A program made the translations under genes and the position numbers. A DNA stretch of 64,000 nt from a virus. Below, piece by piece: positions 1 to 64,000 of this stretch (positions within the stretch are counted from its first letter, which is position 1; each line of letters begins with the position of its first letter). The stretch is taken from positions 21,036 to 85,035 of IMG/VR virus record IMGVR_UViG_3300010399_000035. One strand, given 5' to 3'. Below the pieces are notes generated by a model. That model did not search any database. It was not told the DNA's origin and was given only the letters and a program-made list of their open reading frames with translations.

Positions 1-99
1 GCCGAGATGTTGCCCAACTGGAGACAATACTCCGGACCGTTAATTGGTTTTGAATTACATCAGTTCCCCGGCAACAATAGCTGGGATGCGGTTAGCTAA
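1..99 (+). CDS. 3' end of a partial CDS, probably a tail/neck protein
   Basis: Frame 1 is open from base 1 to TAA at 97-99, directly upstream of the tail tube-like gene. Confidence 0.5.
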   Translation, partial: AEMLPNWRQYSGPLIGFELHQFPGNNSWDAVS

Positions 100-146
100 T
101 CTATTAGCTACTACCTTGGATTAGCAGCGATAGTTCAGGAGATACT

Positions 147-1145
147 ATGCCAGCACCAGCTATTAACATCATTGGTGGGGATCAAGCAATTGTACGCTTC
201 TTGCCTGAATCCACCGACCTAAGTCTATACCCATTCTCTACCATGCCTTCGGTGCCGGGTGGAACGCCACAGCTGTTCGGCGTGACTCGCGTACCGCAAA
301 AAGACCGTCAGCGGAGCAACAAGAAACTGTTCTCGGCGGGATCTCCGTTCGGCATTGCCAACGTTCGCGGCGTGCGAGCGTACATGGTGAATGTAGAAAT
401 CAACATTGCCAACTTGGCAGTGTTGGCTTATTGCGTTCGCAACGGCTACAACAATAGCGTACAGACTACAGGCTATAAGGGTCTACCCGACCTATGCTTG
501 TTCATCGACTATGTAGACACCTATGGCGAGGGCAACGGGTACTCCTGGATCATTCGCTATGCCAAGTGCGACACCGGCTCCATCTCCATCCAGATGAACG
601 GGCCGGAAATTACGGCACAGCTTCGCTTCATTGGTATTGCAGAGTATCCGAATGGTTCGCCGCTCTCCATGACGATGTCCCAGCTGGACACCGCCATCCG
701 CACCTTCGGCGAAGCACTGACTTACCACCATTTGGTTTCGTTGACGGTGGGTAGCGATCTCCGCCCAATCCTGAGCGGCATCAACTACCAGTTCAACAAC
801 AACGTGCACGGTTCGCAAGCAGCCCGCCCCTCTTCTGGAGCGGACGGTCGCTTATGGAACACGCACTACTCGCTGAAGCCTGGGAACCTGAACGTCTCCG
901 CAGACTTATCCTTGGATAGTGATATTCCGGCAGCCCTAGCTACCAGTGCTTTCACGTCAGACGCATGGGGCGACATCATTGCAACCATCAACAATGCGGG
1001 GACTGGCGGATCCAAGGTACAGGTAATTACCCTCACAGATGCACTGCTAGGCACCGACTCTGCTGGAGGCGGAGATTCTGGCCAGGACATCCCCTTCTCC
1101 GCCAACGTGACCGGCGACGCATTGGTGATTGCGAATACGTTCTAA
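147..1145 (+). CDS. Major tail (tube) protein, putative
   Basis: 332 aa, AGGAG RBS, beta-rich composition, position before chaperone and tape measure genes. Confidence 0.6.
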   Translation: MPAPAINIIGGDQAIVRFLPESTDLSLYPFSTMPSVPGGTPQLFGVTRVPQKDRQRSNKKLFSAGSPFGIANVRGVRAYMVNVEINIANLAVLAYCVRNGYNNSVQTTGYKGLPDLCLFIDYVDTYGEGNGYSWIIRYAKCDTGSISIQMNGPEITAQLRFIGIAEYPNGSPLSMTMSQLDTAIRTFGEALTYHHLVSLTVGSDLRPILSGINYQFNNNVHGSQAARPSSGADGRLWNTHYSLKPGNLNVSADLSLDSDIPAALATSAFTSDAWGDIIATINNAGTGGSKVQVITLTDALLGTDSAGGGDSGQDIPFSANVTGDALVIANTF

Positions 1146-1151
1146 CCGAAA

Positions 1152-1248
1152 GCCCATCTTCTGGGAGAGATGCTCCGCGTTCTTTGCTACCTACAACAGC
1201 TTGCTGTATACTGGTAGTGTGTGCGGAGATCTCTCCCAGAAGAGGGCC
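1152..1248. repeat. Inverted pair of dispersed motif A (reverse copy 1152-1178, forward copy 1223-1248)
   Basis: GCCCATCTTCTGGGAGAGATGCTCCGC and GCGGAGATCTCTCCCAGAAGAGGGCC read directly. Confidence 0.9.
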
Positions 1249-1287
1249 ATAAATTCGACTAAATCCGAGAGTAGTTGAAAAGGAATC

Positions 1288-1863
1288 ATGCCCGACGAAC
1301 CGACCAACCTATCCGAGAAGATGGCCGCAACTGCTGCTAGTGATCCAGAAGCTGCATCCTACCTAGAGCGCAAGGCCCGCGAAGCTGAACAGCAGCAAAC
1401 GAAGTCCGTCGTGGGTGATACCAAGCGGCTGAAGTTCACTTCGGTGAATGGCAAGCCAATGAAGTACATCACGCGCCCTTCGCAACGTACCGAGGATACC
1501 TACGAACTTGTGGTGCATCTGGAGCCTGGGTTTGCGGTGGCCATTGATATCCTGCCGGAGATTACCTTAAGGGAGCGTACGCGTGAGCTCCAGCGTATCC
1601 AATCCGATGGGCGGGCGTTGGCGAATGTGGATATGAAGGAGTTAGATAAAGCCTATGATAGGGCTGACGAGTTAGCGGACGAAGAGAAGGCCCTCTACGT
1701 AGATGTCATCCGTAGCCAATGTAAAGGCTGGACTAATCCGGAACCGTTCAACGTAGATGAGTTGCTGGCCGACTTGAACGCTATCGGCCGCACCACGCTT
1801 GGCGACGAGATCATTGGATCCTCTTCGACAGGGCGTCCGGGCACTGTGCCGCTAAAAAACTAG
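1288..1863 (+). CDS. Tail assembly chaperone (gpG-like)
   Basis: Lies between tube and tape measure genes; ends in slippery A-AAA-AAC before TAG. Confidence 0.75.
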   Translation: MPDEPTNLSEKMAATAASDPEAASYLERKAREAEQQQTKSVVGDTKRLKFTSVNGKPMKYITRPSQRTEDTYELVVHLEPGFAVAIDILPEITLRERTRELQRIQSDGRALANVDMKELDKAYDRADELADEEKALYVDVIRSQCKGWTNPEPFNVDELLADLNAIGRTTLGDEIIGSSSTGRPGTVPLKN

Positions 1864-2114
1864 TCTACCGGGTCGTTGAACAGGGTGAACCGGCACTCCA
1901 GAAACTTGGTCGTGGAGAGACTCAAGCAGACTTAGACCTACTGAAAGACTTCCTGTGGTCCTTGGGCTCACCGGAAGTCTTTTCGTTAGAGGAGATGACC
2001 CAGACGAATAGGTTGCGATTGCGCGACTTGGCCGTATCCTGGCATTTGAACCAAGCCCATATCCTATTCGATATAAGGAAGTTGCTGTTGAAGTTGCTGC
2101 AGAAGCCGGTGTAA
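1288..2114 (+). CDS. Tail assembly chaperone, -1 frameshifted long form (gpGT-like)
   Basis: Heptamer AAAAAAC at 1854-1860; the -1 frame is open (LVYRVVEQGE...LLQKPV) to TAA at 2112-2114, filling the gap before the tape measure gene. Confidence 0.75.
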
Positions 2115-2127
2115 CCTATAACTGCTA

Positions 2128-3918
2128 ATGGCCTGGTTTAACAACGTAGCTTCGATCCGTACCAGAGCCCGCATCTCCAGCCACGGAGTTGGCGGGACCA
2201 TCTCCGGCAATGCCCTCGGCGGCGCTATCGCGGCACGCGCTCGCTTGGGGGCACACCCCAGCCTGATGCTGGGTGGCAACCCAGACACGGCCCTGGGTAG
2301 TGTAGTGCAGATGTCGGTGTTGGCGTTGGGCTTGTTCGGCACGGCGCTAGGCAGCATTGTGCTCACCGTTCACAAAGTTGAACGCGCGATGAGCGAGTTC
2401 TCCAGCAATATTCAGACCCTGTCCAATAATACGGGGATGGGGTACGGTCAATCTATTGGCGTACAGGGTCGCTTCGGGGCGTTCGGCATGAATGCGGCGG
2501 AGATGTTCTCTGGGACGGAGAGCATGCCGATGTTCTTCCGCGCCAAGGCCCAAGGCTATGGTCTGCCAGGGTACGAGGATCCCCATTTTATATCATCGCT
2601 AGCACAGAGGTATCAGGCCCAAGCCAGCCAAGGACCTACTGGCCTGCTCATGGCGCGGACCATGCTGCAGAATCTGGGGCTGGATTCACCGCAAATGCTG
2701 AATACGGTGAACCTCTCTCCCAGAAGAATCCGCGAACAAGAACAGTTCCAGACTCGGATGCAGAGTGCTTTCGGATTGAACCCTGCGGCCATTCGCCGTT
2801 GGGCGGAGGAATTCCCGCTGCTTCAGGCCAGGGTTGGCTCGTTCTTCCAACTGCTTTGGGTGAAGATAGGTACGCTAGTTTCGCCCTATATTCTGGGAGC
2901 ACTGAACTTAGCTACAGCGCTCATGGAGCGGTTTGGCGGGGTTATTGGGCGTGGGCTGCAGAAAGGTGCGGAAGTTGGCACGTACTGGATTGGTAAACTA
3001 TTCGGACTGTTCTATGTATACGGACCGCTGGCGTTCCTAAGTATGGAATCTGCAGCACTGAAGATGATGAGCATTATCGGCCATCTTGGCATCATGATTG
3101 CGGCGCTCTATAAGAATACTATAGGCAGGTTCCTTAGTCCAACGCTTGGTTCTATGGCCGCTCAAGTACCGCAAGCCTTGGGGGACGCTTCCTTGGGTGC
3201 GGAAGCCGTCACGAACTGGGTTGCCAATAAGGTAGGCGGGGCTGTCGTAGATCCGTGGCAGCCAGGCAGCCCAGCTAAGTCTAACCAAGTGCCAGCAGCC
3301 GTTAAACACAGAGCCACCCATTCGGTACATAATCGTATAAAGTCACGCCATATGGGCTTCGATCCGTTCGGTATAGACGAAGCCTTGAATCCAATGCTGC
3401 AGCACGGTATAGACAATCTGAAGTTCTGGTTTCGGCCGCTACCTGACCATCACTACGGTCTGGACGATCTGACGGAGGGCTACCGCTATATGCGTGGCGG
3501 TGGTGGAGGCCACCAGCAATATATCCAGAAGCGGTCTGCCGACATCCAGCACCAGCAGCGAGCTATAAAGCAGTGGCAAGCTAGCGGAGCGAATCCACGT
3601 ACACGTCCAGTTACGCCCGATATCCCTTCTGCCCAAGGCGGCAACCAAGGACCAGAGGACTCCAACTTCATCACCGCTTTCACCGATCCCAAGATTGCTG
3701 AAATCGATAAGCAGATCGCCCAAATCAACACAGGCTCTCGCCAGAAAGACTGGGACAAGATATGGGGCGATATGCTGAACGAGATCAAGGGTCTCCGCCA
3801 GGATATCGACGAGAAGTCAGGTGCGGTTGGCTTCCCTGAGTTCCGTGCCCTGATGAAGTTGCTAGGTCGGGAGATGGGCTCCGATATTCTGCGAACCTCG
3901 TATAAGGGTGGTGGGTAG
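2128..3918 (+). CDS. Tape measure protein
   Basis: 596 aa, Ala/Gly-rich and helical with hydrophobic stretches; follows the frameshifted chaperone. Confidence 0.7.
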   Translation: MAWFNNVASIRTRARISSHGVGGTISGNALGGAIAARARLGAHPSLMLGGNPDTALGSVVQMSVLALGLFGTALGSIVLTVHKVERAMSEFSSNIQTLSNNTGMGYGQSIGVQGRFGAFGMNAAEMFSGTESMPMFFRAKAQGYGLPGYEDPHFISSLAQRYQAQASQGPTGLLMARTMLQNLGLDSPQMLNTVNLSPRRIREQEQFQTRMQSAFGLNPAAIRRWAEEFPLLQARVGSFFQLLWVKIGTLVSPYILGALNLATALMERFGGVIGRGLQKGAEVGTYWIGKLFGLFYVYGPLAFLSMESAALKMMSIIGHLGIMIAALYKNTIGRFLSPTLGSMAAQVPQALGDASLGAEAVTNWVANKVGGAVVDPWQPGSPAKSNQVPAAVKHRATHSVHNRIKSRHMGFDPFGIDEALNPMLQHGIDNLKFWFRPLPDHHYGLDDLTEGYRYMRGGGGGHQQYIQKRSADIQHQQRAIKQWQASGANPRTRPVTPDIPSAQGGNQGPEDSNFITAFTDPKIAEIDKQIAQINTGSRQKDWDKIWGDMLNEIKGLRQDIDEKSGAVGFPEFRALMKLLGREMGSDILRTSYKGGG

Positions 3919-3938
3919 CTCCAGCTGGAGCGAGTAGT

Positions 3939-5870
3939 ATGGGGACCTTCCGCGCATATACACTTAATAGCAAACAATACGTAGAGATAATTGCTACTGC
4001 TCTACCCGCCACAGATCGTAAGTGGGCAGGACTGTATGCACCTACTATACTAGGTAATATGGTAGACGGCGAATGGTTCTACTTTTGGGGCGCATACGCT
4101 CACTATGATTCATTTACTATAGACCTAGATCACCCGCAGAATACAGGGCCTTTCGTCTGGAGCAGCAGAGCACCGCTACCCAACTTCGTGACTATCACAG
4201 ACCTAGGTGGAGGTAACTTCAATTGGACTGTGCTCGTTAGCGGACCCAACTTCGACAATAGTAACGCTCAGCTGCCTGGAACGTTATACTTGATGAGCGG
4301 TGGGGTGCTATATCGCGCATATGTTGAAGTTATGACTGATAGCGAGAATGCATTCGTTCTGTCCGGTAGCGCTATGAGACGGAGGTTTACCGCAGAAATA
4401 GTATGGCGGCCTGGATTCCAGTATGTATCGTTTCCAGGGCCTACAACATTAGGGGCTCCAGCAACCTACGAGTGGATAGTGGTTCACGAAGATGGGAGCT
4501 CTGAATCGGTTTCTACGCTCCCAAAGCTAGATATAGACCCTCTCAAGCCAGCGTCGGGTGGGTTGTACAATACAGGACAAAGTCCATATCTACCTAAGCT
4601 ATACGCTCACACCTTAGACAGCCACGGTACAGAGGCCGACTGGTATCCGTCGAATGCTGGAGGTATCTTTGGATCATTTGGGTTCTACTGGAACTACTTC
4701 ATCCCTACCGCCAAAATCAAGGTAGATAACGGTACTAACCTCGGTTCCGGTAACTGGAGCGTGGACGACACCTTGGCTATTCTGGACGCTTCGGACTCGT
4801 TCGATCCCGACGGTACTATCGTAAACTATCATTGGATGATTGGATCTCCGCTCCAGAAAACGTATGATACTCCGGGACCCATCCTTCCGCTTGACTTCGA
4901 CGAAGGCTATCATAACTTGATTCAAGTACAGGTAACGGACAACGAAGGCTTCCAAGCTACTAGTCCGTATATCTCGCTACAGGTAGGAATCCGTGCTCGG
5001 CTGCTCTACGATAAGCATCTTCGTGCCCTATACTACTTCTATGCGGGATATCCGTTGTTCGTCAAGTGTGCTACTTCGTTCAACTTGGCTAGCTTCGATA
5101 CTTCCCAGGCAGTGTACACGTATCTGCACTTCTTTACCTTCGGAGAGCAGGCCATAGCGGCCACTAGCGCACTAGCAGCCTTCATGCTAGGCTCCATGCC
5201 TGCAGTAGCCTATACCTCCGGAGACTACGGTATCCAGTTATTCTACTCCAAGGATCATGGCGCGTCGTTCGTGCATACTCCGCTCTACGCAAACGCAGGG
5301 CTTTACGGCGGACTTTACAACGAACACACACGATCGCTCTTCATGCTGGGTATCACTACATACGGAGGACCTATTCGCCGCTTTTGCGCCCGCTACAATG
5401 GAGCGAACTGGACCACCGAACCAGCCGTAGACATACCTACGCTACCTTCAAGCAGCGTGGCGAATTGGCACCTTTTCTGGAGAGGCTCCACGTTGATGGT
5501 TGTGGTGGAGCACGACTCCGTAATCGAAATGTATGCCTCCAAGGATGACGGCTATACCTTCACCCTCCAGCACACCATTCCTGGCGGATATTCCCCGATG
5601 AGCGCCCGGTGGAATGATCATACACTGTCGGCGTATATCCTGTCCAGAAAAACGGGCGACCAAACCAACGTTTATAGGATCGTGGCCCGCACCAATGGCA
5701 ATGGGGATTGGGCGCATGACGATATAGCCCCAGTTAGCGGGATTCTAGCCGACTCTACGGGACTGGCGCACGAGATCGGCCAAGGGTCCGCCTATGCGAT
5801 TTCTCGCGCTGGAACGGCTTTAAACGCTGTGATTTCGAAGGATGAAGCATACAGCTACTCGGGGATTTGA
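3939..5870 (+). CDS. Minor tail protein with PKD domain and BNR/Asp-box repeats
   Basis: LDASDSFDPDGTIVNYHW (PKD-like); SKDHGASF, SKDDGYTF and SKDEAYSY Asp-box-like motifs. Confidence 0.6.
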   Translation: MGTFRAYTLNSKQYVEIIATALPATDRKWAGLYAPTILGNMVDGEWFYFWGAYAHYDSFTIDLDHPQNTGPFVWSSRAPLPNFVTITDLGGGNFNWTVLVSGPNFDNSNAQLPGTLYLMSGGVLYRAYVEVMTDSENAFVLSGSAMRRRFTAEIVWRPGFQYVSFPGPTTLGAPATYEWIVVHEDGSSESVSTLPKLDIDPLKPASGGLYNTGQSPYLPKLYAHTLDSHGTEADWYPSNAGGIFGSFGFYWNYFIPTAKIKVDNGTNLGSGNWSVDDTLAILDASDSFDPDGTIVNYHWMIGSPLQKTYDTPGPILPLDFDEGYHNLIQVQVTDNEGFQATSPYISLQVGIRARLLYDKHLRALYYFYAGYPLFVKCATSFNLASFDTSQAVYTYLHFFTFGEQAIAATSALAAFMLGSMPAVAYTSGDYGIQLFYSKDHGASFVHTPLYANAGLYGGLYNEHTRSLFMLGITTYGGPIRRFCARYNGANWTTEPAVDIPTLPSSSVANWHLFWRGSTLMVVVEHDSVIEMYASKDDGYTFTLQHTIPGGYSPMSARWNDHTLSAYILSRKTGDQTNVYRIVARTNGNGDWAHDDIAPVSGILADSTGLAHEIGQGSAYAISRAGTALNAVISKDEAYSYSGI

Positions 5871-6319
5871 TCATGGCAGACGAACCGGCTACCAAGATCG
5901 AACTAGATCGAATGGAGGCACACTTTCGCGAGCTACTGACGGCAGAGCGGGATGCTCGCCAGACACAACAGACTACCAATAAAGAAGCCTTAGACTTGCA
6001 GGCGAAAGAGTATGGACGGCGATTAGATGAGCTGAACCATGCACACGCGACTGCCCTAGAGGTACAATCCAAGACTGTAACGAGAGAGATGTTCGATCAG
6101 TATCGAGAGAGCCAAGCGAAGGAACAAGCCTCGTTCGAGCATGAGATTCAAACGTTCAAGGATTCAGTGAATCGATTCATCACCCAAGAAACGACTAAGT
6201 CGATGGAGTATGCGGGACAGTCTGCTCGCAGTTGGGCGGTTGGAATGTTGATTCTGTCGGTGATTGCTACTGTCATTCTGCATTTTATTTTCCCTGCAAC
6301 AACCGCATTTCCTAAGTAA
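5867..6319 (+). CDS. Coiled-coil protein with C-terminal transmembrane helix
   Basis: Charged helical N-terminus; hydrophobic WAVGMLILSVIATVILHFIF. Confidence 0.6.
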   Translation: MIMADEPATKIELDRMEAHFRELLTAERDARQTQQTTNKEALDLQAKEYGRRLDELNHAHATALEVQSKTVTREMFDQYRESQAKEQASFEHEIQTFKDSVNRFITQETTKSMEYAGQSARSWAVGMLILSVIATVILHFIFPATTAFPK

Positions 6320-6321
6320 AA

Positions 6322-9012
6322 ATGCCCTACAATCAATCCACGGAAAACCGAATACGGGTCTACAATGCGAACTCCATCCCGAACTTGGATCGTAACTCCT
6401 ACGCACACGCGGTGGACCTCACCAGCGTAATGGGCCGCAACTTCGGGCAGAGTGCGGATAACCAGAATGTAGGCATGGGCTTGGCTGGCATTGGCAACTC
6501 GCCGAACACTTGGTACGGACAACCACAGTTCAATGCGAACGAACTGTCGTGGTTCCGCTTGGGGCCGGATGGTACCTTCTATCAGGGGATGGATTCGCTG
6601 GGGCATACCAACGAACTCGGGCTCCAAGGCTTCATGCTGGTGCGACGAGAGTTGCCGTACGACTGCCAGATCATCCCCGCGAAGACTGGCGATACGCAGC
6701 CCATCGGTGCCCTCGGCTTCAACCCGATGCATTGGATTCCCACAACTGGACTTACACTACCAAATGGGCAGAGTGCATGGAAAACGGTAGGTTCATCTAC
6801 CAGTCCACTGGCCACGCGGATTGCCCACCTTACGCAAGCGCCCAACCAACGCGTGATTGCAACTAGTGTGGAGTCGGCTCCAGCGGACCTATCCTTCATG
6901 GTTCCGATCGACTTCATGGGGATTGCGGAAGGACATCTAGTCCCACCCTACCTCCGCTATACGTGGGCGAATGGGAAGTATGCCATCCTCTTGATGCACA
7001 ATCACTACCCAGTGATTGAACGGTGGACTAACGATCCCGCGTGGAATAATGGCATTCCCAGTTTAGCGCCCTGGCGAACGCTCTCCGCTACGGCTAAGAT
7101 TCGCATGGATGGCCCTAAGCAGCACTCCCATATGGTGCTGATTGTGCGGCAAGTAGGCGGCATGCTGGTCGTAGACTTGGACTTCGGCGACTTCTGCTAT
7201 CGCGAATGGATCGCGGACATCATCGCGCCCACACTCTCTGCGGACACCCCATGGGGTAGCCCAAGCAACCAAGATATCCGCATTCGGGATATCTCGTGGG
7301 ATCAAGGCGTATACTCTGTAGAGCTCTACGGTGCACTGGCCACTGTGGGCTACGCAGCTATTGTATATCGAGATGTACTCGTCCCAGGACAACCGGCAAC
7401 CGGACTGTCGGGCACATTCGAACAGTTCATCGCCACTACCTACGCTCCACCAGGCGGGTCTGCCAGTGGGGGCGGATCGGCAGCTGGTTGGATCCGTAAG
7501 AACACCAACGTAGACATTCAGAGTACCTGGACCACGGCCAACAAAGGTGGCTTGCTGCATACCCGCGTGACGCTGAATGCCGACGACCCTGAATATGTAG
7601 GGGCTGCTCCCGGTATCCATACTCCGGTTGTCTATAGATATGTAACTAGTACTACCAATCTTCTTGCTCCGGGAGGCCCACCCTACTTGGAGCTCCAGCA
7701 GTTCCTGAAAGGGTCGGGTAGTATTCAGTCTGGGGAAGAAGATGCCGTAATGGCGGAGGCAGACTTTACCCTCGACCGTGACCGGATGCAAGATACACCT
7801 GGGTATAGCACATGGCAAACATATCTGCAGGATCGACATCTGGTGACCTGGGAGCAGCAATGGACGGACTCCGCCCAGACTCCAGGCGGCTTCGTAGAAC
7901 TCTTCCGTGGGTACATCTCCGGTATTGACGAGACTTCCGGATCCGAACCGTTCGAGTTCGACGCCACCGTCCACATGCAGGACATGATGATGTGGCTAAG
8001 CGAAGGCTACGCGGTTGTAGATGAGCGATACTTGCCGCTGGATTGGTTAGTGATGCAAACTGGCGAACCTCTCTATGGCACCGCTGGCTTCCGCTACATG
8101 ATTAAGCTGGTGTTTGGTCAGGACGAAGCGGACAAGGTCAACGGTGGACCAGACAACGATCTACGTTGGTTCTCCGCAGGACATGCGGCCCTGATTGACG
8201 GCATCAACGATCAGTATGGTATTGTTCCTTCGCTGACCACGCTCCAACTCCAACCAGCCACGCGCAGTGGATTTAAGTACCCACCGCCACGTGGAGATAG
8301 TGTGCTCTCGTGGGCGAACACGATCCGCGAACAAGACAGGGCCGTGATTATATATGGCATCCCTCCGGGGCAGACCACGCGCTGCTTCATGTATGGGCGG
8401 CTGGACCTCATCGAAGCGGAACGGGCTGCTCAACCATTGATCGAACTATTCGATACGAACTACACCACCGCTTCGATCAACGGTCTGCTGGGCGAGATGT
8501 CTACGCATACCCTCCCCGGTACCTCGTACAACGTGATCGAAATCATCTGGGGCGGAGGCGTGAAGGCTAGCCAGATGGGCATCCTTCCGCCAGCTTTCGT
8601 TGTCAGCGCACGCTTGCCGGACACCGATCCATACAACTCTCCTGCTTTAACCGGCGAGCGGAAGCTGGTGATGCAACTCGAGTGGGTCACGGATCGGCGT
8701 ATGGCGCAGGAGATTGCAGACTACACGGTCAGCTTGTTTGCTAACACTCGTCACGAAACTATCCAATTGAATGCTTTGCGTGGCGTGCAAGGGACAGACT
8801 TCGGCAGACTCTGTGCACCGCGCCTGAACGGAACCTATTCGGATACTACGATCAACTTAAACGCCTACGGCAGTGGGAGCACAGTTCAACCAGACAGCGA
8901 GTTGCTAATCATGCACTATCGCCACGACTTCGCCTTCGATGGCGATAGTCCGGACAGAGCGTTCACAACTAACCTAAGTTGCCGCTTCAAGACAAGAGTC
9001 GCGGGGGTATAA
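6322..9012 (+). CDS. Large minor tail / baseplate hub-like protein
   Basis: 896 aa in the tail module; function inferred from position only. Confidence 0.55.
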   Translation: MPYNQSTENRIRVYNANSIPNLDRNSYAHAVDLTSVMGRNFGQSADNQNVGMGLAGIGNSPNTWYGQPQFNANELSWFRLGPDGTFYQGMDSLGHTNELGLQGFMLVRRELPYDCQIIPAKTGDTQPIGALGFNPMHWIPTTGLTLPNGQSAWKTVGSSTSPLATRIAHLTQAPNQRVIATSVESAPADLSFMVPIDFMGIAEGHLVPPYLRYTWANGKYAILLMHNHYPVIERWTNDPAWNNGIPSLAPWRTLSATAKIRMDGPKQHSHMVLIVRQVGGMLVVDLDFGDFCYREWIADIIAPTLSADTPWGSPSNQDIRIRDISWDQGVYSVELYGALATVGYAAIVYRDVLVPGQPATGLSGTFEQFIATTYAPPGGSASGGGSAAGWIRKNTNVDIQSTWTTANKGGLLHTRVTLNADDPEYVGAAPGIHTPVVYRYVTSTTNLLAPGGPPYLELQQFLKGSGSIQSGEEDAVMAEADFTLDRDRMQDTPGYSTWQTYLQDRHLVTWEQQWTDSAQTPGGFVELFRGYISGIDETSGSEPFEFDATVHMQDMMMWLSEGYAVVDERYLPLDWLVMQTGEPLYGTAGFRYMIKLVFGQDEADKVNGGPDNDLRWFSAGHAALIDGINDQYGIVPSLTTLQLQPATRSGFKYPPPRGDSVLSWANTIREQDRAVIIYGIPPGQTTRCFMYGRLDLIEAERAAQPLIELFDTNYTTASINGLLGEMSTHTLPGTSYNVIEIIWGGGVKASQMGILPPAFVVSARLPDTDPYNSPALTGERKLVMQLEWVTDRRMAQEIADYTVSLFANTRHETIQLNALRGVQGTDFGRLCAPRLNGTYSDTTINLNAYGSGSTVQPDSELLIMHYRHDFAFDGDSPDRAFTTNLSCRFKTRVAGV

Positions 9013-9013
9013 A

Positions 9014-9235
9014 ATGGCCGACGTCACCGGACACCAATGGCAAGAACGACTTCGCGGGATGGCCGTACGCAAGGCCGTAGACCAATCCATCAAACTAGGG
9101 CCGCTACGCGAAGCAACTCTGTCGGGCTCCAACCCACCCAGCGTAGGTACCAGCGGCATGTTTGAGCAAGACGGCACCTTCAAAGGCTGGATGCGTTGCG
9201 GAGATTTGCCAGGCTCCGCGAAGCCATTGATATAG
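9014..9235 (+). CDS. Small hypothetical tail-module protein
   Basis: Starts immediately after the preceding stop codon. Confidence 0.55.
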   Translation: MADVTGHQWQERLRGMAVRKAVDQSIKLGPLREATLSGSNPPSVGTSGMFEQDGTFKGWMRCGDLPGSAKPLI

Positions 9236-9238
9236 AAC

Positions 9239-9288
9239 GCGGAGCACTCTCTCCAGAAGATGGCCGCTCTTCTGGCAGAGATCTCCGC
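9239..9288. repeat. Fused dyad of motif A (forward + reverse half-sites)
   Basis: GCGGAGCACTCTCTCCAGAAGATGGCCGCTCTTCTGGCAGAGATCTCCGC, intergenic. Confidence 0.9.
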
Positions 9289-9310
9289 CCGACTCGTATA
9301 GGATACCATA

Positions 9311-11713
9311 ATGACTACCACACCAGCATTACAATTAGAAAATGACTTCATTGACGGAACTTCAATATCGTTCCCGAATGGTACTCCTATACCCGCTGGA
9401 TATCTGAATCAGATATCCAATGACTTAGATACGTTCAGCCAGAGTCTCTGCGCGGCACTTGGGGCGGGGTTGTTGGCTTGGCCTTCCAATACTTCGTTCG
9501 CCCTTAGCTTAGGTACTGGGGCGAATGTGAACGTAGCTAGCGGAGCAGGAATTGCCTATTCCTCGGCCCATGGCGCATGGGTACCTCTACGCAGCGCGTC
9601 CGGGCGTTCGAATGCGGTGGCAGGTGGTATCCCCGCTGGTACTTGGTTCCTCTTCGCTGCGGCCGGATTCTCCAGCACACCTACGCTGGACTCCATGCAG
9701 AGTGGGTATAACACTATTGCCTACGGTGCCACAGCGGTGATGGACGGCGGAATACTACTTGCCAAGGCAGTCTCTACTGGGAGTGCCATAACAACATTGA
9801 CGGACATGCGCGATCAATCTAGGTTGGTGCCCTGGGATCCGTTCGGTATGGACCCGAATACTTCTACTGGTCTGGTTTTTGGTACTAAGAAAGGTGTAAC
9901 TAAAGACAGTAGTAGCGTGTACCACTTAGTAGCCGCCACTACCTCCACCCTAGCTGCCAGCACCGCGAATCAGTTCCTGCAGGTGAACCCAGCTAACGGA
10001 GCACTCTCCGTCACCACCACGCCCAACAACGCCTACGTATCGCTCTGGAGTTTTGACACTGATGGCGCTAACATTACGAGGGCGGATAGACTCTTCCCCG
10101 CAGCACAAATTGGTGGGGCTGCTGGAGTCGCCACCCTAGGTACCACCGCACCAGTTACAAACACGGGCACTTCAACCAACCCAGTAGTAGCCTTGACTGC
10201 TGGTGGAGTCGACGATAGCTTCCTAGGCAACCGTACTATTGACCAGACGCAAGTTCCGGCTACGGATACCGACACGCCCACGAAGTTGCTGTCTTACCTG
10301 GCGAACCGGATTAAACATATCACCAACAAGGCCAACTGGAAGACGGATGGCGACATCCAGTTAGACGCCGTGGCAACTCACGTAGCGGCAGCGGCTCCAC
10401 ACTCCGGACACTTGAAGGCGGACGGCTCCGTGGCACTGAGTGGGGCGCAATCTCTTGGTGGACATAAACTCACGAACGTTCAGGATGGTTCCTCAGCGCA
10501 GGACGCCGCTACCTACGGACAGCTGACTGCTGTAGCCGGTGGGTTCCTGCCTCGTCTAGCTGCAGTCTGCGCTGCTACAGGTAACGTGAATATCTCCAGT
10601 CCAGGGACCAACGTCTTCGATACCGTCTCAGTCAGCAATGGAGACAGCGTTGCGCTCATCAACCAAACGACTACAACCGAAAACGGTATCTATATATTCA
10701 ATGGCAATTCGTCCGCCATGACGCGTCGTTCGGACTTGGATAGCTCTGGAGAGCTCGTGCCTGGCATCCGGGTACCGGTTAGCAGTGGGGCCACGTACGG
10801 TCACAAAGCCATCTATATCTACTCCGCTGGCACAATGGGTACGGACCCGATCCTCTGGACAATAGATGCTTCCAATGCGGGCGGGGAAGCGAACACTGCT
10901 TCCAGCCAAGGCTCAGGACAATCTCTCTTCTACCAGAAGAGCGGAGTTGACCTTCAGTTCTATGGGATTGCTGCGGCAGACAGTACGGTTGCAGTAGCGT
11001 TGGATGGCACCAATAAGAACGTGACAGTGGGTGTGAACCAAGCGAACCTGGACGTGGCGAACTTCACCAATCCAGTCGGGCCAACCAAGGGTGGAACCGG
11101 GCTGAGCGCGTTCGGCATCGGCAGCTTCCTGATTGCCACGGCAGCAAACGTATGGAGCGCGCTCGCAGGGAACACCACTACAACGCGCAAATTCCCGGTT
11201 AGTGTAGGGGTAGCTGGAGTAGCGACCGCACCTTTTCTGGACACGATTCAGCCGGGTGACCTACCTGTCATGGGGGCCAGCGGGGGAAGCCACGCACCAG
11301 GGGCCGCGCCCGATCCGGGGGCTACTGCGGGAGCGGTGCGCTTCCTATGTGAAGACGCAACTTATAAGATTCCTGGAGCCGCGACCACGCCAGCAGCCGT
11401 GCCGCTTACAGATGCTGCTACAATTGCTACCGACGCGTCTACTGGAGTCGTGTTCTTCGTGTCCAGTGCAGTAGACCGCACCATGGGCGTACCAACAAAT
11501 GCTGCGGTTGGAATAGCCTACAATTGGTTCTGGAAGAATACGGATAGCTCCGCACATACACTAACTCTAACGACCAGCGGAGCAGGCAGCTTCCGCTATG
11601 GGAACAATGTAACAGTACTCCCTTCGGTACCAGCCGGCAAACTGCTCCGCTTTACTGCAATGTTAGATCCAATAGATGGCAAGTTGGGCGTATCGGCTTA
11701 CGATATTTTCTAA
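9311..11713 (+). CDS. Tail fibre / receptor-binding-like protein
   Basis: 800 aa, Gly/Ala/Thr/Ser-rich; fibre-type motifs GHKLTNVQDGSSAQDAATYGQL and NQTTTTENGIY. Confidence 0.7.
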   Translation: MTTTPALQLENDFIDGTSISFPNGTPIPAGYLNQISNDLDTFSQSLCAALGAGLLAWPSNTSFALSLGTGANVNVASGAGIAYSSAHGAWVPLRSASGRSNAVAGGIPAGTWFLFAAAGFSSTPTLDSMQSGYNTIAYGATAVMDGGILLAKAVSTGSAITTLTDMRDQSRLVPWDPFGMDPNTSTGLVFGTKKGVTKDSSSVYHLVAATTSTLAASTANQFLQVNPANGALSVTTTPNNAYVSLWSFDTDGANITRADRLFPAAQIGGAAGVATLGTTAPVTNTGTSTNPVVALTAGGVDDSFLGNRTIDQTQVPATDTDTPTKLLSYLANRIKHITNKANWKTDGDIQLDAVATHVAAAAPHSGHLKADGSVALSGAQSLGGHKLTNVQDGSSAQDAATYGQLTAVAGGFLPRLAAVCAATGNVNISSPGTNVFDTVSVSNGDSVALINQTTTTENGIYIFNGNSSAMTRRSDLDSSGELVPGIRVPVSSGATYGHKAIYIYSAGTMGTDPILWTIDASNAGGEANTASSQGSGQSLFYQKSGVDLQFYGIAAADSTVAVALDGTNKNVTVGVNQANLDVANFTNPVGPTKGGTGLSAFGIGSFLIATAANVWSALAGNTTTTRKFPVSVGVAGVATAPFLDTIQPGDLPVMGASGGSHAPGAAPDPGATAGAVRFLCEDATYKIPGAATTPAAVPLTDAATIATDASTGVVFFVSSAVDRTMGVPTNAAVGIAYNWFWKNTDSSAHTLTLTTSGAGSFRYGNNVTVLPSVPAGKLLRFTAMLDPIDGKLGVSAYDIF

Positions 11714-11720
11714 GGATACC

Positions 11721-12056
11721 ATGCCAAACTACGTAGTAAGCGGAGCAGGGGATGCGGGATATAACGGTACCTACATTGATATAGGAGTAGCCTACCCAGG
11801 TTTCACTCCATATGTTGTCTACCAGTTGGACAGCACTCACTTCCTGTTCAATTCCAGCGGATTCTGGTATCTGTCTTCCTCGGTGGATAGCGCTGGTATC
11901 AGCGGAAACACCCATTACTACCAGAGCGATGGCGGCAACCCATCAGTAGTAATACTTGGACCCTACGTGAATGCAGGCGGTATGACAAATCCTGCACCCA
12001 CCGTTGCCGTCGCGGGGGCTGCAACCCACACAGGTGACATGTTCCTTGGCGGATAG
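11721..12056 (+). CDS. Small virion-associated protein, putative
   Basis: AAGGA RBS before ATG 11721; last gene of the tail operon. Confidence 0.55.
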   Translation: MPNYVVSGAGDAGYNGTYIDIGVAYPGFTPYVVYQLDSTHFLFNSSGFWYLSSSVDSAGISGNTHYYQSDGGNPSVVILGPYVNAGGMTNPAPTVAVAGAATHTGDMFLGG

Positions 12057-12057
12057 A

Positions 12058-12106
12058 GGAGATCTCTCCCAGAAGATGGGGCCATTCTTTGGAGAGGGTC
12101 CTCCGC
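12058..12106. repeat. Fused dyad of motif A
   Basis: GGAGATCTCTCCCAGAAGATGGGGCCATTCTTTGGAGAGGGTCCTCCGC right after the stop codon. Confidence 0.85.
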
Positions 12107-12236
12107 TGTTGGTGCTCTGTTCGGCCGTAGCCCGCTTGGGCCGACGACGGGCCGCTCGACCAAAACCGGCGAGCCCACTTGGGTGGTTGGGCGTGAACTC
12201 GGCGGTTTTGGAAGCGGAAGCGACAGCCATTAGAGT

Positions 12237-12272
12237 AGCGATAGAGCAGCAAAGCCGCTCTATCGCTGTTTT
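12237..12272 (+). terminator. Intrinsic terminator at the end of the tail operon
   Basis: AGCGATAGAGC / GCTCTATCGCT stem followed by GTTTT, where the two operons converge. Confidence 0.7.
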
Positions 12273-12469
12273 ACGTTTGCGGCGTCTACACGTTCCACTA
12301 AACGCAGATCTTCCTCGGGGAAGCGGACTTTCCAGTCTACGTTATACCCCGCCAATCGCACAGTCAGCCCACCGTGCTCGCCATGAACAGCAGAAACTTC
12401 GCCAACGTCCCCATGGACCTCAGAATGGTCCAGCACTTGTACCATATCTCCAACTTCGAATTTGCTCAT
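12260..12469 (-). CDS. Hypothetical protein (SH3/KOW-like)
   Basis: KFEVGDMVQV start motif, 69 aa. Confidence 0.55.
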   Translation of the reverse strand: MSKFEVGDMVQVLDHSEVHGDVGEVSAVHGEHGGLTVRLAGYNVDWKVRFPEEDLRLVERVDAANVKQR

Positions 12470-12485
12470 TATATACCCCGCAAGC

Positions 12486-13238
12486 TTACTCTATGTAGGC
12501 GGCTTCCCCGAAGGCTTGCGCCATGTACGGTGGAACGCCGTTGCCTATAGCACGATATAGCTCAATCTCCCACTTGGTATATGAGCCTTCGAACCACGTA
12601 GGTTTCCTGTACCACTGCTTGGGAATCTCGAAGCCCATGTAGTAGGCGCACTCTTCAAGAGTAGGTTTGCGGCCGAACCAACGAGAAGCACGGCGACCGT
12701 CGGTAGCGCACCCCTTATACTCCGTAGCGCCAATTCCAGGACAGAGATCGTATTCGTGATAGTATCGCTTGTAAGGCCTATGAACCTGTGGCTCTGGATA
12801 CCTACCCCCAATGATACGGTTCCGGCACATGTTGGGCGTTGGGAGGAATTGAGCAGCGTTGTAGGCTCTACCCCATGTATTGCCGCTCTTGTGCTGTGTA
12901 GTCACGTTCTCTACCCAAAGAAGTGGATGCGGAAGCTGAAGCGAATACTCCAATAGGTCCGTCATATCTCGCGTGAAGGCTATCCCAGCAAAGTCACCTG
13001 TAGGAACTCCGGCTGTTCGCGATGATGAACGCCACTGACAAGGCGGGGAGGCCCAAATTCCTTCGTATCCCGATAGGTCTTGATCCAGCACATCCCCAAT
13101 AATACACTCGCCAGCGCCAACGAATGTAGAAAGGTAGTGGGCGATCGGGTTGAGTTCAATACCTACACAGAAGTGGCCAGCCCACTCCAAACCTTGGCGA
13201 GCCAGCCCAGCGCCGTCGAAGAGAACCGCTATTTTCAT
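12486..13238 (-). CDS. DNA (cytosine-5)-methyltransferase, compact
   Basis: Motif I LFDGAG, motif IV SPPCQ, motif VI ENV, motif VIII RNR, motif X GNGVPP. Confidence 0.85.
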   Translation of the reverse strand: MKIAVLFDGAGLARQGLEWAGHFCVGIELNPIAHYLSTFVGAGECIIGDVLDQDLSGYEGIWASPPCQWRSSSRTAGVPTGDFAGIAFTRDMTDLLEYSLQLPHPLLWVENVTTQHKSGNTWGRAYNAAQFLPTPNMCRNRIIGGRYPEPQVHRPYKRYYHEYDLCPGIGATEYKGCATDGRRASRWFGRKPTLEECAYYMGFEIPKQWYRKPTWFEGSYTKWEIELYRAIGNGVPPYMAQAFGEAAYIE

Positions 13239-13240
13239 AC

Positions 13241-13507
13241 TTAAGTAAGGATCAGTCGGTTAACCAATTCAATGATTCGGTTAGCGTCGGTACAGTCGGG
13301 GCCATCTACTGCGAAGTTCCACACTATGGATTCCTCTGGCAGGAGTTCGTTGGCATCCAGCCGGTCGTGGAGGCACGAGAATGGTGTATTCGCAGACTCT
13401 CCCGCATTTGTACGGCGGATAGACTCTTCTCGCGCGTATTGCCGATCAGAGTCAGATAGCGACGCGTAGATGGCGTTCGCGGCAGCTTGGATTTCTTTCA
13501 GGGTCAT
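13241..13507 (-). CDS. Hypothetical protein
   Basis: Tightly packed in the operon upstream of the methyltransferase. Confidence 0.6.
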   Translation of the reverse strand: MTLKEIQAAANAIYASLSDSDRQYAREESIRRTNAGESANTPFSCLHDRLDANELLPEESIVWNFAVDGPDCTDANRIIELVNRLILT

Positions 13508-13656
13508 GAGAGCACCTGCTTGCTTTTGGCGAACAAAACGAACATCATGTGAGGCTCCCCAGCCTCTACTTGCTTGCGCATTTCGGATTTATCCGCTTCG
13601 CTAGCGCGTAGTTTTTCAATGACTTCAAGCGCACGTTCCTTGGTGAATGGCTTCAT
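13504..13656 (-). CDS. Small hypothetical protein (50 aa, not in ORF track)
   Basis: MKPFTKERALEV...KQVLS; GGGAG RBS; ATGA overlap with the next gene. Confidence 0.55.
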   Translation of the reverse strand: MKPFTKERALEVIEKLRASEADKSEMRKQVEAGEPHMMFVLFAKSKQVLS

Positions 13657-13697
13657 TGATTTGGAGCTCCCGAACAGTTATTCGACCGTCACCAATC

Positions 13698-13756
13698 ATT
13701 ATAACCGATCAACACTCGTTTGAGGGGCTTTTCCAGAAAAAATAATATTATTTTTT
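13698..13756 (-). promoter_or_regulatory. Promoter family B copy
   Basis: Minus strand: AT tract, GAAAAGCCCCTCAAAC...GATCGGTTATAAT. Confidence 0.7.
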
Positions 13757-13791
13757 CAACCCCCTCCTCGGGAGAGAGTACTCCGTGTGGT

Positions 13792-15948
13792 TCATTCAGC
13801 CCTCCGTACCTTCACTCTCCTAATTCCAGGCTTCGTAACAGGCGTGGCCTTCTTCAATCCAGCCGCTTCCCACAGATTCACTATATGGTCCGTAGCCCCA
13901 TATAAGTAACGCGGAGCGCCCCGCCCAAATGGATTCTCCGTGCGGGTCTTGGTGACTGCTCCCAGAAGATAGAGGTCTTCCAGTTGGTCGCGCAATGTTG
14001 AGAGGGGAATATCCAACTTCTCGCAGAGCGGTTCGATGAAGAAGTCTCCGTCATTACAGAATGCGGCCACCGCTTCCAGATTAAACCCCACGCAAGTATC
14101 CAAGGCTACGCGACTTACGATAGAGTAGTTGTCTTCGTCCAGCTTAGGTGTGTGGGACAGCAGCGAGAGCCCGTAGGTTAGCTTAGTCAATTGCTTGCCA
14201 ATGCGGGTACCCATTTCATGCTGGGGACGGTACTGCAACTTCTCTTGCCCGCCCGACCAGGCTCGGTTCACATTAGCGCGAAGGATGCCGACCAGCGAAG
14301 CCAGCGCTACAATCTTCGTGATGAGCCACTCCGGCATGGCGGGTAGCGTATACGGATCTATCTTTACCTCCACGAACCTACGTACGATGTCGTGAAGGTC
14401 CTCGCGCATGCCAATCTCTTGGCCTACGTTGCCTATGGCGGTGCGGATGGCGGCGTCCGCGTTCGGGTTGTGGCCTACTCCCTTGACCAAGTGGAACATC
14501 AAGAACCGCTCGCCAAGGGCTGCGGTTCGCTCACCGAACACGGCATGCGTCACGCCGCTGATCATGTTGAATTGGACTTCGTAGTTGCGCACCAATCCGT
14601 TGCCGTAGTGCTTGGTGACGGAACCGTCGTAGGCTCCGCGTAGGGTGCCGTAGATTTCGTCGCGTTGGGTGGCAGGCAGGTTCAGTATCTCGGTGAAGTC
14701 CTTCAACACGAATGTCTTCTTGTTCAGCCTGGGGAGCAGGGACGGATCCCCACCGCCCCGCGTAGCGAAGCCGCTAACTAGGCTATGCGCCGTCAAGGTA
14801 CTGGCGAAGTAGCAACTAGGGCAGCCGCTGAGAGGCATCAGGAGTTCCGTCTTCGCCGTCCCTGGAGGAGATACGATATGCATCCAGAGCGGATCCCCAC
14901 CGATCTGGTTCGAGAGCACCACGGCGAAGATTAGCTTAAGGCCCGTCACCATATCGTCCGACATCTTCAGGTGCTGCCGGAACACAGATAGTACTTGGTC
15001 GAAGGTTGGGCGTTCGGTGGAATCTGGGGGCGGAAGCGATTCTATATGGGCAGCTTGCTCCGCTTGTTCGTTGATTTGGGCTTCGGAGACATAGATGGTA
15101 ACTAGGGATTGGAGTTCCTGGTAGGTACCTCCGCTAACCACAAAGTCGCGGATGTCGAACTTATTAGGAAGAGAGGATGGCCACTTGACATGAAGGAAAT
15201 CTTTGGCATGTCCGGCGAGTTTGCCGGCCAAACGATCGGTGCCCTTGACTCCGCCCGCGTCATGGTCGAAGCAGCATATGACGGTCCGCCCCGACACATA
15301 CTCCGACCAACGATCCTTCCATACTCCTGCTCCGGGCACACCAATTACAACGCCTTCAGCGGAGCTCTGCTCCAGAAGATGGCGTAGGGCTATCGCATCC
15401 CATTCACCCTCGCAAACGTAGACAGGTTCGCAAGCCTTGGCTAGGTCCAGCAACGCAGCCAAGTTCCATATAGAGAGTTCCAGACCCCAGATGGACTCTA
15501 GCTTGAAGTCTTCGCCGCACCGACGAAAGTTAACGATTTTTCCGTGGCCATTGTAGATCGGGATGTACCAATGGACGCCATCGTGAACAATGCCAGTTGA
15601 TTGTAGGACTTGCGGTGGTAGGTGGCGGCTAGCGGCTAGTTCGGCTAGCCATTCGGGCACCAGACTAGAACTTAGTTCAGTCCCATTTAGTTGCGCGGTG
15701 GGAGTGGGCTGCGCGTACATGCGGTACCACTCCGCTAAGAACGTATAGGTATTACCGTTCAACCCACAGGAGCCAGCCTTGCAATCCCACTGACCCGTTG
15801 CGGCGTTGATGTACAGCTTCTTGCGTCCTCCACAAAAGAGGCAGTCGCCGTAGTATTCGTCTCCCGCATGATTATCCGCGTGATATTCGAAGCCTAATGC
15901 GATGAACGGTCTAAGTTTGGGAGGAACTTCGGATGAGCTCCTCGCCAT
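13792..15948 (-). CDS. Primase-helicase fusion (Zn finger + Toprim + MCM-like AAA+ ATPase + C-terminal HTH)
   Basis: CLFC...CKAGSC; CEGEWD and FDHD Toprim motifs; Walker A PPGTAKT; start moved to 15948 because of a GGAGG RBS. Confidence 0.8.
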   Translation of the reverse strand: MARSSSEVPPKLRPFIALGFEYHADNHAGDEYYGDCLFCGGRKKLYINAATGQWDCKAGSCGLNGNTYTFLAEWYRMYAQPTPTAQLNGTELSSSLVPEWLAELAASRHLPPQVLQSTGIVHDGVHWYIPIYNGHGKIVNFRRCGEDFKLESIWGLELSIWNLAALLDLAKACEPVYVCEGEWDAIALRHLLEQSSAEGVVIGVPGAGVWKDRWSEYVSGRTVICCFDHDAGGVKGTDRLAGKLAGHAKDFLHVKWPSSLPNKFDIRDFVVSGGTYQELQSLVTIYVSEAQINEQAEQAAHIESLPPPDSTERPTFDQVLSVFRQHLKMSDDMVTGLKLIFAVVLSNQIGGDPLWMHIVSPPGTAKTELLMPLSGCPSCYFASTLTAHSLVSGFATRGGGDPSLLPRLNKKTFVLKDFTEILNLPATQRDEIYGTLRGAYDGSVTKHYGNGLVRNYEVQFNMISGVTHAVFGERTAALGERFLMFHLVKGVGHNPNADAAIRTAIGNVGQEIGMREDLHDIVRRFVEVKIDPYTLPAMPEWLITKIVALASLVGILRANVNRAWSGGQEKLQYRPQHEMGTRIGKQLTKLTYGLSLLSHTPKLDEDNYSIVSRVALDTCVGFNLEAVAAFCNDGDFFIEPLCEKLDIPLSTLRDQLEDLYLLGAVTKTRTENPFGRGAPRYLYGATDHIVNLWEAAGLKKATPVTKPGIRRVKVRRAE

Positions 15949-16973
15949 TAGATAGTTGCTCCCTCCAAAAGTAGACCGCACTCGCGCAACTTGTCCAGCA
16001 GATAGGTGCCCATGCAATCGTCTACCAACTTCATAGTGGTGCCGAGTTCGTCATACGAAGAAATCCACGAAGGCTTGAGCGGCTCCGGGAAGTACATCTT
16101 GGCTCCCTCAATCCACCCTTCGCGAATCCACCGACCAAGCTGCTCAGCGGAGGGACGGTCACGGAGGGCTAGCTGGGCAAGGTCGGATAGCGTCAAGCCG
16201 GTATTCTTCTGAACTTGAACCACGCGATCATCCCATAGGGACTGCATGCGGAAGTCCTTCACGTTCGTCACCGGCAACTCTAGGCCAATGTGCTGCGCGC
16301 ACCACTTCTCGACTACATCCCTGGCCTTAGAAGCATCGCGGGTGGGGTCGTCGCGGACGGATACCCGACTGGTGAAGATCCGCACGTCGTGGCCGCTGCA
16401 AACCCACTCGCGCACCCTAGAGACCATAAGCGGGATCGGTTCGCCAATGTAGTTGATACCTTTCCAAGAATCATACTCGGCCAAGGTACCGTCGAGGTCT
16501 ACACCAATCCAACCATGCCGCTTGACCATCTCTCCCAGAAAAACCGGAGCTCCATTTTTCTGGGCAGCATTCACCGCGTACTGCTGGAGGTTATGGAGAG
16601 TGTGGTTTGGGTCAGTGGGGTGGGGTTTGGCTTCCATCCACAAATAGACATCCTTGGCTCCTTCCACTTCGCGGAGGTAGCTACAGAACTTGGCTAGGTC
16701 CAAGCTGGGGCGGACTACATTCTCAGGCTGGAGGAAGTATGGCTTGGTGAGGGCGAACATCTTCGTGGTGCCCGAAGGCGTCCACATGAGCATCTGGTGC
16801 ATGCGGTCCGAACGGACCTTGCGAATGGCGAACAAGCAGCCATCATACTGCCCGACGCCGCTGGTAATCTGGAAGCGATGGTCGGCTTCCTCGAGTTGGA
16901 TGCCTTTTGGCTGTGGGGTGGGGGCGGGCTGCGGGGTTTCGGTGGACTCGGTTGAACTAGTTGTCTGACACAT
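15948..16973 (-). CDS. HAD-superfamily phosphatase domain protein
   Basis: VDLDGTLA motif I, FTSR motif II, K and WDDR motifs III/IV; N-terminal part unknown. Confidence 0.75.
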   Translation of the reverse strand: MCQTTSSTESTETPQPAPTPQPKGIQLEEADHRFQITSGVGQYDGCLFAIRKVRSDRMHQMLMWTPSGTTKMFALTKPYFLQPENVVRPSLDLAKFCSYLREVEGAKDVYLWMEAKPHPTDPNHTLHNLQQYAVNAAQKNGAPVFLGEMVKRHGWIGVDLDGTLAEYDSWKGINYIGEPIPLMVSRVREWVCSGHDVRIFTSRVSVRDDPTRDASKARDVVEKWCAQHIGLELPVTNVKDFRMQSLWDDRVVQVQKNTGLTLSDLAQLALRDRPSAEQLGRWIREGWIEGAKMYFPEPLKPSWISSYDELGTTMKLVDDCMGTYLLDKLRECGLLLEGATI

Positions 16974-17008
16974 AAATATAGGCTCCTTCTACGGCTTATC
17001 CGACTTGG

Positions 17009-19162
17009 CTATACGTCGATCGCTACCTTATCATCCCAGGACGACACGCAACGCTTAAACTCAACCGGCATGGGGACATCAATGCGGCCTTCGTTGTCGG
17101 ACATGATATCAATCATGCCGCGAACCAGCCAACGGTAGGCATCTTCCTGGTGTACTTCGAAGATGATTTCGTCATGCACTGGCATGACAACGTAGGCGCG
17201 AGCGCCAACCTCCTTGAAGTACTTCTCGCACCGGACCATGGAATCCTTCACCATACAGGCTGCGGTGGATTGAATCATGTAGTTGACCGCTTTGTAAGGC
17301 TTATCTTCCTCGATGTGAACCTTACGACCGTATGGGTTCACGATGTACCCATCCCGCGATGCTTGCTTGATGAGCATATCCATATACTGCCGCATCTCTG
17401 GGAGCGCTCCGCTCAGTTCGCGGAGGAATTGGGTGGCTTCCTGGAGCGAACAGTAGAGGAGCTCCGTAATGGTGCTTGGCCCTCCACCATAGATCATAGC
17501 GAACATGATGACTTTTGCTCGACCCCGACTGTTACTCTTGCCGACGGACTTCTCTGCCTTGACGATGTCGTAGTTATGTCTGGCCAGAAAATGGTCCGCC
17601 AACTCCTGGGAGCGTTGGGAGTAGAATCCATAGGTCATAGCGGCCTTGGAGTTCCACTCATACTCCTGCCAGAGCGCGGCCACTTCTGGGGACGAAGGTT
17701 CGTTTCGACCTAGGTCCAGCGCATACGAAGCCGCCTTCAACGCGGAGGGATTGTTGCGCCCACCCCAAGCCTTGTTTGCGCAAGCGGAGTTGGGGTCTCG
17801 TCCGGCGGATATCTCTTGGAGTAGGAAGGGGATTTGCCCAATGGAGGCGAAGAGACGCAACTCCTGCTGTGCATAATCTCCAGCGTACCAGACGTGACCA
17901 GCACGAGGGCCGAAAGGTATCCTTGGACGATAAGAACCAATGTTCGCGTGTGCTGTCTTCGGGTTACCGACTTGCTGTAAGTTCGGATTGTTGCAACTGA
18001 GCCGGAACGTGGTAGTTCCGCATTGATTCACCGATGGGTGGACGCACATACCTCCCGGTGCCAGCGGGTCCGGCAGCATGAGTTCAAGATACTTATCGAA
18101 GAAGAGTTTGATCGCCTGCTCCGCAGCCCGGTAGCCTACGAGCTCCAACACGAACGGTTCCGTCATGAGTTCGCGGAGGGCATTCTTGTCGGTGGAATAT
18201 TCGCCGCTGTCCGATGTTCGCGTGGTCGTTAGGCCTAATCCACCTTGCTCTGGCGGGTTGTACAGCAAGCGGCGAAGCTGAAGCGGAGAGTTGGGATTGA
18301 ATACCAAGTCTTCAAGACTAACTACAGTGGCATATGCTTCTGGACTGTGCGGCCGCAGCCCTTTCTCTTCAATCATCCGCAACATCGATTGATGGTGCTT
18401 GTTCAACGCCGTTCGTGCCTTGGCCAATTCCTCTTTGACTTTTTCTGGTGAGAGTCGCATCCCTCGGCGTTCCAACTTCACCATGATCGGCCAGAGTTCA
18501 CGCTCCGCCTCGTACCCCGCTGCCAGCAGAGGATCGTTGGCGAACTTCTCCTGATAGTAGAGATGTAGCCCCATGGTACGGAAGGTATCCATGCGACAGT
18601 ACTGCTCGCAGCCTTCGGAATCCAGATTGAAGCACTTAGGGAGCCAGTAGTCCTGTTCCGCTACTTCGCCAAGTTTAATTAGCGGAGAGTTGGTTTTAGC
18701 AGCTTGCCGATTGAGCGATTGGCAATGTCGCCGCCACTTCTTCACTTCCTCGCGAAGGGTAGACTCATCGTCGATCGGGATGCCGAGATACTTGCGGGCG
18801 AGCGGCTTGAGTTGGTAGGTATACTCCAGATTGTAAGCCACGCGGGCCTCAATGTGGGTGTCGTGGATTGGCCCGGCCATGGGGATACCCAGTGTCTCCA
18901 GCATGAAGCAGTCGAACTTCGCATTATGGAAGATTTTCGGTAAGTCGCTCCGGGCACACAGTGCCCGAAGCCACTCTATATCTTCTTCCACCACTTCTGG
19001 TTCCCTGGTATACGGATCCACACCCCACTCCACATAAGCGGTGTTGCCATCTTGATCGCACAGTCCCACGGCGAACGGCTTATCGCCGTGCCAATGCATA
19101 ATTCCGCTTGTTTCGGTGTCTATGGCGACAGCTTCGGTTGGGTTGAACTTGCCTATGTCCAT
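17009..19162 (-). CDS. polA: DNA polymerase family A with 3'-5' exonuclease domain
   Basis: DTETSG, HNAKFD, YCRMD exo motifs; DYAQQELR (A), RAKVIMFAMIYG (B), VHDEI (C). Confidence 0.95.
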   Translation of the reverse strand: MDIGKFNPTEAVAIDTETSGIMHWHGDKPFAVGLCDQDGNTAYVEWGVDPYTREPEVVEEDIEWLRALCARSDLPKIFHNAKFDCFMLETLGIPMAGPIHDTHIEARVAYNLEYTYQLKPLARKYLGIPIDDESTLREEVKKWRRHCQSLNRQAAKTNSPLIKLGEVAEQDYWLPKCFNLDSEGCEQYCRMDTFRTMGLHLYYQEKFANDPLLAAGYEAERELWPIMVKLERRGMRLSPEKVKEELAKARTALNKHHQSMLRMIEEKGLRPHSPEAYATVVSLEDLVFNPNSPLQLRRLLYNPPEQGGLGLTTTRTSDSGEYSTDKNALRELMTEPFVLELVGYRAAEQAIKLFFDKYLELMLPDPLAPGGMCVHPSVNQCGTTTFRLSCNNPNLQQVGNPKTAHANIGSYRPRIPFGPRAGHVWYAGDYAQQELRLFASIGQIPFLLQEISAGRDPNSACANKAWGGRNNPSALKAASYALDLGRNEPSSPEVAALWQEYEWNSKAAMTYGFYSQRSQELADHFLARHNYDIVKAEKSVGKSNSRGRAKVIMFAMIYGGGPSTITELLYCSLQEATQFLRELSGALPEMRQYMDMLIKQASRDGYIVNPYGRKVHIEEDKPYKAVNYMIQSTAACMVKDSMVRCEKYFKEVGARAYVVMPVHDEIIFEVHQEDAYRWLVRGMIDIMSDNEGRIDVPMPVEFKRCVSSWDDKVAIDV

Positions 19163-19182
19163 TATATAGTCGATTCGCTAGT

Positions 19183-19235
19183 CGCGGAGCATCTCTCCCA
19201 GAGAATGGGCCATCCTCTGGCAGAGGCGCTCCGCG
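19183..19235. repeat. Fused dyad of motif A
   Basis: CGCGGAGCATCTCTCCCAGAGAATGGGCCATCCTCTGGCAGAGGCGCTCCGCG, just upstream of polA. Confidence 0.9.
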
Positions 19236-19241
19236 TGCCAC

Positions 19242-19559
19242 CTATAGTACCCAGAACTTATCGTACAATGCTAGTGCGCTCGCCCGTTCGTCGAGCGTCA
19301 TAGCCCGAAGTAGGTTAATACACCGCTGGCACACGTCGGCAAGATGGGTGGATTCTGTCGGGTCGGTTCGCGCTTGGTTAACCTGCTGCTGGCAGAAGTC
19401 TAGGTGATCATCTTCGAGGTTCCAGTCGTCGATCACGATATGTAAGTGGCCACCTGTACTGTGTAAATTGTATACCTCAGCAATTGCGGTGGCCGATTGG
19501 TATACCAAGGTGTTGTCGAGCATAGGAGCGCCATACTTCTGCCAGCAGCCGTAGCACAT
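19242..19559 (-). CDS. Hypothetical protein
   Basis: MCYGCW start overlapping the SDR stop; GGHLHIVIDDWN motif. Confidence 0.6.
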   Translation of the reverse strand: MCYGCWQKYGAPMLDNTLVYQSATAIAEVYNLHSTGGHLHIVIDDWNLEDDHLDFCQQQVNQARTDPTESTHLADVCQRCINLLRAMTLDERASALALYDKFWVL

Positions 19560-20314
19560 TAGACGCCCATCCCTCCCGGCATAGTCAGTACGGTGCCGGA
19601 GCACTGTTCGGGCAGACTGTTCACGGCGAAGTCGTACAGCTTCCAGACTTCCTCGAAAGTACATCCGCGTCCGAATGGGCTCTGGGAGAAGTACTTGGTG
19701 GCTTGCTCTTCGGACATGCCCCGCGTCCGCTGGAGCTCACGGATGGCTTGCGCCTTCATCTCCGTGTCGTCAATGCCGCCAGGGGCGATGGAGCACACAA
19801 CGATGGGCAACCGCCCCGCGAACTCCTTCGCGAAGACCTTCGTCAAGGCATCCAGTCCAGCCTTCGAAGCACAGTACCCAGGGCTAGCTCGGAGGCTAAT
19901 TTTGGTGCCCATGGACGAAGTGTTCACAATGCGGCGAAGTCGTTCTCGGGGGACGGATTCGTCGTTTTTAACTCGACGGGCGAATTCCCGGCAGAAAAGG
20001 AACGGAGCCACCAGGTTCACATTTAAAACGGCGCTGAAATCCCCCAAGGAATGGTTCTCGAGGAAGTCGATCTTGGTCATGCCTGCATTGTTAATGAGGA
20101 CGTCGATTGGGCCACCCATGGAAGCTTCAGCCTGGTCGAAGATGTGGTTAAGTTCTTCTTCGAACGAGTATGGTTCGGGGTAGGTGGCGTTGAAGTCGCT
20201 CTCGAAGTCCGGTCCGCCCAAGCCCACGCCGAACACCTCATGCCCTTGCTCCAGCAGTCGTTCCCGGATATAGGCTCCAATGCTGCGCGAGCAGCCTGTC
20301 ATTAAGATTCTCAT
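19559..20314 (-). CDS. Short-chain dehydrogenase/reductase (SDR)
   Basis: TGCSRSIG Rossmann motif, INNAG, catalytic YCASK. Confidence 0.9.
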   Translation of the reverse strand: MRILMTGCSRSIGAYIRERLLEQGHEVFGVGLGGPDFESDFNATYPEPYSFEEELNHIFDQAEASMGGPIDVLINNAGMTKIDFLENHSLGDFSAVLNVNLVAPFLFCREFARRVKNDESVPRERLRRIVNTSSMGTKISLRASPGYCASKAGLDALTKVFAKEFAGRLPIVVCSIAPGGIDDTEMKAQAIRELQRTRGMSEEQATKYFSQSPFGRGCTFEEVWKLYDFAVNSLPEQCSGTVLTMPGGMGV

Positions 20315-20667
20315 TCTTTCCGTTCCCTTCTAGTGTCTACCTGCTTCGACAAGCGGGAGAAATTCTCCATATCGTCGTAGGTGTCTTCGTTGTAGTCGTA
20401 CGGTCGAGCCGCACGGACAGCCTTGATCATGACCATGACCAATCCCGCTACATGTGGCGGAATGGCGTGTGGTAGCTTGATGTTGTAGTGTGCCTCGATG
20501 AGTCCAGTGAGCGCGATGCCCGTAGCGCGGAAGGAGTCGTTGGCGTCGCCGTAGACCTTGGACCTCTCGGCGGTGATGGCGTCTAGCTTTCCGTTGCCAT
20601 TTAAATTGCGTTTAGAGCCATTTACAGGCGACTTGGGCGGTTTGGCGAAGGAAGCGCTGTGGCTCAT
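20311..20667 (-). CDS. DUF6378-like protein (putative all-alpha nucleotide pyrophosphatase-like)
   Basis: R-x3-YG-x4-F ... M-x3-K-x2-R ... DTYDD pattern, recognised from memory. Confidence 0.6.
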   Translation of the reverse strand: MSHSASFAKPPKSPVNGSKRNLNGNGKLDAITAERSKVYGDANDSFRATGIALTGLIEAHYNIKLPHAIPPHVAGLVMVMIKAVRAARPYDYNEDTYDDMENFSRLSKQVDTRRERKE

Positions 20668-21899
20668 GATTGGTCTCCTGGAAGGCCATTCATGGCGTCG
20701 AAGCCCCACACTTCGGAGAACTTGGCCGCGTTACGTTCCAGCATCTCGGCTTCGACGGGTCGGGTGGGGGTCCAGTTGCGGATATCCTTCGCCTGCTCAA
20801 GGTCATCTCGACCGTTACGCGCCATCCAAGCTGGGTTGTCTATTCCGCTAACTTTTCCGGAGAGCGCATCGTCTACAGCCTGCAGTGCCTCTTCCGTCTG
20901 ATATCGTATGAAAATGGGGCAAGGTGGCATACCATCACTACCCTGGATCCGCTCCACATTCGTCCCGGCGACGGGGCAGCCAACGTACTTCCCCTTCTTG
21001 ATGCACTTGGGCAAGCCTACCACCGCGAAGAGCGGATCGACTTCCACCAAGCATTTGCGCATGCCCATGATGACAGGTTCCCAAAGGCCAGCCTGTGCGA
21101 CCCAAGATGCGCGCTTCCCCAGAATATGGATCATCGCGGCCAGATTCACGCTCCACGTGATGTCTCCGGTGGCACCGACGGGGACGAGTTGGCGGCAGTC
21201 TTCGATGTGGACTCCTGCTTTCTGCAACTTGCGGTATGCGTCCTGTAGCTGCTTCATTACATCCCGGTAGAACTTCTCCGCCGGAATTGGCGCTGGTACC
21301 CAACCATTCTCTCCGTCGTGGACGTGGTTCTCTACCATCTTCCCCTTCAACGACTCCGGCACTATGTACCGACCTTCGTCGTAGAAGGTATCGAATGGGA
21401 TTACACGCGAGGTCTGCGCCCACCAACTCGAATCGTGGAAGTTGGGAATCTGGTCCATGTGCTGCAACCCCTCCCCAGCCAATAGGTGCTGTATGGGTTC
21501 GGGGATGATATCCACCCCAACACGCGGATCCAACTTCGTGCCCAGACGATGGCGCACCAACTGTTCGCGGAGGGAGATCGGGATACCTTGCAGATGGAAG
21601 ACGAAGTTGAGGTTCTCTACAACTGGGATGCTCTCGGCGAGGATCATCTCGACTTCGGCGCGGATGGAAGCGGCGCAGTCACGAACTGCGTTGGTATCCT
21701 TATCGAATCCAAGCATTCTACAGTCGGACAGGACTGCATCGTGCTTCCAACCAAAGGTTGGCATTCCGTCCTTACTGGCTTTCAGAATGCTTTCTATATC
21801 CTCGGGGCTCGGCAGTGGCTTGTTCGAGCGCGACTGACGCCAAATGTAGAACAGCGTGCCAACAGGGTGGGATGGGGCGGAGATGAGACTGACTTTCAT
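20664..21899 (-). CDS. Divergent ThyX-like (flavin-dependent thymidylate synthase fold) protein
   Basis: QLVRHR, EDCRQLVP and NLAAM motifs; start set at MKVSL, after an AAGGAA RBS. Confidence 0.75.
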   Translation of the reverse strand: MKVSLISAPSHPVGTLFYIWRQSRSNKPLPSPEDIESILKASKDGMPTFGWKHDAVLSDCRMLGFDKDTNAVRDCAASIRAEVEMILAESIPVVENLNFVFHLQGIPISLREQLVRHRLGTKLDPRVGVDIIPEPIQHLLAGEGLQHMDQIPNFHDSSWWAQTSRVIPFDTFYDEGRYIVPESLKGKMVENHVHDGENGWVPAPIPAEKFYRDVMKQLQDAYRKLQKAGVHIEDCRQLVPVGATGDITWSVNLAAMIHILGKRASWVAQAGLWEPVIMGMRKCLVEVDPLFAVVGLPKCIKKGKYVGCPVAGTNVERIQGSDGMPPCPIFIRYQTEEALQAVDDALSGKVSGIDNPAWMARNGRDDLEQAKDIRNWTPTRPVEAEMLERNAAKFSEVWGFDAMNGLPGDQS

Positions 21900-21955
21900 G
21901 ATTCTCGGTTCCTTTTTAACGGCTTGGCTATCTTCTGGGAGAGATGCTCCGCAGT

Positions 21956-22273
21956 TCACGTAACGGGTACTTTGGCGGCGGAGGTTGGTGGGAAGTCCAT
22001 CCAGCCGTGCTCGACAATACGGACATCCCAGTATTCAGGCATTTCGGCGCACATGAGCTCGGCAGACTCGCGGTCCGCGAAGTGGAGTCCTTTGTTGGGA
22101 TCGGTGGTCCAGCAGACGCCTTGGGTGTGCTGGTCGATCCGCCACGATATGAATCCGGTGACTCCGTTCGGTGTGTCCGCGATTAGTTCCGGAGTGTACT
22201 TGTCCAGGCGCGGTTCGAATGGCGTGCCTTGGAAGTACTGCTCGATCATCCAACAGGTTTGTCCTGGTTCCAT
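21956..22273 (-). CDS. Hypothetical protein
   Basis: 105 aa ORF within the operon. Confidence 0.6.
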   Translation of the reverse strand: MEPGQTCWMIEQYFQGTPFEPRLDKYTPELIADTPNGVTGFISWRIDQHTQGVCWTTDPNKGLHFADRESAELMCAEMPEYWDVRIVEHGWMDFPPTSAAKVPVT

Positions 22274-22305
22274 AATTTCTCTTCTGTGGTTGGGTCGGGT
22301 TGGAG

Positions 22306-22929
22306 TTACAAGCTAATGGAATGCCCTGCCCGCTTCATGATTTCCTTGACGAGCTCCACCGTCTGGTCAACTAAGGGACGGATGAAGTCGTACCGAGGGT
22401 TCATGAATATGGCGGTGTAGTCGCGCATAGTTTGGTAGTTTTCTACCACGGTGGAGTTAGCGTTCGTGACCTCAGCGTAGAGGTAGCTCACCACGGACAG
22501 GTAGTCGGCGAAGGCTACGATGGCACCCTCGTTAGTGGAGTCCTTCGCGTTGGCCCACATTACCGCCATGCGCGTGGCGTAGGTCGGGTCTGGGTAGAGC
22601 ACACTAATGAGGGTCTCTATCTCCTTTTCCGCAGCTGCATCCAACGCATCTTTAAGTTGCGGATTGGAGTATTTGAACGGCCTCTGAAAATCGCCTGTGC
22701 GGGCTTCGTCCATGTCGTGAATCAACGCACGACGGAGCACCTGCAGTTCGTCAACGTCGGTGCGGTGGGTCTCCTTGCGAATCCAATCGCAAATGAACAT
22801 GGAATAGACGGCAACGTACGCGGTGTGCTCTGCAACATTCTCCCGATGCAACACCAAACTGGTCGAATGCCGGTTCACATAGCGAAGCCGGTTCACGTCG
22901 CCCGTCAGCAGTGTTCGTATGTTTAGCAT
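22306..22929 (-). CDS. HD-domain deoxynucleotide phosphohydrolase (YfbR/DatZ-like)
   Basis: R...ENVAEH, LIHDMDEARTGD, FAD motifs. Confidence 0.85.
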   Translation of the reverse strand: MLNIRTLLTGDVNRLRYVNRHSTSLVLHRENVAEHTAYVAVYSMFICDWIRKETHRTDVDELQVLRRALIHDMDEARTGDFQRPFKYSNPQLKDALDAAAEKEIETLISVLYPDPTYATRMAVMWANAKDSTNEGAIVAFADYLSVVSYLYAEVTNANSTVVENYQTMRDYTAIFMNPRYDFIRPLVDQTVELVKEIMKRAGHSISL

Positions 22930-23648
22930 TCGGCCTCCACTTCAACCATACGCGGAGTATCCTCTCCAGAGGAGGGCCCAGTTTCTGGTAGGGTTTCCTG
23001 CTGGGCAGCCCAGGCTTCGCAAACGGACCAGTTGAAGTGTTGGGCCTTCACCGGCAAATTAGCGAGCTCACCACTGATGCCATATACGCTGGTGAGACGG
23101 CTACGATCGTAGATAGAGTTGGGGATGCAGCCGCTGAGTTCGGAGTCCAGGAACAGTGCCAACCTGGAGTACCCAGACAGGAGCCCGTCGCAGCCATGCG
23201 TCAACATAACGTTCAAGTGCTCAGCCTTCTTCGTTGGGTGGAAGCCGACGACAAGCTTGCCTAGTCCTCTGGCCGTACCCATCTCCCAAACTGTACCTGT
23301 GTCGGGGAGTTCGAGCTCCCTTATAGGCACGGTGATATCCACCTTCAAATCGGTGTATTCGCTGTGCTTCGGTTCCAACTTGCAAGCGCAAATGCGCTCG
23401 TTCGGCGGTAACGCATACGCAAGCACCGCCAAGAGCAAATCACACTCCTGGATGGACTGCTCGTTCCAGTTGAAGAGGGGGAGCCAAGCGGCAGGATTCT
23501 TGCGCTGGTCCTTCGGGGGTAGGAAGGGCTCGCTGCCGAGTCGAGGGGAGAGGAATTCGTGTCCGGCAGAGGTGATTATGTCTTCAATTGTGGCAATGAT
23601 GCCGCGTTGGGGCTCGTTGAAGAGCGGTGCGGCTATGTAGATTTTCAT
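22923..23648 (-). CDS. Nucleoside 2'-deoxyribosyltransferase / nucleotide N-glycosidase family
   Basis: IYIAAPLF, CDLLLA, DTGTVWEMG, LNVML motifs. Confidence 0.85.
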   Translation of the reverse strand: MKIYIAAPLFNEPQRGIIATIEDIITSAGHEFLSPRLGSEPFLPPKDQRKNPAAWLPLFNWNEQSIQECDLLLAVLAYALPPNERICACKLEPKHSEYTDLKVDITVPIRELELPDTGTVWEMGTARGLGKLVVGFHPTKKAEHLNVMLTHGCDGLLSGYSRLALFLDSELSGCIPNSIYDRSRLTSVYGISGELANLPVKAQHFNWSVCEAWAAQQETLPETGPSSGEDTPRMVEVEAEC

Positions 23649-23669
23649 TATACTCCTTGAACGGCTTAC

Positions 23670-23702
23670 CCAGGGAGTAGCGCCTACGGCGCTACTCCCT
23701 GG
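23670..23702. other. Perfect 15-bp stem-loop between SSB-like and NDT genes
   Basis: CCAGGGAGTAGCGCC-TAC-GGCGCTACTCCCTGG; no U tract on the minus strand. Confidence 0.7.
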
Positions 23703-23726
23703 TTTAGTTGTGCAACGAACAAACGA

Positions 23727-24470
23727 CTACGCCGTTGGAACTTCCAAACCTTCCGGTTCGACTTCGAGATCGGAGTAAGCCACTTCATGCTTCACGAACT
23801 TTCCGTTCGCGCCCGGCACCTTGATCAGGGCAATCTCGGTATCGTCGTCGAGGGAGTCCACGGTGCCTTCGGTGCGAGCACCGTCCAAGTCGAAGAAGGC
23901 CTTCATGCCCTTGCGGAGCTCTACTTCCTCTGGAGCAGAAGGTGGTTGCTGCGCCGAAGGCGCGGCAGCCGACTGCTGCACACCATTGGAAGTTGCGGGG
24001 GTTGGCCGCTGCACTGGGGCCGGTTCCCCTTCGTCTTCGGCATTGTAGTTGGGGAGCAACTTCACGACCCTTAAGTTCTGAAAGTCGGAGTTGGGTGGGG
24101 TCTTGAGCGTGATCTTCATCACCAGGTGCTGCTCGACGAGATCTTCCAGTACGGTCTCGAGTTGGGTCAGGTCAATAGCGGCAGCATCCACACCTAGTGC
24201 GGAGAGTCGCCACACCAGCGGCTCCAGGCCACGCTGGCCTTCCAAGCCCAAGTACTCGTACTTCGTGGTGCCAGCCTTGTCACCTTCGAGGAAGGTGTAG
24301 CCCCAGCGGATCTGGATCTTACCGGAGTTCTTGGACTCGTCCAAGTCGGCGCTGGTGAGCTCCGCAATGTAGGAGCCGTCCGGTGGGTTCTCGAAGTTGC
24401 CCTTCTTGGCCTTCTCGACGGTTTCGGCCCATTCTTGGTTTGCGTTCTTGAGGAATCTGTTGAGGTTCAT
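23727..24470 (-). CDS. Single-stranded DNA-binding-like protein (DUF669-like)
   Basis: PPDGSYIAELT motif, acidic tail, adjacent to the Sak4-like ATPase. Confidence 0.65.
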   Translation of the reverse strand: MNLNRFLKNANQEWAETVEKAKKGNFENPPDGSYIAELTSADLDESKNSGKIQIRWGYTFLEGDKAGTTKYEYLGLEGQRGLEPLVWRLSALGVDAAAIDLTQLETVLEDLVEQHLVMKITLKTPPNSDFQNLRVVKLLPNYNAEDEGEPAPVQRPTPATSNGVQQSAAAPSAQQPPSAPEEVELRKGMKAFFDLDGARTEGTVDSLDDDTEIALIKVPGANGKFVKHEVAYSDLEVEPEGLEVPTA

Positions 24471-24627
24471 TCCATGTACCCTTTACCTTTTCGTAGGTAT
24501 ACCTTTGCGTAGATTTGTTGACATTGTGGTGCCGGTCGTACAGCTTGAGTGCAGGTAGTTTTTAGGCCCCTCTTCTGGAGAGAGTCTCCGCAGTCCATAG
24601 GTAGTTGTGTGCGCATAGCGCAACCAA

Positions 24628-25536
24628 CTATCGCCTTCCGGCAGGAAGCTTCGCCTTCGTCTCAGAGAGGCCGGTGCGGACCTTCGGTTCCATCGTGTCC
24701 GCTTGGAGGTTATTGAAGGCGTCCAAGATGTTGGAGTAGCCTTCGGCGGCTGAAGCGCCCATGGGGATAGAGTGGATTCGCTGTTTGGGATCCTCAGAAG
24801 AAACGAAGTGACCATCGACGCGATGGCCGGCATCAACCATATCGCTCCCAGAAATCGTGAGCAACCGGTCGTGACCGTAGTAGCCGTAGTAAGCAATGAT
24901 GTCTACGAAGCCGGTCACGAACTTGCGCGCTTGTCCGGGCATGGTGGGGATAATCTTGTTGTACTTCCCGCCAGAAGCTTCCTGGAATTCGGACTCCGTG
25001 GCGTGGCTGAGGAACATCACGCCACGCCCTGTAGCAATCAGTTCCAGAATGGTGCTGGTGAATTCCTGCTTGATGATGCTCCAGGTCTTGCCGAAGTCGT
25101 TGTTGTCGGAGGGGTGATCGAAACCTTCGCGTCGCCCCACGAACTGCACGCACCGCTCGTAAGCGATGTCAATCGTGTCGATCACGATGGTGGAATACTG
25201 ACTAGTGCCCTTCAGCGCCTTCAGGTAGCCTTTGAAAGCATCCCAAGACGGACACTCCACTTGGTAGATGGAGAGCCCCTTGCCGCCAGGCTCGAACATC
25301 ATGAAGAGTGCCTCGGGGAATTGAGCCGCCAGGGAGGTCTTGCCAATCTTCCGCTCCCCGTAGATGAGCCAGGTGTAGTCGCCGAGTTCCGGTTTGGGTT
25401 CGGAGCGAGTGGTGGGCAAGGCGAAGGCCCCACCGCTAGATTGGGTGGGGGTAGCACCATTAGATGGTGCGAACCGGTTAGTGTCGGTTGGTGGCTGATT
25501 GAGCGGGGTACTACTTCTTACGGGGACGGATGCCAT
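24628..25536 (-). CDS. AAA ATPase, Sak4-like single-strand annealing protein
   Basis: LIYGERKIGKTS Walker A, IVIDT Walker B, FLSH. Confidence 0.8.
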   Translation of the reverse strand: MASVPVRSSTPLNQPPTDTNRFAPSNGATPTQSSGGAFALPTTRSEPKPELGDYTWLIYGERKIGKTSLAAQFPEALFMMFEPGGKGLSIYQVECPSWDAFKGYLKALKGTSQYSTIVIDTIDIAYERCVQFVGRREGFDHPSDNNDFGKTWSIIKQEFTSTILELIATGRGVMFLSHATESEFQEASGGKYNKIIPTMPGQARKFVTGFVDIIAYYGYYGHDRLLTISGSDMVDAGHRVDGHFVSSEDPKQRIHSIPMGASAAEGYSNILDAFNNLQADTMEPKVRTGLSETKAKLPAGRR

Positions 25537-25855
25537 TGAAATACATCTCCTTTAACTGCTTTACTGACGGTGGTTGGCTACGCTGTTGGTCTATGAGCGG
25601 GATGTCAACATCGTAGCGTATGTAAATGAAACGACAGTCTTCATGGTGAGGTCGGTGGCGGTTGGGGCACTGGAGGCGGAGCTCGGATGGCGTTAGCTTC
25701 TTGAAGAGACCTTTAGTGTCGTCTTCCCTTTCCAACACAACCGTAGCCCCACAAGCTGAACACCTTCCAGTTCGGCCAACCCACCACTTGTTAGGTAGAC
25801 GGGTAGGGTTCAGCTTGTGGGGTTGGGTGGTTGGGGCGGTTGCACTAAACGACAT
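25511..25855 (-). CDS. Hypothetical Zn-binding protein
   Basis: CSAC and further Cys/His residues. Confidence 0.5.
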   Translation of the reverse strand: MSFSATAPTTQPHKLNPTRLPNKWWVGRTGRCSACGATVVLEREDDTKGLFKKLTPSELRLQCPNRHRPHHEDCRFIYIRYDVDIPLIDQQRSQPPSVKQLKEMYFNGIRPRKK

Positions 25856-26144
25856 CGGTACCTACCAAAGGTTCACCGTCCGTGCCGACCGCGACCACAT
25901 TCTGCTCCTGAAGGATCCGCTGATCCTCTGGAGAGAGTTTGGGTTGCTTGCCTGCGGCCTTGCGCTCCGCAATGGCCTTAGTGCAAGTCGGGCAGAGATC
26001 GATAATCGACTGCAGCTTCCAACCTGCAGCGACGGCTTGCTGCTTCGCTTCGGCTGCCGAGGCAGCTTCGTAGTTAGCAGTGGAGCCCTCGTGCGGGTCG
26101 CCGTTGGAACACTGGAGCGAGAGAACGAATCTTCCGTTTTTCAT
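25845..26144 (-). CDS. Hypothetical protein
   Basis: AGW...DLCPTC motif; AGGTG RBS. Confidence 0.55.
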   Translation of the reverse strand: MKNGRFVLSLQCSNGDPHEGSTANYEAASAAEAKQQAVAAGWKLQSIIDLCPTCTKAIAERKAAGKQPKLSPEDQRILQEQNVVAVGTDGEPLVGTDVV

Positions 26145-26385
26145 AATATCACCTACTTCCGTTGCGTTCGATACATATCCGAAGGTTGAGTTGTCTTAGT
26201 AAGTTCTTCCAGACACTTCGCTATTCGAGAGAGCGGTTCGTGGACGTACATCGCTCCCAGAAAGATGGAGGCTGAAAGAAGAAAAATGGCGGAGGCTATC
26301 AGAAGGGATTCCATTTATCGAGCTCCAAGATATGAGCCAATGAAAATGGCTATGCAGCACGCGACTATAAGAATAGGTTCCATAA

Positions 26386-27765
26386 TCAATCCACCGTCGC
26401 CACCAAATCCCCATCGAGTTCAGGGAATACGTGCTCCCGACTGGTTAGGTTACTTGTGTCTTTGTACGCACACAGCCGCAGATACTCACAGGGGCGGTTC
26501 CACATCTGGCACGCGCCTGAGTTGCGGTAAGTATGGTCTGGGTTGTTAGCCCAACGGTATAGATGGGCCATCATTCGCTGAAGGTCTCTATTGGCCCACT
26601 CGTCCAGTTCGTCGGGCGTAACGGACACGTTGTAGCGTACGAAGTATTCTTCTGGACGAGACTGGACATCTGCCGTAATACGATCGCAGAAGTCATCTAA
26701 GGATTCCTTCACCTTCTGCCTTAAGAGGGGCCGCTTCACGATGTTGTATAGCACTCCGCGTGGAGTTTCGCCGTAGGTCTGTTTCATGGCCCACAGGTAG
26801 AGCATGACTTGTAGCTCGAAGTTGAGGCGATCGGACAGAGACTGTTCGTCAATGTAGGACTTGGTCTTGGTTTCGAAGAGCCACAAATCCCCGGTTGGCG
26901 AAGTGCTGGTAGGTATGGAACGGAACACACCATCGAACTTGCCACGAACTGGGAACTGGACGGTGTTCGTTGGGGCGTTGAACGGATAGCCGAAGCCGGG
27001 GTCTCCTGGTTGGAGTTGGTGGGTATATTGAACGCGGAAGGTGCGCTCTAGGTCTACCCAGTTCAGTTCGCGAAAGTCCGTCTCCCAGTGGCGGAAGTAC
27101 ATCCGCAGCATAACCTTCGCCAAGGAACAGTTTACTTCAAGGGCGATGAGTTCCGTGGGGGAGGCTGTACTTTGGAGTAGTGTAGTTCGGTCCGTCTGGT
27201 AGATCTGGATGATGGCATCTTCCACGAACGAGTCCATGTTCGTGATGAAGAACTCTGGAACGTATTCGCTTCCTTGTTCCGCCTTCGCTAGACCATAGAC
27301 GTTGTCTAGTGCACGGTGGAACACATCCCCGAAGGCTAAGGCTCCGGACTTGCTTGGGCTGGAAAGCCCCTGCTTCATTTTGATTGCCGCTTTTTCTGGA
27401 CAGAGTGCCACGAGGGCGAGTAGTCCTTGCGTGACGCCATCGCGGGTCAGTTGCCAGAAGTCGGTGGGTGGTTGGGTATCTATGGGCGGCGCAGTTGGGA
27501 TGGTAGAAGAGACTGGTACGAACGATTGCATCCGCTCCAGAATAGCAAGCTCTTCTTCGCAGCTAAGCGGTCCGCCGAAGAACTCCGCCTGGCCAGCCGC
27601 CACTATAGGGTCTGGCGTGCCAACTGTAGCGGCCACGAGGTCCATGGCTTCCTTGGCGGGGAGACCGTCCAGGTTGGGAGCCCCACAAGGCAGCAAGGAA
27701 TCCGCTAGGGCTTCGTTCTCCTCGATTATGGTTGGTTGGGTTGAGCGGACTTTAACTTTAGCCAT
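26386..27765 (-). CDS. PD-(D/E)XK (Cas4/RecB-like) exonuclease
   Basis: FGDVFH, RGKFDG, LFETKT, QVMLY and C-terminal Cys cluster. Confidence 0.8.
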   Translation of the reverse strand: MAKVKVRSTQPTIIEENEALADSLLPCGAPNLDGLPAKEAMDLVAATVGTPDPIVAAGQAEFFGGPLSCEEELAILERMQSFVPVSSTIPTAPPIDTQPPTDFWQLTRDGVTQGLLALVALCPEKAAIKMKQGLSSPSKSGALAFGDVFHRALDNVYGLAKAEQGSEYVPEFFITNMDSFVEDAIIQIYQTDRTTLLQSTASPTELIALEVNCSLAKVMLRMYFRHWETDFRELNWVDLERTFRVQYTHQLQPGDPGFGYPFNAPTNTVQFPVRGKFDGVFRSIPTSTSPTGDLWLFETKTKSYIDEQSLSDRLNFELQVMLYLWAMKQTYGETPRGVLYNIVKRPLLRQKVKESLDDFCDRITADVQSRPEEYFVRYNVSVTPDELDEWANRDLQRMMAHLYRWANNPDHTYRNSGACQMWNRPCEYLRLCAYKDTSNLTSREHVFPELDGDLVATVD

Positions 27766-28015
27766 TGGATTGCTTCTTCACTAACTGTTCAATTCGCGCA
27801 TTATCTTCTTCAGTAATCGGATTCCACCACAGGATCATGCCTGGATCTTCACCATTCAGGAACTGCAGCACATCTTTAATGGCTCGTTCGTACCCGTTGT
27901 CAAAGCCCTGCTTCATACAAGTACCGGGATGCCCGCTATTGTAGTGTTTCAGGATAACCTGTTCGACTTCGCGGAGCACCTCCCGTAACTTAGCGCGTAC
28001 TTCAGCATTGGTCAT
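27758..28015 (-). CDS. Hypothetical protein
   Basis: Overlapping operon packing. Confidence 0.55.
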   Translation of the reverse strand: MTNAEVRAKLREVLREVEQVILKHYNSGHPGTCMKQGFDNGYERAIKDVLQFLNGEDPGMILWWNPITEEDNARIEQLVKKQSNG

Positions 28016-28230
28016 GGCGTTTCGATTCGTTTCCTAGAGATCACCTTATACTGATCGGGGCGGAGCACCATACGGTACCCCTTCATCACGACTTCAACGG
28101 AGCCGTTCGCCAATAGCTGCTTTACTTGATACTCCGACCCCTTCCAGAAAAGCTGCTCGTTCCGCCGAACATTGCAGCGGAGTTGTATACGAGTCGGAAC
28201 TCTACGAAGAATTGGATTGTTCGGTGCCAA
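28012..28230 (-). CDS. Hypothetical protein
   Basis: GAGG RBS; overlaps the next gene. Confidence 0.5.
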   Translation of the reverse strand: MAPNNPILRRVPTRIQLRCNVRRNEQLFWKGSEYQVKQLLANGSVEVVMKGYRMVLRPDQYKVISRKRIETP

Positions 28231-28295
28231 GGTAATTATCCCTCTTTCAGCGGCCTTTGAGGGGCCGTTCAGAAAATAGATTGCGGGTTATTTTG

Positions 28296-28589
28296 CTACT
28301 TGTTGGCGCAGTGCGACGTGTGTAGAAACTTTCTACGCAAGCGAGCAGTTGCTTCGGCTTGAGTACGGGCACATTGCGCCTCGGGCACCACGTTCGCCAA
28401 GGCTTCGGTGGATTGCTTGGGTTGATCCAATTGCCAAGCAGCTATAACCATAGCTACGGCTTGGTCGCGGGTGTAGCGAAGCGTTTGTAGGGCGGTGAGT
28501 ATAAGTTGTATATCTTCCGCCGTGTAGAGCGGTGCGGTATGTCGGGCGAGTTTAATCGCTGTGCGTGAGAGGTTCATTGTTGATACCAT
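28296..28589 (-). CDS. Hypothetical protein
   Basis: Operon packing. Confidence 0.5.
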   Translation of the reverse strand: MVSTMNLSRTAIKLARHTAPLYTAEDIQLILTALQTLRYTRDQAVAMVIAAWQLDQPKQSTEALANVVPEAQCARTQAEATARLRRKFLHTSHCANK

Positions 28590-29163
28590 GATTGGTAGCG
28601 GAGAGATCTTCAGTTAGCTTGTCGCCTGGGACAGGTTCGTAGCGGATAGGTTCGTTATCCATGTCGTGTAGCGGTATAACTGCGCGGCTCAGCGGAGTCG
28701 TTGTTGGCGGATAGGCTAATAACGATGGTGGCATCCGAACTGGTTGAACTTTGTACTTCGGATAGCGTACCTTCACTCCAGTCTGCAAGTTCCACGTTTC
28801 GAAGTATTCGCGGTATTCCAGAATCACGTGTACGTTGTCCAACCACGGACACAGCACGACTTCAATCGGGCGAAGGTAGGCGACTGGTTTGCTGGGAGCA
28901 GTCCGTTCTTCTAGGAGCGATAGCAGATGGTGGTTCATTCGAACGGAGAGTGGAATGCTGTCGGCTATATGGCGAAGCTCTTCCATTCGAGTTTGGAGAT
29001 CCTCGAAGGTGGTCGGTTTGGTGGGTGCGGAAGCGGTGGTGGCATTCAACGCGAACAAGCCTGAAGGCGATTCGTGCTTTGGCCGTTGGCCGACGTACTC
29101 AGCGAACTCGGCTGGTATTGGATTAGTTGGGTGGTTTGATTCAGAGTTCATTGTTAGTAGCAA
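28552..29163 (-). CDS. Hypothetical protein
   Basis: Operon packing. Confidence 0.55.
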   Translation of the reverse strand: MLLTMNSESNHPTNPIPAEFAEYVGQRPKHESPSGLFALNATTASAPTKPTTFEDLQTRMEELRHIADSIPLSVRMNHHLLSLLEERTAPSKPVAYLRPIEVVLCPWLDNVHVILEYREYFETWNLQTGVKVRYPKYKVQPVRMPPSLLAYPPTTTPLSRAVIPLHDMDNEPIRYEPVPGDKLTEDLSATNHGINNEPLTHSD

Positions 29164-29446
29164 ACCTTTCCATTCGTTCTATCTCTTCCATCGTCTGCGC
29201 GATGGGGCCGCAGAAACCTAGGTAATGGTCCGGGGCATCAGTATGCACCATGACCACGATACCTGCCTGGGCAAGGTCTATCAAAGTTTCTCGCCATTCT
29301 TCTGGGCAGGATACCCAGGCGTTCAGCGAGACCACGATCATGCCTTCGGGTGGTGGGTCGCTGGGGCGGGTGGGTATCAGTTGCCGTAGCTTGCCCATAG
29401 TGAGCAGGCCGATTTCGCGGGTGTGGTCTGGGTCGAAGAAGGGCAT
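29141..29446 (-). CDS. Hypothetical protein
   Basis: Operon packing. Confidence 0.55.
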   Translation of the reverse strand: MPFFDPDHTREIGLLTMGKLRQLIPTRPSDPPPEGMIVVSLNAWVSCPEEWRETLIDLAQAGIVVMVHTDAPDHYLGFCGPIAQTMEEIERMERFATNNEL

Positions 29447-29453
29447 TATGTAG

Positions 29454-30152
29454 TTACTGAGAACCTTTAGGTAGTGCAGCTGGCGGCATTGGTCCAGGGG
29501 CCATCGCTTCGCGGAGGTCTTCTATATATTGCTGGGTAGCGGCGTCCTTATCCAATTGGCGGACCACCCACGATGGGTGCCGCACGGCGCGTAGCCGGAA
29601 CGTATGGCCGGAACGCTGTGCGATGTTGGGTGCGTAGTCTAGCGGAACTTTGCCGGTTACAATGATGATTCGCGGTTGGAGTAGGCGAACGAGTTCGGTT
29701 AAGCGGGGCGCGCAGGCCTCTATTTCATTATGGTCCGGAGCACGGTTCGCTGGATGGCTGGGGCGGAGTGCCCATGGGCGGCAAGCCAGTAAGTTGGTCA
29801 GGGTATAGGGGGCGGTGTTGCCAGTGGCAGCGATACACTCCCGCAGAAGCTGCCCTGCAGGGCCGACGAAGGGCCGTCCAAGGACGTTCTCCCCAACTCC
29901 GGGCCCTTCGCCGATAAACATGAATGGGGGCTTTAAATCGGCGTGTACACCATATACGGGCGTGGTGGGGGCGGACGTCGTCGCTGTAGTATTCGGTGGC
30001 AGTTCGGCTAGCGGTGGCTGAGCCGGGACCACGATTTCGAACAGCACATGATGCTTCGCGGAGACTCCTAGTGGGCAGCGTTGGCAGGTAGACCACTCAT
30101 TTACGAGCGGTTCAAGGATTGGGAGGGAGCGGAGGATGGTGTCGTTAGACAT
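29454..30152 (-). CDS. Uracil-DNA glycosylase family 4-like protein
   Basis: CQRCPL, FIGEGPG, RPFVGPAG, TNLLACRP, EIEAC and HPS motifs. Confidence 0.85.
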   Translation of the reverse strand: MSNDTILRSLPILEPLVNEWSTCQRCPLGVSAKHHVLFEIVVPAQPPLAELPPNTTATTSAPTTPVYGVHADLKPPFMFIGEGPGVGENVLGRPFVGPAGQLLRECIAATGNTAPYTLTNLLACRPWALRPSHPANRAPDHNEIEACAPRLTELVRLLQPRIIIVTGKVPLDYAPNIAQRSGHTFRLRAVRHPSWVVRQLDKDAATQQYIEDLREAMAPGPMPPAALPKGSQ

Positions 30153-30436
30153 TAGATTGGTTCGTAGGACCGGGCGAATTCGTCGGGAGTTAAGACTCCG
30201 AAGTGCTTACTTTCGACATGTTGAACTACCCAGTGATCCGGTGGGATTTCTAGTAGGCTTGTTTCCAGCTGAATCACAAATAAACCATTCTTATGGGCGA
30301 ACACTGCGCCAAATGTCTCTGGAGCTCTATAAAATCGGTCGCGGAACCATGTCGGCCATTCCAGGTGAGCGTTAGCCTCGTACTTCATCTGGAAGGCTTC
30401 AATTAAGATTGGGCGGTGGCGGTATCGTTTAACCAT
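30152..30436 (-). CDS. Conserved phage hypothetical protein
   Basis: YRHRPILIEAFQ ... F-x2-SYE pattern. Confidence 0.6.
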   Translation of the reverse strand: MVKRYRHRPILIEAFQMKYEANAHLEWPTWFRDRFYRAPETFGAVFAHKNGLFVIQLETSLLEIPPDHWVVQHVESKHFGVLTPDEFARSYEPI

Positions 30437-30656
30437 CAGCTGGGTCCTCTCCACGATGATAGTTGTCTGCGAGTAGCTGGCGGCGAAGGAACTCACCGGC
30501 TCCTTCTAAGTATCGTGGATGCGGATATCCTACTACGAACTCAGGCAGTCCAAGCGCCGCACAGCAGCGTTCCTCCGCGAAGTGCTGTAGGCGAAGAAGC
30601 TCGTCCAGAGAAGGGGCATCCACTTTGAGTGGAATGAACTGGATTGAAGTAGCCAT
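30429..30656 (-). CDS. Hypothetical protein
   Basis: TAATG overlap with the upstream gene. Confidence 0.45.
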   Translation of the reverse strand: MATSIQFIPLKVDAPSLDELLRLQHFAEERCCAALGLPEFVVGYPHPRYLEGAGEFLRRQLLADNYHRGEDPADG

Positions 30657-30886
30657 TAAGATTGCTTCGGGAGTACCAATGGCACGTTGCTCTCGCACCC
30701 TGGCGTCGGACAGCCGATGTACCGCTTCAGGACCTTGTCGTGATGGTCCTTCACTTCCACTACGCGGCTTGTATCAGTAGGTTCGAGTTCGAACTGCGTG
30801 CCGCACTGGGGACAGGTACCGGTCGCGCCGACAAGGGGCGAGACAGATTTGTGCTGGGAGATCTTGCCTGGCTTGGTGATTTTCAT
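30656..30886 (-). CDS. Small Zn-ribbon protein
   Basis: CPQC and CPTPGC. Confidence 0.55.
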   Translation of the reverse strand: MKITKPGKISQHKSVSPLVGATGTCPQCGTQFELEPTDTSRVVEVKDHHDKVLKRYIGCPTPGCESNVPLVLPKQS

Positions 30887-30947
30887 TGTGGTTTTGGGCG
30901 CTCCTCTGGGAGAGATGTCTCCGCGAATAGTAAATAGCTAATGATAG

Positions 30948-31496
30948 TTAGGTATCGGTAGATCGGGCGGGCTTCGGTTTAGTCCTGTCAAGTAGGTCCA
31001 CTACATACTTCAAGCGGAGAGAGTTGCGTTCAATGTCGTCCAAGATCTCATGAATGGGGCGCAAGTTTACGTATACAGCGAGCGCCTCCTTGGTCAGTTT
31101 AGCTTCCGTCACCATCCAGTAGTTTGGGCGGGTGATGGCGTCGATGCCGGATAGTTTCTTCTTGAGCTCCGCGAAGGCGTTGAAGTAGTCGGTGAGTTCG
31201 GTGCGGAGTTGCTGCAGTCTGTCGTGCAACTGTTCCTGCTCCGCCAGTAGTAGTGCCCGTTGGAGGATCGTGAGCGACTGTGGTTCGAGGTTATCTGGAT
31301 TGGTGATGGTGCTCTGCAGGAATTCGTACATTGCAGAGTCGTAGGCAAGTTGAGCCATTTCATCCGCTTCGTAGTACTCTTGACACGCTCCAGGATAGGA
31401 TTGGAACTCCATCATACACTTCTGAAGCCGTTGAGCAGCTGCAATACGCTGTTCGTTCAGGTCGATTAAAGACTCAGGGATTATGGGTTCGGACAT
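30948..31496 (-). CDS. Hypothetical helical protein
   Basis: 182 aa ORF. Confidence 0.6.
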   Translation of the reverse strand: MSEPIIPESLIDLNEQRIAAAQRLQKCMMEFQSYPGACQEYYEADEMAQLAYDSAMYEFLQSTITNPDNLEPQSLTILQRALLLAEQEQLHDRLQQLRTELTDYFNAFAELKKKLSGIDAITRPNYWMVTEAKLTKEALAVYVNLRPIHEILDDIERNSLRLKYVVDLLDRTKPKPARSTDT

Positions 31497-31514
31497 GGGC
31501 TTGGTTCGGTTGGA

Positions 31515-31985
31515 CTAATACTTCTTGCCTCCGTCAAGCACTCTATTGGCTGGCTTATGGTCCTCGCGGACGGAGTTGTAGGCCAACTTCTCCGCCATGA
31601 TTTCCGGTAGGTCCGGGGCATATTCGCCCGCCATATCATAGATGCGAATCAAGCAATCGGCAAGTTCGGTGGCGAACATGGAGCGGTGGGGCAGCTTATC
31701 ATCTTGGAGGCCTTTGCGATGGCCTTCCATGGCTTCGGCGAGTTCGCTCACCGTAAGCATGAGCAGTTCGCCAATGTTGCGCTGGAGGGGTTGATGGGTG
31801 TGTGGATCGTTCCACCAACCACAGGCAACCGCATTGCCGTGGCATTGGGCGACTAGGATTTGGGTGGCACCAGAGACCGCGACTGGATCTAGAGCGAAGG
31901 TGCCAGTGGAGGGATCATACGGCGCGGCGTCGAAGCGGTCGGTTTGGTACAGCGGTTGCGAGGCGTTCTCGGTTGTTTCGGACAT
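31515..31985 (-). CDS. MazG-like NTP pyrophosphohydrolase
   Basis: SELAEAMEG...ELADCLIR, a double ExxE/ExxD motif. Confidence 0.8.
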   Translation of the reverse strand: MSETTENASQPLYQTDRFDAAPYDPSTGTFALDPVAVSGATQILVAQCHGNAVACGWWNDPHTHQPLQRNIGELLMLTVSELAEAMEGHRKGLQDDKLPHRSMFATELADCLIRIYDMAGEYAPDLPEIMAEKLAYNSVREDHKPANRVLDGGKKY

Positions 31986-32053
31986 TGTTGATTCCTTTAA
32001 ATAGTGTTCGCCGAGGAGTTCCAGGTATGGATACTCCGATTCAAGTAGCTTTC

Positions 32054-32581
32054 TCACTGTTGATTGAAGTGCCCCTTCAGGTACAGACCCATCCCCACAC
32101 TGTCCGATATATGCTCGTCGAACTTCATGCCTAGCCGATGCTCAATACGTCGATCTACCACCTTCTTCGGCATGGTTCCCTTCCACTCGTTCACTGGAAG
32201 GAAAGAGTAGTACCCACACCTGCTCTGGGCCACTTGGGCCAGGCGACCTACCATCACGGCTAGCTTCACTAGGTCGCCTCGGGTGGCCGTGACCGCTCCA
32301 CCGGACAGCATGAGCGCAGGGTATTCGATGTGCACGATAGTGACTTTGGACTCTTCGGTGCCAGGAAACTGGAGCGAGATCATTAGGTCGGTGAACTGAG
32401 ATATGATGGAGTCACATCGCTCTTCCCAGGTGCCCCCATTCGTCCAAGTATTAGCATGGGCCTTGGCGGGGCGGAAGCAGTCCACGGTTACTGGCGGTAC
32501 TAGGTCGGGCCACAATGGATTACTCCACTGGGCAACTCCGGTGCCGCCTACGCCTGGGTCAACGGTTAGCGTAAAGTACAT
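32054..32581 (-). CDS. RuvC-like Holliday junction resolvase
   Basis: VDPGVGGTGVA, IEYP, WKG...K, DSVGMG. Confidence 0.7.
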   Translation of the reverse strand: MYFTLTVDPGVGGTGVAQWSNPLWPDLVPPVTVDCFRPAKAHANTWTNGGTWEERCDSIISQFTDLMISLQFPGTEESKVTIVHIEYPALMLSGGAVTATRGDLVKLAVMVGRLAQVAQSRCGYYSFLPVNEWKGTMPKKVVDRRIEHRLGMKFDEHISDSVGMGLYLKGHFNQQ

Positions 32582-32814
32582 TAGGTAAGTTGTTGGACCT
32601 CGGCAATCGCCAAATCAAATACGTCCATCAAGTCTACCAATTCATACTCTCTCAACATGAGAGTCATCTGATCTCCGCTCCCATCTAGACACTTGAGACT
32701 GAAACCAATTAGCCCAGGAGTAGCGCTATCCACTGTCAGAGTGATGTAGTACTTTCCGTCTAGATCAGATGTATATTGGTTTATTGTTCGAGTTGCCTGT
32801 AGTTCTTGGTTCAT
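32581..32814 (-). CDS. Hypothetical protein
   Basis: Operon packing. Confidence 0.55.
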   Translation of the reverse strand: MNQELQATRTINQYTSDLDGKYYITLTVDSATPGLIGFSLKCLDGSGDQMTLMLREYELVDLMDVFDLAIAEVQQLT

Positions 32815-33146
32815 TTTGTTGGTTGGTTCCTCGGCAGCAACCGGCTATGCGCCTCTATCGAGGCAATCTCATTAGCCTCGTTCACCTTCAGTAGAGGTTC
32901 GCAGAATTTGGCATCATAGGCGGCAATCCAGGCTTCTACGATAGCTATCACGAATGATTTGGTAATGTGGCCGCTGGTTCGCTGGAAGCGGATGCAGGCT
33001 CGCGTTAGCACCGCTTGGAGGCGTGGGTTCAGCTTCCATAGTTCGAATGGTGGATCGTCGGTGTGGGCGTCGAATAGATATAGGCGGGCGAAGTCCAGGG
33101 CTTCGCCAAGGGTAAGTCGGGTGATGGGTTTGGTGATCGGATCCAT
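32811..33146 (-). CDS. Hypothetical protein
   Basis: Operon packing. Confidence 0.55.
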   Translation of the reverse strand: MDPITKPITRLTLGEALDFARLYLFDAHTDDPPFELWKLNPRLQAVLTRACIRFQRTSGHITKSFVIAIVEAWIAAYDAKFCEPLLKVNEANEIASIEAHSRLLPRNQPTK

Positions 33147-33190
33147 TAGCTTTGATGGAGACGGTTCTATGTGGTGGGGGCTCCGCTAGT

Positions 33191-33493
33191 TTATTGATTT
33201 TTGGGCCCATCTTCTGGGAGAGATACTCCGCTATCCGTTTGGGCGTGGGTATCGATGAAGTCTGCTATCTGATGTAGGAACCGGGCGCGTTCGCAGCGGA
33301 AGTGGCTGCCTGATGGGGTGGGTTCATCATCATAGATGGTGGTGAAGAGTAGCGCGTTCAGGACGCTTTCGGCGTCTAGTTCGACGTACTCATACGGTGG
33401 GTCTTGGTTGGGTCGTGGGATGGATAGTTTGGTTCGGTGCATAGTAGGTGCGGAGCTCCTCCCAGAAGATGGGGCCTTTGGTTTAGTCGTCAT
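33191..33493 (-). CDS. Hypothetical protein carrying motif A copies at both ends
   Basis: Motif A at 33204-33231 and 33450-33476; start codon uncertain. Confidence 0.45.
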   Translation of the reverse strand: MTTKPKAPSSGRSSAPTMHRTKLSIPRPNQDPPYEYVELDAESVLNALLFTTIYDDEPTPSGSHFRCERARFLHQIADFIDTHAQTDSGVSLPEDGPKNQ

Positions 33494-33701
33494 CGAATTG
33501 AGTGTCGGTTGGCGGCTGATTTCCCTCCAAAACCCACGCCAGGGCAACGGCAGGCCAGAACAAAACCCAGCCAAGGAAGCAGCATCCAGCGGCTGCTGCG
33601 GCCAAGAGTTGAGTGGGGGCGGACCGCTGTCCGGCGAACAAGCGGAGGGAGAATAGGACGGAGACAACGATACCGACTAAGATGTAGAGGAAGAATAGCA
33701 T
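33483..33701 (-). CDS. Small two-TM membrane protein
   Basis: Two hydrophobic segments; GAGG RBS. Confidence 0.55.
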   Translation of the reverse strand: MLFFLYILVGIVVSVLFSLRLFAGQRSAPTQLLAAAAAGCCFLGWVLFWPAVALAWVLEGNQPPTDTQFDDD

Positions 33702-33761
33702 GGTTGTTAGTCTGATTCCTCTCCGCGAGCATAGGTCTCCGGAGATTTGTGTGCTGGGCAC

Positions 33762-34037
33762 TTACACTCGGAGGCGGTCTCTTCGCCGTCGAACGGCCAA
33801 TAGTACCACTCCCCCAGCTTGATCGCAGCCTTCTTCCTCGCAGAGGTATTCGATAGGGAAGGGCGACGTAAGCGGACCGGACCACTCTCCGTCTACAGCA
33901 CCAAGCAGTATTTCTCCCGTGAGGCCGATTGAAGACACCATCGGGCCATCAGGTGTGCCGAATCCAGAGACGAACACTATTTCAGGTGTGCCGCCTTCTT
34001 CCTTCAACCAGTAGTAGCCGTCTTTAGTGGGTTTCAT
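33762..34037 (-). CDS. Hypothetical protein
   Basis: KPTKDGYYW...WSGP pattern seen in small phage proteins. Confidence 0.55.
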   Translation of the reverse strand: MKPTKDGYYWLKEEGGTPEIVFVSGFGTPDGPMVSSIGLTGEILLGAVDGEWSGPLTSPFPIEYLCEEEGCDQAGGVVLLAVRRRRDRLRV

Positions 34038-35620
34038 TGTTGACTGTTTAGTTGCCTCCTCCAGAAGTTTGCGTCAATTGCCGCCATGAATAGCTTTGCG
34101 TTCGTTACCTTGGCGTTGACGGCGGCTACGATATCTTCGTCGATGGTGCGTTCGGTGACGAGATCGATGTAGAGCAGCGGCGTGGTCTTGTGTGGGTGGT
34201 AGATCCGATCCTCGCTTTGGGCGTTCACTTCGCAGCTGTAGGAGCGACTGTAGTTGATGATGGTGTCTGCAGCGGATAGGTTCAGGCCCATCTTCACGAG
34301 GGTTACTTGGCACAGGAGCACGCGGTTGGGTGGAGAGTCGGAGGAGGCGAACCACTCCAGTATTCGGGTGCGCTCCTTGGTGGTGGTTGAGCCAATCAGG
34401 ATATCGTTCGGTATATTGTTAGCATTCAATAGTTGGGCGACGTGCCGCAGTTCGCTGTTGAAGCGGAAGTAGACTACTACCGGTTGATTCGCCAGTTCGC
34501 TGGTTAACAGGCGTAGAAGTTCGTTGCGTTTGCCGGGGTAGAGTAGGTTGCCTTCGATGTCGCACCCCCCAGCTAGGCGAGCCAACCAGAGTTGCTTCAC
34601 AATCACGTGTTGCGTCTCGTGGCGGATGGTGAGCGGTGGACAGTTACCGACGATTGTATGGTTGGTGGATTCGGTGTCGAAGCCTTCTAAATCCAGTATG
34701 GCCGGAGGCCGGGGTTGGGCTGGGTTGGGTGGTTGGACGGTGGAATGGGTGCGGTGGGCGATATCGGTGACCAGAGCAGCGAATTCCTTCTCGATCATCC
34801 TATACTGCTTGAGTTGCTCTGGGGTGGGTGGTATGGTGTAAGTCTCCCGGACTTTATGGTTCGGTAGGTTCACGTCCTGGCGGCGGAGCACGAAGGAGCG
34901 GGTGTGGACGGCATCATGGATGGTTTGGCGGGTGTGGGGGAGGGGATCCCAACCGTCGCGGGAATCTATACCATTGGCGGGGGTATAAAACTTAGCGCGG
35001 AAGTGGTAGTAGTTGTCGCAGCCTAGGAACGTACTGTGAAGGAACTTGAACTGTTGGAATAGGTCCAGGTCAGACTCGGGTGATGGTAAGCCGGATAGGA
35101 TCATACGATGAGGGACGGTACGGAAACCAGCGCACATCGTGCGGGAGATCTGCGCTTTGGGGTTACGGAAGCAAGTTGATTCGTCGGCGATCACGACCTT
35201 CCAGGACATCGCGGCAATGGTGGGGTCAGCACGTAAGGCTTCATAGTTCAGCAGCACCCAGCGGCGTTGGTACCCGTTAGTAATAGAAGGGCGAAAGGCC
35301 CACTGCATGCGGAAGCGCCGTTTTTCTGGAGAGAGTCCAGTCGATAGGATGAAGGTTTCTTGTTCTTCGGTGAGTTCGGTGCGCCAAGCGTTAAGTACAG
35401 TTAGGGGAGCTAAGACTAGTACGGGGACGGGAGTGGTGGCCGGGGTCGGATACCACTGCTGAACGGTACGTATACTCAAAATCGTTTTTCCTAACCGCAA
35501 ATCGAGGAGGTACGCGGGGTGGCGAATACTGTTAGTGGTCAGCCACCGCAACGCGTCCTGCTGGTGGAGCATGAGGGTACGTTTGGGTTTGGTGGTTGGG
35601 GTGGAGTGGGTGGTGGTCAT
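34034..35620 (-). CDS. SNF2-family (SF2) helicase
   Basis: LRLGKT, IADES, LSGLP, GLNLSAA, QSEDRIY. Confidence 0.85.
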   Translation of the reverse strand: MTTTHSTPTTKPKRTLMLHQQDALRWLTTNSIRHPAYLLDLRLGKTILSIRTVQQWYPTPATTPVPVLVLAPLTVLNAWRTELTEEQETFILSTGLSPEKRRFRMQWAFRPSITNGYQRRWVLLNYEALRADPTIAAMSWKVVIADESTCFRNPKAQISRTMCAGFRTVPHRMILSGLPSPESDLDLFQQFKFLHSTFLGCDNYYHFRAKFYTPANGIDSRDGWDPLPHTRQTIHDAVHTRSFVLRRQDVNLPNHKVRETYTIPPTPEQLKQYRMIEKEFAALVTDIAHRTHSTVQPPNPAQPRPPAILDLEGFDTESTNHTIVGNCPPLTIRHETQHVIVKQLWLARLAGGCDIEGNLLYPGKRNELLRLLTSELANQPVVVYFRFNSELRHVAQLLNANNIPNDILIGSTTTKERTRILEWFASSDSPPNRVLLCQVTLVKMGLNLSAADTIINYSRSYSCEVNAQSEDRIYHPHKTTPLLYIDLVTERTIDEDIVAAVNAKVTNAKLFMAAIDANFWRRQLNSQQ

Positions 35621-35786
35621 GCGTTCAGGATATCCCAACCGAATGGATCGTACAAGTCGTAGCCATCCCAGCCTTCCGTGTCGGGCGGAGAGTTCTCTCC
35701 AGAAGACGCGCCCGAATGCTTGGCCCAAACTGCGAGTAGGATGCCGGCGAAGAGCAGAGAGGCAAGCGCGATTAGGAGTGATCGGT

Positions 35787-36146
35787 TCATGACTTCGCTT
35801 TGGTTGGTGGTGGTTCGGTAGTGCTATTTAGCTTAGAGCGGAACTTCGAATCCACCTTGTTCAAGTCGAGCACTTGGTTCCCTGGCTTCGAGAGTTCATT
35901 GATTAGGATGCGGGCTAGCTTATGGCCTGTCTCTATGGCGGGAACAGAGATAAGCGGAATCGGGCGCTCATCGTCGGTTAGCTTGCAGTAAAGGATTGGG
36001 GTTTTGGTGTTGGTAGTGTGGGCCGTCCATAGCTTCGATACGTGGGCGAAGTTAATGGTAGTGTGTAGGGTGGTGATCACCCATTTCTGGGTGAGCTCCA
36101 TTGGCATGGGTGCTATCGGTGGTTGGGGTTGGGGGTGGAGGGCCAT
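35787..36146 (-). CDS. Hypothetical protein
   Basis: 119 aa ORF. Confidence 0.5.
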   Translation of the reverse strand: MALHPQPQPPIAPMPMELTQKWVITTLHTTINFAHVSKLWTAHTTNTKTPILYCKLTDDERPIPLISVPAIETGHKLARILINELSKPGNQVLDLNKVDSKFRSKLNSTTEPPPTKAKS

Positions 36147-36325
36147 TAGAGTTTGCTACTGAAGTAGTTATCGCGTTGGAGTGCCTTGGCGGTTCGCTTG
36201 CGGCGGAGCGTGTTGCGAAGCCGGGGCACGAAGAACGGTACATGGGAGCCCATACCGACGCGGTATGATAGGTAAAGGATTGTTAGTGCGAGCGGCGGGA
36301 GGGTGTAGTGGATTAGGGTGTTCAT
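36146..36325 (-). CDS. Small membrane-anchored protein (59 aa, not in ORF track)
   Basis: MNTLIHYTLPPLALTILYLSY...; TAATG overlap. Confidence 0.4.
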   Translation of the reverse strand: MNTLIHYTLPPLALTILYLSYRVGMGSHVPFFVPRLRNTLRRKRTAKALQRDNYFSSKL

Positions 36326-36409
36326 TGTAGTTTGGGTGGTATTCTGGGAGAGATGCTCCGCTCTCGGTTTGGGTGGCGGCGAGAGCGGAGCTAGCTGTGG
36401 GTTGGTTAG

Positions 36410-37237
36410 TTAGTTAAAAGAAAGGTGGATTTCCTGTTGGTCGGCGGCGACTTGAGTGTAGTCCGAAACCAGACTACGGAGTTTTTTCAGCGTGTTAAAT
36501 TGCACCGCTGGGCTGAAGTTCTTCGCCACTTCCGTGAATGCATTGTAAGCGGAGAAGAGGGTCCTTGGTTCGAACTCGGGGTGGGGCGGGTTGGTCCACA
36601 GATGGTATACGTCCTCAAGGTGCCGCCACTTGAAGATTCCCCGCTCCCCAGCCTTCATGATGGCATAGGAGGCGTCGCGGTCGTCCATCGGGACTTGCTG
36701 CATGCCAACTGCCAGCAGTTGCACGGAGTCCAGTTCTTGGAGGTAGTTTTCCACGCCCTCGGCTACGGTCTCTTCCAGGTAAAGGCGGGATAGGTCCTCG
36801 GGGCTGAGTTCGGGGGTTTTGGATTGGGTGTAGGTATTCGGTTTGAGATGCCGATGCTTTAGCACGAAATCTCCGGAGAACATCCCATTGGCGCAGACAG
36901 CAATGCGCGCACCCACCGCGAAGGAGATCGCGTAGCGACCCAAGTTATCATGGCGGACGCCGAGGGAGAACGTGGCGGGGGAGCCGGGAATGTTTAGGTG
37001 GAAGTCGGTGTTAGAGGTATCCAAGTCGATCGCGCCGAAGAGGGCGCTTCCGTTGGGGTTGGTGTACCAACCTTCAGACTGGATAGAAAGGCCAACTTTG
37101 GTGCAGTAGTTGACGATGGTGTCCGCCAGGACGCCATGGTTCACGCCTTCCCAGAGGCGACCTACGTCGGTTCGCGGTGGCACTGGCACTTCGTGGAGTT
37201 GGGCTCGGGTCTGGGCGATGCCTGAGTTGTACAGCAT
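36410..37237 (-). CDS. DUF932-like protein
   Basis: GARIAVCANGMF, RH and LFSAYNAFTE motifs; own promoter and AAGGAG RBS. Confidence 0.65.
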   Translation of the reverse strand: MLYNSGIAQTRAQLHEVPVPPRTDVGRLWEGVNHGVLADTIVNYCTKVGLSIQSEGWYTNPNGSALFGAIDLDTSNTDFHLNIPGSPATFSLGVRHDNLGRYAISFAVGARIAVCANGMFSGDFVLKHRHLKPNTYTQSKTPELSPEDLSRLYLEETVAEGVENYLQELDSVQLLAVGMQQVPMDDRDASYAIMKAGERGIFKWRHLEDVYHLWTNPPHPEFEPRTLFSAYNAFTEVAKNFSPAVQFNTLKKLRSLVSDYTQVAADQQEIHLSFN

Positions 37238-37292
37238 TTGGGTGGGCTCCTTTGGTAGGGTCGGTCTTGGTACGACTTGGTTGACAGAGTAT

Positions 37293-37351
37293 ATTATGCC
37301 CGATCTTGGGGTGTTTGGGTGGGGTTTATTGGGGTATTTTCGGAATTATTT
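37293..37351 (-). promoter_or_regulatory. Promoter family B copy
   Basis: Minus strand CCCAAAC...GATCGGGCATAAT. Confidence 0.6.
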
Positions 37352-37680
37352 GATGGTAGGTTTCGTACCCAGAAATCTTTGATGGCGGCTTCCTGGTTTT
37401 CGTAGGTATAGGGAAGTGTGGTTAGTGACTGATTTGGGGCGGTTGGCAAGTATTCGCGTAGTAGATCGACGTAATAGTCGCATAGTCGCTCCACTGATTT
37501 CAGGTATTTAGCTTGCCGTTGGCAGCGGCGATAGGCGTGATGTGGGTTGCGGAGCCTTGGGTTGCTGATGAGTTTGGGCGTTCTTCTGGGAGAGATGCTC
37601 CGCGTTCGATATATAGTGTTTAATTGCCGCGAATAGGTTGGGTGGCCGTATATGGTGGAAGGGTAGGTTGGGTGCTTCAT
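37294..37680 (-). CDS. Hypothetical protein
   Basis: ATGA overlap upstream; contains a motif A copy. Confidence 0.4.
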   Translation of the reverse strand: MKHPTYPSTIYGHPTYSRQLNTIYRTRSISPRRTPKLISNPRLRNPHHAYRRCQRQAKYLKSVERLCDYYVDLLREYLPTAPNQSLTTLPYTYENQEAAIKDFWVRNLPSNNSENTPINPTQTPQDRA

Positions 37681-37901
37681 TTCGATTGGTGGGTGCGGGC
37701 TAACTGAGCTTTATAGTTTAGTGCGACAGTCTTCCACTGATCCCGCTCCCAGGTGCGAGTTTCGAGGATCATTTGTGTAGTTTGAAGTTGGTGGTTGGCG
37801 GACTGATGTTGCAATTCGTCAACGATCATAAACGCGGTAACCAATGCGGCTAGCACAAGCTGAACCAGACCTATAAACATAGTGTCGTTGCGTGGTTTCA
37901 T
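37677..37901 (-). CDS. Small N-terminal TM protein
   Basis: FIGLVQLVLAALVTAFMIV. Confidence 0.55.
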   Translation of the reverse strand: MKPRNDTMFIGLVQLVLAALVTAFMIVDELQHQSANHQLQTTQMILETRTWERDQWKTVALNYKAQLARTHQSK

Positions 37902-38848
37902 TGTGGCTCGCTTGGCTGGCTATGGTGGTAGCGGAGGGCTTGTTGGATGAAGTCATGGACGTGGTCCGCTAGATTCACGGATTTAAGGAACTGAACTTCT
38001 TTCAACTCTAGACAGTTAAGGCTGCCTGGGTGGTTTCGTTCCGCCTCGCGGAGGGAGTCATACGGTACGACTGTGTAGAACAAGTGGATTTGGTATTGGG
38101 TTGGTTGGGTTTGGTCGGGTTGATACGCTGGGAATGCAGAGTAGTAAGTCCAATCATCGTAGCTGGTAGAAAGGCCGGTCGTGGCTTCGAAGACCTCGGC
38201 CATAGCGTGGTTGAACGAGTAGGCTGGATCGGTTTGGGTGGTTTGGGTGGTTTGGGTGGGCGGGTAGAGAGTACCTACCCCGCTCCACAGATGATCATCG
38301 TTAAGCGGAGGTAGGGTTAGCTTGTCGGACTCGCGCAGGAGTACGCGTTTGAAGTCGGGCGTGAAGGCGAAGCCAAGTACGTAGTCGGTGTGGGATTGGG
38401 ATGGTGTGAGCGGATGGTTATCTAACAAAGTTATGAATTGGTCCGCCATTGCCACTGCTCTGGATAGGGCCGCTTGTTGGTCGGTGTCGGTGTTGCGAAT
38501 GAAGTGGGTGGCGAACTTCAGAGCTATCTGGTCGCGGCGGGATAGTTGAGTAGGCGCGGCCCAAGCGGATATGGCTGTGAGTTCGCTATCGTTATTAGTA
38601 ATTGGGGTGAGTGTGGGTTGAGTGAATGGGTTCGGTTCGGAGCGGGGCGGAGTGTATGGTGCTTCGGGATCGGTAGAGGCGTTGGCTTCCAATAGCGATA
38701 GATAGTCTAGGAAGCCAGCGTAGTCGAAGGTTAAGTATTCCTCCTTGCCTAGTTCGTGAGAGCGAACTCTACCTTCGTGGATGGTGGCGCGGAGACCTAG
38801 TGCGGTGGCACGGTCGAGGGTTACTTGTTCGTTGGTAGTTGGTTCCAT
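37898..38848 (-). CDS. Protein with degenerate Nudix-like C-terminal domain
   Basis: YVLGFAFTPDFKRVLL...AMAEVFEATTGL resembles a Nudix fold with an eroded box. Confidence 0.45.
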   Translation of the reverse strand: MEPTTNEQVTLDRATALGLRATIHEGRVRSHELGKEEYLTFDYAGFLDYLSLLEANASTDPEAPYTPPRSEPNPFTQPTLTPITNNDSELTAISAWAAPTQLSRRDQIALKFATHFIRNTDTDQQAALSRAVAMADQFITLLDNHPLTPSQSHTDYVLGFAFTPDFKRVLLRESDKLTLPPLNDDHLWSGVGTLYPPTQTTQTTQTDPAYSFNHAMAEVFEATTGLSTSYDDWTYYSAFPAYQPDQTQPTQYQIHLFYTVVPYDSLREAERNHPGSLNCLELKEVQFLKSVNLADHVHDFIQQALRYHHSQPSEPQ

Positions 38849-38959
38849 GGTATTTTTAGGGTCGTCCTCTGGGAGAGATCCTCCGCGTTCGAGCCTTTCG
38901 CGTTAGTAGTTAGTGTTGATTTGGCGAGTTTGCATAGGAGCATTCGGTGGGTGGGCTCA

Positions 38960-39424
38960 TCATGGTTGTTTGAATCGGTTCCAATTATGTATAGCTGTCG
39001 CGTTCGTGTAGCATTCGGGGCCACGCGCTGCGCACCGAGGGCAGCGAACGTAGAGGATTGGTTTGTAGGTTGGGTGGGTATTTTCACGTTGGACGGCAGG
39101 AAGTGTTTTGTCGTCTTGGCAGAATGGGCAAGCGGAGATTGTGGGTAGTTCGGGTGTTGGTTCTGTGGTATTGGTATTGGTATTGGTATTGGTATTGGTA
39201 TTGGTATTGGTGGTGGGTTTATATATTGCTTGGAAGTAGACTGGTGGGTATGGATCTCCGGGGCGGGCTTCGTTCGGGTTGGGCTGAATAATGGCAATGC
39301 CGCCGATGGGTTGCCAGCCGGTGTTGTGGGTGGCTTGGGCGACTTGCTGGCATAGCTCATAGCAGCCGTCAGCGGAGATGATGCGATAGTTGATATCGTC
39401 TGGTATTTGAATTGGTGGGTTCAT
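38960..39424 (-). CDS. DUF1737-like + Lar-like Zn-finger fusion
   Basis: GWQPIGGIAI in the N-terminal part; ACPFC...VRCPRCAARGP...AIHNWN in the C-terminal part. Confidence 0.55.
   Translation of the reverse strand: MNPPIQIPDDINYRIISADGCYELCQQVAQATHNTGWQPIGGIAIIQPNPNEARPGDPYPPVYFQAIYKPTTNTNTNTNTNTNTNTTEPTPELPTISACPFCQDDKTLPAVQRENTHPTYKPILYVRCPRCAARGPECYTNATAIHNWNRFKQP
39166..39207. repeat. (TGGTAT)7 microsatellite encoding a Thr-Asn linker
   Basis: Seven perfect units read directly. Confidence 0.95.
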
Positions 39425-39426
39425 TA

Positions 39427-39999
39427 TTATTGTTCGCTTGGTGGACGCACTCGGACCACCCGCCTCGGTTTCGGTTGGTATTCGATCATTCGCTTGAGTT
39501 CTATGTCTACTTCAATCGCGCGGGGATCGTCCGGAGGGTAGCAGTCAAGCTTCACAAGTAGCTTGTAGAGTTCGAGGATATAGGCTAAGTTGGGAATGGT
39601 GGGATCGCATAGATTGATAAGAATGGAACGAGCGGTTTCGATTCGCCTGGCACGGTGGCGAGCTTGAGTCTGGGGATTGGTGAAGGTGGCGGTGAAGTCT
39701 ATGGTTGGTGGTGGCGGTTCGTAGGTGGGCGTGGGCTGGTCGGTGGAATCTGTGGGTTGGGTTTGGTATAGTTTGGTGACCTCTTCTAGCTCGGTGTAGA
39801 TGTCGTCGAGAGCGGGGTCTTCCTCGTCCAATGCTTCTATCTTACCTAGCAGATAAAGCATCCGATAGACGGACTTAACCTTGGTAGTATCGGGTAGGGT
39901 GGGGTCCGCTAAGATTTCGCGTAGATTGTTTACGGATTCAGCCCGTTGTATTTCCTTAGCAGTTGGTGGTTGGTTGGGTAGAAACTTATTCAGGTTCAT
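39427..39999 (-). CDS. Hypothetical protein with internal duplication
   Basis: LADPTLP...YRMLYLL and LCDPTIP...YKLLVKL look like two repeats. Confidence 0.55.
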   Translation of the reverse strand: MNLNKFLPNQPPTAKEIQRAESVNNLREILADPTLPDTTKVKSVYRMLYLLGKIEALDEEDPALDDIYTELEEVTKLYQTQPTDSTDQPTPTYEPPPPTIDFTATFTNPQTQARHRARRIETARSILINLCDPTIPNLAYILELYKLLVKLDCYPPDDPRAIEVDIELKRMIEYQPKPRRVVRVRPPSEQ

Positions 40000-40372
40000 T
40001 CTCGGTACTCTCCTGTGGTGGTCTCTTTGGAGGATTTTCGTATGGGAATGCAGCTTCTAGACGTTCGTTATCTTCGATGTACTTGGCGCGGCGGATAGCG
40101 GTTTGGTAGGCTTTACACTGTTTGCGCAGATTATACTCAACTATTGCAACGGCTTTCTTGTGGCAGTTCTCGCAAACCATCCGCTGCTTAGTCATGTAGC
40201 GATCGTTTATGTGGTCATGCTGGGAGTTGATTCGCTGAACATATTCGGTGATGTAGCAGAAGTTATACGATCCGCAGTAGTGGCAGCAGAGGAGCTCGCT
40301 GAGTTTCCTGCCCACTTCAGCTTCGCCTTCCAGTGTGACGTCGGCGACAGGCAAGTGGATATCGTTAGGCAT
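39986..40372 (-). CDS. Hypothetical Zn-ribbon protein
   Basis: CHYC and CENC. Confidence 0.55.
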   Translation of the reverse strand: MPNDIHLPVADVTLEGEAEVGRKLSELLCCHYCGSYNFCYITEYVQRINSQHDHINDRYMTKQRMVCENCHKKAVAIVEYNLRKQCKAYQTAIRRAKYIEDNERLEAAFPYENPPKRPPQESTENEPE

Positions 40373-40415
40373 CTTATGATTTACCGAATTATAGGCTCTA
40401 GAAGTTGTATGAATT

Positions 40416-40889
40416 CTACTGTGGTTTTGTTCGGTTCTTGTAGGCTTTCATCAGGTCGTTGAATAGTTCAAGGAAAAATTCAGCGTGCATGGTGGGGTCC
40501 ACTTCTAGGAATAGTAGCTTGAGACGTTCGAGGGTTTCCGTGTGGCTATCGGTGGCTGCTAAATCTGGGTTCCGTAGCGCGTTATATAAGGAGAGCGGGC
40601 GGATCTGCGTGATGGGCTTGGCCCAACCGGAGCGCTTGCCTTGTTTGATTGCGCGTGGCGTGGCGGGCTTGCCGTAGACGATATCTCCTGGTTCGGCGTC
40701 GCAAAGCGGATACTCCAGCGCCAGCGTATGATCCTCGAGCAGCTGACGTGGCGAGCGATGCTCCGCTCGTTGCCCGCGTAGGAAGGCACATTCGCGCGAC
40801 ACCACAGTATATACGTGTCGATTTGGCGCTCCGCCCAAAGTCAGGTACCCGAGGTACACGTAATATTTGCTTTGCAATTCGCCCTCCAC
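40416..40889 (-). CDS. Hypothetical protein
   Basis: First ORF left of the non-coding axis, directly after a promoter-like GGCATAAT at 40895-40902. Confidence 0.45.
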   Translation of the reverse strand: MEGELQSKYYVYLGYLTLGGAPNRHVYTVVSRECAFLRGQRAEHRSPRQLLEDHTLALEYPLCDAEPGDIVYGKPATPRAIKQGKRSGWAKPITQIRPLSLYNALRNPDLAATDSHTETLERLKLLFLEVDPTMHAEFFLELFNDLMKAYKNRTKPQ

Positions 40890-40983
40890 CAGAAATTATG
40901 CCTCAATCTGAAGCGGCTGCGGGGCCTGTGAGAAAATAAATTGGAGGTTATTTTCGTACCACAATTCGACAGCGTCAAGTTTT

Positions 40984-41755
40984 GGCCCATCTTCTGGGCA
41001 GGATTTCCGCTGTGGTGGGCCGCGTGGCAGGCGAAAACAGGGTACGGACATGGACTCGTCCGTAACTTAAGACTGACTGGGCTTAAAGCTGGGTTGGCTC
41101 ATTTTGAGTGCTCCGGTTTTAATCGGCCTCGCCAAAATACGACCAAACCTTATTAAAACGGTGTTTCAAAGGGGCGAGACGAAGGACTGAAAATCGCCCC
41201 TCTCGCAGGGCTGTGTCACCGTTTTAAAGATTTCTGTTCGGAGTTCGAGCAAATCTGCGAGTATCCTGGATTAAGGTCTAGAAACGGTCACCCCAGAAGT
41301 TGGGACAGCGCACAGAAAATGTGCGTTTTTGGGCTCATCTGCGGATTTTGTAGATGGCTCAAATTCCACCGTTTTGGTTTTTGTATTTGGCAATTATTTA
41401 CTTAAATTGACCATATATTAAAATATGATATTACTTAAAAATATCATGACAAAAAGCAAAAAGCGCATGACGAACGATACCCACCCATCCAGCAGTCGCA
41501 AGCGAACTCCCTGTCGCCGTTACCATAAGACGGACCAGGCGAAAACAGGGCTGGCCCGGTTCGGGGGCACCCTCGCCGCCCAACGCATCCGATGGCTGTC
41601 CCAACTTTCAAGGTGACCGTTTCTAGAGTTCGACCTTTTCAGCGAGAAAAACGGAATTCCGCACAAATCCGCCAAAACCGCCCACTTCGCGCCGCGCCCA
41701 ACCCGCCACCACTCGCTAACTATCAACGCGGAGGATCTCTCCCAGAAGATAGGCC
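40984..41755. other. Symmetric non-coding region: putative replication origin or genome-end junction
   Basis: 33-bp inverted repeats at 41277-41309 and 41595-41627 around an AT-rich core (~41390-41460); 15-bp direct repeat at 41028 and 41536; flanked by divergent motif A copies. Confidence 0.55.
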
Positions 41756-41791
41756 AAAAGAAAACCCCAGCAGTGTGTAGCTGCTGGGGTT
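41756..41791 (-). terminator. Intrinsic terminator of the leftward early genes
   Basis: AACCCCAGCAG / CTGCTGGGGTT stem with a U-rich tail on the minus strand. Confidence 0.75.
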
Positions 41792-41810
41792 GCTCCAAAC
41801 TACCACGACT

Positions 41811-42188
41811 TCATAGACGATCCAACAGCCCACCTAACAGATGCACCATCATCGCGGCAGCTGCAGCCTCACGGAAGTGGGCCACTTGCCAGCCATCGCC
41901 GTTGTGGGAGATGGAGCCGGTGTGCAACCCGAGCAACTTGTTTAGGGCGTAGTCGTAGTCGCGCTGGACGGACTCCTTCAACTTGTCCTGCTCCGGATAC
42001 TGCAGCGCGATTTCGGTGGAGCGAATGTAGCTCAGCTTCGCCTTGGCGATGATCCAAGCTTCGGTGTACATCTCCAACGACTCGGCGCTGGTGTAGCGAT
42101 TTGGCACGACTTCGCACACAGCTTCCTTCGCGGACACTTCCGCTTGGTGCAACGCTTCTACGACTTCGGCCACGGACTCTAACTTCAT
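41811..42188 (-). CDS. Hypothetical early protein
   Basis: AAGGAG RBS before MKLES. Confidence 0.6.
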   Translation of the reverse strand: MKLESVAEVVEALHQAEVSAKEAVCEVVPNRYTSAESLEMYTEAWIIAKAKLSYIRSTEIALQYPEQDKLKESVQRDYDYALNKLLGLHTGSISHNGDGWQVAHFREAAAAAMMVHLLGGLLDRL

Positions 42189-42353
42189 GATGTCTCCTTT
42201 GTTTTCGCTGTCGGTTTCAGGTCGGGATTCCGCCCCAAGGCCGGTTTGGGGCACTGGGGCGGAAGCGGGTAAAAGTGGGGGCTAAAGGGGCGCTGAGTGT
42301 CCGGAGCGGCCAAGTCAAGTTGGGTCGCTCCCGCACGGATTGCACGCCACCGA

Positions 42354-42545
42354 TCAGAACTCGTCGTCCTCGTCGGACGGCGGCAAGACTACGACGGTCT
42401 TATACCACTTAAAGGTCTTGGTACCGTCGGCATGGTGCACGATGATGTCTTTGCCGACCCGCTCCACCTTGGTCGCCTTCACGGTCCGACGGTTGGATAT
42501 CAGGACCTCCATCCCGCGAACGATTTCGTATGCTTGGACTTCCAT
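42354..42545 (-). CDS. Small hypothetical early protein
   Basis: GGAGG RBS; downstream of a family B promoter. Confidence 0.65.
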   Translation of the reverse strand: MEVQAYEIVRGMEVLISNRRTVKATKVERVGKDIIVHHADGTKTFKWYKTVVVLPPSDEDDEF

Positions 42546-42584
42546 TGCTTGCCTCCGTTGGGCCTGTCGCCCTTACCATTAATA

Positions 42585-42640
42585 ATTATAACCGATCGGT
42601 ACAGGTTTGGGGGCCTTTTTAGAAAGTATTTTCGAAAATA
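42585..42640 (-). promoter_or_regulatory. Promoter family B copy (best consensus)
   Basis: Minus strand AAAAAGGCCCCCAAACCTGTACCGATCGGTTATAAT. Confidence 0.75.
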
Positions 42641-43119
42641 CTTTCTGGCCGCTACCCGCCTAGGGCCTGTAGAAGGTGTCGCTGTTGAAAACTTCGTCTG
42701 TAGTGGGTCTATATTGCGCGTTCGCGGGGCGGGCGGAGCCTTGGGGCTGAAGGCGGGCAAACGGCCCTAGAAATGGCGCTGAGCGCGAAGAGCGGGGTAT
42801 TTGGGGGTGTGGGGCGGGCGAATGGATGGTCCAAGCCACGCGGCGACCAAACATCGCACGAGGTAGGTGGACACCACCACGGCGATTGGGCCACACCAAG
42901 ATGATTCGCTAATTTCCAAGCGTGGTCAGCGGAGGTATCTCTCCCAGCAGATGGGCCTAAAGACGAATGCCCTACCAAACCACTTCGGGGTTGCCAAGTT
43001 CCGGTGCGCTGTATGGGAACTTCGCGGAAGGCGTCTTAAGCTGGCTGGCCACTTCGGGGTTGGTGAATGGGGTAACGAAATACCCCGCCAGTTTGCGCTG
43101 GCGGGGTATGGGGAGCGAA

Positions 43120-43548
43120 CTACAATGCAGCCAGTTCGGCTTCGATTTCGGCCAGTCGAGCACGGAGTTCGGTTGCCTCAGCTTCCAAGGCTTCGCGCTT
43201 GGTATCGGGCGCGGTTTGTGCAGCGAAGTATTCGTCGATCAGTTTCCACAACTGCACTGCCCAGTCATTGTCCTGTACCCAGACGATAGTTTCTACGGAC
43301 GAGTCGGTGTGAAGCACGACGAGAGTGTAAGTTTTAACTTGGTTCTTGCGCGAGCCGCCGATATCGCAGACCAGATATAGACCAGGTTGCAGCGGCTGCA
43401 GTCCCTCGCCTACGAAATCTCCGAGCAAGGAGTACCCGTTGTTCTTGGTCTTGTCGAGGCCGGTGACGGATTTCATCCAGCCACCGTTGTAGCGGGTTGC
43501 ACTGATTTCCTTGGGGATGTTCACGACAATTGGTTCCATTTGCTGCAC
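43120..43548 (-). CDS. Hypothetical early protein with C-terminal coiled coil
   Basis: AGGAG RBS; own promoter. Confidence 0.65.
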   Translation of the reverse strand: MQQMEPIVVNIPKEISATRYNGGWMKSVTGLDKTKNNGYSLLGDFVGEGLQPLQPGLYLVCDIGGSRKNQVKTYTLVVLHTDSSVETIVWVQDNDWAVQLWKLIDEYFAAQTAPDTKREALEAEATELRARLAEIEAELAAL

Positions 43549-43580
43549 GCTCCTGTTGGTTTTAACGACTTACAAGATAC

Positions 43581-43640
43581 ATTATAACTGATCGGTAGAG
43601 GTTTGAGTAGGTTTTCAGAAAATATTTTCGAAATTATTTT
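43581..43640 (-). promoter_or_regulatory. Promoter family B copy
   Basis: Minus strand CTCAAACC...CCGATCAGTTATAAT. Confidence 0.75.
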
Positions 43641-43644
43641 TACG

Positions 43645-43677
43645 AAAATACCAGCCCACCTTGCGGTGGGCTGGTAT
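43645..43677 (-). terminator. Intrinsic terminator
   Basis: ATACCAGCCCACC / GGTGGGCTGGTAT stem followed by TTT on the minus strand. Confidence 0.75.
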
Positions 43678-43700
43678 CTGAGCTCAGCAGTTTGGTTGGC

Positions 43701-44699
43701 TTAGCCCTCGGCGGGCGCTTCCGGTGTCTCAGCAATTTCGGCAGGGACTTCGGGAGCGTTCTCTGGCGTCGCCTGCTTGTCCTTCGGGGCGTTCAGCTTC
43801 AGCGAGTAGTCATACGGATGACCACCCTGGTCCACGAATAGTAGGGCTTTGGCGTGGGCTTCCTCGGCCATGGCAACCCGTTCGCGAGCGGACTTGACCT
43901 TCTTCGCGGCGATGGGGCTGAAGGGATGGATGCGCTGGTCCATCAGTGCCCAGTTCAACGAAGCGGTGGCGTTCTCTACGCGGGCCTGGGCGAGCTCGAC
44001 CACGGTTGGCTTGGGGCCGATACCTTCCGCTTTGGGGCCGAACTTCGCGGCGAACTTCTCTTCGCGGAGGCGAAGCTTCTCTTCACGGATCGCTGCCAAC
44101 TCCTCAGGCGACTTCGTGGGCTTGGGCGTACGCGGCTGCTTGGGCTCACGCGGCTGACGCACCTTCGTGTTCTGCACTTCCACGTAGATGGCGTGGGCTT
44201 CGCGGCCCTTGTCGGTGAGCGTGACTTCGTTGGTGGCATGGTCCACTTCAATCAGCTTGCGGTTGCCCAGCGAGCCGATGATGGCCACGGCGGTCAGCGC
44301 ATCGCCGAACTCGCGGGTAACGTTCTGCAACTGAATGGACGGGTTGTCCTGCACGATCGTCAAGATCTTGAAGTCGCGGGTGCTGATGGTTGGCTGCTTG
44401 CGTTCCTGGCGGGTGGGGTCGCCGTCCGCTCCAGGCTTCGGGGCAGAATCGGTACCTTCGCCAGTGACGGGTGTGGCGGCTTCTGGGCTGGTGGCCTCGG
44501 GTTGGGTGTCGGTACCCAGATGGCCGTTCAGGGCAGCCTCGGCCTCGGCGCGGGACTTGAACGTGGAGCCGATGACGGTTTCGCCATGGCTGGCGGTCCA
44601 GGTCTTGCGGTCCTTGTTCACCGCGACGCGGACGTCGGTGCCTTCGTGGGTGCCAGCATAAATATGCTTCCCTTCGGCCAGTTTGCTCAGCGTGATCAT
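43701..44699 (-). CDS. DNA-binding protein with central MarR-like winged helix
   Basis: DFKILTIVQDNP...IIGSLGNRKLIEV...VTLTDKGRE; AAGGAGG RBS. Confidence 0.6.
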   Translation of the reverse strand: MITLSKLAEGKHIYAGTHEGTDVRVAVNKDRKTWTASHGETVIGSTFKSRAEAEAALNGHLGTDTQPEATSPEAATPVTGEGTDSAPKPGADGDPTRQERKQPTISTRDFKILTIVQDNPSIQLQNVTREFGDALTAVAIIGSLGNRKLIEVDHATNEVTLTDKGREAHAIYVEVQNTKVRQPREPKQPRTPKPTKSPEELAAIREEKLRLREEKFAAKFGPKAEGIGPKPTVVELAQARVENATASLNWALMDQRIHPFSPIAAKKVKSARERVAMAEEAHAKALLFVDQGGHPYDYSLKLNAPKDKQATPENAPEVPAEIAETPEAPAEG

Positions 44700-44793
44700 T
44701 GTGCCCTCCTTGGGCTGGATGCGACGCGGGCCACTGGGATGGATTTGTGGCCCGCTTTGGGTTGGACGACTAAACTTTGCGGCAACAGACTAA

Positions 44794-44860
44794 ATTATGC
44801 CTGATTTGTTCAGGTTTGAGTGGGTCAAGGTAGGTAGATGGATGAGTATTTTCGAATAAT
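44794..44860 (-). promoter_or_regulatory. Promoter family B copy
   Basis: Minus strand CTCAAACC...ATCAGGCATAAT. Confidence 0.6.
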
Positions 44861-44893
44861 ACCAAAGTATTTTTCGTACCCTCCTCAGCATAC

Positions 44894-45280
44894 CTACCTA
44901 TATGAGTCGGGGCCGAGATCGGTGTCGGACTCCGTCGCCATTTGCTGGAACTTCGCGGGCACGGAGCAGATCTCGGTGACGGAGTCGCCCACCTGCAGGC
45001 GGAGCGAGAAGTGGAGCGTGCCATCGTTGGGAATCAAGAAGCGGAGTTCGGGGCGCATGATTACGATTTCCATCCACGTGAAGCAGCTGGTGGATAGGGA
45101 GTTCTCTGATTCTCGATAGGTGCGGACGTCGAACTTCGCTGCAGCCATCCGACAGGCATCATCGTAGTCGTGGCCTTGTGCAGCCAATTCGCGGGCTCTG
45201 GTCACCTGAGGCTTGGTCAGTCCATGCTGCCGCTCCACAGCGGCGCGAAACACAGGCGGCTCAATTGTGATTTGGTTCAT
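44894..45280 (-). CDS. Hypothetical protein
   Basis: 128 aa ORF. Confidence 0.5.
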   Translation of the reverse strand: MNQITIEPPVFRAAVERQHGLTKPQVTRARELAAQGHDYDDACRMAAAKFDVRTYRESENSLSTSCFTWMEIVIMRPELRFLIPNDGTLHFSLRLQVGDSVTEICSVPAKFQQMATESDTDLGPDSYR

Positions 45281-45320
45281 GGTATGCGGAGCATCCTCTC
45301 CAGAAGACGGGCCTAAAAAA

Positions 45321-45551
45321 TCAAGGCTTCATCCCGACCAGCTGATCCTTTTCGTTCAGCGACATTTGCGAGTAGTAGCCGGAAGTGATGCGCAGCCATC
45401 CGGTGCCGTGCTTCACTTCGTTGCGGGCCGCGACCTTGGATAGCTTCATCCGGCGGACGGAACCGCTGCGGTCGATCTTCTGGTAGTGGCCGAAGCGGTC
45501 CTTCTTGTAGTCGTGGCGGACGCACCACGCTTCGAATTCGGAGCGGTTCAT
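45321..45551 (-). CDS. Small basic protein (paralog of 53878-54105)
   Basis: AAGGAG RBS; similarity seen by eye. Confidence 0.6.
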   Translation of the reverse strand: MNRSEFEAWCVRHDYKKDRFGHYQKIDRSGSVRRMKLSKVAARNEVKHGTGWLRITSGYYSQMSLNEKDQLVGMKP

Positions 45552-45718
45552 TTCGACTCCTTGGGGCAGGTGCAAGGCTTGGAGGTCCAGCCGTGGATCT
45601 TCCGGTTGGGGCACCAGTAGGCCCACTTTGTGTAGAGGGCCTTGGGCTCCAGCATCGTGCCATTGCAGTTCTCGATGCGTGTCTTGTGGTGCTTGTACAC
45701 GTTTCCGTGGCTGCTCAT
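45548..45718 (-). CDS. Small hypothetical protein
   Basis: AAGGAG RBS before MSSHG. Confidence 0.5.
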   Translation of the reverse strand: MSSHGNVYKHHKTRIENCNGTMLEPKALYTKWAYWCPNRKIHGWTSKPCTCPKESK

Positions 45719-45803
45719 ACGAACTCCTTTTAACGTCTTTAGCGTTGCCTGGGCTTGGAACCAGGACTGCCGCATTACGGCCCGGAGGGGCCGTCCTCTG
45801 CGA

Positions 45804-46022
45804 TTAGAAGGAATCGTCTTCCACATCGTCGGCGAACTCCGCGAAGGCCAGTTCCTGCGCCTCGATGTAGGCATCAAAGGCGGCTTCGTTGGCGTCCGCT
45901 TCAGCATTGAGCCGCGCATACTCCTGGCTTTCCATATCCATGCAATACGCCTCGTGGGCACGCTCGGCGCGGAGGTTCTCGACTTCCTGGCTGTAGGCTT
46001 CGCGGTTCAATGGTTGGCTCAT
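45804..46022 (-). CDS. Small acidic protein
   Basis: AGGAG RBS; very Asp/Glu-rich, possibly a DNA mimic. Confidence 0.6.
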   Translation of the reverse strand: MSQPLNREAYSQEVENLRAERAHEAYCMDMESQEYARLNAEADANEAAFDAYIEAQELAFAEFADDVEDDSF

Positions 46023-46061
46023 GGTGTCTCCTGAAAACGTTGGAATTGCCCGACACCTTAT

Positions 46062-46120
46062 ATTATGCCTGATCGGTACCCGTTTGAGTGGCTTTTTCAG
46101 GAAAATTATTAATTATTTTT
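46062..46120 (-). promoter_or_regulatory. Promoter family B copy
   Basis: Minus strand CTCAAAC...CCGATCAGGCATAAT. Confidence 0.7.
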
Positions 46121-46262
46121 CTGGCCACTCCCGCCCGCCTGTGGAGCAGGTACTCATCGATGTTCGGTAGGAGCTCCGCACCCAGCAGCCCGACAAGGTC
46201 TAGGCGCAATCGCTGTTCGCTATCTGCTGGTCGCGGAGAAACCTCTCCCAGAAGATGGGCGT

Positions 46263-46505
46263 TCATGATTCCTCCAAATCCTTCATGATGCGGTCCAGGT
46301 CCAGCTTGCTCAGGTCCTCCGCTTGGAGCAGATGGCGGACGGCGGAGAACTCCTTGCGTCTAGCGAACTGAGTCAGGGTCTCGGCGAAACCCATTAAACT
46401 ATTTGGGTTGGGTCCGGAGACTATACGAATCCGATCCTTGGTCGAGAACTCGTAGATTAGGGCGAAGAAGGTGCTGTTGCTACTCAGGTTGCTTACGATG
46501 AACAT
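46263..46505 (-). CDS. Hypothetical protein
   Basis: Operon packing. Confidence 0.5.
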   Translation of the reverse strand: MFIVSNLSSNSTFFALIYEFSTKDRIRIVSGPNPNSLMGFAETLTQFARRKEFSAVRHLLQAEDLSKLDLDRIMKDLEES

Positions 46506-46506
46506 A

Positions 46507-47310
46507 TCAATAACCTCTCAGTTGCTCTAGCCGCTGCGTGGCAAGCTCCAGCGGGATGCTACGCAACCGACCTACGGTCGTTGCGCTCTCCAACAACTCG
46601 ACGCTAGAAAGGCCTCCAAACCGCTCCAGCAGCACCAGATAGATGCCCACCCAGCCAGGGCCGTGGCCCGGTTCGGAGTCTTCGTGGCGGCGAGTTATGT
46701 TCTGTAGCTTGTACTCCCAGCGCGTCTGGAAGATGTGGGCCAGTTCGTGGATGGCAATCCACGGGCATAAGTCGCGGGGCGTGGAGTAGCGAATGAGATA
46801 GTCACCGCGAGCGATGGAGGTTCGGGCGTTCTTCAAGAATTCCACGCGGGGCGGCTTGATATCCAACTGGCGGCATATCTGGTAGGTTAGCTGCGTGGTG
46901 TAGGGCTCATCGAACTTGGTTGCCAGCGGAGTGGGTTTGATTGCTAACCGCTCCCAGGCATAGGCCTTGGCGCGTTGCGAATCGCGGGCGAGATAGAAGG
47001 ATGACTTCGGTACGAATCCTTCTGGTTGCCACCCAATGGCCGTCCACCACAGGAACTTGCCGCAGTTGGGGCACTTCTGGCAGAAGCGAGCGTAGTCGTC
47101 GGTGGAATCGTAGACCCGCTCCAGCCAATAGGTCAGCTGACCTTCGGGGTGCTTGCAGCGGGTGCAGTAGGTGTAGGTGACGCGGCCTTCCACGCCACGC
47201 CGCAGAATCATGAGGCGCTTAACCTCCGCGTAGGTGAGGTCTCTTGATTGTTCGCCCGGAGCTAGGAGGGGCTCTCCGGTACGCTGGTACTTCGATCGAT
47301 TGTTGCTCAT
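46507..47310 (-). CDS. SprT-like zinc metalloprotease domain protein
   Basis: IHELAH...GHGPGW; N-terminal CxxC pairs. Confidence 0.7.
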   Translation of the reverse strand: MSNNRSKYQRTGEPLLAPGEQSRDLTYAEVKRLMILRRGVEGRVTYTYCTRCKHPEGQLTYWLERVYDSTDDYARFCQKCPNCGKFLWWTAIGWQPEGFVPKSSFYLARDSQRAKAYAWERLAIKPTPLATKFDEPYTTQLTYQICRQLDIKPPRVEFLKNARTSIARGDYLIRYSTPRDLCPWIAIHELAHIFQTRWEYKLQNITRRHEDSEPGHGPGWVGIYLVLLERFGGLSSVELLESATTVGRLRSIPLELATQRLEQLRGY

Positions 47311-47356
47311 TGATATGAACCTTTCTTAATACGACTTGGAATGAACGACAAGAGAT

Positions 47357-47414
47357 AGTATAACTGATCGGTATGGGTTTGGGGGACTTTTCTGGGAATA
47401 TTTTGGATTTATTT
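47357..47414 (-). promoter_or_regulatory. Promoter family B copy
   Basis: Minus strand CCCCCAAACC...CCGATCAGTTATACT. Confidence 0.7.
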
Positions 47415-47675
47415 CCGTGCAGCCCGTCTACGCGCCTTGCGTGCTCGAGTGGCAGCAGTACGAAGTCGTGCCCGTTGGCGGGAGGGGCCGCTGCCATGCT
47501 TCGTGGTGGAGTAGTCGTGGCTGATGGAGTTCGGATCAGGGAACTTCACTATGCCTGCAGGCTTCGTATGGATGTCGGTGGGGAATTCGGGTTCTGGTTC
47601 TCCGTACTTCCGTTCGAAAGCACCCGGTACCATAGCTGCGGCGGCTAACATCAATGCGGCGTTCTTGCTTACCAT
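47409..47675 (-). CDS. Hypothetical protein with basic tail
   Basis: AAGGAG RBS. Confidence 0.55.
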   Translation of the reverse strand: MVSKNAALMLAAAAMVPGAFERKYGEPEPEFPTDIHTKPAGIVKFPDPNSISHDYSTTKHGSGPSRQRARLRTAATRARKARRRAARK

Positions 47676-47700
47676 TATATGCTCCTTTGAGGCGGGTTGA

Positions 47701-48063
47701 TTACGAAATCCTCCGCCAAATATCCTTGCTCACGTGAACGAACTCCATCCCGTTGATTACCATTGGGCATTGGTCCATCGGTTCCCACAGAGTGCAGCAC
47801 TCCTCGCCTACAGCGGCATCCTGCCAGCTGCGGAGTATCACATTATAACGGAGCTCCAGCAGAGTATACTGGATTTGGAAGTCCGGACCTTGGCCGGTGG
47901 TGTCGGTGATGGGGTAGACGCGAACGATGTATTCGCGGCCATCGTCGAGGCAACTCCATAGCTCGCGCTGCAAGGCGGAGCGCATGGAGTTCTCGGCGTA
48001 TTCGCGAGCGGACTCCTCGAATACGGACATTCTTAGGTCGAACCAGCCTGTACGTCTATTCAT
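47701..48063 (-). CDS. Hypothetical protein
   Basis: Operon packing. Confidence 0.55.
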   Translation of the reverse strand: MNRRTGWFDLRMSVFEESAREYAENSMRSALQRELWSCLDDGREYIVRVYPITDTTGQGPDFQIQYTLLELRYNVILRSWQDAAVGEECCTLWEPMDQCPMVINGMEFVHVSKDIWRRIS

Positions 48064-48259
48064 TTGAATCCTCCACGACTAAATCGGCCACGTGAACCGC
48101 ACTTGGATTAGCCTTGCAGTTATACTTGGCTGGCGGATCCGTATCCCAGCGAACCATGACCAGTCCTACCGAAGCAAACTCGTTGCTGTCGATCCGGCCA
48201 CCGCCGAGGAAGGCGTGCCGCACGCGCAAACCCACTTTACATTCGTTAGTTGTCATCAT
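48056..48259 (-). CDS. Hypothetical SH3-like protein
   Basis: KVGLRVRH...G.G pattern. Confidence 0.5.
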   Translation of the reverse strand: MMTTNECKVGLRVRHAFLGGGRIDSNEFASVGLVMVRWDTDPPAKYNCKANPSAVHVADLVVEDSNE

Positions 48260-48584
48260 CTATCGGCTCCCCATGTTCTAGTTCATCCTTGAACTTCGCT
48301 AGCCCTAGCATTAGCGCCCGGCATACTTCCTGGCCGCTATAGGCCCCAGCGGAGATCCTCTCCAGAAAAACAGGCTCCGGAATTCCCAAAGCCTCCGCCG
48401 TCCACATGGCGGCATCGAAGCCGTACCTTGGCAGCGCCTGGACGATGGCCTTCTGGCGGATGGGGTCGTCCCAGTCGCGTACCTTGTTCAGCGCCAGGTA
48501 GAGGTTGTGTTGGGCTTCTGGAGGCCACTCCGCGAGTAGAGCGGTTTGCTCTACGAACTGCTTGATTTGAAGGTGGTTCATCAT
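48246..48584 (-). CDS. Hypothetical protein
   Basis: Operon packing. Confidence 0.55.
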   Translation of the reverse strand: MMNHLQIKQFVEQTALLAEWPPEAQHNLYLALNKVRDWDDPIRQKAIVQALPRYGFDAAMWTAEALGIPEPVFLERISAGAYSGQEVCRALMLGLAKFKDELEHGEPIDDDN

Positions 48585-48826
48585 AGTATTAGCCCAAGCG
48601 CGAAGTCGATGGATTCTTCATCGTGGATTGGGGCGGCGATGTCGAGTTCGGCCTCGTTCGGTTCGATGAGGGCTGGAGTGAAGATATAGCCGGTCTCGGC
48701 ACCAAGACTTTTGAAGACGAATACGATCTCCTCACCTTGTGGTCCGGTCATGTGGGTGCAGTTCATTGTGCTGTTGGCGACGAACCCACGCTTGGTGAGT
48801 TCGACCATGATTTCGTTTGGGTTCAT
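48581..48826 (-). CDS. Hypothetical protein
   Basis: AAGGA RBS before MNPNE. Confidence 0.55.
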   Translation of the reverse strand: MNPNEIMVELTKRGFVANSTMNCTHMTGPQGEEIVFVFKSLGAETGYIFTPALIEPNEAELDIAAPIHDEESIDFALGLIL

Positions 48827-49170
48827 ACTACAGATTCCTTTTGGTGCATGTGGTCCCTCCACCAGTCCGGGTGGTCGTGTTTCCACTGAGTATACTCGGC
48901 GGAGCCTCTCCACCGTTCGAAAACGATCTGGGAGTTGAACGCTACTCGGTTACGGAAGGCTCCAGCTACCAGAGTTGGCTCGCGACGGCAAATTACGTAC
49001 CACTTGCCTTCCAACTCGTCCAGTATGCTACTGGAAGCTTCTCTGGAGCGAACTTGGCGGGCGACCTTCAACTGGCCGAACTCTTCCCACAGCATATCGA
49101 GAATACGACTAGCAGCTACGTCGCTGCGATCGTTCGCAATATAGTAGTCGAGGTATTCCTTCGCTTTCAT
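48823..49170 (-). CDS. Hypothetical protein
   Basis: ATGA overlaps on both sides. Confidence 0.55.
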   Translation of the reverse strand: MKAKEYLDYYIANDRSDVAASRILDMLWEEFGQLKVARQVRSREASSSILDELEGKWYVICRREPTLVAGAFRNRVAFNSQIVFERWRGSAEYTQWKHDHPDWWRDHMHQKESVV

Positions 49171-49712
49171 TGCTGCTCCATTCGCCGCTTGTTGGCGTTG
49201 TATTCCTTCAACTTCCGCGACTGTTCGGCGCGTTGCTCCGGCGTCCACGGACGGGCGTATTTGCTGCGTGGCTTCGCTTGGAGCGAAGGCGGAGTAGTAG
49301 CCGGTTGGTTCAGTTCAGTGATCAGTCGGTTCGTGCTATCCAAGTGTCGCTCTACTTCATCGCGGTGAAGCATGTAGAGGCAGCCGCGTAGAGCCTTGAA
49401 CTCCGTAGTATTTTCAGCTATGGTTCGGATAAGGTCGGCTTGGGCCTCCGCGTTCAGTACCATTGCTGTGGAGACATCTTGGAGTTGCCGGAGCAAGGCC
49501 TGATGTTGGGTGGTTTGCTCGGCGCGAAGTTGGCGATCGGCGGCTTGCTGCTGGTCGTCCAACGCCTCGAGCAAGTTAGATAGCTTGGCGGAGATGCCTT
49601 GCTGGGAGACCAAGTGGCGAATGGCGAGCTCGGCGATGCCGTTGGCATCGGAGGCGTCTTCGCCAAGTTGGTAGACAAGATTGGGGCGGGAGGGGGAGTA
49701 TTTGTTGCTCAT
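49167..49712 (-). CDS. Coiled-coil hypothetical protein
   Basis: C-terminal WTPEQRAEQSRKLK motif. Confidence 0.55.
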   Translation of the reverse strand: MSNKYSPSRPNLVYQLGEDASDANGIAELAIRHLVSQQGISAKLSNLLEALDDQQQAADRQLRAEQTTQHQALLRQLQDVSTAMVLNAEAQADLIRTIAENTTEFKALRGCLYMLHRDEVERHLDSTNRLITELNQPATTPPSLQAKPRSKYARPWTPEQRAEQSRKLKEYNANKRRMEQQ

Positions 49713-49758
49713 GGTGGGGTGGAATTCTTGTTTAAATGGCTTTCTACGGCCGATCGTA

Positions 49759-49786
49759 GGGGAGCGGGGCAACGGCCCCGCTCCCC
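49759..49786. terminator. GC-rich stem-loop, possible terminator or processing site
   Basis: GGGGAGCGGGGC-AACG-GCCCCGCTCCCC. Confidence 0.5.
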
Positions 49787-49796
49787 AATTCAAGTG

Positions 49797-50831
49797 CTAG
49801 CTCGCGGCCTCCGCGAAGAACTGATCCAACGCGCGACCACTCAGCGAACAATCCACCAGCAACTCCGGAGCAATGTGGCCTTCGTAGCGCATGGGGTGGC
49901 GGCGGGATTTCTTGGTAGGTTTGGGCGCGGGAGCGCGTTGAATGGCAGGCTTCGCGGCACGCCCACGCGGAGCATCCGCTCCAGAAGATGGGCCATCAGT
50001 ATTCAACTTCGCCACGATCTGACGGCGGATTTCTACACGATCGGGCGCATGCTCGTACACAGGGTAGGAATTCAATACGTTCTGAACTTCCCGCTGAATC
50101 TCGGCTTCGGTTGGAATCAAGGGCAACGGATCGCTGAGATCGATCGCCGGGATCTCCACAGCCATCGCCCCACCATGTTGCGGGTGGGGCAAGCCGTAGT
50201 GCTCGGCGCAGATCGGGCCGTAGCCAACTTCCACGGAACCTTCCTCTTCGAGCGTCCGGCCGCAGAAGCAACAGGCACCCAACAGACGGCCATACTCGGC
50301 GGCAACTTGCACCGGATTGACGGCGAAGCGAAGCACAACTTCGCGAATAGCGGGCGACATAGCCTTACCTTCCACCAGACGGCCATCCGGGTCAATGCGT
50401 CCGAACCAGGTACGGTCTTCGTATGAACCGGACGAGACAACCGAGAGGGATTGGGGGTGCTTGCTAGCCGAAGTGTTCGGCAGAATGCGGAAGTCTACCA
50501 CTTCGCCAGTGGGGGCGGTGGCTTGCAGCCGAACCTTGGGCCGCTTGAGGGCCTTGGCAGCGGTGGCGAACAGTTCGTAGATCTTGGCGACTTCGGCTAT
50601 CGATTCCGACGACCGCTGCGCGCCCGTCGCCAACGAATCCATCGCCAGCTTGTGCACCCACCACCATTGCTCGCTGCTCAGCGAACCCTTGGCGGTGAAA
50701 TCCGCTACCAACTTCGCGGCGAAGGAGTCGGGCTTGCCTTCGGCCAACCCAACCAATTCCTCCATTGCTTCCCGGTACGTAAACGGCGATTCCAACGTTC
50801 CCCGCTTGCCTGCTACACGATTCCGAATCAT
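49797..50831 (-). CDS. DUF6011-like Zn-finger protein
   Basis: YGRLLGACCFCGRTL...SVEVGYGPICA. Confidence 0.7.
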   Translation of the reverse strand: MIRNRVAGKRGTLESPFTYREAMEELVGLAEGKPDSFAAKLVADFTAKGSLSSEQWWWVHKLAMDSLATGAQRSSESIAEVAKIYELFATAAKALKRPKVRLQATAPTGEVVDFRILPNTSASKHPQSLSVVSSGSYEDRTWFGRIDPDGRLVEGKAMSPAIREVVLRFAVNPVQVAAEYGRLLGACCFCGRTLEEEGSVEVGYGPICAEHYGLPHPQHGGAMAVEIPAIDLSDPLPLIPTEAEIQREVQNVLNSYPVYEHAPDRVEIRRQIVAKLNTDGPSSGADAPRGRAAKPAIQRAPAPKPTKKSRRHPMRYEGHIAPELLVDCSLSGRALDQFFAEAAS

Positions 50832-50863
50832 TTTCGTTGCTCCTTTTTGAACGGCTTACGATA

Positions 50864-50922
50864 AGTATAACTCATCGGAGAAGGTTTGGGGGGATTTTCA
50901 GCGAAAATAATTTAATTATTTT
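50864..50922 (-). promoter_or_regulatory. Promoter family B copy
   Basis: Minus strand CCCCCCAAACC...CCGATGAGTTATACT. Confidence 0.7.
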
Positions 50923-50968
50923 CCAAGAAAATAGGGGAGCGCCATACGGGCCGCTCCCCAATTAAATC

Positions 50969-51292
50969 CTACAACCCCGCAGCTTCCTCAATGAACGCAT
51001 TGCGTTCGTCCAGGGCTGGGGCGTAGGGGTTGCCCGCCTCGGCGAGTTCGTCCACCTTCGCCGCGAAGAACTGGTGCAGCAAGCGGCACATCTCGACGTC
51101 GCCGATTTCGTCGTACAGCTTTTGGTAGGTAGCGAAGGTTTTCGCTTCCATGATTACTTGGGATACAAGTTCGTTGTAGCGTGGATTTACCACGTTCAGC
51201 TGCAGTTTGATAATCCATGGTACGTCTTCAGGGTAATGTGCTTTGATGGTATCGTAGCAGCGTTGCTCGTCGGGAGTTTGCGGACCTATCAT
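50969..51292 (-). CDS. Hypothetical protein
   Basis: GGAGG RBS. Confidence 0.6.
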   Translation of the reverse strand: MIGPQTPDEQRCYDTIKAHYPEDVPWIIKLQLNVVNPRYNELVSQVIMEAKTFATYQKLYDEIGDVEMCRLLHQFFAAKVDELAEAGNPYAPALDERNAFIEEAAGL

Positions 51293-51579
51293 GAATCCTC
51301 CTCGGTTTCCGGCAGTTCCAGCCCAGAGAAGGGCGAACGGAAACCTACAGACAGAATGCGCTTCTTGACTTCGGGGTTGGAGTTGGGGTCGTCTACGGGG
51401 CCGCTAGAAATCCGTTCCACCAGCAAGTTGCGGTGGTACATTTCGTCGGCGGTTTTCTTGCGGGGTGCGGGGTAGGCCACTTTCAGCGGCTGGTGGAGCG
51501 GGGTCCAGGAATAGGGCGCGAAGTCCGTTTTGCGACGACGAACTTGCGATGGGGGGGTGGGGATGGCTTGGCGCGGCAT
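51289..51579 (-). CDS. Hypothetical protein
   Basis: AAGGAG RBS; downstream of a promoter. Confidence 0.55.
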   Translation of the reverse strand: MPRQAIPTPPSQVRRRKTDFAPYSWTPLHQPLKVAYPAPRKKTADEMYHRNLLVERISSGPVDDPNSNPEVKKRILSVGFRSPFSGLELPETEEDS

Positions 51580-51614
51580 AGGTTTCTCCTTTGGGTCTTA
51601 ACGGCTTACCTTAA

Positions 51615-51674
51615 AGTATAAACGATCGGAGCGGGTTTGGGGGCCTTTTCAGGGAGAAATTTAGAAAATAATTT
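51615..51674 (-). promoter_or_regulatory. Promoter family B copy
   Basis: Minus strand GAAAAGGCCCCCAAACC...CCGATCGTTTATACT. Confidence 0.7.
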
Positions 51675-51889
51675 GAGGGCAGGAGCCGCAGCCCCTACCC
51701 CCCAAAGCACCACACCAACTAAACATTGCGCCCCAACACGGCTCGCTATTCGCGAAGGACTCTGTCCAGAGGATGGGCCAGCCATTTAAAGGCCTCTAGC
51801 AGCCGATTTAAAGCGACTTTATCATGGTAGGCCGCAAGGGTCCGCCCCGTCGAAAATCGTTTTCGTGGGCGGGTGTGGCTTGGTTGGTT

Positions 51890-52861
51890 TTAACTCGTAT
51901 CGCCCAACAACCACTCCTTGACGTCTTCGTAGTTGTCGGAAATGGCGAGCAGGGTTTCCTTTGCCTCGTCCTCTTCGTTCATGTCGTCGGCCCACTGGTT
52001 CTCGTCGCGGAGGGAGAGGACTTCAGCGGTGATTAGGTCTGCCAGGTTGCTGGGAGCCATCGCATCCAACTCCCACGATTCCTCGCCGAACTCGTCTATG
52101 TAGGCACCTGCGCGAGGATCCGTCACTTTGGCCGGATCCGGCGGCAAGCTATATAACTCAACCTGATCCATATTGAGCGCGATGCGCCGAACGGAGATAT
52201 CTCTCCCAGAAAAGAGGGCCAATCGATCATCGATGTCCCGCGTCATGTCTTTGCCGGATGGGTCGTGGTCGCCAAGGTGGATGACGACTGGTTTACGGTC
52301 GTTAGTGTCCGCCGCCTTCCGCAGCCTTTGTCCAGCTCCCCAAAGTTCCGAAGACGAAGTGTACCCGCGACAGGAGAAGTGGGGTACGTCCAGTGGTTGG
52401 CAGGCTTGCTCCACGATGCCGATTAAGGCATCCTTCTCGACCCATACCTCTACGTAGTAAGGTTGGAGTAGCCATTTATCAAGCCGGAACTGATCCGCTA
52501 CAGCACCTAGGATATCGCTGGGAGAATCCCAGTGTGGCAAGTTGCGCAAGTTCCTGGTGCGATCCGTAATGTGCGTCCAGTCTAGCAAACCGCCGTAGCG
52601 GGCCTCATTCAAGATACCACCAAGCTTCTTGTAGTTCTTCATGGTGTTCTTGGTGTCGGGTGATAGACCGTTGCGACGGTTATATACCGGATCTATCCAA
52701 GAGTCTGGGAAATAGTCGTGCGCGATGAACTGGTAGTATAGCTGGCGGAGGGTAAGGTCGTAGCCCAACGCATGCCATTCGCGAATGATGGCATTCGCCT
52801 GCTCGATGATGGCCAGCTTCTCTGGACGGAATTTGATGTAGCGGTAGGCAATGCGGGGCAT
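51890..52861 (-). CDS. Topo VI-A / DUF2399-like Toprim protein
   Basis: TLRQLYYQ, EVWVEKDAL, RGY, HLGDHDPSG, WELDA. Confidence 0.75.
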   Translation of the reverse strand: MPRIAYRYIKFRPEKLAIIEQANAIIREWHALGYDLTLRQLYYQFIAHDYFPDSWIDPVYNRRNGLSPDTKNTMKNYKKLGGILNEARYGGLLDWTHITDRTRNLRNLPHWDSPSDILGAVADQFRLDKWLLQPYYVEVWVEKDALIGIVEQACQPLDVPHFSCRGYTSSSELWGAGQRLRKAADTNDRKPVVIHLGDHDPSGKDMTRDIDDRLALFSGRDISVRRIALNMDQVELYSLPPDPAKVTDPRAGAYIDEFGEESWELDAMAPSNLADLITAEVLSLRDENQWADDMNEEDEAKETLLAISDNYEDVKEWLLGDTS

Positions 52862-52872
52862 ATGTACTCCAG

Positions 52873-53106
52873 CTATTCCGTATAGTCATCCACGATTGCT
52901 CGGATTTCGAATGCCTGGAGCGGCGTGGCCAGCGTTAGCGAACACATGCTTAGTTGGAAGACCAGCGCATCGTAGTCTTGGTGCTCGCGGCAGAGACATT
53001 CGAACTCAGATAGTGCATTGTTGTCGTGGTTGTACTTCGCTACCAACAACTGTTCGTCGGAGCCGTTGAACGAGTAGTAGATCAAGTTGCCTTCGCGAAT
53101 GAACAT
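52873..53106 (-). CDS. Hypothetical protein
   Basis: GAGG RBS; TAATG overlap. Confidence 0.55.
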   Translation of the reverse strand: MFIREGNLIYYSFNGSDEQLLVAKYNHDNNALSEFECLCREHQDYDALVFQLSMCSLTLATPLQAFEIRAIVDDYTE

Positions 53107-53312
53107 TAGTCCTCCTCATCCCCTTCCCGTTTCACGGTCCGATCGATCGAAATCACGACCGTTGCTCCATTCTCGTCCGCAACCCTCAACCAATTGCGGC
53201 CAACGGTGCGAACGATGCCGCGTTGCGGGGTGGTGTTTCCGTGTCCGTTTTCGTACTGTACGATGTCGTACTCGTTGAAGTCGGCGGCTGTGGGTAAGTT
53301 GGATTTAGACAT
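53106..53312 (-). CDS. Hypothetical protein
   Basis: GGAGG RBS. Confidence 0.55.
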   Translation of the reverse strand: MSKSNLPTAADFNEYDIVQYENGHGNTTPQRGIVRTVGRNWLRVADENGATVVISIDRTVKREGDEED

Positions 53313-53504
53313 TTATCCCTCCAAACTCTTGATGCGAACGTCGCGGTCGCCGCTATCGCCCGGCAGGATGGACAAGTAGGTCTCGATCCGATCCTTGATC
53401 ACGTAGCGGAGAATGCCTCCGGGCGACACGTGCTGGCGAACGGATTCCTCCGCCAGCGTGACTGCGGAGGGCTCGTCGATTTCGACTTCGAAGGTGATTT
53501 TCAT
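53313..53504 (-). CDS. Small protein, possibly ribbon-helix-helix
   Basis: MKITFEVEID strand followed by two helices; AAGGAG RBS. Confidence 0.5.
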   Translation of the reverse strand: MKITFEVEIDEPSAVTLAEESVRQHVSPGGILRYVIKDRIETYLSILPGDSGDRDVRIKSLEG

Positions 53505-53593
53505 ACGTGGACTCCTTTTAACGGCTTTGTTTGCATCCCGCCAGGACGGCGGCTGGGGTGATCGCACCACCCCACGCACGGTTTACGCCGATG

Positions 53594-53776
53594 CTAAATT
53601 GCAATCAACTTTGAGATCGCTGTGTCCAGCAAGTCAAGATTGAAGTATGCGATTTCCTCTTCTTCGGTATTCGCAAAGGAGGCGGGCTTCATAGCCAGAT
53701 CTACCTCTTCTTCTATCGACAGAGCCTTGAGTTGCATCGCCAAAGCCTTTATTTTCGCTAGCCGATCATCGGTCAT
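53594..53776 (-). CDS. Small hypothetical protein
   Basis: First gene after a promoter; motif A lies over its ribosome-binding region. Confidence 0.55.
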   Translation of the reverse strand: MTDDRLAKIKALAMQLKALSIEEEVDLAMKPASFANTEEEEIAYFNLDLLDTAISKLIAI

Positions 53777-53821
53777 TGGATCTCTCCCAGAAGATGGCGC
53801 TACATTCTGCCACCACTAAGT

Positions 53822-53880
53822 ATTATAACCGATCCGTATGCCTTTGGGGGCCTTTTCCACGAACAATTTCGAAAATATTA
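53822..53880 (-). promoter_or_regulatory. Promoter family B copy
   Basis: Minus strand GAAAAGGCCCCCAAAG...GGATCGGTTATAAT. Confidence 0.7.
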
Positions 53881-54105
53881 TTCGAGCTCTTTCAGCCCTA
53901 CCAGCTTGTCGTCATCGTTGATCGTCAGGTATCTATACTCGCCCCACTTTAATCCATGCCAGCCGCTACTTCCTACCGTCTTGGATTCCAAGCGAACGTA
54001 CCGCTCGTTCAGCTTCAGCCGTTTGTTAGCCTTATATAGGTGGTTGTTTTGGCCGACGATCCAGCCACGAGCGGTAGCCCATTCGACTAGCGATTGTTTG
54101 GTCAT
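53878..54105 (-). CDS. Small basic protein (paralog of 45321-45551)
   Basis: GGAGG RBS. Confidence 0.6.
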   Translation of the reverse strand: MTKQSLVEWATARGWIVGQNNHLYKANKRLKLNERYVRLESKTVGSSGWHGLKWGEYRYLTINDDDKLVGLKELE

Positions 54106-54123
54106 ATCCCCTCCAAGTACCAA

Positions 54124-54354
54124 TTATATGCCGTTTATAGCATCTTCGATCTCGCGTTTGCTGAAGACAGGTTCCGGTTGGTTGGTACCTTCGTCGTTGG
54201 TGTAGTAGGTTACGAAGATATATGCTTCGTTGTCCATTTCAACCAGGACGATGATGTCGCCTTCGTCGTTGGAGAGCACTTGTGCGGTGGAGCCATCGGT
54301 GGTGGGAGTGTAGCCAAGGGTGGCTAGGTGGGCGGAGGCTGCGGGGACGTTCAT
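54124..54354 (-). CDS. Hypothetical protein
   Basis: AAGGA RBS. Confidence 0.55.
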   Translation of the reverse strand: MNVPAASAHLATLGYTPTTDGSTAQVLSNDEGDIIVLVEMDNEAYIFVTYYTNDEGTNQPEPVFSKREIEDAINGI

Positions 54355-54390
54355 TTGGTTCCTTATAATGAGGTAGATATTGATGGGGTA

Positions 54391-54566
54391 GCAAGGCTGG
54401 TTGACCTACTAAATGCATCATCGCAAACTCAAGGTTTGCTCCGCCTTTTCAGTCTCAGCCAGATTCGTACAAATCAGCGGTCCCATATTGCAGGACTTGA
54501 AGACTACGTCGGGGCCATGCCAGGGTCAGTTGCGCAGCGGACGCAACCTTCTGGAACCAGCCTTGC
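54391..54566 (-). ncRNA. Candidate structured ncRNA (~176 nt)
   Basis: 12-bp closing helix plus nested helices and four hairpins; G-U pairs are compatible with the minus strand. Confidence 0.55.
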
Positions 54567-54570
54567 CTGA

Positions 54571-54631
54571 CAACAAGTGATGGATTCGAACCATCTTCCC
54601 TGTGGGGAGCGCCCGGATGCGCAACTTGTTG
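54571..54631 (-). ncRNA. Miniature tRNA-like element (61 nt, truncated anticodon arm)
   Basis: Acceptor-like stem CAACAAGT/ACTTGTTG; T arm GATGG-TTCGAAT-CCATC. Confidence 0.6.
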
Positions 54632-54640
54632 ATTCCTAGT

Positions 54641-55756
54641 TTACGTCTCCTTCAATGGGTTATAGCTAGTCTCGTCCTCGTCGAAGCTCCAGGCGACGCC
54701 TTCCTTGGCCGTTCGAATCGTTGGCGGTACCATAAGGTAATAGGGCTTAAATTGGCCATCGGGCTCCGGGGTTGAGTTGATGACTTTGACCATAACCTCC
54801 CGCTCCCCGCCACGGAAGCGACCTTGCTCTGGAGGATCTATAACGTAGAGTTCGCCATACTCATCCTGCTGCGCTAGGCGAGCTCCAGCGGCTTTCAGGA
54901 ATCGTTCCCGCCCAAACGAATCGATCATGATGCGGCGAACTTCCATGTTCCAAGTTTCGCGAATCTCTTTGATCGTCATCTTCTCTGGCTGCTCAACTAA
55001 ATGCTCTTTGACGGACACTCCGACCAGATGATGGAGCCCAAACCCGTCAGACCACGCTACGGAAGGACCCTCCGCGTTATGGATTCGGCCTTGCTCGTCG
55101 CGGTGGAAGCGAACGTGCTTACGGCAGGCTAGGATAGCGTGTTCGTGTGCCCAGAACGGTCCGGCTAGAGCAAGTATTGTGTTGGCAGCCGATACGACCT
55201 CGGTGGGCAACTTGGACTTCGCGCCTAGCGCCACGCGATCCAAGTCATCTCCAGCCAACACCAATGTAAACGTGTTGGCCGCTTTAGAGTTAACGACCTT
55301 GTCCAACTGCCCCGTTAGGTCGATGCTGAACCGACTATGAAGCGTGCGGGACTCGCCGAAACTGCGTAGTAGGTCAAAGTACCCGTTGACTCTTGGGTAG
55401 TTATACCTGCCCAACAGCAAGTGGTATAAGTTCGGCCCTAGCCCAAGTTTGCCGTTTTCGGTTAGGTGCTGCCAGGCGGCGACTGCAGCCGGGGCGTAAG
55501 CCTTGCACTTGCGTGCGTTGTAGATCGATCGTGTGGTAGGTACGTATAGAGAATCGTTGAGAGCGCAAGTGGCATGCACCATGGCTGCCGCCAGCGGGGA
55601 ATCGAACCATACAATACGATTCGGGTAAGTCTGGTCGCTAGCTTCATATATGGTGCGTAGGGCCTGTTCAACTTCGGCTTCGTCTGCTTTGGTCGTGGCT
55701 CTGGGTTCTACCGCAACTTTGTACGGGTCCATCTTAAAACTCCTTTTCCCGCCCAC
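54641..55756 (-). CDS. DUF6745-like protein
   Basis: WFDSP, DEQGRIHNAEGPSVAWSDG, NMEVRR, VINSTPEPDG, VPPTIRTAKEGVAWSF. Confidence 0.7.
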   Translation of the reverse strand: MGGKRSFKMDPYKVAVEPRATTKADEAEVEQALRTIYEASDQTYPNRIVWFDSPLAAAMVHATCALNDSLYVPTTRSIYNARKCKAYAPAAVAAWQHLTENGKLGLGPNLYHLLLGRYNYPRVNGYFDLLRSFGESRTLHSRFSIDLTGQLDKVVNSKAANTFTLVLAGDDLDRVALGAKSKLPTEVVSAANTILALAGPFWAHEHAILACRKHVRFHRDEQGRIHNAEGPSVAWSDGFGLHHLVGVSVKEHLVEQPEKMTIKEIRETWNMEVRRIMIDSFGRERFLKAAGARLAQQDEYGELYVIDPPEQGRFRGGEREVMVKVINSTPEPDGQFKPYYLMVPPTIRTAKEGVAWSFDEDETSYNPLKET

Positions 55757-55781
55757 CTACCCTAAATAATCGGCCCTCAGT

Positions 55782-56108
55782 TTAATCCGCCACGTAGCGG
55801 TTGTACTCTGGGGTATATTCGCGCTGGCGGCGAACTTCGTAGTAGCCAGGCTCTAGGTCGATCGGCGCGTGTTCGTCGTGAACCACAACGCCCGGATCTA
55901 CCAACTTCAAGAACCGACGACCCTCCTCGGTTTCCAGCAGTTCGGCGACCCCACCCTCAGCGCACTCCGCAACATGGGCATGTCCGGTGACCTCGCCGTA
56001 GGCCAGAATGACCCGACCTTCGTCCTTCGGGACTGGCTTCAGGGTTGCTTCCGGCATCCCAACCCGAACCAGCAGAATGTCCCCTTGGCGATACATTTTC
56101 TTTTGCAT
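55782..56108 (-). CDS. Conserved His-rich partner of the DUF6745-like protein
   Basis: YRQGDI, LAYGEVTGHAH, HDEH, RQREY motifs. Confidence 0.7.
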   Translation of the reverse strand: MQKKMYRQGDILLVRVGMPEATLKPVPKDEGRVILAYGEVTGHAHVAECAEGGVAELLETEEGRRFLKLVDPGVVVHDEHAPIDLEPGYYEVRRQREYTPEYNRYVAD

Positions 56109-56149
56109 TAATACCTCCTTCCAACCAATGGTTTTGGCTTCCACCGTAT

Positions 56150-56205
56150 ATTATGCCTCAAGCGAACAGCTTTGGGGGCCGTTTTCAGGTTTATACTAAA
56201 ATAAC
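56150..56205 (-). promoter_or_regulatory. Promoter family B copy at the head of the leftward arm
   Basis: Minus strand GAAAACGGCCCCCAAAG...GAGGCATAAT. Confidence 0.65.
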
Positions 56206-56323
56206 TGGGTAGTTATTTTGATAGGACCCTGCCAGCACCGCTCAGGATCCGCTGATTAAGGCATACTTGCTCCGGTGGCGCGGTTCGCGCCGAGCCCAGC
56301 TAGCCCCTACGAAATCAGTTGGC

Positions 56324-56701
56324 ATGGAATACAACAACGATACTATCACGTACTGGGAATGCCCGGTATGCTTACGTCAGATAGATTCCTGGGAGTTCGA
56401 CGTTCATCTCTTCCGGCACTTAGCGGAGGAGGCTCCTACTACCGCATTGAACGACCATGGAGCAAACGGCAATGGCACTATGTTGGCTGCAGCCATAGAT
56501 CTGCTAGGGGTGGGGGCCGTCAATGGATTTGGAGGAGTAGAAATTGGCGATCCTGGACTGGAAGAGTTCCTGACGAAGCAAGAGGCCGAACTAATGGAGT
56601 TTGATGTCTGGTTGAGTTGCGAACAGTTACGGCGCTACCGTATCTACTGGGAGCGACACTACCGTAAGTATCGAGCGGAAGAGGAAGGAGGGGATGACTA
56701 G
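56324..56701 (+). CDS. Hypothetical protein with C2H2-like motif
   Basis: CPVC...HLFRH. Confidence 0.55.
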   Translation: MEYNNDTITYWECPVCLRQIDSWEFDVHLFRHLAEEAPTTALNDHGANGNGTMLAAAIDLLGVGAVNGFGGVEIGDPGLEEFLTKQEAELMEFDVWLSCEQLRRYRIYWERHYRKYRAEEEGGDD

Positions 56702-57123
56702 TGGCCCAATACTATAACTGGGATAGAGCCGACTATAACAGCGATCCCTTCCGCATTATGTTCGACAACTACTTCCGTCGAACCGGGACGCGCCACCCCG
56801 CCGACCCCAAGTATAAGGAATGGCAGGAAGCACAAAGCACCCCTCCCGGCAACCCTTCGGCTGGACGCGGAGCATCTCCTCCAGAAGAGGGGCCAAAATC
56901 CACAGCTCCGTATGTGTCGCTCGAGGTTCGTAAGGCGGCAGATTTTCTGGCTGCGAACTCGACTATACGCTCCGATTATATAACTACGTCCCCAGAGCGA
57001 ATGAAAGCCGCTTACCGCGAAGCGACTCAGAAGCTACGCCCCGATCTTGGCCGCAACCACGAAGCCTCGGTTCAGTTGAACGCCGCCTACGCCACGTTGA
57101 AGCGATTTCATGGCGTTCGGTGA
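56701..57123 (+). CDS. J-domain-like protein with HPD changed to RPD
   Basis: MKAAYREATQKLRPDLG...QLNAAYATLK. Confidence 0.65.
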   Translation: MAQYYNWDRADYNSDPFRIMFDNYFRRTGTRHPADPKYKEWQEAQSTPPGNPSAGRGASPPEEGPKSTAPYVSLEVRKAADFLAANSTIRSDYITTSPERMKAAYREATQKLRPDLGRNHEASVQLNAAYATLKRFHGVR

Positions 57124-57174
57124 AGGGTCCAATAAGTACGGCAGCCGTTTCCGACAGCAAACGACTGGACCTTA

Positions 57175-57453
57175 ATGGAATCCGTAACTCGCCGCACTAC
57201 TATGACGGCTTCGGGAGTGTGGGTGCGTGGAGCACTCTACGTAGGTGCGGCGATGCTGAACGATATTTATGCGTTCCTAACTAGCGATGCAGTTCCTCGA
57301 TGGCCAGTAGTGGTATGTAAGTTGGCGCTGACAGCGGTAATTACGATTCGTACTTTTATCGACCAGTCGCCAACCCAGCAAACTGCTGCAGGACAGGTAC
57401 GGGCGGGGGAAGCCAACGCGGTTGTAGTCTCGGGTAGTGAAGGGAATAAGTGA
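57175..57453 (+). CDS. Holin-like small membrane protein
   Basis: Two hydrophobic segments, just upstream of two putative lysins. Confidence 0.45.
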   Translation: MESVTRRTTMTASGVWVRGALYVGAAMLNDIYAFLTSDAVPRWPVVVCKLALTAVITIRTFIDQSPTQQTAAGQVRAGEANAVVVSGSEGNK

Positions 57454-57457
57454 GATT

Positions 57458-58192
57458 ATGAAGGGCAACCAACTCGAAGGTGACGGAACTTGGCCGTGGT
57501 TAAAAGTCGAGGTGGATGGGGCGGACATTTTGCTGCACTCCGCTACAGCTACTTGGTTCGGAGGCGCGCACGACCCCCAGGATTCCGGAGCCACCGCTAG
57601 CGGAGTCTCCACCAAGTTGCACCCTGATATCTTGGGCTGCGCACTGCCCATGGCTGGGTTTGGTCGCGCTACACAGGGTAGCCCAATTCCCCGCTTACCT
57701 TGGCATACTAAGGTAGAAGTTTTCTGCTACGAGACACACAAGAAAGTCGAAGTCGAACTCATCGACCTCGGTCCCTCGAAGTATACTCATCACGGACTGG
57801 ACCTGACCGTTGCCGCCTTCGCTGCGCTGGGCATTTCGCTGGACCAAGGTACGTGTCGCTGCGATGCGCGCATCATTGACGGGGCACGGCACATTAAGGG
57901 CTTCCACGCGGCCCTCAGCGGCGTGGTGGAAGGCGCGGAGCTAGCGAACGGCGAACCTCAGCCGGACTACAATCCCCAAATAGTACTCCCGCTGGAAGAG
58001 TCCGAGGAAGAACCCACCAACGAAGCGGAGCCGAACGCGGGGATTCCAGCGTCCGTGCTGCGCGGAGCTAGTAGGCCGCAGTTGGCCGAACCTAGCACTA
58101 GCACCCCAGCTACAGCGGAAGACGTAGTTGAAGCATATGGCTCAGGCGTACCAGTTATGAATTCTGCCGAACCCACCCCCTCACCAGCCTAA
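57458..58192 (+). CDS. RlpA-like double-psi beta-barrel protein (putative lytic transglycosylase)
   Basis: ATWFGG...TASG...CALP...IDLGP...LDLTVAAF; acidic disordered tail. Confidence 0.65.
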   Translation: MKGNQLEGDGTWPWLKVEVDGADILLHSATATWFGGAHDPQDSGATASGVSTKLHPDILGCALPMAGFGRATQGSPIPRLPWHTKVEVFCYETHKKVEVELIDLGPSKYTHHGLDLTVAAFAALGISLDQGTCRCDARIIDGARHIKGFHAALSGVVEGAELANGEPQPDYNPQIVLPLEESEEEPTNEAEPNAGIPASVLRGASRPQLAEPSTSTPATAEDVVEAYGSGVPVMNSAEPTPSPA

Positions 58193-58195
58193 TAT

Positions 58196-58780
58196 ATGCT
58201 CACTGATCTCCTCCAGAAAATACGCGATTTCTTCCTACCCTCCGCAGTGGTTTCCAGTGGTCCGCTGCTGGGTGCGGGTAATGTCCACGGTTTAGTTCGT
58301 CATCCAGGGATGCAAGTCCACGAGTGGGAAGCCTACCTAGCCGCTTGCGCGGAAGCTAACGTCAGTCCAGACAGAATCATCCAAGTCGTGGGCAATGCGC
58401 CCGCTTCTCAGGGTTATCATCTACCAGATGGGCAATTCACCAATTCCAACGGACACCTTGAAGACTATACGGCGGCATTGGATTTGTCCGTCAAGCATCC
58501 CAACGGACACCTTTCCACGGCGCAAATCAAGAAGCTACTGGATTGCTTAGCGAAGCGTGGGTTCATTGGTTGGTATCGGCCCTGGGGCGACAACGAACAC
58601 ATCCACGTTGTCTACTGCGGCTTGCCAATGAAGGCTAAGCTTCGCGACCAGGTACACGACTGGTTCAAGCACTTGGACGGTTTAGTGGACCATGCGTACG
58701 ACGGATTCGTGCTGCCCACTGCAACGGAGATGAACTTTTGCCGGGCGCTCTTCCTAGCGCATAACCCAGCGAATGGGTAG
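58196..58780 (+). CDS. Zn peptidase endolysin (M15-like), putative
   Basis: GYH...ALDLS...EHIHV metal-binding arrangement. Confidence 0.6.
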   Translation: MLTDLLQKIRDFFLPSAVVSSGPLLGAGNVHGLVRHPGMQVHEWEAYLAACAEANVSPDRIIQVVGNAPASQGYHLPDGQFTNSNGHLEDYTAALDLSVKHPNGHLSTAQIKKLLDCLAKRGFIGWYRPWGDNEHIHVVYCGLPMKAKLRDQVHDWFKHLDGLVDHAYDGFVLPTATEMNFCRALFLAHNPANG

Positions 58781-58789
58781 AGGTTTATT

Positions 58790-58963
58790 ATGATAGCTGC
58801 CATTATAGAAATCGTTTTTATTGGGTTGGGGGTGTGGGCGATCAATACCTACCTACCCATCCCACAGACATTCAAAGGCATTATCATGTTCCTCGGCATA
58901 CTAGCGGTCCTGATGGTACTGTGGGCGATATTCGGCGGCCACCAAGTGATCGCTGTTCGCTAG
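58790..58963 (+). CDS. Small two-TM membrane protein (57 aa, not in ORF track)
   Basis: MIAAIIEIVFIGLGVWAINTYLPIPQTFKGIIMFLGILAVLMVLWAIFG; GAGG RBS. Confidence 0.65.
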   Translation: MIAAIIEIVFIGLGVWAINTYLPIPQTFKGIIMFLGILAVLMVLWAIFGGHQVIAVR

Positions 58964-59037
58964 GAACGGACAGCGAAGGACTCTGCCCAGAAGATGGGCC
59001 CTAAACTTTATAGATTAGCGCAAGGGAGGTGATTTGA

Positions 59038-59421
59038 ATGAACTACATGGTAATCGTGATTCAAGGCGTCCTCGCCTGGATTGCCGATCACAAGAACTTG
59101 CAAGATCGTCTGCTGCAGGTGAAGCCAGTGCTAGTCAAGCTGCATGACATTATCGAGGTGATCTTCCCTGATGTTGCGCAGCGGAGTGGTACTGCACATC
59201 TAACTGCTGCTCGCCAGGAGTTGGATAGTGGATCGATTGTTGCCGAAACCGACGGTTCTAGTAATTCGGACCAGAGTACGGCTCCCGATAGTGAAGTTGC
59301 CGCAGTTTCTGGCAAGGACTCCACTGGAACCGGCGCACAGGATACTCCGGCCGATGGCAGTGCAGCCCCGCAGAATGCGGGCGATGTCCAGCGCGTGCCA
59401 GATGTGCCAGGGCAGCAGTAG
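59038..59421 (+). CDS. Hypothetical protein
   Basis: Strong GGGAGGTG RBS. Confidence 0.65.
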   Translation: MNYMVIVIQGVLAWIADHKNLQDRLLQVKPVLVKLHDIIEVIFPDVAQRSGTAHLTAARQELDSGSIVAETDGSSNSDQSTAPDSEVAAVSGKDSTGTGAQDTPADGSAAPQNAGDVQRVPDVPGQQ

Positions 59422-59574
59422 TCTAGCATTAGTAACTGGGTACCGGATGTATCCGGATAGCAGTAGTTGTATAGATTGCTCTTACCTGGCTTGTTTAGTC
59501 GGGCTAACCGGTCCCTCGGCCGAGTTGGGTGGAGAGCATAAGTCGGCTAAGGCGTAGCTTGCGAGCATCTCCCG

Positions 59575-59624
59575 AAGTGTACGGAGTTGAGGTAGGGATG
59601 TCTCGACTCCGTACACTTTTATTT
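59575..59624 (+). terminator. Long stem-loop with U tract
   Basis: AAGTGTACGGAGTTGAG / CTCGACTCCGTACACTT followed by TTATTT. Confidence 0.65.
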
Positions 59625-59649
59625 ACTGTCCGAGAGGAGTCGTTCCCCA

Positions 59650-60288
59650 ATGAACGAGCTAGCGGCGGCTAGGTTAGACTTACATATGGTAGCTACATGG
59701 CCTATGGAAGCAATGCCGATCCTGTCCAGCGCCATAGTCTCTGCAGACGAACATAGCTACGTAGATAGAACCCCAGTGCCTTGGTGGCGTACCTTTGTGA
59801 TGAACCGACCACAACCAACTCGCGTGTTACTAGTAGAAGATCAAGCGGACCAGCGGCGGTTGCTACAAATGTGGCTAGGAGGTCCTGAGGAGCCTAAGGC
59901 TGCTTGCGGTAATGATGGCTGGGAGATCTCCGAAGCAGCTACGTTAGAAGATGCCTGTGCAGCGGTCCGCAGCCACGAGTACGATTGTATCCTGCTGGAC
60001 TTGGGCCTAGGTTATTACACGGCGCAGCATGTATTCGACTCGGTGAAAGCGTGCGCAGGAAAGCAGCCTATCGTCGTGATGAGCAACAATGTAGACGAGG
60101 ACGTCTACGCATACGTAATGAGTCATGGGGCAGCGGAGTTCATCCCCAAGATGAGTGTTCACGAAGATGGATTGAAGCATTCCATCTGCAATGCGATGCG
60201 CTGGTCGGAGTTGGAGCAAGAGCAAGCACGGCTGGAAGCTAAGGCCGAAGAGCATGAAGCTACTGCAGCCAACTATAAAGTCATTTAG
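59650..60288 (+). CDS. Response-regulator receiver (REC) domain protein
   Basis: VLLVEDQ, ILLDLGL, IVVMS, GAAEFIPK; GAGGAG RBS. Confidence 0.85.
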   Translation: MNELAAARLDLHMVATWPMEAMPILSSAIVSADEHSYVDRTPVPWWRTFVMNRPQPTRVLLVEDQADQRRLLQMWLGGPEEPKAACGNDGWEISEAATLEDACAAVRSHEYDCILLDLGLGYYTAQHVFDSVKACAGKQPIVVMSNNVDEDVYAYVMSHGAAEFIPKMSVHEDGLKHSICNAMRWSELEQEQARLEAKAEEHEATAANYKVI

Positions 60289-60352
60289 TTCCGACTCAAA
60301 GCTGGTATTAGTTGTATCTAGCAGACTGGTGATACCTTGAGCAGGATGAAAT

Positions 60353-60871
60353 GTGAGGATGGTAACTTGGTGGCAGTGGGTGGTATTCGTCGCCGGATCA
60401 GGCGGGATCGTCTGGTCTACGTACGATCGGATAGCCCAGCGACAGAAATTTAATCTGGAGCAGAAGGCTGCCGCCTTAGCTAAGGATGAGAAGTTAGCGG
60501 ACCGTTCCTATCAAGAACATCACGATCTCGTTGAAGCCTTGCAGTCTGAGCGTACTAGTAAGAATGAAGAGATCGCCCGAAAAGACGCTGCCATTGAAAC
60601 CCGTAACGCGGAGATTGTACAGTGGAAGGAACTAAGTGGGAAGTCCAAGGAAATCATCGCCCACAAGAATCTAGAAATCTTCCTTTATCGGAGGGAGCGG
60701 CGCGAGCTTCTGGAAGCGACCAAGGAACTGGAAGAAGATTTGAAGAAAGTGGAAGCAGCCGCTAAGGAAGCGAAATGGGACGGTAATGAGGTTCGTGATT
60801 GCACCCAAGTTGTGTCTATGATGGCCGCCAAGCTGTCGAATGATATAGAGATCCCATTCGAGAATTTGTAG
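60353..60871 (+). CDS. N-terminal TM plus coiled-coil protein
   Basis: WWQWVVFVAGSGGIVW followed by charged heptads. Confidence 0.6.
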   Translation: MRMVTWWQWVVFVAGSGGIVWSTYDRIAQRQKFNLEQKAAALAKDEKLADRSYQEHHDLVEALQSERTSKNEEIARKDAAIETRNAEIVQWKELSGKSKEIIAHKNLEIFLYRRERRELLEATKELEEDLKKVEAAAKEAKWDGNEVRDCTQVVSMMAAKLSNDIEIPFENL

Positions 60872-60893
60872 AGCGGAGATCTCTCCCAGAAAA

Positions 60894-61247
60894 ATGGGCA
60901 ATCCAAAAACGTTGGTGGCCGTTTGGCTGGTCTCCTTCATTGTATCAGGGCTGATACTGGAAGGAGACCTTTTGGCACACCATGCGCTGCTCATTAGTTG
61001 GTACATTGCAACTTGGTTCGTGGCCTACCCAGCCTTCGTGTTCAGTGTTGGAGTGTTGATGGGGCATTGGGCAGGGCAGGGGTTTAAGGTAAACCGCTGG
61101 CTGGATTTGGTAGTATGGGTACTCATAGCCATAGTAGTAGCAGCGATAGCTCTGCCTACCCTAGCTTTGTTCGTTGCGGGCGTGGCCGCAGGACATAGCT
61201 TCTGGCAGTTCAAGGATAACAAAATCGCTGTATCCGAGAAAGGATAA
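60894..61247 (+). CDS. Multi-pass membrane protein
   Basis: 3-4 hydrophobic segments; repeated G..MGHW / G..AGHSF. Confidence 0.6.
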   Translation: MGNPKTLVAVWLVSFIVSGLILEGDLLAHHALLISWYIATWFVAYPAFVFSVGVLMGHWAGQGFKVNRWLDLVVWVLIAIVVAAIALPTLALFVAGVAAGHSFWQFKDNKIAVSEKG

Positions 61248-61248
61248 C

Positions 61249-61683
61249 ATGTCAAAGAAGATAGTTAGGCTTACCGAGGACGTAGAGGACTTTGAAGGCA
61301 ACTCTGCCAATATTACCGTAGGCAAGGTAATTATTCGCCAGCTACAGAACATGCCCCTAGCCGAAAATCCACAAGTCGGTGCCACACAAGGTGACCTGGA
61401 TAAGGCACTCCGCTGTAGAGCTCTCGTTCGTAGACTACAAAAGGCCATGCAGCAAACTCCTCCGGACGACCGTTTAGAAAAGGTCTCCGAAACAGACTAT
61501 ACAGTCATTGACGAAGCTATCAAACGGAACCCGATTGGATTCCCTAGAGCACTCATGACGCAGGTCATAGAAGCCTACAGGGGTATCTCTTACGATGAGT
61601 CCGACGACCGCGACGACCGCGACGAGTCGAGCGGAGAATCTCTCCCAGAAGATGGGCCTCCAAAACTAGAAGCCGTAGGCTAA
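61249..61683 (+). CDS. Hypothetical protein, possibly a fibre chaperone
   Basis: AAGGA RBS; precedes the fibre-like gene. Confidence 0.55.
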   Translation: MSKKIVRLTEDVEDFEGNSANITVGKVIIRQLQNMPLAENPQVGATQGDLDKALRCRALVRRLQKAMQQTPPDDRLEKVSETDYTVIDEAIKRNPIGFPRALMTQVIEAYRGISYDESDDRDDRDESSGESLPEDGPPKLEAVG

Positions 61684-61693
61684 ACCAAAACTA

Positions 61694-64000
61694 ATGTCCG
61701 CAATCGCTGATCCTCGCCTTAGAGACCTAGCTGACGTAGACTGGTCCGGAGTGGTAGACCGCTCCGTGGTGGTCTACAACCTCGGCACGGATCTTTCTGA
61801 GGCACGTCTACTGGTTCCAGCCGACATCAGTGGTCTGACTGGAACTTTAGGAACCTTTGAGCTCTCCGCCAACAAAGGCGCGGCGAACGGCTATGCACCG
61901 CTGGATAGCGGTTCCAAGGTGCCGGTTGCGAACATTCCAGCTACAGCCATCACAGACACCTACGTGGTCGCTTCGCAAGCGGCCATGCTGGCACTAACGG
62001 CTCAGGTGGGAGATGTGGCCGTTCGTAGCGATATCTCTACTACGTTCATTCTACAGGGTTCCAACCCAGCAATCCTAGCGAACTGGGTACAATTATTGAA
62101 CCCAACTATATCCAGTACGGACTCGCTCCCAGAAGGTATAGTAAATCTCTACTACACCGATGCGCGGGCACGAGCAGCGATTACGGGAACGGCACCTGTC
62201 ACCGTTTCGGCTGGCGTGGTCAGCATGGCGCAGGCCACCGGCAGCGTGGACGGTTATCTCGCACACGCCGACTGGACGACGTTCAACAACAAAGAACCGG
62301 CTATCACCGCAGGCACGACCGGCCAATACTGGCGCGGCGACAAGACGTGGCAGACGCTACCGGTGACAGGCGGCGGCGTGCTGGCGACGGGCGGCTTCAC
62401 GCTCACGGTTCCCGCTACCGGCACGGCGGCGCTGCTGGGCACGGCGAACAGCTTCACCGCTGCCAACACGATTCTACTCGCACCCGCTGCCAACACGGTC
62501 AGCGACGGCCTGATTCTCAGCGACACCACGGCAGCCAGCAGCGGCAATCAGCAGTATTCGCCTGCTACCCACTGGATAGGCCAAGGCTGGAAGACGACAG
62601 CGACCGCAGCGAGTCAGACGACCGAGTTCAGGGCGTATGTCAAGCCGGTTCAGGGGACGGCTGCACCTACGGCGCTATGGACGCTTGAGAGTCAGGTCAA
62701 TGGTGGGGGCTGGGGAAATGGCGTTCAAGTAGATAGCGCAGGCACCATCACCGCCGCTGCCTCTGACGGCAATGTGTTTTCTGGCCCAACCGTGGAGATT
62801 GGTAGTTATTTGCGGGTTCAGTCAGGAGTTATCGCCGCTGGGGCCGGGGCTTCAATCGGATGGGTCGTTGAGGGAGCGGCCCAGAACAAAGTAATTTCTG
62901 GTAGTGGGTGGTTACATGGATGGTCGAATCTTGTTAATGGATCAGGCGTTAACTTACGCAGTGGAATGGACACCGCTCTCGCCCGCAACGCCGCCGCCGT
63001 AGTCGAAATCAACAACGGCACCGCAGGCCAGTGGGGCGCACTCAAGGTCGGCACCTACAACTCTACCATCGGCATCGCCAACGGCCTGACTATCGGCCAC
63101 AACGTCAGCAGCGGCACGCCGGACACTACGTTCGGCACCGGCATCCTCTTCACCGGGCAGGACACCACGACCGCTGACATCAGCATGGCGCAGGTCGCGT
63201 CGGTGTGGACGACGGCGAGTCATAGCGGGCCGGTAGCGGCGTTGAAGTTCAGTCTGGTCAATGGGACGATTGGGACGCTGACGGAGTATATGCGGCTGAC
63301 GCCAACAGGTCTGATTATGACTACAGGTGTTGCCAATCAGACAGTCAGGATTAGCGACAGGGCAATAGGTTTTTCGCGCACATCAGACGGCGGTTACCTC
63401 GGCACCATTACGGGGCGCACTACAGGTGACATCACTATTGATGGAGCAACGAGTTTTACACGGTCTGGTTCGACCATCCTCGCACTTGACAATGCGCTGT
63501 CTACGCTTACCACTACTACGTTCACTCTGACTAATGGAGTTATGAACACTAGTGGCAACACGCCACTAACACTCAGTTGTGACTCTGCTGCTGGCACAGA
63601 TCAGGGTATCCTCCTGGCTCGTGGTTCTCGCACTCCTGGGGCCAATAGCGCCCTATTCTCGTGGACGCAGGCCAGTATTGAAAGGGGCCGCGTGACTGTA
63701 GGCGGTAATCTCGGCCTGGGCACTACAGCCCCCGCCGCCATGTTGCAAGTCACGCAGCCGACGACGGGCTTCGGGACCGTCACCACGACCGCAGGTGGCA
63801 CCACGGTCACAGGAACTCTCACCCAGTTCACCAACACGTTTAAGCCTGGAGACACCATCACGGTCGGCGGCGAGACGCGCACCATTTCCGCCATTGCAAG
63901 CGACACCAGCCTCACTACGGATGCTTGGACGGGTGCTTTCTCAGCCTCGGCTTACACGTTGGTTGGCGGCACCCGCTTTCAGGTGTTTGGCAACGGTAAT
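61694..64000 (+). CDS. Fibre/adhesin-like virion protein, partial (runs off the window, not in ORF track)
   Basis: ATG 61694; the start translates as MSAIADPR...NKGAANGYAPLDSGSKVP...QYWRGDKTWQT, and the last bases (FQVFGNGN) are in the same frame (769 codons). Confidence 0.8.
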   Translation, partial: MSAIADPRLRDLADVDWSGVVDRSVVVYNLGTDLSEARLLVPADISGLTGTLGTFELSANKGAANGYAPLDSGSKVPVANIPATAITDTYVVASQAAMLALTAQVGDVAVRSDISTTFILQGSNPAILANWVQLLNPTISSTDSLPEGIVNLYYTDARARAAITGTAPVTVSAGVVSMAQATGSVDGYLAHADWTTFNNKEPAITAGTTGQYWRGDKTWQTLPVTGGGVLATGGFTLTVPATGTAALLGTANSFTAANTILLAPAANTVSDGLILSDTTAASSGNQQYSPATHWIGQGWKTTATAASQTTEFRAYVKPVQGTAAPTALWTLESQVNGGGWGNGVQVDSAGTITAAASDGNVFSGPTVEIGSYLRVQSGVIAAGAGASIGWVVEGAAQNKVISGSGWLHGWSNLVNGSGVNLRSGMDTALARNAAAVVEINNGTAGQWGALKVGTYNSTIGIANGLTIGHNVSSGTPDTTFGTGILFTGQDTTTADISMAQVASVWTTASHSGPVAALKFSLVNGTIGTLTEYMRLTPTGLIMTTGVANQTVRISDRAIGFSRTSDGGYLGTITGRTTGDITIDGATSFTRSGSTILALDNALSTLTTTTFTLTNGVMNTSGNTPLTLSCDSAAGTDQGILLARGSRTPGANSALFSWTQASIERGRVTVGGNLGLGTTAPAAMLQVTQPTTGFGTVTTTAGGTTVTGTLTQFTNTFKPGDTITVGGETRTISAIASDTSLTTDAWTGAFSASAYTLVGGTRFQVFGNGN

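Follow-up and report, generated by a model that had tools for sequence, protein, structure and literature searches.

A repeated, polar DNA motif oriented about a non-coding hub in an uncultivated soil phage

The C1 operators of phage P1 provide a comparison system for dispersed sites that may act as polar roadblocks to RNA polymerase. The stoperators of Cluster A mycobacteriophages are another such system: their copy number, asymmetry and intergenic location match those of the motif described here (PMC9283540), although this motif is 2.5 times longer. It is carried by an uncultivated soil phage of ~94 kb, in a record of 85,035 bp (IMGVR_UViG_3300010399_000035), of which a window of 64,000 nucleotides was analysed; coordinates refer to this window unless stated otherwise. 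The motif is a genuine repeat that is selected at the DNA level, is phage-specific and is polar about a non-coding hub, whose anatomy is described below.

Structure, number and conservation of the motif

The asymmetric consensus A-n-GCGGAG-N1-4-(T)CTCTCC-CAGAAGATGGGCC-AAnA extends over ~33 bp; it includes an A-rich tail and, ahead of CCAGA, an extra conserved (T)CTCTCC block. The spacer between GGAG and CTCC varies from 1 to 4 nt, and the 15 nt that follow the motif are A-rich. The folds of single copies are no more stable than those of shuffled sequence, and no clear covariation was seen in the GGAG/CTCC stem. Searching the window for the 14-mer core CCAGAAGATGGGCC with at most 2 mismatches returned 27 matches; shuffled sequence gave 0.70 on average and never more than 3. 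The bipartite pattern identified 34 copies across the whole record, and an nhmmer profile with a cut-off of 11.5 bits found 34 in the window. A position weight matrix (PWM) combining head, spacer and core, with a threshold of 13.6 bits set by the top score in the reversed sequence and 5 shuffles, gave 55 copies in the record (40 of them in the window), 29 of which score at least 30 bits. The phage carries some 30-55 copies, at a density of ~0.35 per kb and with gaps reaching 6-8 kb.

Although 89% of the genome is coding, 18 of the 29 strong copies are intergenic (p=7e-11). Copies occupy orthologous places in strains that are ~81% identical, including those within or antisense to genes; they evolve more slowly than synonymous sites, and no presence/absence insertions were seen between strains. 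At third codon positions the mismatch between two strains is 0.12 within motifs and 0.36 outside. The motif is thus under purifying selection at the DNA level. Strain G001 shows the same layout, but its copies are orthologous and do not constitute an independent test of it. Scanning 185,579 species genomes yielded 15 isolated low-scoring matches in as many scattered genomes, none of them with another copy nearby: the motif is confined to one phage species group. Identity with a host REP was rejected, as the phage has no RAYT gene and the scan revealed no multi-copy host.

These data bear out most of the preliminary description, which had proposed a genome-wide, phage-encoded signal selected at the DNA level. 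The length of ~28 bp that it gave was too short, and the copy that it had listed in the primase gene (RHLLEQSSA; 15359..15385, plus strand, antisense to primase) is present but weak, with 23 bits and a head that is missing in G001.

Polarity about the hub

The orientation of the motif switches at 41.4 kb. To the right (41.4-64 kb) 14 copies are forward and 2 reverse (10:0 for strong copies), while to the left (21.9-41.4 kb) 4 are forward and 9 reverse (1:8 for strong copies). The Fisher p-values of 0.0027 for all copies and 0.00012 for strong ones are somewhat optimistic, the breakpoint having been picked after inspection of the data; the strong counts, 10/10 forward on the right and 8/9 reverse over 20 kb on the left, are of solitary copies. 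The genes flanking the flip are real minus-strand genes, as judged from codon-usage scores and from the excess of third-position substitutions relative to a related strain. When the right side was limited to minus-strand genes (41.4-56.2 kb; 9:1 forward:reverse for all copies, 7:0 for strong ones) and compared to the same left side, the difference persisted (p=0.0097 and 0.0014, respectively, and optimistic in the same way). Motif orientation tracks the 41.4-kb axis and not the direction of local genes. The flip and its independence of local gene direction, both asserted in the preliminary description, are upheld, except that polarity is looser on the left than on the right. In record coordinates, the forward domain starts at 62.7 kb and continues across the contig ends as far as about 40 kb, and reverse copies elsewhere within it almost all belong to inverted pairs. 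The two arms about the hub are very unequal (about 29 and about 65 kb). Third-position GC skew follows gene direction, with no separate arm or replication signal.

The flip falls inside a conserved non-coding hub of 0.9 kb (40.9-41.8 kb). The hub core (41135..41690), whose one ORF is broken in G001, contains 5 of the genome's 11 ACCGTTT iterons where 0.1 are expected, nested inverted repeats of 29 and 33 nt (41277-41309 / 41595-41627), and an 80-bp AT-rich block (41370-41460) with back-to-back sigma-70-like matches; such sites number 11 in the hub region, for 10.8 expected. This anatomy is origin-like or switch-like. On each side, the first copy lies 300-400 bp from the AT-rich centre and is directed outward. 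The left one (40984..41010, minus strand, 36 bits) is kept in three strains with a variable middle. It is located 85 nt upstream of an early-promoter-like box, TTGAGGCATAAT, which is associated with the inverted repeat AAAATAA-N8-TTATTTT (40895..40954, minus strand) and followed 5 nt later by a GTG start. The right one (41728..41755, plus strand, 47 bits) is preceded by a conserved 300-nt leader without a conserved ORF and is nearly identical, together with the 60 nt upstream, in three strains. Its A-tail overlaps the T-run of an intrinsic terminator (41763..41791, minus strand) of the inward-running early operon, the stem of which is maintained in a third strain through compensatory changes.

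Host-type early promoter boxes (AGGCATAAT with an upstream inverted repeat) are found only between 40.9 and 56.3 kb, and two of them are directly followed by GTG starts. The operon at 40.9 kb and the right-arm early operons have the same early-type box, but motif copies are sense in the former and antisense in the latter; orientation therefore follows hub position and not promoter class. No RNA polymerase or sigma factor, including sigma-70 region 2 and the two-barrel catalytic motif, was recognisable in the phage, and the search for repeated intergenic words turned up no further one for middle and late genes. Since the early boxes are confined as well, middle and late transcription needs a phage-specific signal for the host enzyme. 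Shine-Dalgarno sequences are largely missing from middle and late genes.

Copies along the arms and in the inverted-pair zone

Strong solitary copies that lie outside the 14-kb early block are all sense to their genes; seven strong, conserved copies are antisense to all surrounding genes. On the left arm, sense copies on the minus strand are located at 21925..21952 (38 bits, with an ATG and its AAGGA box ~25 nt downstream), 24565..24591 (30 bits, intergenic), 30896..30924 (43 bits, conserved in G001), 33204..33231 (48 bits, the best match), 36334..36362 (36 bits), 37576..37603 (43 bits) and 38859..38887 (40 bits). Three of them, all kept in the sister strain, end 8-10 nt ahead of an ATG without Shine-Dalgarno: 10 nt for 30896..30924, 8 nt for 36334..36362 and 10 nt for 38859..38887. 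Plus-strand copies comprise 33450..33475 (31 bits), the sole strong one that opposes the local polarity, a weaker opposing copy at the 5' end of the SNF2 helicase gene (35685..35712, 21 bits), and 22952..22979 (30 bits; degenerate inverted partner), which is located at the 3' end of the NDT-like gene and reads GPSSGEDTPR.

The following copies to the right of the hub are on the plus strand. The one at 42929..42957 (44 bits) is intergenic and antisense to early genes, that at 45286..45313 (37 bits) occupies the 40-nt spacer between two minus-strand genes, and that at 46233..46261 (39 bits) overlaps the start of a small minus-strand ORF and reads NAHLLGEVSPR. Two lie within genes: 49967..49994 (38 bits, conserved in G001) reads GPSSGADAPR in a 344-aa minus-strand gene, and 52191..52219 (33 bits) reads ALFSGRDISV in the Toprim / 'topoisomerase' phrog_6247 gene. 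Between them is an intergenic variant with a GCGAAG head (51752..51779, 17 bits). The copy at 53781..53800 (34 bits) has no GCGGAG head, and its complement GGGAGAG precedes a minus-strand gene, 7 nt from the ATG. Further right, copies are sense: 56867..56894 (44 bits) reads GRGASPPEEGP in a 140-aa plus-strand gene, a second GCGAAG variant (58973..59000, 23 bits) lies 37 nt before the ATG at 59038, 60873..60899 (37 bits) is intergenic, and 61631..61658 (44 bits) falls within a gene's last 17 codons (SSGESLPEDGP), 35 nt before the ATG of a tail-fibre-like gene.

Inverted pairs make up the transition between forward and reverse domains, a zone at 10-44 kb of the record with its centre ~15 kb away from the hub antipode. 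Pairs of two strong copies are found at 1.2, 9.2 and 19.2 kb. The first is a head-to-head pair with copies 42 nt apart (1151..1178, minus strand, 39 bits; 1223..1249, plus strand, 44 bits, 39 nt upstream of the ATG at 1288). In the second (9239..9288; plus 22 bits, minus 40 bits) the copies overlap at GGCC and a long hairpin is predicted (-29.5 kcal/mol, z -4.0). The third (19184..19234; 43 and 37 bits) also overlaps at GGCC, just upstream of the DNA polymerase start, with a hairpin of -35.6 kcal/mol (z -4.6). Another pair (12056..12108; plus 38 bits, degenerate minus partner 21 bits) is placed precisely at the junction of the plus-strand and minus-strand gene arms.

Possible readings of the signal

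The data suggest that the motif steers a polymerase, whether of RNA or DNA, departing from the hub. We describe it as a one-way cis-acting signal of ~33 bp that would be read by a phage-specific factor; no trans-acting factor was identified. Our tentative preference is for a sense-strand signal for transcription leaving the hub, and we infer RNA polymerase, not the replisome, as its reader and 'go', not 'stop', as its meaning. Such a restart or anti-termination signal would be read on the non-template DNA strand or in nascent RNA, and host RNA polymerase would have to meet it in the right orientation to transcribe middle genes on the left arm and late genes on the right arm. The two arms of copies, pointing away from the hub, would meet via the inverted-pair zone, including the pair at 12.06 kb. 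Rightward transcription through the inward-facing early operons would yield antisense RNA that contributes to their silencing, and would then continue into the late genes. Early operon terminators work on the minus strand only and would therefore not stop it. The sense orientation of strong solitary copies outside the early block, the intergenic enrichment, the three copies just ahead of ATGs without Shine-Dalgarno, the need for a phage-specific signal and the outward first copies all agree with this reading, and the variable spacer is what a small hairpin would tolerate in its loop if the nucleic acid were single-stranded. Against it, single copies lack any folding or covariation signal, the double-strong inverted pairs are awkward for a purely directional 'go', the sigma-70-like matches in the AT-rich block can be due to chance, and neither NusG/RfaH-like nor HTH_3 proteins were found in the phage. 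Moreover, a replication signal explains equally well that orientation follows hub position.

A replication-arm signal is indeed possible, and nearly as likely. The hub would be an origin and the motif would lie on one defined template strand per arm, where the replisome or an associated protein would read it. It could serve as a polar barrier to forks or a pass signal, like Tus-Ter/RTP, as a signal for priming or helicase loading, like plasmid ssi, or as a strand-specific nicking site; inverted pairs would mark the zone where forks may come from either side. The iterons, AT-rich block and nested inverted repeats at the flip argue for it, as do the orientation by hub position among operons that share a promoter type, the domain transition in the pair zone with one pair at gene-arm convergence, the conservation of copies within and antisense to genes, and a spacer tolerance that would fit recognition of single-stranded DNA. 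However, known replication-polar signals are neither so long nor so dense, no Tus homologue was found in the phage, GC skew shows no arm effect, and the unequal arms and off-centre pair zone fit poorly. Gaps of 6-8 kb are too long for obligatory Okazaki priming sites, and the phage primase is of the DnaG/Toprim type, which reads trinucleotides. Intergenic enrichment and the proximity of copies to start codons would have to result secondarily from coding constraint.

The preliminary description had proposed a polar system for replication, recombination, packaging or genome organisation. Its observation is confirmed and its interpretation partly supported: polarity, selection and the origin-like or switch-like axis hold, but these roles are conjectural, the same layout being expected from RNA polymerase travelling outward from the hub. 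The distance of the terminase and portal genes from both polarity switch points speaks against a packaging-polar signal.

Autonomous middle and late promoters, for which a phage factor would redirect host RNA polymerase much as sigma is appropriated at T4 middle promoters, are unlikely. GCGGAG would lie near -27, GAAGAT would be a weak -10 and GGGCC a discriminator, with the start in the A-run. Size, asymmetry and density resemble phage-specific promoter sets, most copies are sense and upstream of genes, the following 15 nt are A-rich and there is no other promoter candidate for these genes. With an ATG 8-10 nt downstream, three copies would yield near-leaderless mRNAs, and the two early boxes directly followed by GTG suggest that this phage does use leaderless starts. 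But, besides the lack of a recognisable phage polymerase or sigma-70 region 2, conservation is unbroken across the would-be promoter spacer, several good copies have lost the T of the putative -10, and the plus-strand gene arm starts at 56.2 kb without a copy. Overlapping face-to-face pairs in which both copies are strong would fire into each other, and early-block copies would fire antisense in the right-arm operons while being sense in the left-arm one.

More doubtful still are polar roadblock operators, at which a monomeric two-domain phage protein would stop RNA polymerase from one side, inverted pairs blocking both directions. The bipartite architecture with its flexible spacer and the occurrence of single sites alongside overlapping inverted pairs match the stoperator and P1 systems, as do copy number, asymmetry and location, and the hub resembles a control region. 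The greater length of the site and its orientation in the early block, which does not track transcription, argue against this, and either blocking orientation would leave more than half of the conserved sites non-blocking and without an obvious role. No integrase, ParB or HTH_3 repressor was found in the phage, so that nothing points to lysogeny.

It is very unlikely that the motif acts at the RNA level only, whether as a site for RNA processing, as a translational operator or as a leader that recruits ribosomes to genes without Shine-Dalgarno. Some sense copies do lie near the starts of such genes, inverted pairs would give double-stranded RNA of more than 20 bp, and a twister ribozyme in the phage shows that RNA processing does occur there; but the seven strong antisense copies would require an antisense transcript with nothing to translate, and single copies have no fold signal. 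A functionless selfish or host-derived repeat, REP/BIME-like or MITE-like, would explain the dispersal that breaks de Bruijn assemblies and the inverted pairing shared with BIMEs, but is largely refuted by the absence of a RAYT gene and of hairpins in single copies, the near-empty genome scan, the slow evolution at orthologous places without insertions, and a strict polarity not expected of a neutral repeat.

We return to the tentatively preferred signal for transcription leaving the hub. With at least 30 copies, such a signal would far exceed known anti-termination systems in number, whereas the first outward copies flanking the hub resemble the arrangement of nutL and nutR in phage lambda.

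Extent and conservation of the motif

The 14-mer core of the motif occurs 27 times in the window when up to two mismatches are allowed, against 0.7 occurrences expected. Aligned copies read A-n-GCGGAG, a spacer of 1-4 nt, (T)CTCTCC-CAGAAGATGGGCC and an A-rich tail, and share about 33 informative positions. A weight matrix of head, spacer and core, which the preliminary description had proposed to build together with a strand map, was run on the whole record and returned 55 copies, 40 of them in the window. The matrix threshold of 13.6 bits was exceeded neither by the reversed sequence nor by five shuffles, and 29 copies reach at least 30 bits (strong copies).

The IMG/VR virus record is 85,035 bp long, with a completeness estimated at about 80-90%, and the window takes up its bases 21,036-85,035. 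A 94,285-bp contig encodes a capsid protein 97% identical to that of the studied phage, so the full genome probably measures about 94 kb. The sister strain G001 (88.4 kb) is ~81% identical across 61.5 kb and circularly permuted with respect to the studied record; G002 is the same phage as G001. Most motif copies have orthologous positions in G001. Mismatch between the studied phage and G001 is 0.117 within motifs, whereas third codon positions reach 0.356 and alignable intergenic DNA 0.191, which bears out the selection at the DNA level proposed from the first inspection. Third codon positions that lie within motifs show a mismatch of 0.124 (11/89, p = 7 × 10−7).

Motif copies prefer intergenic DNA, and some abut start codons: 18 of the 29 strong copies are mostly intergenic, 89% of the genome being coding (p = 7 × 10−11). 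In-gene copies are located in Pro/acidic linkers or at protein termini, and those in sense orientation almost always use the frame giving SG.S.PEDGP. The DNA word thus appears to have been fitted where the protein tolerates it. Outside the window (record 4021 and 10077, L025, and other head genes), each in-gene copy of the portal gene and of the 888-aa head gene precedes the peptide D.HGRWTS by about 30 codons. A common C5-methylase target, GGCC, closes the motif; the minus strand of window 12486-13238 encodes a 250-aa protein whose match to C-5 cytosine DNA methylases is limited to their C-terminal part (PF00145, E = 7 × 10−7).

Folding of single copies gave z-scores of -0.4 to +1.8 relative to shuffles, i.e. 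no stable hairpin, leaving a hairpin function of single copies unsupported. Inverted pairs of opposed copies do fold, into hairpins of -30 to -36 kcal/mol (z = -4.0 and -4.6).

Exact-pattern scans of viral and metagenome contigs found the motif in no species group other than that of the studied phage, where it turned up in G001, G002 and a few short contigs. Among 185,579 species genomes, a set from which the true host is perhaps absent, we found only 15 isolated matches, in unrelated phyla and all of at most 15 bits; none had a second copy within 8 kb. A six-frame search of the studied phage and G001 for a RAYT (PF01797) gave no match, while control genomes matched. The near-absence from bacterial genomes and the lack of a RAYT led us to reject an origin as host REP, in agreement with the preliminary description, which had set the motif apart from a REP with a cognate RAYT. 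The motif is functional DNA under purifying selection, neither a host repeat nor a mobile element. A look-up of sequencing runs matched this DNA to one run, the probable source metagenome, and to no RNA run. Contigs of that metagenome covering window 30-50 kb show no joints or inversions, and they break at motif copies.

Cultured phages are distant, with at most 26% identity in the DNA polymerase and 32% in the capsid protein. Megablast against 50,697 phage records found no DNA relative, and a protein search with the DNA polymerase recovered G001 as sole relative. A capsid-profile search retrieved phages of 35-40 kb with 42% identical capsids, in which neither the motif nor a comparable repeat was found. 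The nearest named relative of the capsid protein, whose gene lies outside the window (L025 12071-13459), is MBV9863968.1 (55% identity), from a contig of 95.7 kb that was assigned to an Abditibacteriaceae MAG, which hints at a host within Abditibacteriota.

Polarity of the motif and the gene arms

Genes are arranged in two arms (record coordinate = window coordinate + 21,035). The plus-strand arm starts at record 77.3 kb, crosses the contig ends and stops at 33.1 kb; it carries the terminase, portal, major capsid and tail-fibre-like genes. The minus-strand arm, from record 77.2 kb down to 33.3 kb, encodes a DUF6745 protein, a Toprim protein, an SNF2 helicase, a PD-(D/E)XK nuclease, an AAA_24 protein, a UDG-family protein, an NDT-like protein, the DNA polymerase and a DnaG-type primase. 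Genes were called with a simple caller of our own, which missed at least two genes. Substitutions relative to G001 are enriched at third codon positions, including in the minus-strand genes either side of window 41.4 kb, which shows that the gene directions are real.

The central claim of the preliminary description was that motif polarity flips at window 41.4 kb, independently of gene direction, and our counts uphold it. Right of this point 10 of 10 strong copies are forward (14 of 16 overall), and in the 20 kb to its left 8 of 9 are reverse (9 of 13 overall). The difference in strand bias is significant for strong copies (Fisher p = 1 × 10−4) and for all copies (p = 0.003), with a breakpoint picked after seeing the data. 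When the right side was limited to the 14 kb with minus-strand genes (the early block), the ratio was still 7:0 for strong copies (p = 0.0014) and 9:1 for all (p = 0.0097). The copies of window 41.4-56.2 kb are thus antisense to validated minus-strand genes. Overall, the motif has the sense orientation where genes are middle or late and is antisense to those of the early block. All polarity statistics describe one phage lineage with a breakpoint chosen post hoc. The layout is the same in G001, which is not an independent test since the ancestry is common copy by copy.

In the whole record, the forward domain extends from 62.7 kb to about 40 kb by way of the late genes. Every strong reverse copy within it is a partner in an inverted pair, and such pairs lie at record 10.0, 22.2, 30.3, 33.1 and 40.2 kb, with a weaker pair at 44.0 kb. 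These pairs occupy the transition between the forward and reverse domains, and one of them sits precisely where the plus-strand and minus-strand gene arms converge. An apparent second switch point at record 41-42 kb does not coincide with a non-coding gap, as this region holds conserved minus-strand genes missed by the gene caller.

The control region and its expression signals

The flip falls in the hub, a control region at window 40.9-41.8 kb that is the largest non-coding stretch of the window. Five of the 11 ACCGTTT words of the genome fall there, against 0.1 expected. Inverted repeats of 29 nt and 33 nt surround an 80-bp AT-rich block carrying back-to-back sigma-70-like matches, which are consensus matches only. 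Long blocks of the hub are conserved across three strains, and its sole ORF is broken in G001. The nearest motif copy on either side lies 300-400 bp from the hub centre and points outward; directly right of the right-hand copy stands the terminator of the inward-running early operon, the stem of which is kept by compensatory changes. This anatomy fits either a replication origin or a transcriptional switch. What marks the hub as a candidate origin is the iterons and the AT-rich block only. Third-position GC skew tracks gene direction only and gives no separate replication-arm signal, and an Rfam search found no known RNA family in the hub.

The AT-rich block is followed by a conserved stretch of about 170 nt (window 41446-41620, plus strand), which starts with ATG in a frame broken in G001 and contains possible nested stems CCCTGT...ACAGGG; it may be a small RNA or an origin element. 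In the genes beside the hub at window 34.0-40.4 kb, the coding strand is markedly G-poor at all codon positions (third-position GC skew of -0.35 to -0.74), resulting in a large local GC skew of the plus strand. One of the genes in this interval, Lar-like / DUF1737, contains a perfect (TGGTAT) × 7.7 tandem repeat at window 39166-39211.

Boxes resembling promoters, (T/A)T(G/C)AGGCATAAT, are found at window 56150, 46062, 44794 and 40895 on the minus strand, with a variant at 56256 on the plus strand; about 35 nt upstream of each stands an inverted repeat, AAAATAA-N-TTATTTT. The family is confined to window 40.9-56.3 kb, and these boxes look like host-type early promoters. A GTG start codon follows two of them after 5 nt, which suggests leaderless mRNAs. 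Of the 28 genes of the early block (window 41.8-56.1 kb), 19 have strong Shine-Dalgarno boxes; of the 41 in the left arm, i.e. the minus-strand genes left of the hub (12.3-40.9 kb), 13 do (p = 0.004), as do 10 of 27 late genes. The sharp contrast between gene blocks suggests changed translation initiation or a RegB-like shut-off.

With the main motif masked, no other repeated word between middle and late genes stands out. TATA boxes resembling a -10 element stand upstream of only some motif copies, and orthologous copies in the two strains have different ones; we therefore did not retain them. Six of the 29 strong copies (window 41728, 42929, 46233, 53781 and 19184; record 19665), mostly in the early block, have a TCGCTA box 15-30 nt upstream, against a background of 2%. 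The word AAGCCGTT recurs 15-25 nt before several start codons, with 5 intergenic copies for 1 expected; the starts concerned are those of window 49797-50831, 51289-51579 and 22923-23648, and the word also falls within the tail of motif copy 21925. On the minus strand at window 45749-45802, Rfam identifies a Type-P5 twister self-cleaving ribozyme (RF02684, 53 bits for a gathering threshold of 37.6). Given its location between two early genes, the early polycistronic RNA is probably self-processed.

Readings of the motif and comparison with known systems

The early-type promoter box at which the left arm opens is shared with the early operons of the right arm, yet the relation between copies and genes is opposite in the two. 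Orientation is thus set by position relative to the hub and not by promoter class. Together with the inverted pairs at the arm junction, this favours something that travels outward from the hub. Our tentative preference goes to a signal for transcription moving outward. If the traveller is an RNA polymerase, late genes would be reached by read-through of the early block from behind, and the sense orientation in middle and late genes and the preference for intergenic DNA and start codons would follow directly. Like lambda nutL/nutR and ops, the motif copies would be sense-strand signals flanking a control region, so that their DNA orientation flips there; boxA and boxB of lambda nut also span about 30-35 nt and combine a small hairpin with a linear block. 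These systems differ in having two or three copies for 30-55 of the motif, with no sequence similarity, and the NusG/RfaH-like factor was not found in the studied phage (NusG N-terminal domain PF02357, no match). Searches of the hub-flanking and early proteins in Pfam, PHROGs, PDB sequences and the ESM Atlas returned nothing useful. Almost every one of these proteins lacks a family assignment, so the protein reading the motif is probably new too.

Nearly as likely, though also short of even odds, is a reading in which the replisome recognises the motif as an arm-specific signal, about 33 bp long and present more than 30 times, its strand being set by the direction of forks leaving a phage origin. 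In such a scheme, opposed pairs would mark where forks meet, and a dedicated reader would make the motif a phage counterpart of Ter, KOPS or ssi. Ter (Tus, RTP), KOPS, Chi and RSF1010 ssiA/ssiB are likewise strand-specific, set by the direction of replication, and flip at origin or terminus. The arm-uniform, flipping orientation of the motif would fit polar fork barriers around a candidate origin. Opposed Ter pairs at the termini of R6K and Bacillus subtilis recall the inverted pairs. Replisome reading requires the usual co-orientation of genes and forks to account for the sense orientation in middle and late genes, and reduces the intergenic and start-codon preference to a by-product of coding constraint. 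These known signals are 8-23 bp long or single 40-nt hairpins, and their density is far lower than that of the motif. A search for Tus (PF05472) gave no match in the studied phage or G001, and we know of no such signal in a phage in this form.

Autonomous promoters are improbable. T7-type promoters are similarly long, highly conserved and asymmetric, of similar density, and placed between genes and inside upstream genes. They nevertheless have a fixed internal spacing and always point with the genes, whereas the motif is antisense at window 41.4-56.2 kb and has strong reverse partners in its inverted pairs. They also require a phage RNA polymerase, and none was found: PF00940 had no match, a weak result as control genomes gave none either, the D-x-D-G-D motif is in no real ORF of the phage, and neither Sigma70_r2 nor the two-barrel catalytic motif was found. 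The hub-relative orientation despite the same promoter box, and the clustering of inverted pairs where the arms meet, speak against autonomous promoters.

The same two observations count against polar roadblocks of the stoperator type, which we consider less probable again. Stoperators of Cluster A mycobacteriophages (L5 gp71 type) are asymmetric sites whose orientation matters and which, as does the motif, fit a monomer with two DNA-binding domains (PMC9283540). Like the motif, they form dozens of asymmetric, orientation-dependent sites genome-wide, mostly in short intergenic spaces. Unlike the motif, conserved over about 33 bp, they measure 13 bp and always follow transcription, which 7-9 copies of the early block oppose. 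Cluster A phages are moreover temperate with a known repressor, whereas no lysogeny gene or repressor was found in the studied phage; integrase, ParB_N and HTH_3 all gave no match in a record about 80-90% complete whose early proteins are mostly family-less. P1, likewise with a genome of ~94 kb, has scattered asymmetric C1 operators, single or in overlapping inverted 'bivalent' pairs (incomplete palindromes). The C1 operators, about 17 sites of 17 bp in a plasmid prophage, overlap individual promoters and have no genome-wide polarity, unlike the motif.

A purely RNA-level element is very unlikely. A selfish repeat is hardly credible: REP/BIME elements, whose units are imperfect palindromes that each fold by themselves, are also dispersed, partly in inverted pairs and with a GGAG-like foot, but the motif has no RAYT, forms no stable hairpin as a single copy, is absent, save for isolated weak matches, from the bacterial genomes scanned, occurs inside genes and is under purifying selection.

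Whichever polymerase reads the motif, the arrangement of its copies implies a direction code that spans the genome and has a single control region at its centre. It may mean late transcription through early genes from behind, or a replication-arm signal so far undescribed in phages. The motif offers a practical handle on a phage lineage without cultured relatives, as it marks the arms, the hub and the limits of modules in genomes of this type; it could also be used as bait to find the binding factor. The dispersed one-way sites described so far in phages are promoters or stoperators, which always follow the genes; the present motif is instead long, strongly selected and aligned with an axis, indifferent to gene direction over 14 kb.

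Follow-up and report, generated by a model that had tools for sequence, protein, structure and literature searches.

Gene order at the polymerase locus

The window analyzed here (64,000 nucleotides, positions 21,036 to 85,035 of the IMG/VR virus record IMGVR_UViG_3300010399_000035, from an uncultured soil phage) carries, in minus-strand order, the genes for NDT, HD, orf105, ThyXL, DUF6378, SDR, orf140 and PolA (Table 1), with intergenic gaps of at most 56 bp or overlaps throughout the run. The near-contiguous series of enzymes beside the polymerase that had been originally predicted is thus borne out, with Pfam matches for NDT, HD, Thy1, DUF6378, SDR and PolA. The genes for a MazG-like pyrophosphatase and a uracil-DNA glycosylase (UDG) lie upstream of this module.

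Table 1. Genes of the module and its surroundings in the window
Product	Coordinates	Strand	Family match
NDT-family protein (nucleoside 2-deoxyribosyltransferase / N-glycosidase fold), 241 aa	22923..23648	(-)	Pfam PF05014
HD-domain phosphohydrolase, YfbR / DatZ-like, 207 aa	22306..22929	(-)	Pfam PF12917
orf105, 105 aa	21956..22273	(-)	none
ThyXL, divergent ThyX-family flavoenzyme, 411 aa	20664..21899	(-)	Pfam Thy1
DUF6378 small helical protein, domain ~aa 44-124	20311..20709	(-)	Pfam PF19905
Classical SDR, FabG-like, 251 aa	19559..20314	(-)	Pfam adh_short
orf140, 140 aa	19242..19664	(-)	none
Family A DNA polymerase with 3'-5' exonuclease (PolA)	17009..19162	(-)	Pfam DNA_pol_A, exo1
Family-4-type UDG (replication module)	29454..30152	(-)	Pfam UDG
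MazG-like nucleotide pyrophosphatase, peripheral, outside conserved module	31515..32057	(-)	phrog_5658

The surrounding genes that had been proposed to assist this module fared unevenly. The UDG is confirmed (Pfam, 85.1 bits) and is conserved in 11 related loci. The MazG assignment holds in part: the protein matches phrog_5658 'pyrophosphatase' (E 2.4e-52) and contains the MazG-like EAxE/D motifs, but it has no Pfam match, PF03819 is absent from the genome, and tblastn over 57 related loci yields no match. The Nudix-like domain finds no counterpart, with no PF00293 match at E<=0.1 across the whole 85-kb record, and the supposed HAD phosphatase (15948-16973) is a weak call, for which Pfam and NCBIfam give no match and PHROG only weak ones (phosphoheptose isomerase, 3e-6; PNK, 2e-5). 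PurZ is indeed missing (no PF00709 match), as is ThyA (PF00303) from the 85-kb record, ThyXL being the sole thymidylate-synthase-like gene. Among the about 70 ORFs scanned in this record, which is an estimated 80% complete, no dCMP deaminase, dUTPase-type or post-replicative hypermodification gene is recognizable and none matches ribonucleotide reductase; no export, resistance or defence-related genes are seen adjoining the module. Neither orf105 nor orf140 matches any Pfam, PHROG or NCBIfam family; in tblastn searches over the 57 related loci, orf105 has no match and orf140 has a counterpart only in the close relative L002 (86% identity). As called, orf140 overlaps the SDR gene by 106 bp, so that its start is probably an internal Met near 19559.

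ThyXL and its conserved partners

Pfam Thy1 matches the ORF at 20664-21959(-) with 60.3 bits, but ThyXL itself starts at the ATG at 21899, which follows an AAGGA ribosome-binding site. The AF2 model (pLDDT 81) matches the ThyX fold in Foldseek (E 1.8e-5), and structure comparison (VIA) gives Z scores of 13.0 for Thermotoga maritima ThyX, 12.7 for Mycobacterium tuberculosis ThyX and 11.7 for PolB. Compared with these ThyX enzymes (TM0449 in T. maritima), ThyXL has the same fold, Pfam family and RHR motif, and keeps the arginines equivalent to R78, R90, R147 and R174; residues Q113, R116, R165, R236 and R263 of ThyXL are invariant across 21 relatives. However, ThyXL is nearly double the length, an insert of 20-40 residues splits the ThyX signature by parting RHR from S-x-R, the Tyr91 position is occupied by Val/Ile, the H178 equivalent is replaced, and a C-terminal extension of about 110 aa contains the invariant C299, C308 and C327. 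Given this split signature, the Cys-rich extension and a score of 49.5 bits against the TIGR02170 equivalog (cut-off 87.9), the original prediction of a divergent rather than standard ThyX stands. The family comprises 235 clusters at 50% identity (E<=1e-30), matches viral and metagenomic DNA only, a scan of 185,579 prokaryote species genomes having yielded none, and has no close copy in cultured phages. Some ThyXL genes contain inserted inteins with HNH endonucleases.

The NDT protein (PF05014, Nuc_deoxyrib_tr, 47.2 bits, E 2.9e-12; N-deoxyribosyltransferase 6evs in PDB, E 2e-9) carries an insert of about 60 aa and keeps, across 16 relatives, the motifs YiAxPxFN, sPR, lPDxGTvxExG (with catalytic Glu122) and NxML. 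Because these are nucleoside-transferase motifs, base exchange or deoxyribose release appears at least as likely a function as the purging of a competitor that had been proposed. The HD protein (PF12917, YfbR-like, 86.3 bits; phrog_7076 'dATP triphosphohydrolase', E 4e-20; PDB matches to YfbR at 7e-7, OxsA at 5e-4 and DatZ at 1.8e-3) has H35, H71, D72, E75, D80 and D142 invariant in 19 relatives. The SDR (103.7 bits) shows all the motifs of a classical SDR (TGxxxxIG, NNAG, S, YxxxK) and reaches no NCBIfam equivalog; its orthologues adjoin DUF6378/ThyXL in 8 metagenomic loci. DUF6378 (31.1 bits; found in 13-19 related loci) is modeled with 4-5 helices (AF2, pLDDT 91). Its assignment as a purging hydrolase does not hold up: this small helical bundle gives only low-Z structural matches (4-5.5) to MazG-like folds and has no conserved metal-binding acidic motif. 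In 30 loci, the gene that immediately follows ThyXL encodes PolA (DNA_pol_A, 189 bits; exo1, 39.6 bits), the presumed consumer of the module's product.

This gene set is more than a chance neighbourhood. L002 retains the neighbourhood at 75-93% amino-acid identity, and of 65 independent HD-anchored IMG/VR contigs, 44 combine NDT, HD and a ThyX-family gene; the backbones of these 44 contain PolA (19), DnaE (8) or others (17). Among the ThyXL-anchored loci, about 30 of 57 show NDT-HD-ThyXL-PolA. Beside the trio lies a variable slot occupied by an SDR, a radical-SAM/SPASM enzyme, an aldo-keto reductase (AKR), a second ThyX paralog or 315-aa unknowns, and several metagenomic loci have two divergent ThyX paralogs within the module. 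In a second context (group B, 24 loci), the order is NT5C-ThyXL-class III aminotransferase-TMK-like, beside DnaE. The varied tailoring slot and this second context represent the kind of variety expected of thymidine-hypermodification clusters, which show combinatorial diversity (Lee et al., PMC8989533).

What the module might make

So what could such a module produce? On the strength of sequence, fold and linkage, we give roughly even credence to a pre-replicative pyrimidine-nucleotide module that would make an altered thymidine nucleotide and feed the phage's own PolA. Under this hypothesis, ThyXL would be a flavin-dependent enzyme of the ThyX fold that binds dUMP, as the retained arginines suggest, and adds a carbon substituent at C5; its most likely product would be a C5-substituted dUMP, with a 5-hydroxymethyl group or a longer sugar-derived chain, rather than plain dTMP. 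The SDR might then tailor this substituent by oxidation or reduction; in other phages its slot is occupied by the radical-SAM enzyme, the aldo-keto reductase or the second ThyX paralog. The HD protein would dephosphorylate deoxynucleotides and the NDT-fold enzyme would act on the resulting deoxynucleosides or nucleotides, so that together they might deplete dT/dU nucleotides that compete with the product, or recycle deoxyribose, or do both; the purging of the competitor that had been proposed for these two is thus putative. Phosphorylation to the triphosphate would be left to host kinases. Substrate and product, the sequence of steps and incorporation into DNA are likewise putative. The original proposal that the ThyX-like protein and the SDR make a non-standard pyrimidine is therefore supported in part, by the divergence of ThyXL, the NDT/HD linkage on unrelated backbones, the relatives with modified DNA and the recurrence of the SDR-ThyX pair, but loses the purging role of DUF6378, the Nudix domain and the poorly matched HAD phosphatase.

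Plain dTMP synthesis combined with deoxynucleotide salvage is a serious rival, which we regard as possible but lean against. Here ThyXL would be a genuine if divergent flavin-dependent thymidylate synthase of the phage type, HD (turning dNMP into dN) and NDT (exchanging bases on deoxyribose) would supply the mix that the phage needs from nucleotides released when host DNA is degraded, the SDR would be an auxiliary reductase (e.g. pterin/folate or flavin related) or unrelated, and virion DNA would be canonical apart from possible 5mC. Several observations count against a modified base, the first and the last of which also fit this scenario: ThyXL is the record's only thymidylate-synthase-like gene and its nucleotide-binding (dUMP-binding) residues are intact, so that it could be the phage dTMP synthase; genes of the dCMP deaminase, dUTPase and post-replicative hypermodification types are not recognized; and the contig was assembled from standard reads of an ordinary metagenome, unlike the DNA of YerA41 and Carin-5, in which bulky hypermodification blocks standard sequencing. 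The one public run that contains the window's DNA is its probable source metagenome, stored as contigs. Phage T5, with canonical DNA, encodes a 5'-deoxynucleotidase, which also speaks against a modified base. Furthermore, the lack of a ribonucleotide reductase match would make salvage useful, the thymidylate-kinase-like and pyrimidine 5'-nucleotidase neighbours in group B are equally compatible with plain dTMP metabolism, and inteins with HNH endonucleases, such as those in ThyXL genes, invade housekeeping-type replication and nucleotide genes. However, dTMP synthesis does not involve enzymes such as the radical-SAM/SPASM, SDR, AKR and class III aminotransferase proteins encoded in the slot, and since the product of the ThyX reaction is tetrahydrofolate, not dihydrofolate, no extra reductase is needed. 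The occurrence of two divergent ThyX paralogs in one module is also hard to accommodate, as is the presence in phages SP-15 and LIS04 of a divergent ThyX with NDT alongside a second, more ordinary ThyX gene elsewhere, and the trio was not found in cultured phages known for canonical DNA.

A small nucleotide or nucleoside that is made or destroyed without ever entering DNA, be it a C5-modified (deoxy)uridine metabolite or a target of nucleotide depletion or signal hydrolysis against host defence, seems improbable. Nucleoside-antibiotic pathways employ PolB (polyoxin) and MilB (mildiomycin), and NDT-fold enzymes include nucleotide N-glycosidases of such pathways; PolB, a UMP/dUMP methylase, is among the top structural matches of ThyXL, and hydrolases of the HD and MazG-like kinds are general-purpose enzymes of the nucleotide pool. 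Nevertheless, on at least three different backbones the module is part of a replication operon and directly precedes the gene for the replicative polymerase, no export, resistance or defence-related genes are seen beside it, and its cultured counterparts are in phages with modified DNA.

Counterparts among cultured phages

The Z-genome triad PurZ/DatZ/MazZ likewise combines a YfbR/DatZ-type HD protein with a MazG-like pyrophosphatase in the replication region, but PurZ is absent here, the DatZ similarity of HD is marginal (21 bits) and the base-forming enzyme would be pyrimidine-directed. The logic proposed for the window's module is also that by which SPO1-type and M6/ViI-type phages make 5-hydroxymethyl-dU in a pre-replicative pathway (ThyA-fold dUMP hydroxymethylase, dTTPase/dTMPase, dNMP kinase), in which a thymidylate-synthase homologue makes C5-substituted dUMP and phage hydrolases deplete thymidine nucleotides (PMC8989533). 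In that pathway, however, the base-forming enzyme has the ThyA fold instead of the ThyX fold, NDT and SDR are foreign to the scheme, and the window's phage has neither a dCMP deaminase nor recognized 5-HMUDK or aGPT-Pplase-type genes.

Homologous modules in cultured phages are confined to SP-15/LIS04, Pbunavirus and, for the HD gene, YerA41/RHph_TM30, all from groups that have, or resemble ones having, hypermodified thymidine. The Pbunavirus PB1-like ThyX (LBL3 gp57) is homologous to the ThyXL profile (99%, E 4e-18), and a pair of cysteines follows its core, but it is 305 aa long, with RTR instead of RHR and no NDT or HD neighbours. In the DNA of the Pbunavirus phages F8 and 14-1, thymidine is hypermodified with sugar-derived groups (PMC12191111); this mark is confined to TG sites, a specificity that argues for a step on DNA and counts against the modified-base reading proposed here. 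Tblastn with HD against cultured phages yields matches that include SP-15, YerA41 and, with the longest alignments, RHph_TM30 and its relatives; these phages belong to the T-hypermodified SP15/RP13-like group, and two of them, YerA41 and RHph_TM30, have HD encoded directly upstream of the polymerase. Vibrio phage 150E35-1 has the order HD - gp130 homologue (BLASTP 1e-30) - NDT - NTP pyrophosphohydrolase.

The closest parallel is found in Bacillus phage SP-15 and Listeria phage LIS04, where the same three enzyme classes lie near replication genes (gp121 NDT and gp124 ThyX-like in LIS04; the HD homologue SP15_090 in SP-15). By profile comparison, LIS04 gp124 is the best cultured homologue of ThyXL (99.9% probability, E 6.6e-34), with the LREQxVR and WxQTSR motifs in common, although the three cysteines are missing from it and its RHR motif reads RSK. 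The positional equivalent in SP-15 is gp130, within the order gp127 NDT - gp129 FabG-like SDR - gp130 ThyX-like, so that the SDR-ThyX pairing of the metagenomic loci recurs in SP-15. The direct alignment of gp130 with ThyXL is not significant (hhalign probability 6.5%), which weighs against a modified base; the tie goes via LIS04 gp124 and synteny. SP-15 and LIS04, myoviruses of 180-220 kb, encode a second ThyX and a split SP15-type PolA and possess sugar-tailoring clusters, whereas in the window's phage a single ThyX-like gene is accompanied by a PolA of ordinary length and by DUF6378, and no glycosyltransferases are recognizable. According to PMC5977210 and the references quoted there, SP-15 DNA contains 5-(4',5'-dihydroxypentyl)uracil, made as the nucleoside triphosphate, and Kropinski et al. 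(2018; PMC5977210) already guessed gp130 to be a hydroxymethyluridylate synthase and listed gp129 as a reductase among the DHPU genes. The original view that the pathway matches no known one should therefore be replaced: the proposal is partly supported, as a module that parallels the uncharacterized one of the SP-15 type.

The replication operon and its gene content

From 35.7 to 13.8 kb, the minus strand of the window carries a single replication and nucleotide-metabolism operon (see the table), in which the flagged genes either overlap or are spaced by no more than 56 bp. The run of genes from the nucleoside deoxyribosyltransferase-like NDT to PolA that was described in the original prediction is borne out by both Pfam matches and coordinates. 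The gene for the divergent 411-aa ThyX-family protein, denoted ThyXL here, starts at the ATG at 21899, with an AAGGA site ahead of it, and not at the upstream GTG. The parent record comprises 85,035 bp, with a completeness of about 80% according to CheckV, and a search of sequencing runs found the window DNA in one soil metagenome, probably its source, for which contigs are stored; a megablast search with positions 17000-24500 yielded no match to cultured phages at the DNA level.

Genes of the minus-strand operon
Gene or product	Position	Strand	Evidence
SNF2 helicase	operon	-	
RuvC-like protein, 175 aa	32054-32581	-	motifs DPGxxxG, ExP, WKG, HxxD
MazG-like pyrophosphatase	31515-32057	-	phrog_5658, E 2.4e-52
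UDG, PD-(D/E)XK nuclease, AAA_24, DUF669	operon, ahead of flagged genes	-	Pfam
NDT family	22923-23648	-	47 bits
YfbR-like HD	22306-22929	-	86 bits
orf105	21956-22273	-	no hit
ThyX-like (ThyXL)	20664-21899	-	Thy1, 60 bits
DUF6378	20311-20709	-	31 bits
SDR	19559-20314	-	104 bits
orf140	19242-19664	-	no hit
PolA	17009-19162	-	
341-aa protein, then primase	after PolA in operon	-	341-aa protein: weak HAD/PNK-like PHROG matches

PurZ, the gene by which a Z-genome (containing 2-aminoadenine) would be recognized, was not visible in the original prediction, and a search with PF00709 indeed found nothing in the 85-kb record (about 80% complete), with the controls positive in 14 of 14 genomes. The record also yielded no ThyA, no dCMP deaminase and no MazG of the Pfam type (PF03819), and the Nudix domain that had been predicted upstream could not be recovered by Pfam. 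The genes of post-replicative 5-hmdU hypermodification, namely 5-HMUDK (a P-loop 5-hmdU DNA kinase) and aGPT-Pplase/AADT, had no Pfam match among the approximately 70 ORFs scanned, in an incomplete record where many ORFs are matchless. Among some 40 further ORFs of the early/replication region and the contig end, the only Pfam matches are to DUF6011, DUF6745, a partial C5-methylase and a receiver domain. The C5-methylase match comes from a 250-aa ORF at 12486-13238(-), whose alignment to the C-5 cytosine DNA methylases (29 bits) is confined to the C-terminal part of that family; the methyltransferase would be truncated or else divergent. The phage-encoded protein with the response-regulator receiver domain is at 59650-60288(+) (39.9 bits), and the early region encodes a DUF6745 protein at 54641-55756(-) (165 bits) and a DUF6011-containing protein at 49797-50831(-). 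GC skew, calculated in 2-kb windows, is unusually strong (0.24-0.36) at 34000-40000, where the ORFs are on the minus strand and have no family match, and drops to about 0.03 at 40-42 kb. Dinucleotide and restriction-site counts reveal neither strong palindrome avoidance nor a TG anomaly, which we judge to be uninformative either way. The 175-aa RuvC-like protein, which has no Pfam or PHROG match, retains its motifs in 17 relatives, where it is encoded between SNF2 and UDG, and is probably a Holliday-junction resolvase.

The divergent ThyX-family protein and its partners

In the AlphaFold (AF2) model of ThyXL (pLDDT 81; alignment of 21 relatives), the first 300 or so residues superpose on ThyX structures in both Foldseek and VIA comparisons. 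The match to T. maritima FDTS has a Foldseek E value of 1.8e-5 with a probability of 1.00, and a VIA Z score of 13.0 (rmsd 2.8 over 196 residues); M. tuberculosis ThyX follows with a Z of 12.7 and the UMP/dUMP methylase PolB with 11.7. The predicted fold is that of ThyX, and the sequence passes the Pfam threshold for PF02511 (60.3 bits vs 24.8) and stays under the cut-off of the NCBIfam equivalog TIGR02170 (49.5 bits vs 87.9). Alignment to TM0449 indicates that the dUMP-binding residues of ThyX correspond to Q113, R116 (of RHR), R165, R236 and R263, none of which varies within the ThyXL family. The contiguous signature RHRxxSxxxxSxR(Y) is not found: RHR is at positions 116-118, and the S-x-R element (T163-S164-R165) comes about 45 residues on, beyond a disordered, low-confidence insert, which is about 45 residues long in this protein and about 20 in the majority of relatives. 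The arginine of this element is followed by Val in ThyXL and by Val or Ile in the family, where ThyX has Tyr. A confidently folded C-terminal extension of about 110 residues carries three invariant cysteines, C299, C308 and C327, the last of these within a PPCP motif. Judging from sequence and model together, ThyXL is not a standard ThyX.

When 1.84 billion representatives were searched with a profile, 235 clusters of ThyXL relatives emerged at E<=1e-30, and no relative was found in the 185,579 prokaryote species genomes scanned, so that the family gives no clue to the host or to a prophage. The long members of the family were considered as potentially informative fusions with partner enzymes and rejected, the extra length being due to inteins with HNH endonucleases inside. 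These inteins split several ThyXL genes at more than one insertion site (metagenomic proteins P0063, P0114, P0129, P0146, P0155, P0160 and P0121).

The neighbouring proteins can be assigned with varying precision. NDT scores 47.2 bits against PF05014 (threshold 28.8), its DTGTVWEMG stretch aligns with the catalytic-Glu motif D-x-G-T-x-x-E-x-G of PDB 6evs, and the transferase-type motifs (Tyr4, Asp116, Glu122 and Asn; N-terminal Y-x-A-x-P-x-F) are kept in 16 relatives; these features place it in the nucleoside 2-deoxyribosyltransferase family, as far as sequence can tell. Its PDB matches are to NDT-type transferases only, with no DNPH1 or MilB entry at E<=1, a result with which membership of the DNPH1/MilB type is still compatible. 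The original prediction counted NDT among the proteins that purge the competitor; given the transferase-type motifs, purging through N-glycosidic cleavage of a monophosphate is neither the sole nor the best-supported role. The HD protein (86.3 bits against PF12917, threshold 25.9) has all the HD metal ligands, with H35, H71, D72, E75, D80 and D142 invariant, and appears to be a YfbR-like enzyme that is closer to YfbR than to DatZ, against which it scores only 21.4 bits; it falls under the equivalog NF003009 (54.5 bits vs 122). The SDR (adh_short, 103.7 bits) contains TGCSRSIG, LINNAG and YCASK, all kept in 8 orthologues, as expected of a classical SDR. The DUF6378 protein is modelled as a confident small helical bundle, with only low-Z VIA matches, among them those to the MazG-type chains 2yxh (4.8), 1vmg (4.4) and S-2L MazZ, 7ody (4.3), several MazG/HisE-type pyrophosphatases being found at Z 4-5.5; there is no Foldseek match at E<=0.001 and no PDB sequence match. 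Its family invariants are R10, Y14, G15, K57, R60, D70 and D74, the EExxE and MazG/HisE acidic motifs are missing, and the small ORF that follows NDT in a Vibrio phage shows no similarity to it.

Distribution of the module and its cultured relatives

Conservation of this neighbourhood in other phages, a check called for by the original prediction, was tested from two anchors, ThyXL and, independently, HD, and was found from both. The ThyXL anchor retrieved 57 IMG/VR loci, about 30 of which keep the backbone and order of the window: SNF2 - RuvC-like - UDG - PDDEXK - AAA_24 - DUF669 - NDT - HD - (DUF6378) - (variable gene) - ThyXL - PolA - primase. A close relative (L002) keeps all flagged genes but orf105 at 75-93% identity. 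The MazG-like gene, which had been counted among the pathway genes, is real; however, tblastn does not match it in any of the 57 related loci, which puts it outside the conserved module. With the HD anchor, 80 contigs were retrieved, and in the 65 with enough flanking sequence NDT is directly upstream of HD in 48, a ThyX-family gene is nearby in 51 (including a further divergent clade recognized as Thy1 by Pfam at 33-64 bits), and the complete trio of NDT, HD and ThyX-family gene is present in 44. With PolA (19), DnaE (8) and other (17) backbones represented among these 44, the trio is a portable unit, and its recurrence does not simply come from one replication module having been inherited in common.

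The slot between HD and ThyXL is variable, being occupied by the SDR in 8 loci and, according to Pfam, by a radical-SAM/SPASM enzyme in 11; other phages have there an uncharacterized 315-aa family or an aldo-keto reductase (L105), and L018, L023 and L042/L057 have a second non-canonical ThyX paralog. The radical-SAM/SPASM enzyme, of about 340 aa, is directly upstream of ThyXL at L013:8775-9797, at L022:8914-9975 and in 9 more loci, which is the place of the SDR in the window. A second context, in which ThyXL is next to a DnaE-type polymerase, is seen in 24 uncultured phage contigs (e.g. L007:8117-12114; also L012, L024 and L026), with genes for a Rossmann oxidoreductase-like protein, an NT5C pyrimidine 5'-deoxynucleotidase, ThyXL, a class III aminotransferase and a thymidylate-kinase-like protein; the aminotransferase match scores 237 bits. 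We know of no role in dTMP synthesis for the additional enzymes of the slot and of this second context. The presence of an omega-transaminase beside ThyXL hints at a C5 substituent that bears an amino group, e.g. 5-aminomethyl-dU, made at the nucleotide level. Such a mix-and-match of enzymes is reported by Lee et al. for thymidine-hypermodification clusters (PMC8989533).

Among 50,697 phage records, the top match to ThyXL is gp124 of Listeria phage LIS04 (tblastn 1e-21; profile comparison 99.9%, E 6.6e-34), which is encoded three genes past an NDT gene in a phage that is classified within the same species as Bacillus phage SP-15. SP-15 itself encodes, at the equivalent position, gp127 (NDT), gp128, gp129 (a FabG-like SDR) and gp130 (a 413-aa Thy1-family protein). 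In SP-15 DNA, about half of the thymine is replaced by 5-(4',5'-dihydroxypentyl)uracil (DHPU), which work quoted by Kropinski et al. (PMC5977210) found to be synthesised as a nucleoside triphosphate and to take up label from ribose. Kropinski et al. count two Thy1 genes in SP-15; their guess is a thymidylate synthase for gp9 and a hydroxymethyluridylate synthase for gp130, and they name the gp129 reductase as a candidate DHPU gene (PMC5977210). Of the features of such a module, the window has the gene set and, in ThyXL, a homologue of LIS04 gp124; ThyXL has no significant similarity to gp130 in pairwise BLASTP or profile alignment, and the SDR and NDT match their SP-15 counterparts weakly (BLASTP E 4e-4 and 1e-3, respectively).

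Vibrio phage 150E35-1 encodes a gp130 homologue (BLASTP 1e-30) between HD and NDT, and the NDT of the window matches no cultured phages other than this one and Vibrio phage 1.031.O. In 150E35-1 (OX241562, 7087-13970), HD, the gp130 homologue, NDT and an 88-aa ORF with an acyl-carrier-like DSLD motif are followed by an NTP pyrophosphohydrolase, a cytidylyltransferase-like protein and a DXD glycosyltransferase; this phage is a good candidate for carrying an undetected thymidine hypermodification. The HD of the window matches RHph_TM30 and its relatives, YerA41 and SP-15, that is, phages of the SP15/RP13-like group in which thymidine is heavily modified (PMC12686479, PMC13697223), and in YerA41 and RHph_TM30 the HD gene is directly upstream of the polymerase. 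Comparison with the ThyXL profile shows homology for the PB1-like 'ThyX', LBL3 gp57 (99%, E 4e-18), and in the DNA of Pbunavirus F8 and 14-1 about one quarter of T is replaced, at TG sites, by thymidine derivatives (362 and 390 Da) that are built from sugars (PMC12191111).

Proposed thymidine replacement and its alternatives

So what could this module be making? The most economical account, on whose correctness we are evenly divided, is that the window genes constitute an SP-15-type pre-replicative thymidine-replacement module, in which ThyXL would place a carbon substituent onto C5 of dUMP, the SDR would tailor this substituent, HD and NDT would change the pool of competing deoxynucleotides or recycle deoxyribose, and PolA would consume the product. 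Should ThyXL instead be merely a diverged thymidylate synthase, with HD and NDT as salvage enzymes, which is the main rival explanation and one that we doubt without dismissing it, the intact dUMP site would be readily understood, as would the lack of any other TS-like gene in the record, the inteins that mark ThyXL as a housekeeping-type target, and the assembly of the contig from ordinary reads, sequencing being blocked by the bulkiest modifications. This explanation has to contend, however, with the ordinary ThyX that SP-15 and LIS04 possess besides the module copy, with the two divergent ThyX paralogs in some loci, and with neighbouring enzymes that would be useless for dTMP synthesis. We consider it unlikely that the module makes a metabolite which stays out of DNA, because the module sits within replication operons on several backbones.

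A more specific chemistry can be envisaged for thymidine replacement, one that we infer with little confidence and consider improbable: the ThyXL-type proteins would be flavin-dependent reductive C5-alkylases, with an open-chain pentose or deoxypentose (phosphate) aldehyde, rather than methylene-tetrahydrofolate, as the donor. The flavin of ThyX can be loaded with a one-carbon unit straight from formaldehyde, which provides a precedent, and 7ndw and 7ndz, ThyX structures with a carbinolamine-flavin, are among the Foldseek matches of ThyXL. The known products of related cultured phages have pentose- or tetrose-like chains, CH2-linked to C5, and by our own arithmetic the mass of the F8 nucleoside, 362 Da, is what reductive alkylation of dU with an aldopentose would give (212 + 150). 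Taken together, the formaldehyde-loaded flavin, the CH2-linked sugar-like chains and the fit of the mass are the reason why ThyXL might use a sugar aldehyde as donor. HD and NDT would then free the sugar from deoxynucleotides, the product of ThyXL would be 5-(polyhydroxypentyl)-dUMP, and the enzyme encoded in the variable position, SDR in the window and radical-SAM, AKR or aminotransferase at other loci, would deoxygenate, oxidise or aminate it. If true, this proposal would bring the ribose-derived DHPU of SP-15, the 362-Da F8 nucleoside and a large family of uncultured-phage modules under one chemical logic.

Thymidine replacement is a main route by which phages escape restriction and CRISPR, and a practical obstacle to sequencing. 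Even if ThyXL only supplies dTMP, a large ThyX clade that is confined to phages and probably has a metal site would have been delimited and a salvage module new to the literature described. The window and about 100 related contigs define a compact, portable trio of NDT, HD and divergent ThyX with a swappable tailoring enzyme, and provide small soluble proteins for testing. To our knowledge, every pathway worked out so far begins with a ThyA-fold dUMP hydroxymethylase, and the trio is a concrete candidate for the first step that is missing for SP-15, YerA41, Carin-5 and the Pbunavirus therapy phages, in the making of their long side chains, which derive from sugars.

Follow-up and report, generated by a model that had tools for sequence, protein, structure and literature searches.

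Long-range processing stems for RNase III, as found in rRNA operons and in the early mRNAs of phage T7, are helices that form from sequences flanking an RNA segment within a polycistronic transcript. The tRNA cluster of phage T4 also contains species 1 and 2 (rnaC/rnaD), two RNAs of 120–140 nt and unknown function that are co-transcribed with tRNA-shaped RNAs and released by tRNA-processing enzymes. At tRNA mimics of the mascRNA/menRNA type (MALAT1, MEN-beta), RNase P and RNase Z recognise the acceptor stem, the T arm and the GG elbow of the D loop, and their cuts separate the flanking RNAs (PMC11693755). YrlA, a bacterial Y RNA (RF02553) that also occurs in phages, combines an end-to-end closing helix with a tRNA-like module (PMC4201824). 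Here we describe a 176-nt element of a soil phage (positions 54391–54566, minus strand), which starts four nt after a tRNA mimic and is closed by a 12-bp helix (P1). The element is probably a real leader RNA, but it is not the elaborate multi-junction RNA that was first proposed for this sequence.

The source record is an 85-kb IMG/VR phage contig from a soil metagenome, of which a stretch of 64,000 nt was analysed (the window). The element lies in a 286-nt gap without ORF (54355–54640, minus strand), which is flanked by the DUF6745 gene and gp76. All three minus-strand frames of the gap carry stops or lack a start codon, so the gap is truly non-coding, and the plus-strand ORFs in the same interval have no family match. 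A small ORF within the element was rejected, since its frames are not common to the window phage and L136, the relative described below. The minus-strand unit consists, in order, of a promoter-like repeat, gp120, the DUF6745 gene, the RNA module, gp76 and gp81. The repeat that heads the unit (56147–56187) is 41 nt long and belongs to a family with nine copies in the window (at 13695, 42582, 43578, 46059, 47354, 50861, 51612, 53819 and 56147; minus-strand reading GAAAAGGCCCCCAAAC...GATCGGTTATAAT). Such copies are located at the head of minus-strand gene blocks, often alongside an AT-rich palindrome, and the next one (53819–53859) brackets a single transcription unit together with the copy at 56147–56187. 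A different dispersed motif of about 30 nt (GCGGAG..CTCTCCCAGAAGATGGGCC; for example at 1222, 12055, 41728, 46234, 52192, 53773, 60872 and 61631) occurs on both strands, within and between genes, and has no copy inside the element. Public sequencing runs that contain this DNA are limited to the DNA source sample, with no RNA run listed, and the contigs of the source run present a single form at the locus, without variants.

The pair formed by gp120 and the DUF6745 gene, which separates the promoter from the module, occupies 54641–56144 (minus strand), and the DUF6745 gene itself (54641–55756) matches its Pfam family with an E value of 1e-48. The first gene downstream of the module, gp76 (54124–54354, minus strand), encodes 76 amino acids and has a homolog of 66% identity at the same position in L136. 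Its ribosome-binding site, AAGGA, is located 22–36 nt from P1 (about 25 nt in the window). The second gene, gp81 (53878–54105, minus strand), encodes a protein of 75–81 amino acids, and its L136 homolog is 73% identical. Family searches with gp76 returned no match, and the atlas hits for gp76 and gp81 stayed below lead level. The predicted model of gp81 (pLDDT 93.5) is composed of a helix plus four strands, and fold searches with it gave no clear match (best Foldseek E value 0.73, best VIA Z 4.7). A gp81 paralog (45321–45551, minus strand; 35% identity, E value 5e-7) is encoded downstream of a twister ribozyme, and the two proteins form a small family with no match in Pfam, PHROG, NCBIfam or the PDB. 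Both gp81 and the paralog are found two genes downstream of an RNA-processing element.

All the helices that the earlier note listed are present in the minus strand of 54391–54566, and the 12-bp arms (GCAAGGCTGGTT/AACCAGCCTTGC), which are separated by 152 nt, are 100% complementary. The MFE structure of the 176 nt predicted by RNAfold (−65.2 kcal/mol) recovers most of them: the GGUUGCG and GCAAAC/GUUUGC hairpins both form, as does AGUCUU/GAGACU together with the two hairpins that it encloses. It replaces the nested GACC/GGUC and GCAU/AUGC pairs by CCAG/CUGG. As judged by eye, these two nested helices are also not collinear or not conserved in L136 and were discarded. Eight G-U pairs are present in the MFE structure, mostly at helix ends. 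The whole element folds better than its shuffled versions (z-score −2.4 on the minus strand and −2.2 to −2.3 on the plus strand). In contrast, the inner 152 nt alone fold no better than shuffles (+0.11 on the minus strand and +0.35 on the plus strand), which indicates that the entire folding signal comes from the 12-bp repeat. When 3192 windows of 176 nt from the same phage are compared, 10% fold as well or better, and the GC-adjusted deviation of the element is −1.6 sd. The window contains 11 perfect inverted repeats of at least 12 bp, compared with 0.67 in shuffled sequence, and two of them have a spacer longer than 100 nt; we estimate the chance of such a repeat falling inside the 212-nt ORF-free stretch at about 1e-3. 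The second perfect 12-bp inverted repeat with a long spacer is located at 19385–19549 (GCTGCTGGCAGA, 141 nt between the arms).

To find relatives of the element, we scanned IMG/VR for the two arms separated by a gap of 135–165 nt. The scan returned two contigs, L136 and L137, from samples 3300025919 and 3300005339. They are 100% identical over 8.3 kb and therefore represent the same phage recovered twice, which leaves one independent comparator. The same two contigs, and no others, were retrieved by an IMG/VR scan for the 18-mer around the 3´ arm and by a scan with the gp76 alignment. The core genes of L136 share 80–85% nucleotide identity with those of the window. The order of features in L136 is the promoter motif, a 5´ hairpin, a 76-nt tRNA-like RNA, an extra domain of about 106 nt, a 168-nt element, gp76 and gp81. 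The element therefore has the same position in both phages, after the tRNA-like RNA and before the ribosome-binding site of gp76. The L136 copy (5597–5764, minus strand) is recognised by model R1, a covariance model of the window's fold, with 30.3 bits and an E value of about 1e-6. The antisense strand of L136 scores only 11.8 bits with the same model, in agreement with the strand that was originally assigned to the RNA.

The extra domain of L136 (5765–5874, minus strand), which is located between the tRNA-like RNA and the element, is missing from the window. The domain has a closing helix of 10 bp (GCAACCAGGA/UCCUGGUUUGC), in which the P1 words AACCAG/CUGGUU are used again, and it holds a T-arm-like hairpin, GGUAG-UUGAGUC-CUGCC. 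Conversely, gp120 and the DUF6745 gene (54641–56144) are missing at the syntenic site of L136, and a Toprim-like gene of the window (topoisomerase PHROG; 51890–52861) is missing at its syntenic place as well. Both differences are insertions or deletions in a region that is otherwise 80–85% identical. Among 45 other phage DUF6745 genes, another ORF mostly follows at once downstream, and neither a tRNA-like T-loop nor the element is found there. Together with the absence of the gene at the L136 site, this indicates that DUF6745 is not the partner of the RNA. The proposal that the RNA acts with its flanking proteins thus fails for DUF6745, and only gp76 and gp81 are syntenic.

Beyond L136 and L137, no relative of the element was detected by blastn against 50,697 GenBank phages, or by blastn, nhmmer and model R1 on 12, 50 and 71 loci anchored on the Toprim-like gene or DUF6745. 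The phages that share the Toprim-like gene do so at 46–59% amino acid identity (83 loci in all). Neither these 83 loci nor the 50 DUF6745 phage loci show synteny with the window or a match to the element or the mimic, and model R2 recovered nothing but true tRNAs from the Toprim- and DUF6745-anchored loci. Single-protein scans of IMG/VR with gp76 and with DUF6745 gave no relative, and gp76 was not found in the 401 Acidobacteriota genomes searched. A pattern built from the T arm and the acceptor stem had one match, in a coding sequence of an Acidobacteria genome, which was dismissed as a chance match.

The comparison with L136 separates the conserved parts of the element from the variable ones. 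The 5´ strand of P1 (GCAAGGCUGGUU, 54555–54566) lies within an invariant 15-mer (GGCAAGGCUGGUUCC, 54553–54567), and the 3´ strand (AACCAGCCUUGC, 54391–54402) lies within an invariant 18-mer (UCAACCAGCCUUGCUACC, 54387–54404), all on the minus strand. Arms and flanks are thus identical at 33 of 33 positions (15/15 and 18/18), whereas the interior is about 56% identical and the adjoining gp76 region 70%. From these identities, the chance of such invariance may be put at or below 0.7^33, approximately 8e-6. Stacked on P1 is P1a (CCAG/CUGG; 54520–54554), which encloses the P2 hairpin GGUUGCGU-CCGCU-GCGCAACU. In L136, P1a reads CCG/CGG, with three pairs kept, one of them compensatory, and P2, which is specific to the window, is swapped for an 8-nt loop. 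Directly 3´ of P1a, the covariance-model alignment of both phages reveals a conserved joint, GCAUGG (54515–54520). It is followed by a variable centre (54440–54514), which carries the window's predicted P3 domain with its two hairpins and retains the islands UGCA, GCUGAU, CUGAGA and GGAGC. The P4 hairpin, GCAAAC-CUUGA-GUUUGC (54423–54439), comes next, and a conserved and mostly unpaired 3´ joint, UGCGAUGAU-N(4-6)-AGUAG-N-UC (54403–54425), runs into the 3´ strand of P1. The short conserved islands of the element are accordingly GCAUGG, GCUGAU, CUGAGA, GGAGC, UGCGAUGAU and AGUAG.

In L136, P4 is replaced at the same place by CUACGC-GCUGCA-GCGUAG. Four of its six pairs are changed on both sides in the best-hairpin register; in the model-fitted register, all six pairs are kept, with three changed on both sides and one on one side. 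The same model-fitted alignment leaves P1 unchanged at 12 of 12 pairs and provides no counterpart for the other five window helices. The dominant predicted shapes of the two RNAs differ, and the positional pairing-conservation score stays at null level (12.2 vs 9.8 ± 4.9). Forcing L136 into the window's P3 and P3´ helices costs 9–14 kcal/mol, compared with 2.4 kcal/mol for P1, P1a and P4 together. As read from these two sequences, the scaffold common to both phages comprises the clamp, the short helix stacked on it, in which the insert varies, a single hairpin and the conserved joints, all placed around a freely drifting centre of about 100 nt. The description of a highly structured multi-junction RNA is therefore not borne out, given an interior z-score near zero, differing shapes, a null pairing score and the cost of forcing P3. 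What looked like rich structure in the 176 nt is almost entirely one 12-bp repeat, and a single relative sufficed to sort the scaffold (P1, P1a, P4 and the joints) from incidental hairpins. Two further pairings were set aside. A 9-nt perfect complement between the 5´ half of the tRNA mimic and the 3´ strand of P2 was taken as chance because P2 is missing in L136, and a hammerhead-like CUGAGA...GAAA was rejected for want of a helix II.

The weak interior raises the question of whether the region is a drifting spacer without function, such as a decayed array of small tRNA-like RNAs, in which the identity of the arms is a by-product of recent shared ancestry. The interior z-score near zero and a fold that is unremarkable against the genome background fit this explanation, as do the poor cloverleaves that ARAGORN draws in the L136 leader at a lowered threshold and the weak resemblance of the L136 extra domain to part of the window interior (p 0.05), which suggests rearrangement. 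We nevertheless consider it improbable. An invariant 33 of 33 positions beside sequence of 56–70% identity is very unlikely under drift, and P4 and P1a have been kept through compensatory change. Moreover, it is rare for tightly packed phage genomes to retain 170 nt of junk at one site across approximately 80% identity, and an array would have had nothing to decay from, as these phages possess no ordinary tRNA genes.

Structural selection is also apparent in the adjacent tRNA mimic (54571–54631, minus strand), a separate finding that belongs to the same RNA module. The mimic is a 61-nt cloverleaf without an anticodon or a real anticodon arm, and it aligns to the tRNA-like RNA of L136 (5875–5950). 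Four of the seven acceptor-stem pairs are compensatory between the two phages, with the first three and the last three positions the same, and in the T stem three of the five pairs differ on both sides but still pair. These counts were read from the alignment; the count given by the tool agrees but takes in one spurious antisense row. The elbow is represented by GG in the D loop and UUCGAAU in the T loop. To judge from this alignment, the anticodon region is dispensable, and the acceptor stem, the T arm and the D-loop GG elbow, which are the parts recognised in mascRNA-type mimics, are under selection. ARAGORN labels the L136 RNA as tRNA-Leu(UAA), although it lacks U33 and the long arm of leucine tRNAs. 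The Rfam tRNA model rejects the L136 RNA, as it does everything else in the three genomes. The compensatory changes in the acceptor and T stems indicate that the mimic is a real RNA on this strand, and hence that this strand is transcribed and RNA structure is important here.

Since P1 never varies, it yields no covariation, and an RNA role and a DNA role are inseparable on P1 alone. The arms might instead be inverted binding or recombination sites in the DNA, namely an operator pair, an invertible switch or the ends of a small mobile element, with the RNA folds incidental. Perfect conservation of the arms and of their non-symmetric flanks without covariation is what such sites would produce, the plus strand folds almost equally well, and the interior evolves fast. 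However, the interior has the same orientation in both phages (direct z 4.2, inverted 1.2), and the source run contains neither an inverted nor a deleted form. Inverted repeats flank a short segment upstream of a gene here, as in an inverton; this class was rejected on account of the shared orientation and the lack of strand-changing joints in the source-run contigs, which can miss rare forms. A MITE-like element was rejected likewise: the element is present in a single copy per genome in three genomes, with no other exact copies of the arms, and no target-site duplication is found at the arm ends, where the flanks read ...GUCAG on one side and UACCCC on the other. The arms are 8 bp closer together in L136 than in the window, which would alter the helical phasing of paired DNA sites. 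Finally, the compensatory pairing in P1a and P4 makes sense only in RNA, and the adjoining tRNA-like RNA is clearly RNA. With this evidence, a feature of the DNA is very unlikely.

Comparison with known RNA families supports the view that the element is not a member of any of them, as the earlier note had supposed. Rfam 15 returned nothing at E ≤ 10 over 54200–54800 except a 17-nt T-arm fragment and no match in the L136 leader, and the only hit in the window at the Rfam gathering score is a Twister-P5 ribozyme elsewhere. ARAGORN at default settings found neither tRNA nor tmRNA in the window, and no tmRNA with -ps either. The cloverleaves drawn with -ps70 and a 'tmRNAp' in L136 were rejected as poor, and the coordinates of the latter run past the end of the sequence. 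A tmRNA is further contradicted by the lack of the G3:U70 alanine identity pair (the acceptor stems are AAC.../...GUU, with C3-G70, in both phages) and by the tag frame: AVFD...LRAAA of L136 is not matched in the window, whose corresponding frame runs into a stop after 5 codons. The perfect 12-bp inverted repeat bounds the element as in the msr-msd RNA of a retron; this identity was rejected, as there is no RVT_1 match at E ≤ 1 in the whole 85-kb record, and the downstream genes encode 76 and 75–81 amino acids. YrlA or another Y RNA was excluded because the genome (a record that is about 80% complete) contains no TROVE match and the tRNA-like RNA lies 5´ of and outside P1. A riboswitch or a similar cis-regulatory leader was rejected on three grounds: the central fold is not conserved, no terminator follows P1, and the ribosome-binding site of gp76 is free in the predicted fold.

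The reading that we favour, with a probability of roughly 45%, is that the element would belong to the gp76-gp81 operon as a processed leader or intercistronic RNA, with a sequence-specific helix as its clamp. The element would form the 3´ part of a non-coding module, in which a tRNA-like RNA is followed by a clamp-helix RNA, and the module would serve as the leader of the gp76-gp81 operon in L136 and as an intercistronic spacer in the window phage. The module is located on the sense strand, downstream of the repeated phage promoter motif, and a near-identical copy of this motif lies directly upstream of the module in L136. We infer that host RNase P and RNase Z or RNase E cut at the mimic, as at mascRNA-type mimics, so that the downstream RNA would begin a few nt ahead of P1. 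The clamp would then be a base-paired, sequence-specific 5´ end of the gp76-gp81 message, which may control the stability of the message, its further cleavage (e.g. by a double-strand-specific nuclease) or protein binding. The total invariance of its sequence suggests that the clamp is read by a sequence-specific partner and may be more than a mere helix. Counting against cleavage of the clamp as a classical RNase III site, 12 bp is short for such a site; the geometry is a helix of 12–13 bp with the 3–4 bp of P1a stacked on it. No simple translational switch is visible, since the predicted fold does not sequester the gp76 ribosome-binding site. The extra domain of about 106 nt in L136 implies that no constant spacing is kept between the presumed cut and the clamp.

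The phage does put RNA-cutting elements between cistrons, as the Twister-P5 ribozyme (45749–45802, minus strand; RF02684, 53.2 bits, E value 3e-8) lies between cistrons of another minus-strand operon. It starts one nt after the stop codon of a 72-aa ORF (45804–46022), and about 30 nt separate its end from the start codon (ATG) of a Cys-rich ORF of 56 aa (45548–45718). The gp81 paralog is next.

The same processing could also release a free RNA of about 170 nt that acts in trans, if the tRNA-processing enzymes were joined by a second cut near P1. The clamp and the joint would then serve as a decoy or as the binding site of a protein, which might be gp76, gp81 or a host factor, and the centre would be a tolerated insert. 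The invariant P1 and the conserved single-stranded joint do resemble a recognition site, and the L136 module comes directly after a promoter and before the first gene, as a gene for a stable RNA would. However, the interval between P1 and the ribosome-binding site of gp76 shows neither a terminator nor a second processing signal, and gp76 and gp81 belong to no recognisable RNA-binding family or fold, which makes such a free RNA unlikely. A broader form of this idea, which we also hold to be doubtful, is that the mimic and the clamp RNA together exemplify a class of phage non-coding RNA cassettes, as yet undescribed, that act in trans. Here host tRNA-processing enzymes or, as at the twister site, self-cleaving ribozymes would release a small RNA, and the invariant clamp and joint would be read by a specific partner. 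The RNA would have a role in trans during infection, for instance as a decoy, a sponge or a protein scaffold, and would not be merely an mRNA leader.

If the processed leader or intercistronic RNA that we favour is real, the phage would use a tRNA look-alike that does not decode as a cutting mark, with an RNA right behind this mark whose only strictly conserved part is a sequence-specific clamp, an arrangement that has no entry in Rfam. This may be one instance of a recurring, undescribed phage theme, in which tRNA mimics or ribozymes stand beside closed-stem RNAs. Among the known systems, the retron msr-msd RNA has a similar outline, with a length of about 170 nt and inverted repeats of about 12 nt at its ends; here the 85-kb record yielded no reverse transcriptase, and the next gene, gp76, codes for 76 amino acids. 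YrlA has its tRNA-like domain inside the closing helix and is accompanied by a gene for Ro60 (TROVE), whereas the tRNA-like RNA described here is outside P1. The RNase III stems share with P1 a helix formed by flanking sequences between cistrons. They differ in that P1 has only 12–13 bp and is conserved in sequence, while rRNA operons conserve the enclosed RNA and not the stem. Species 1 and 2 of T4 can be likened to the element by description only, and T4 has real tRNAs alongside them, whereas these phages have only the tRNA-like RNA. The mimic itself is comparable to mascRNA and menRNA, as a small mimic inside a longer transcript with an acceptor stem, a T arm, a D-loop GG elbow and a stunted anticodon arm. 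Those mimics are eukaryotic and nuclear, and their functional partner lies 5´ of the mimic; in the phage operon, where we infer the cleavage, the structured RNA lies 3´ of it.
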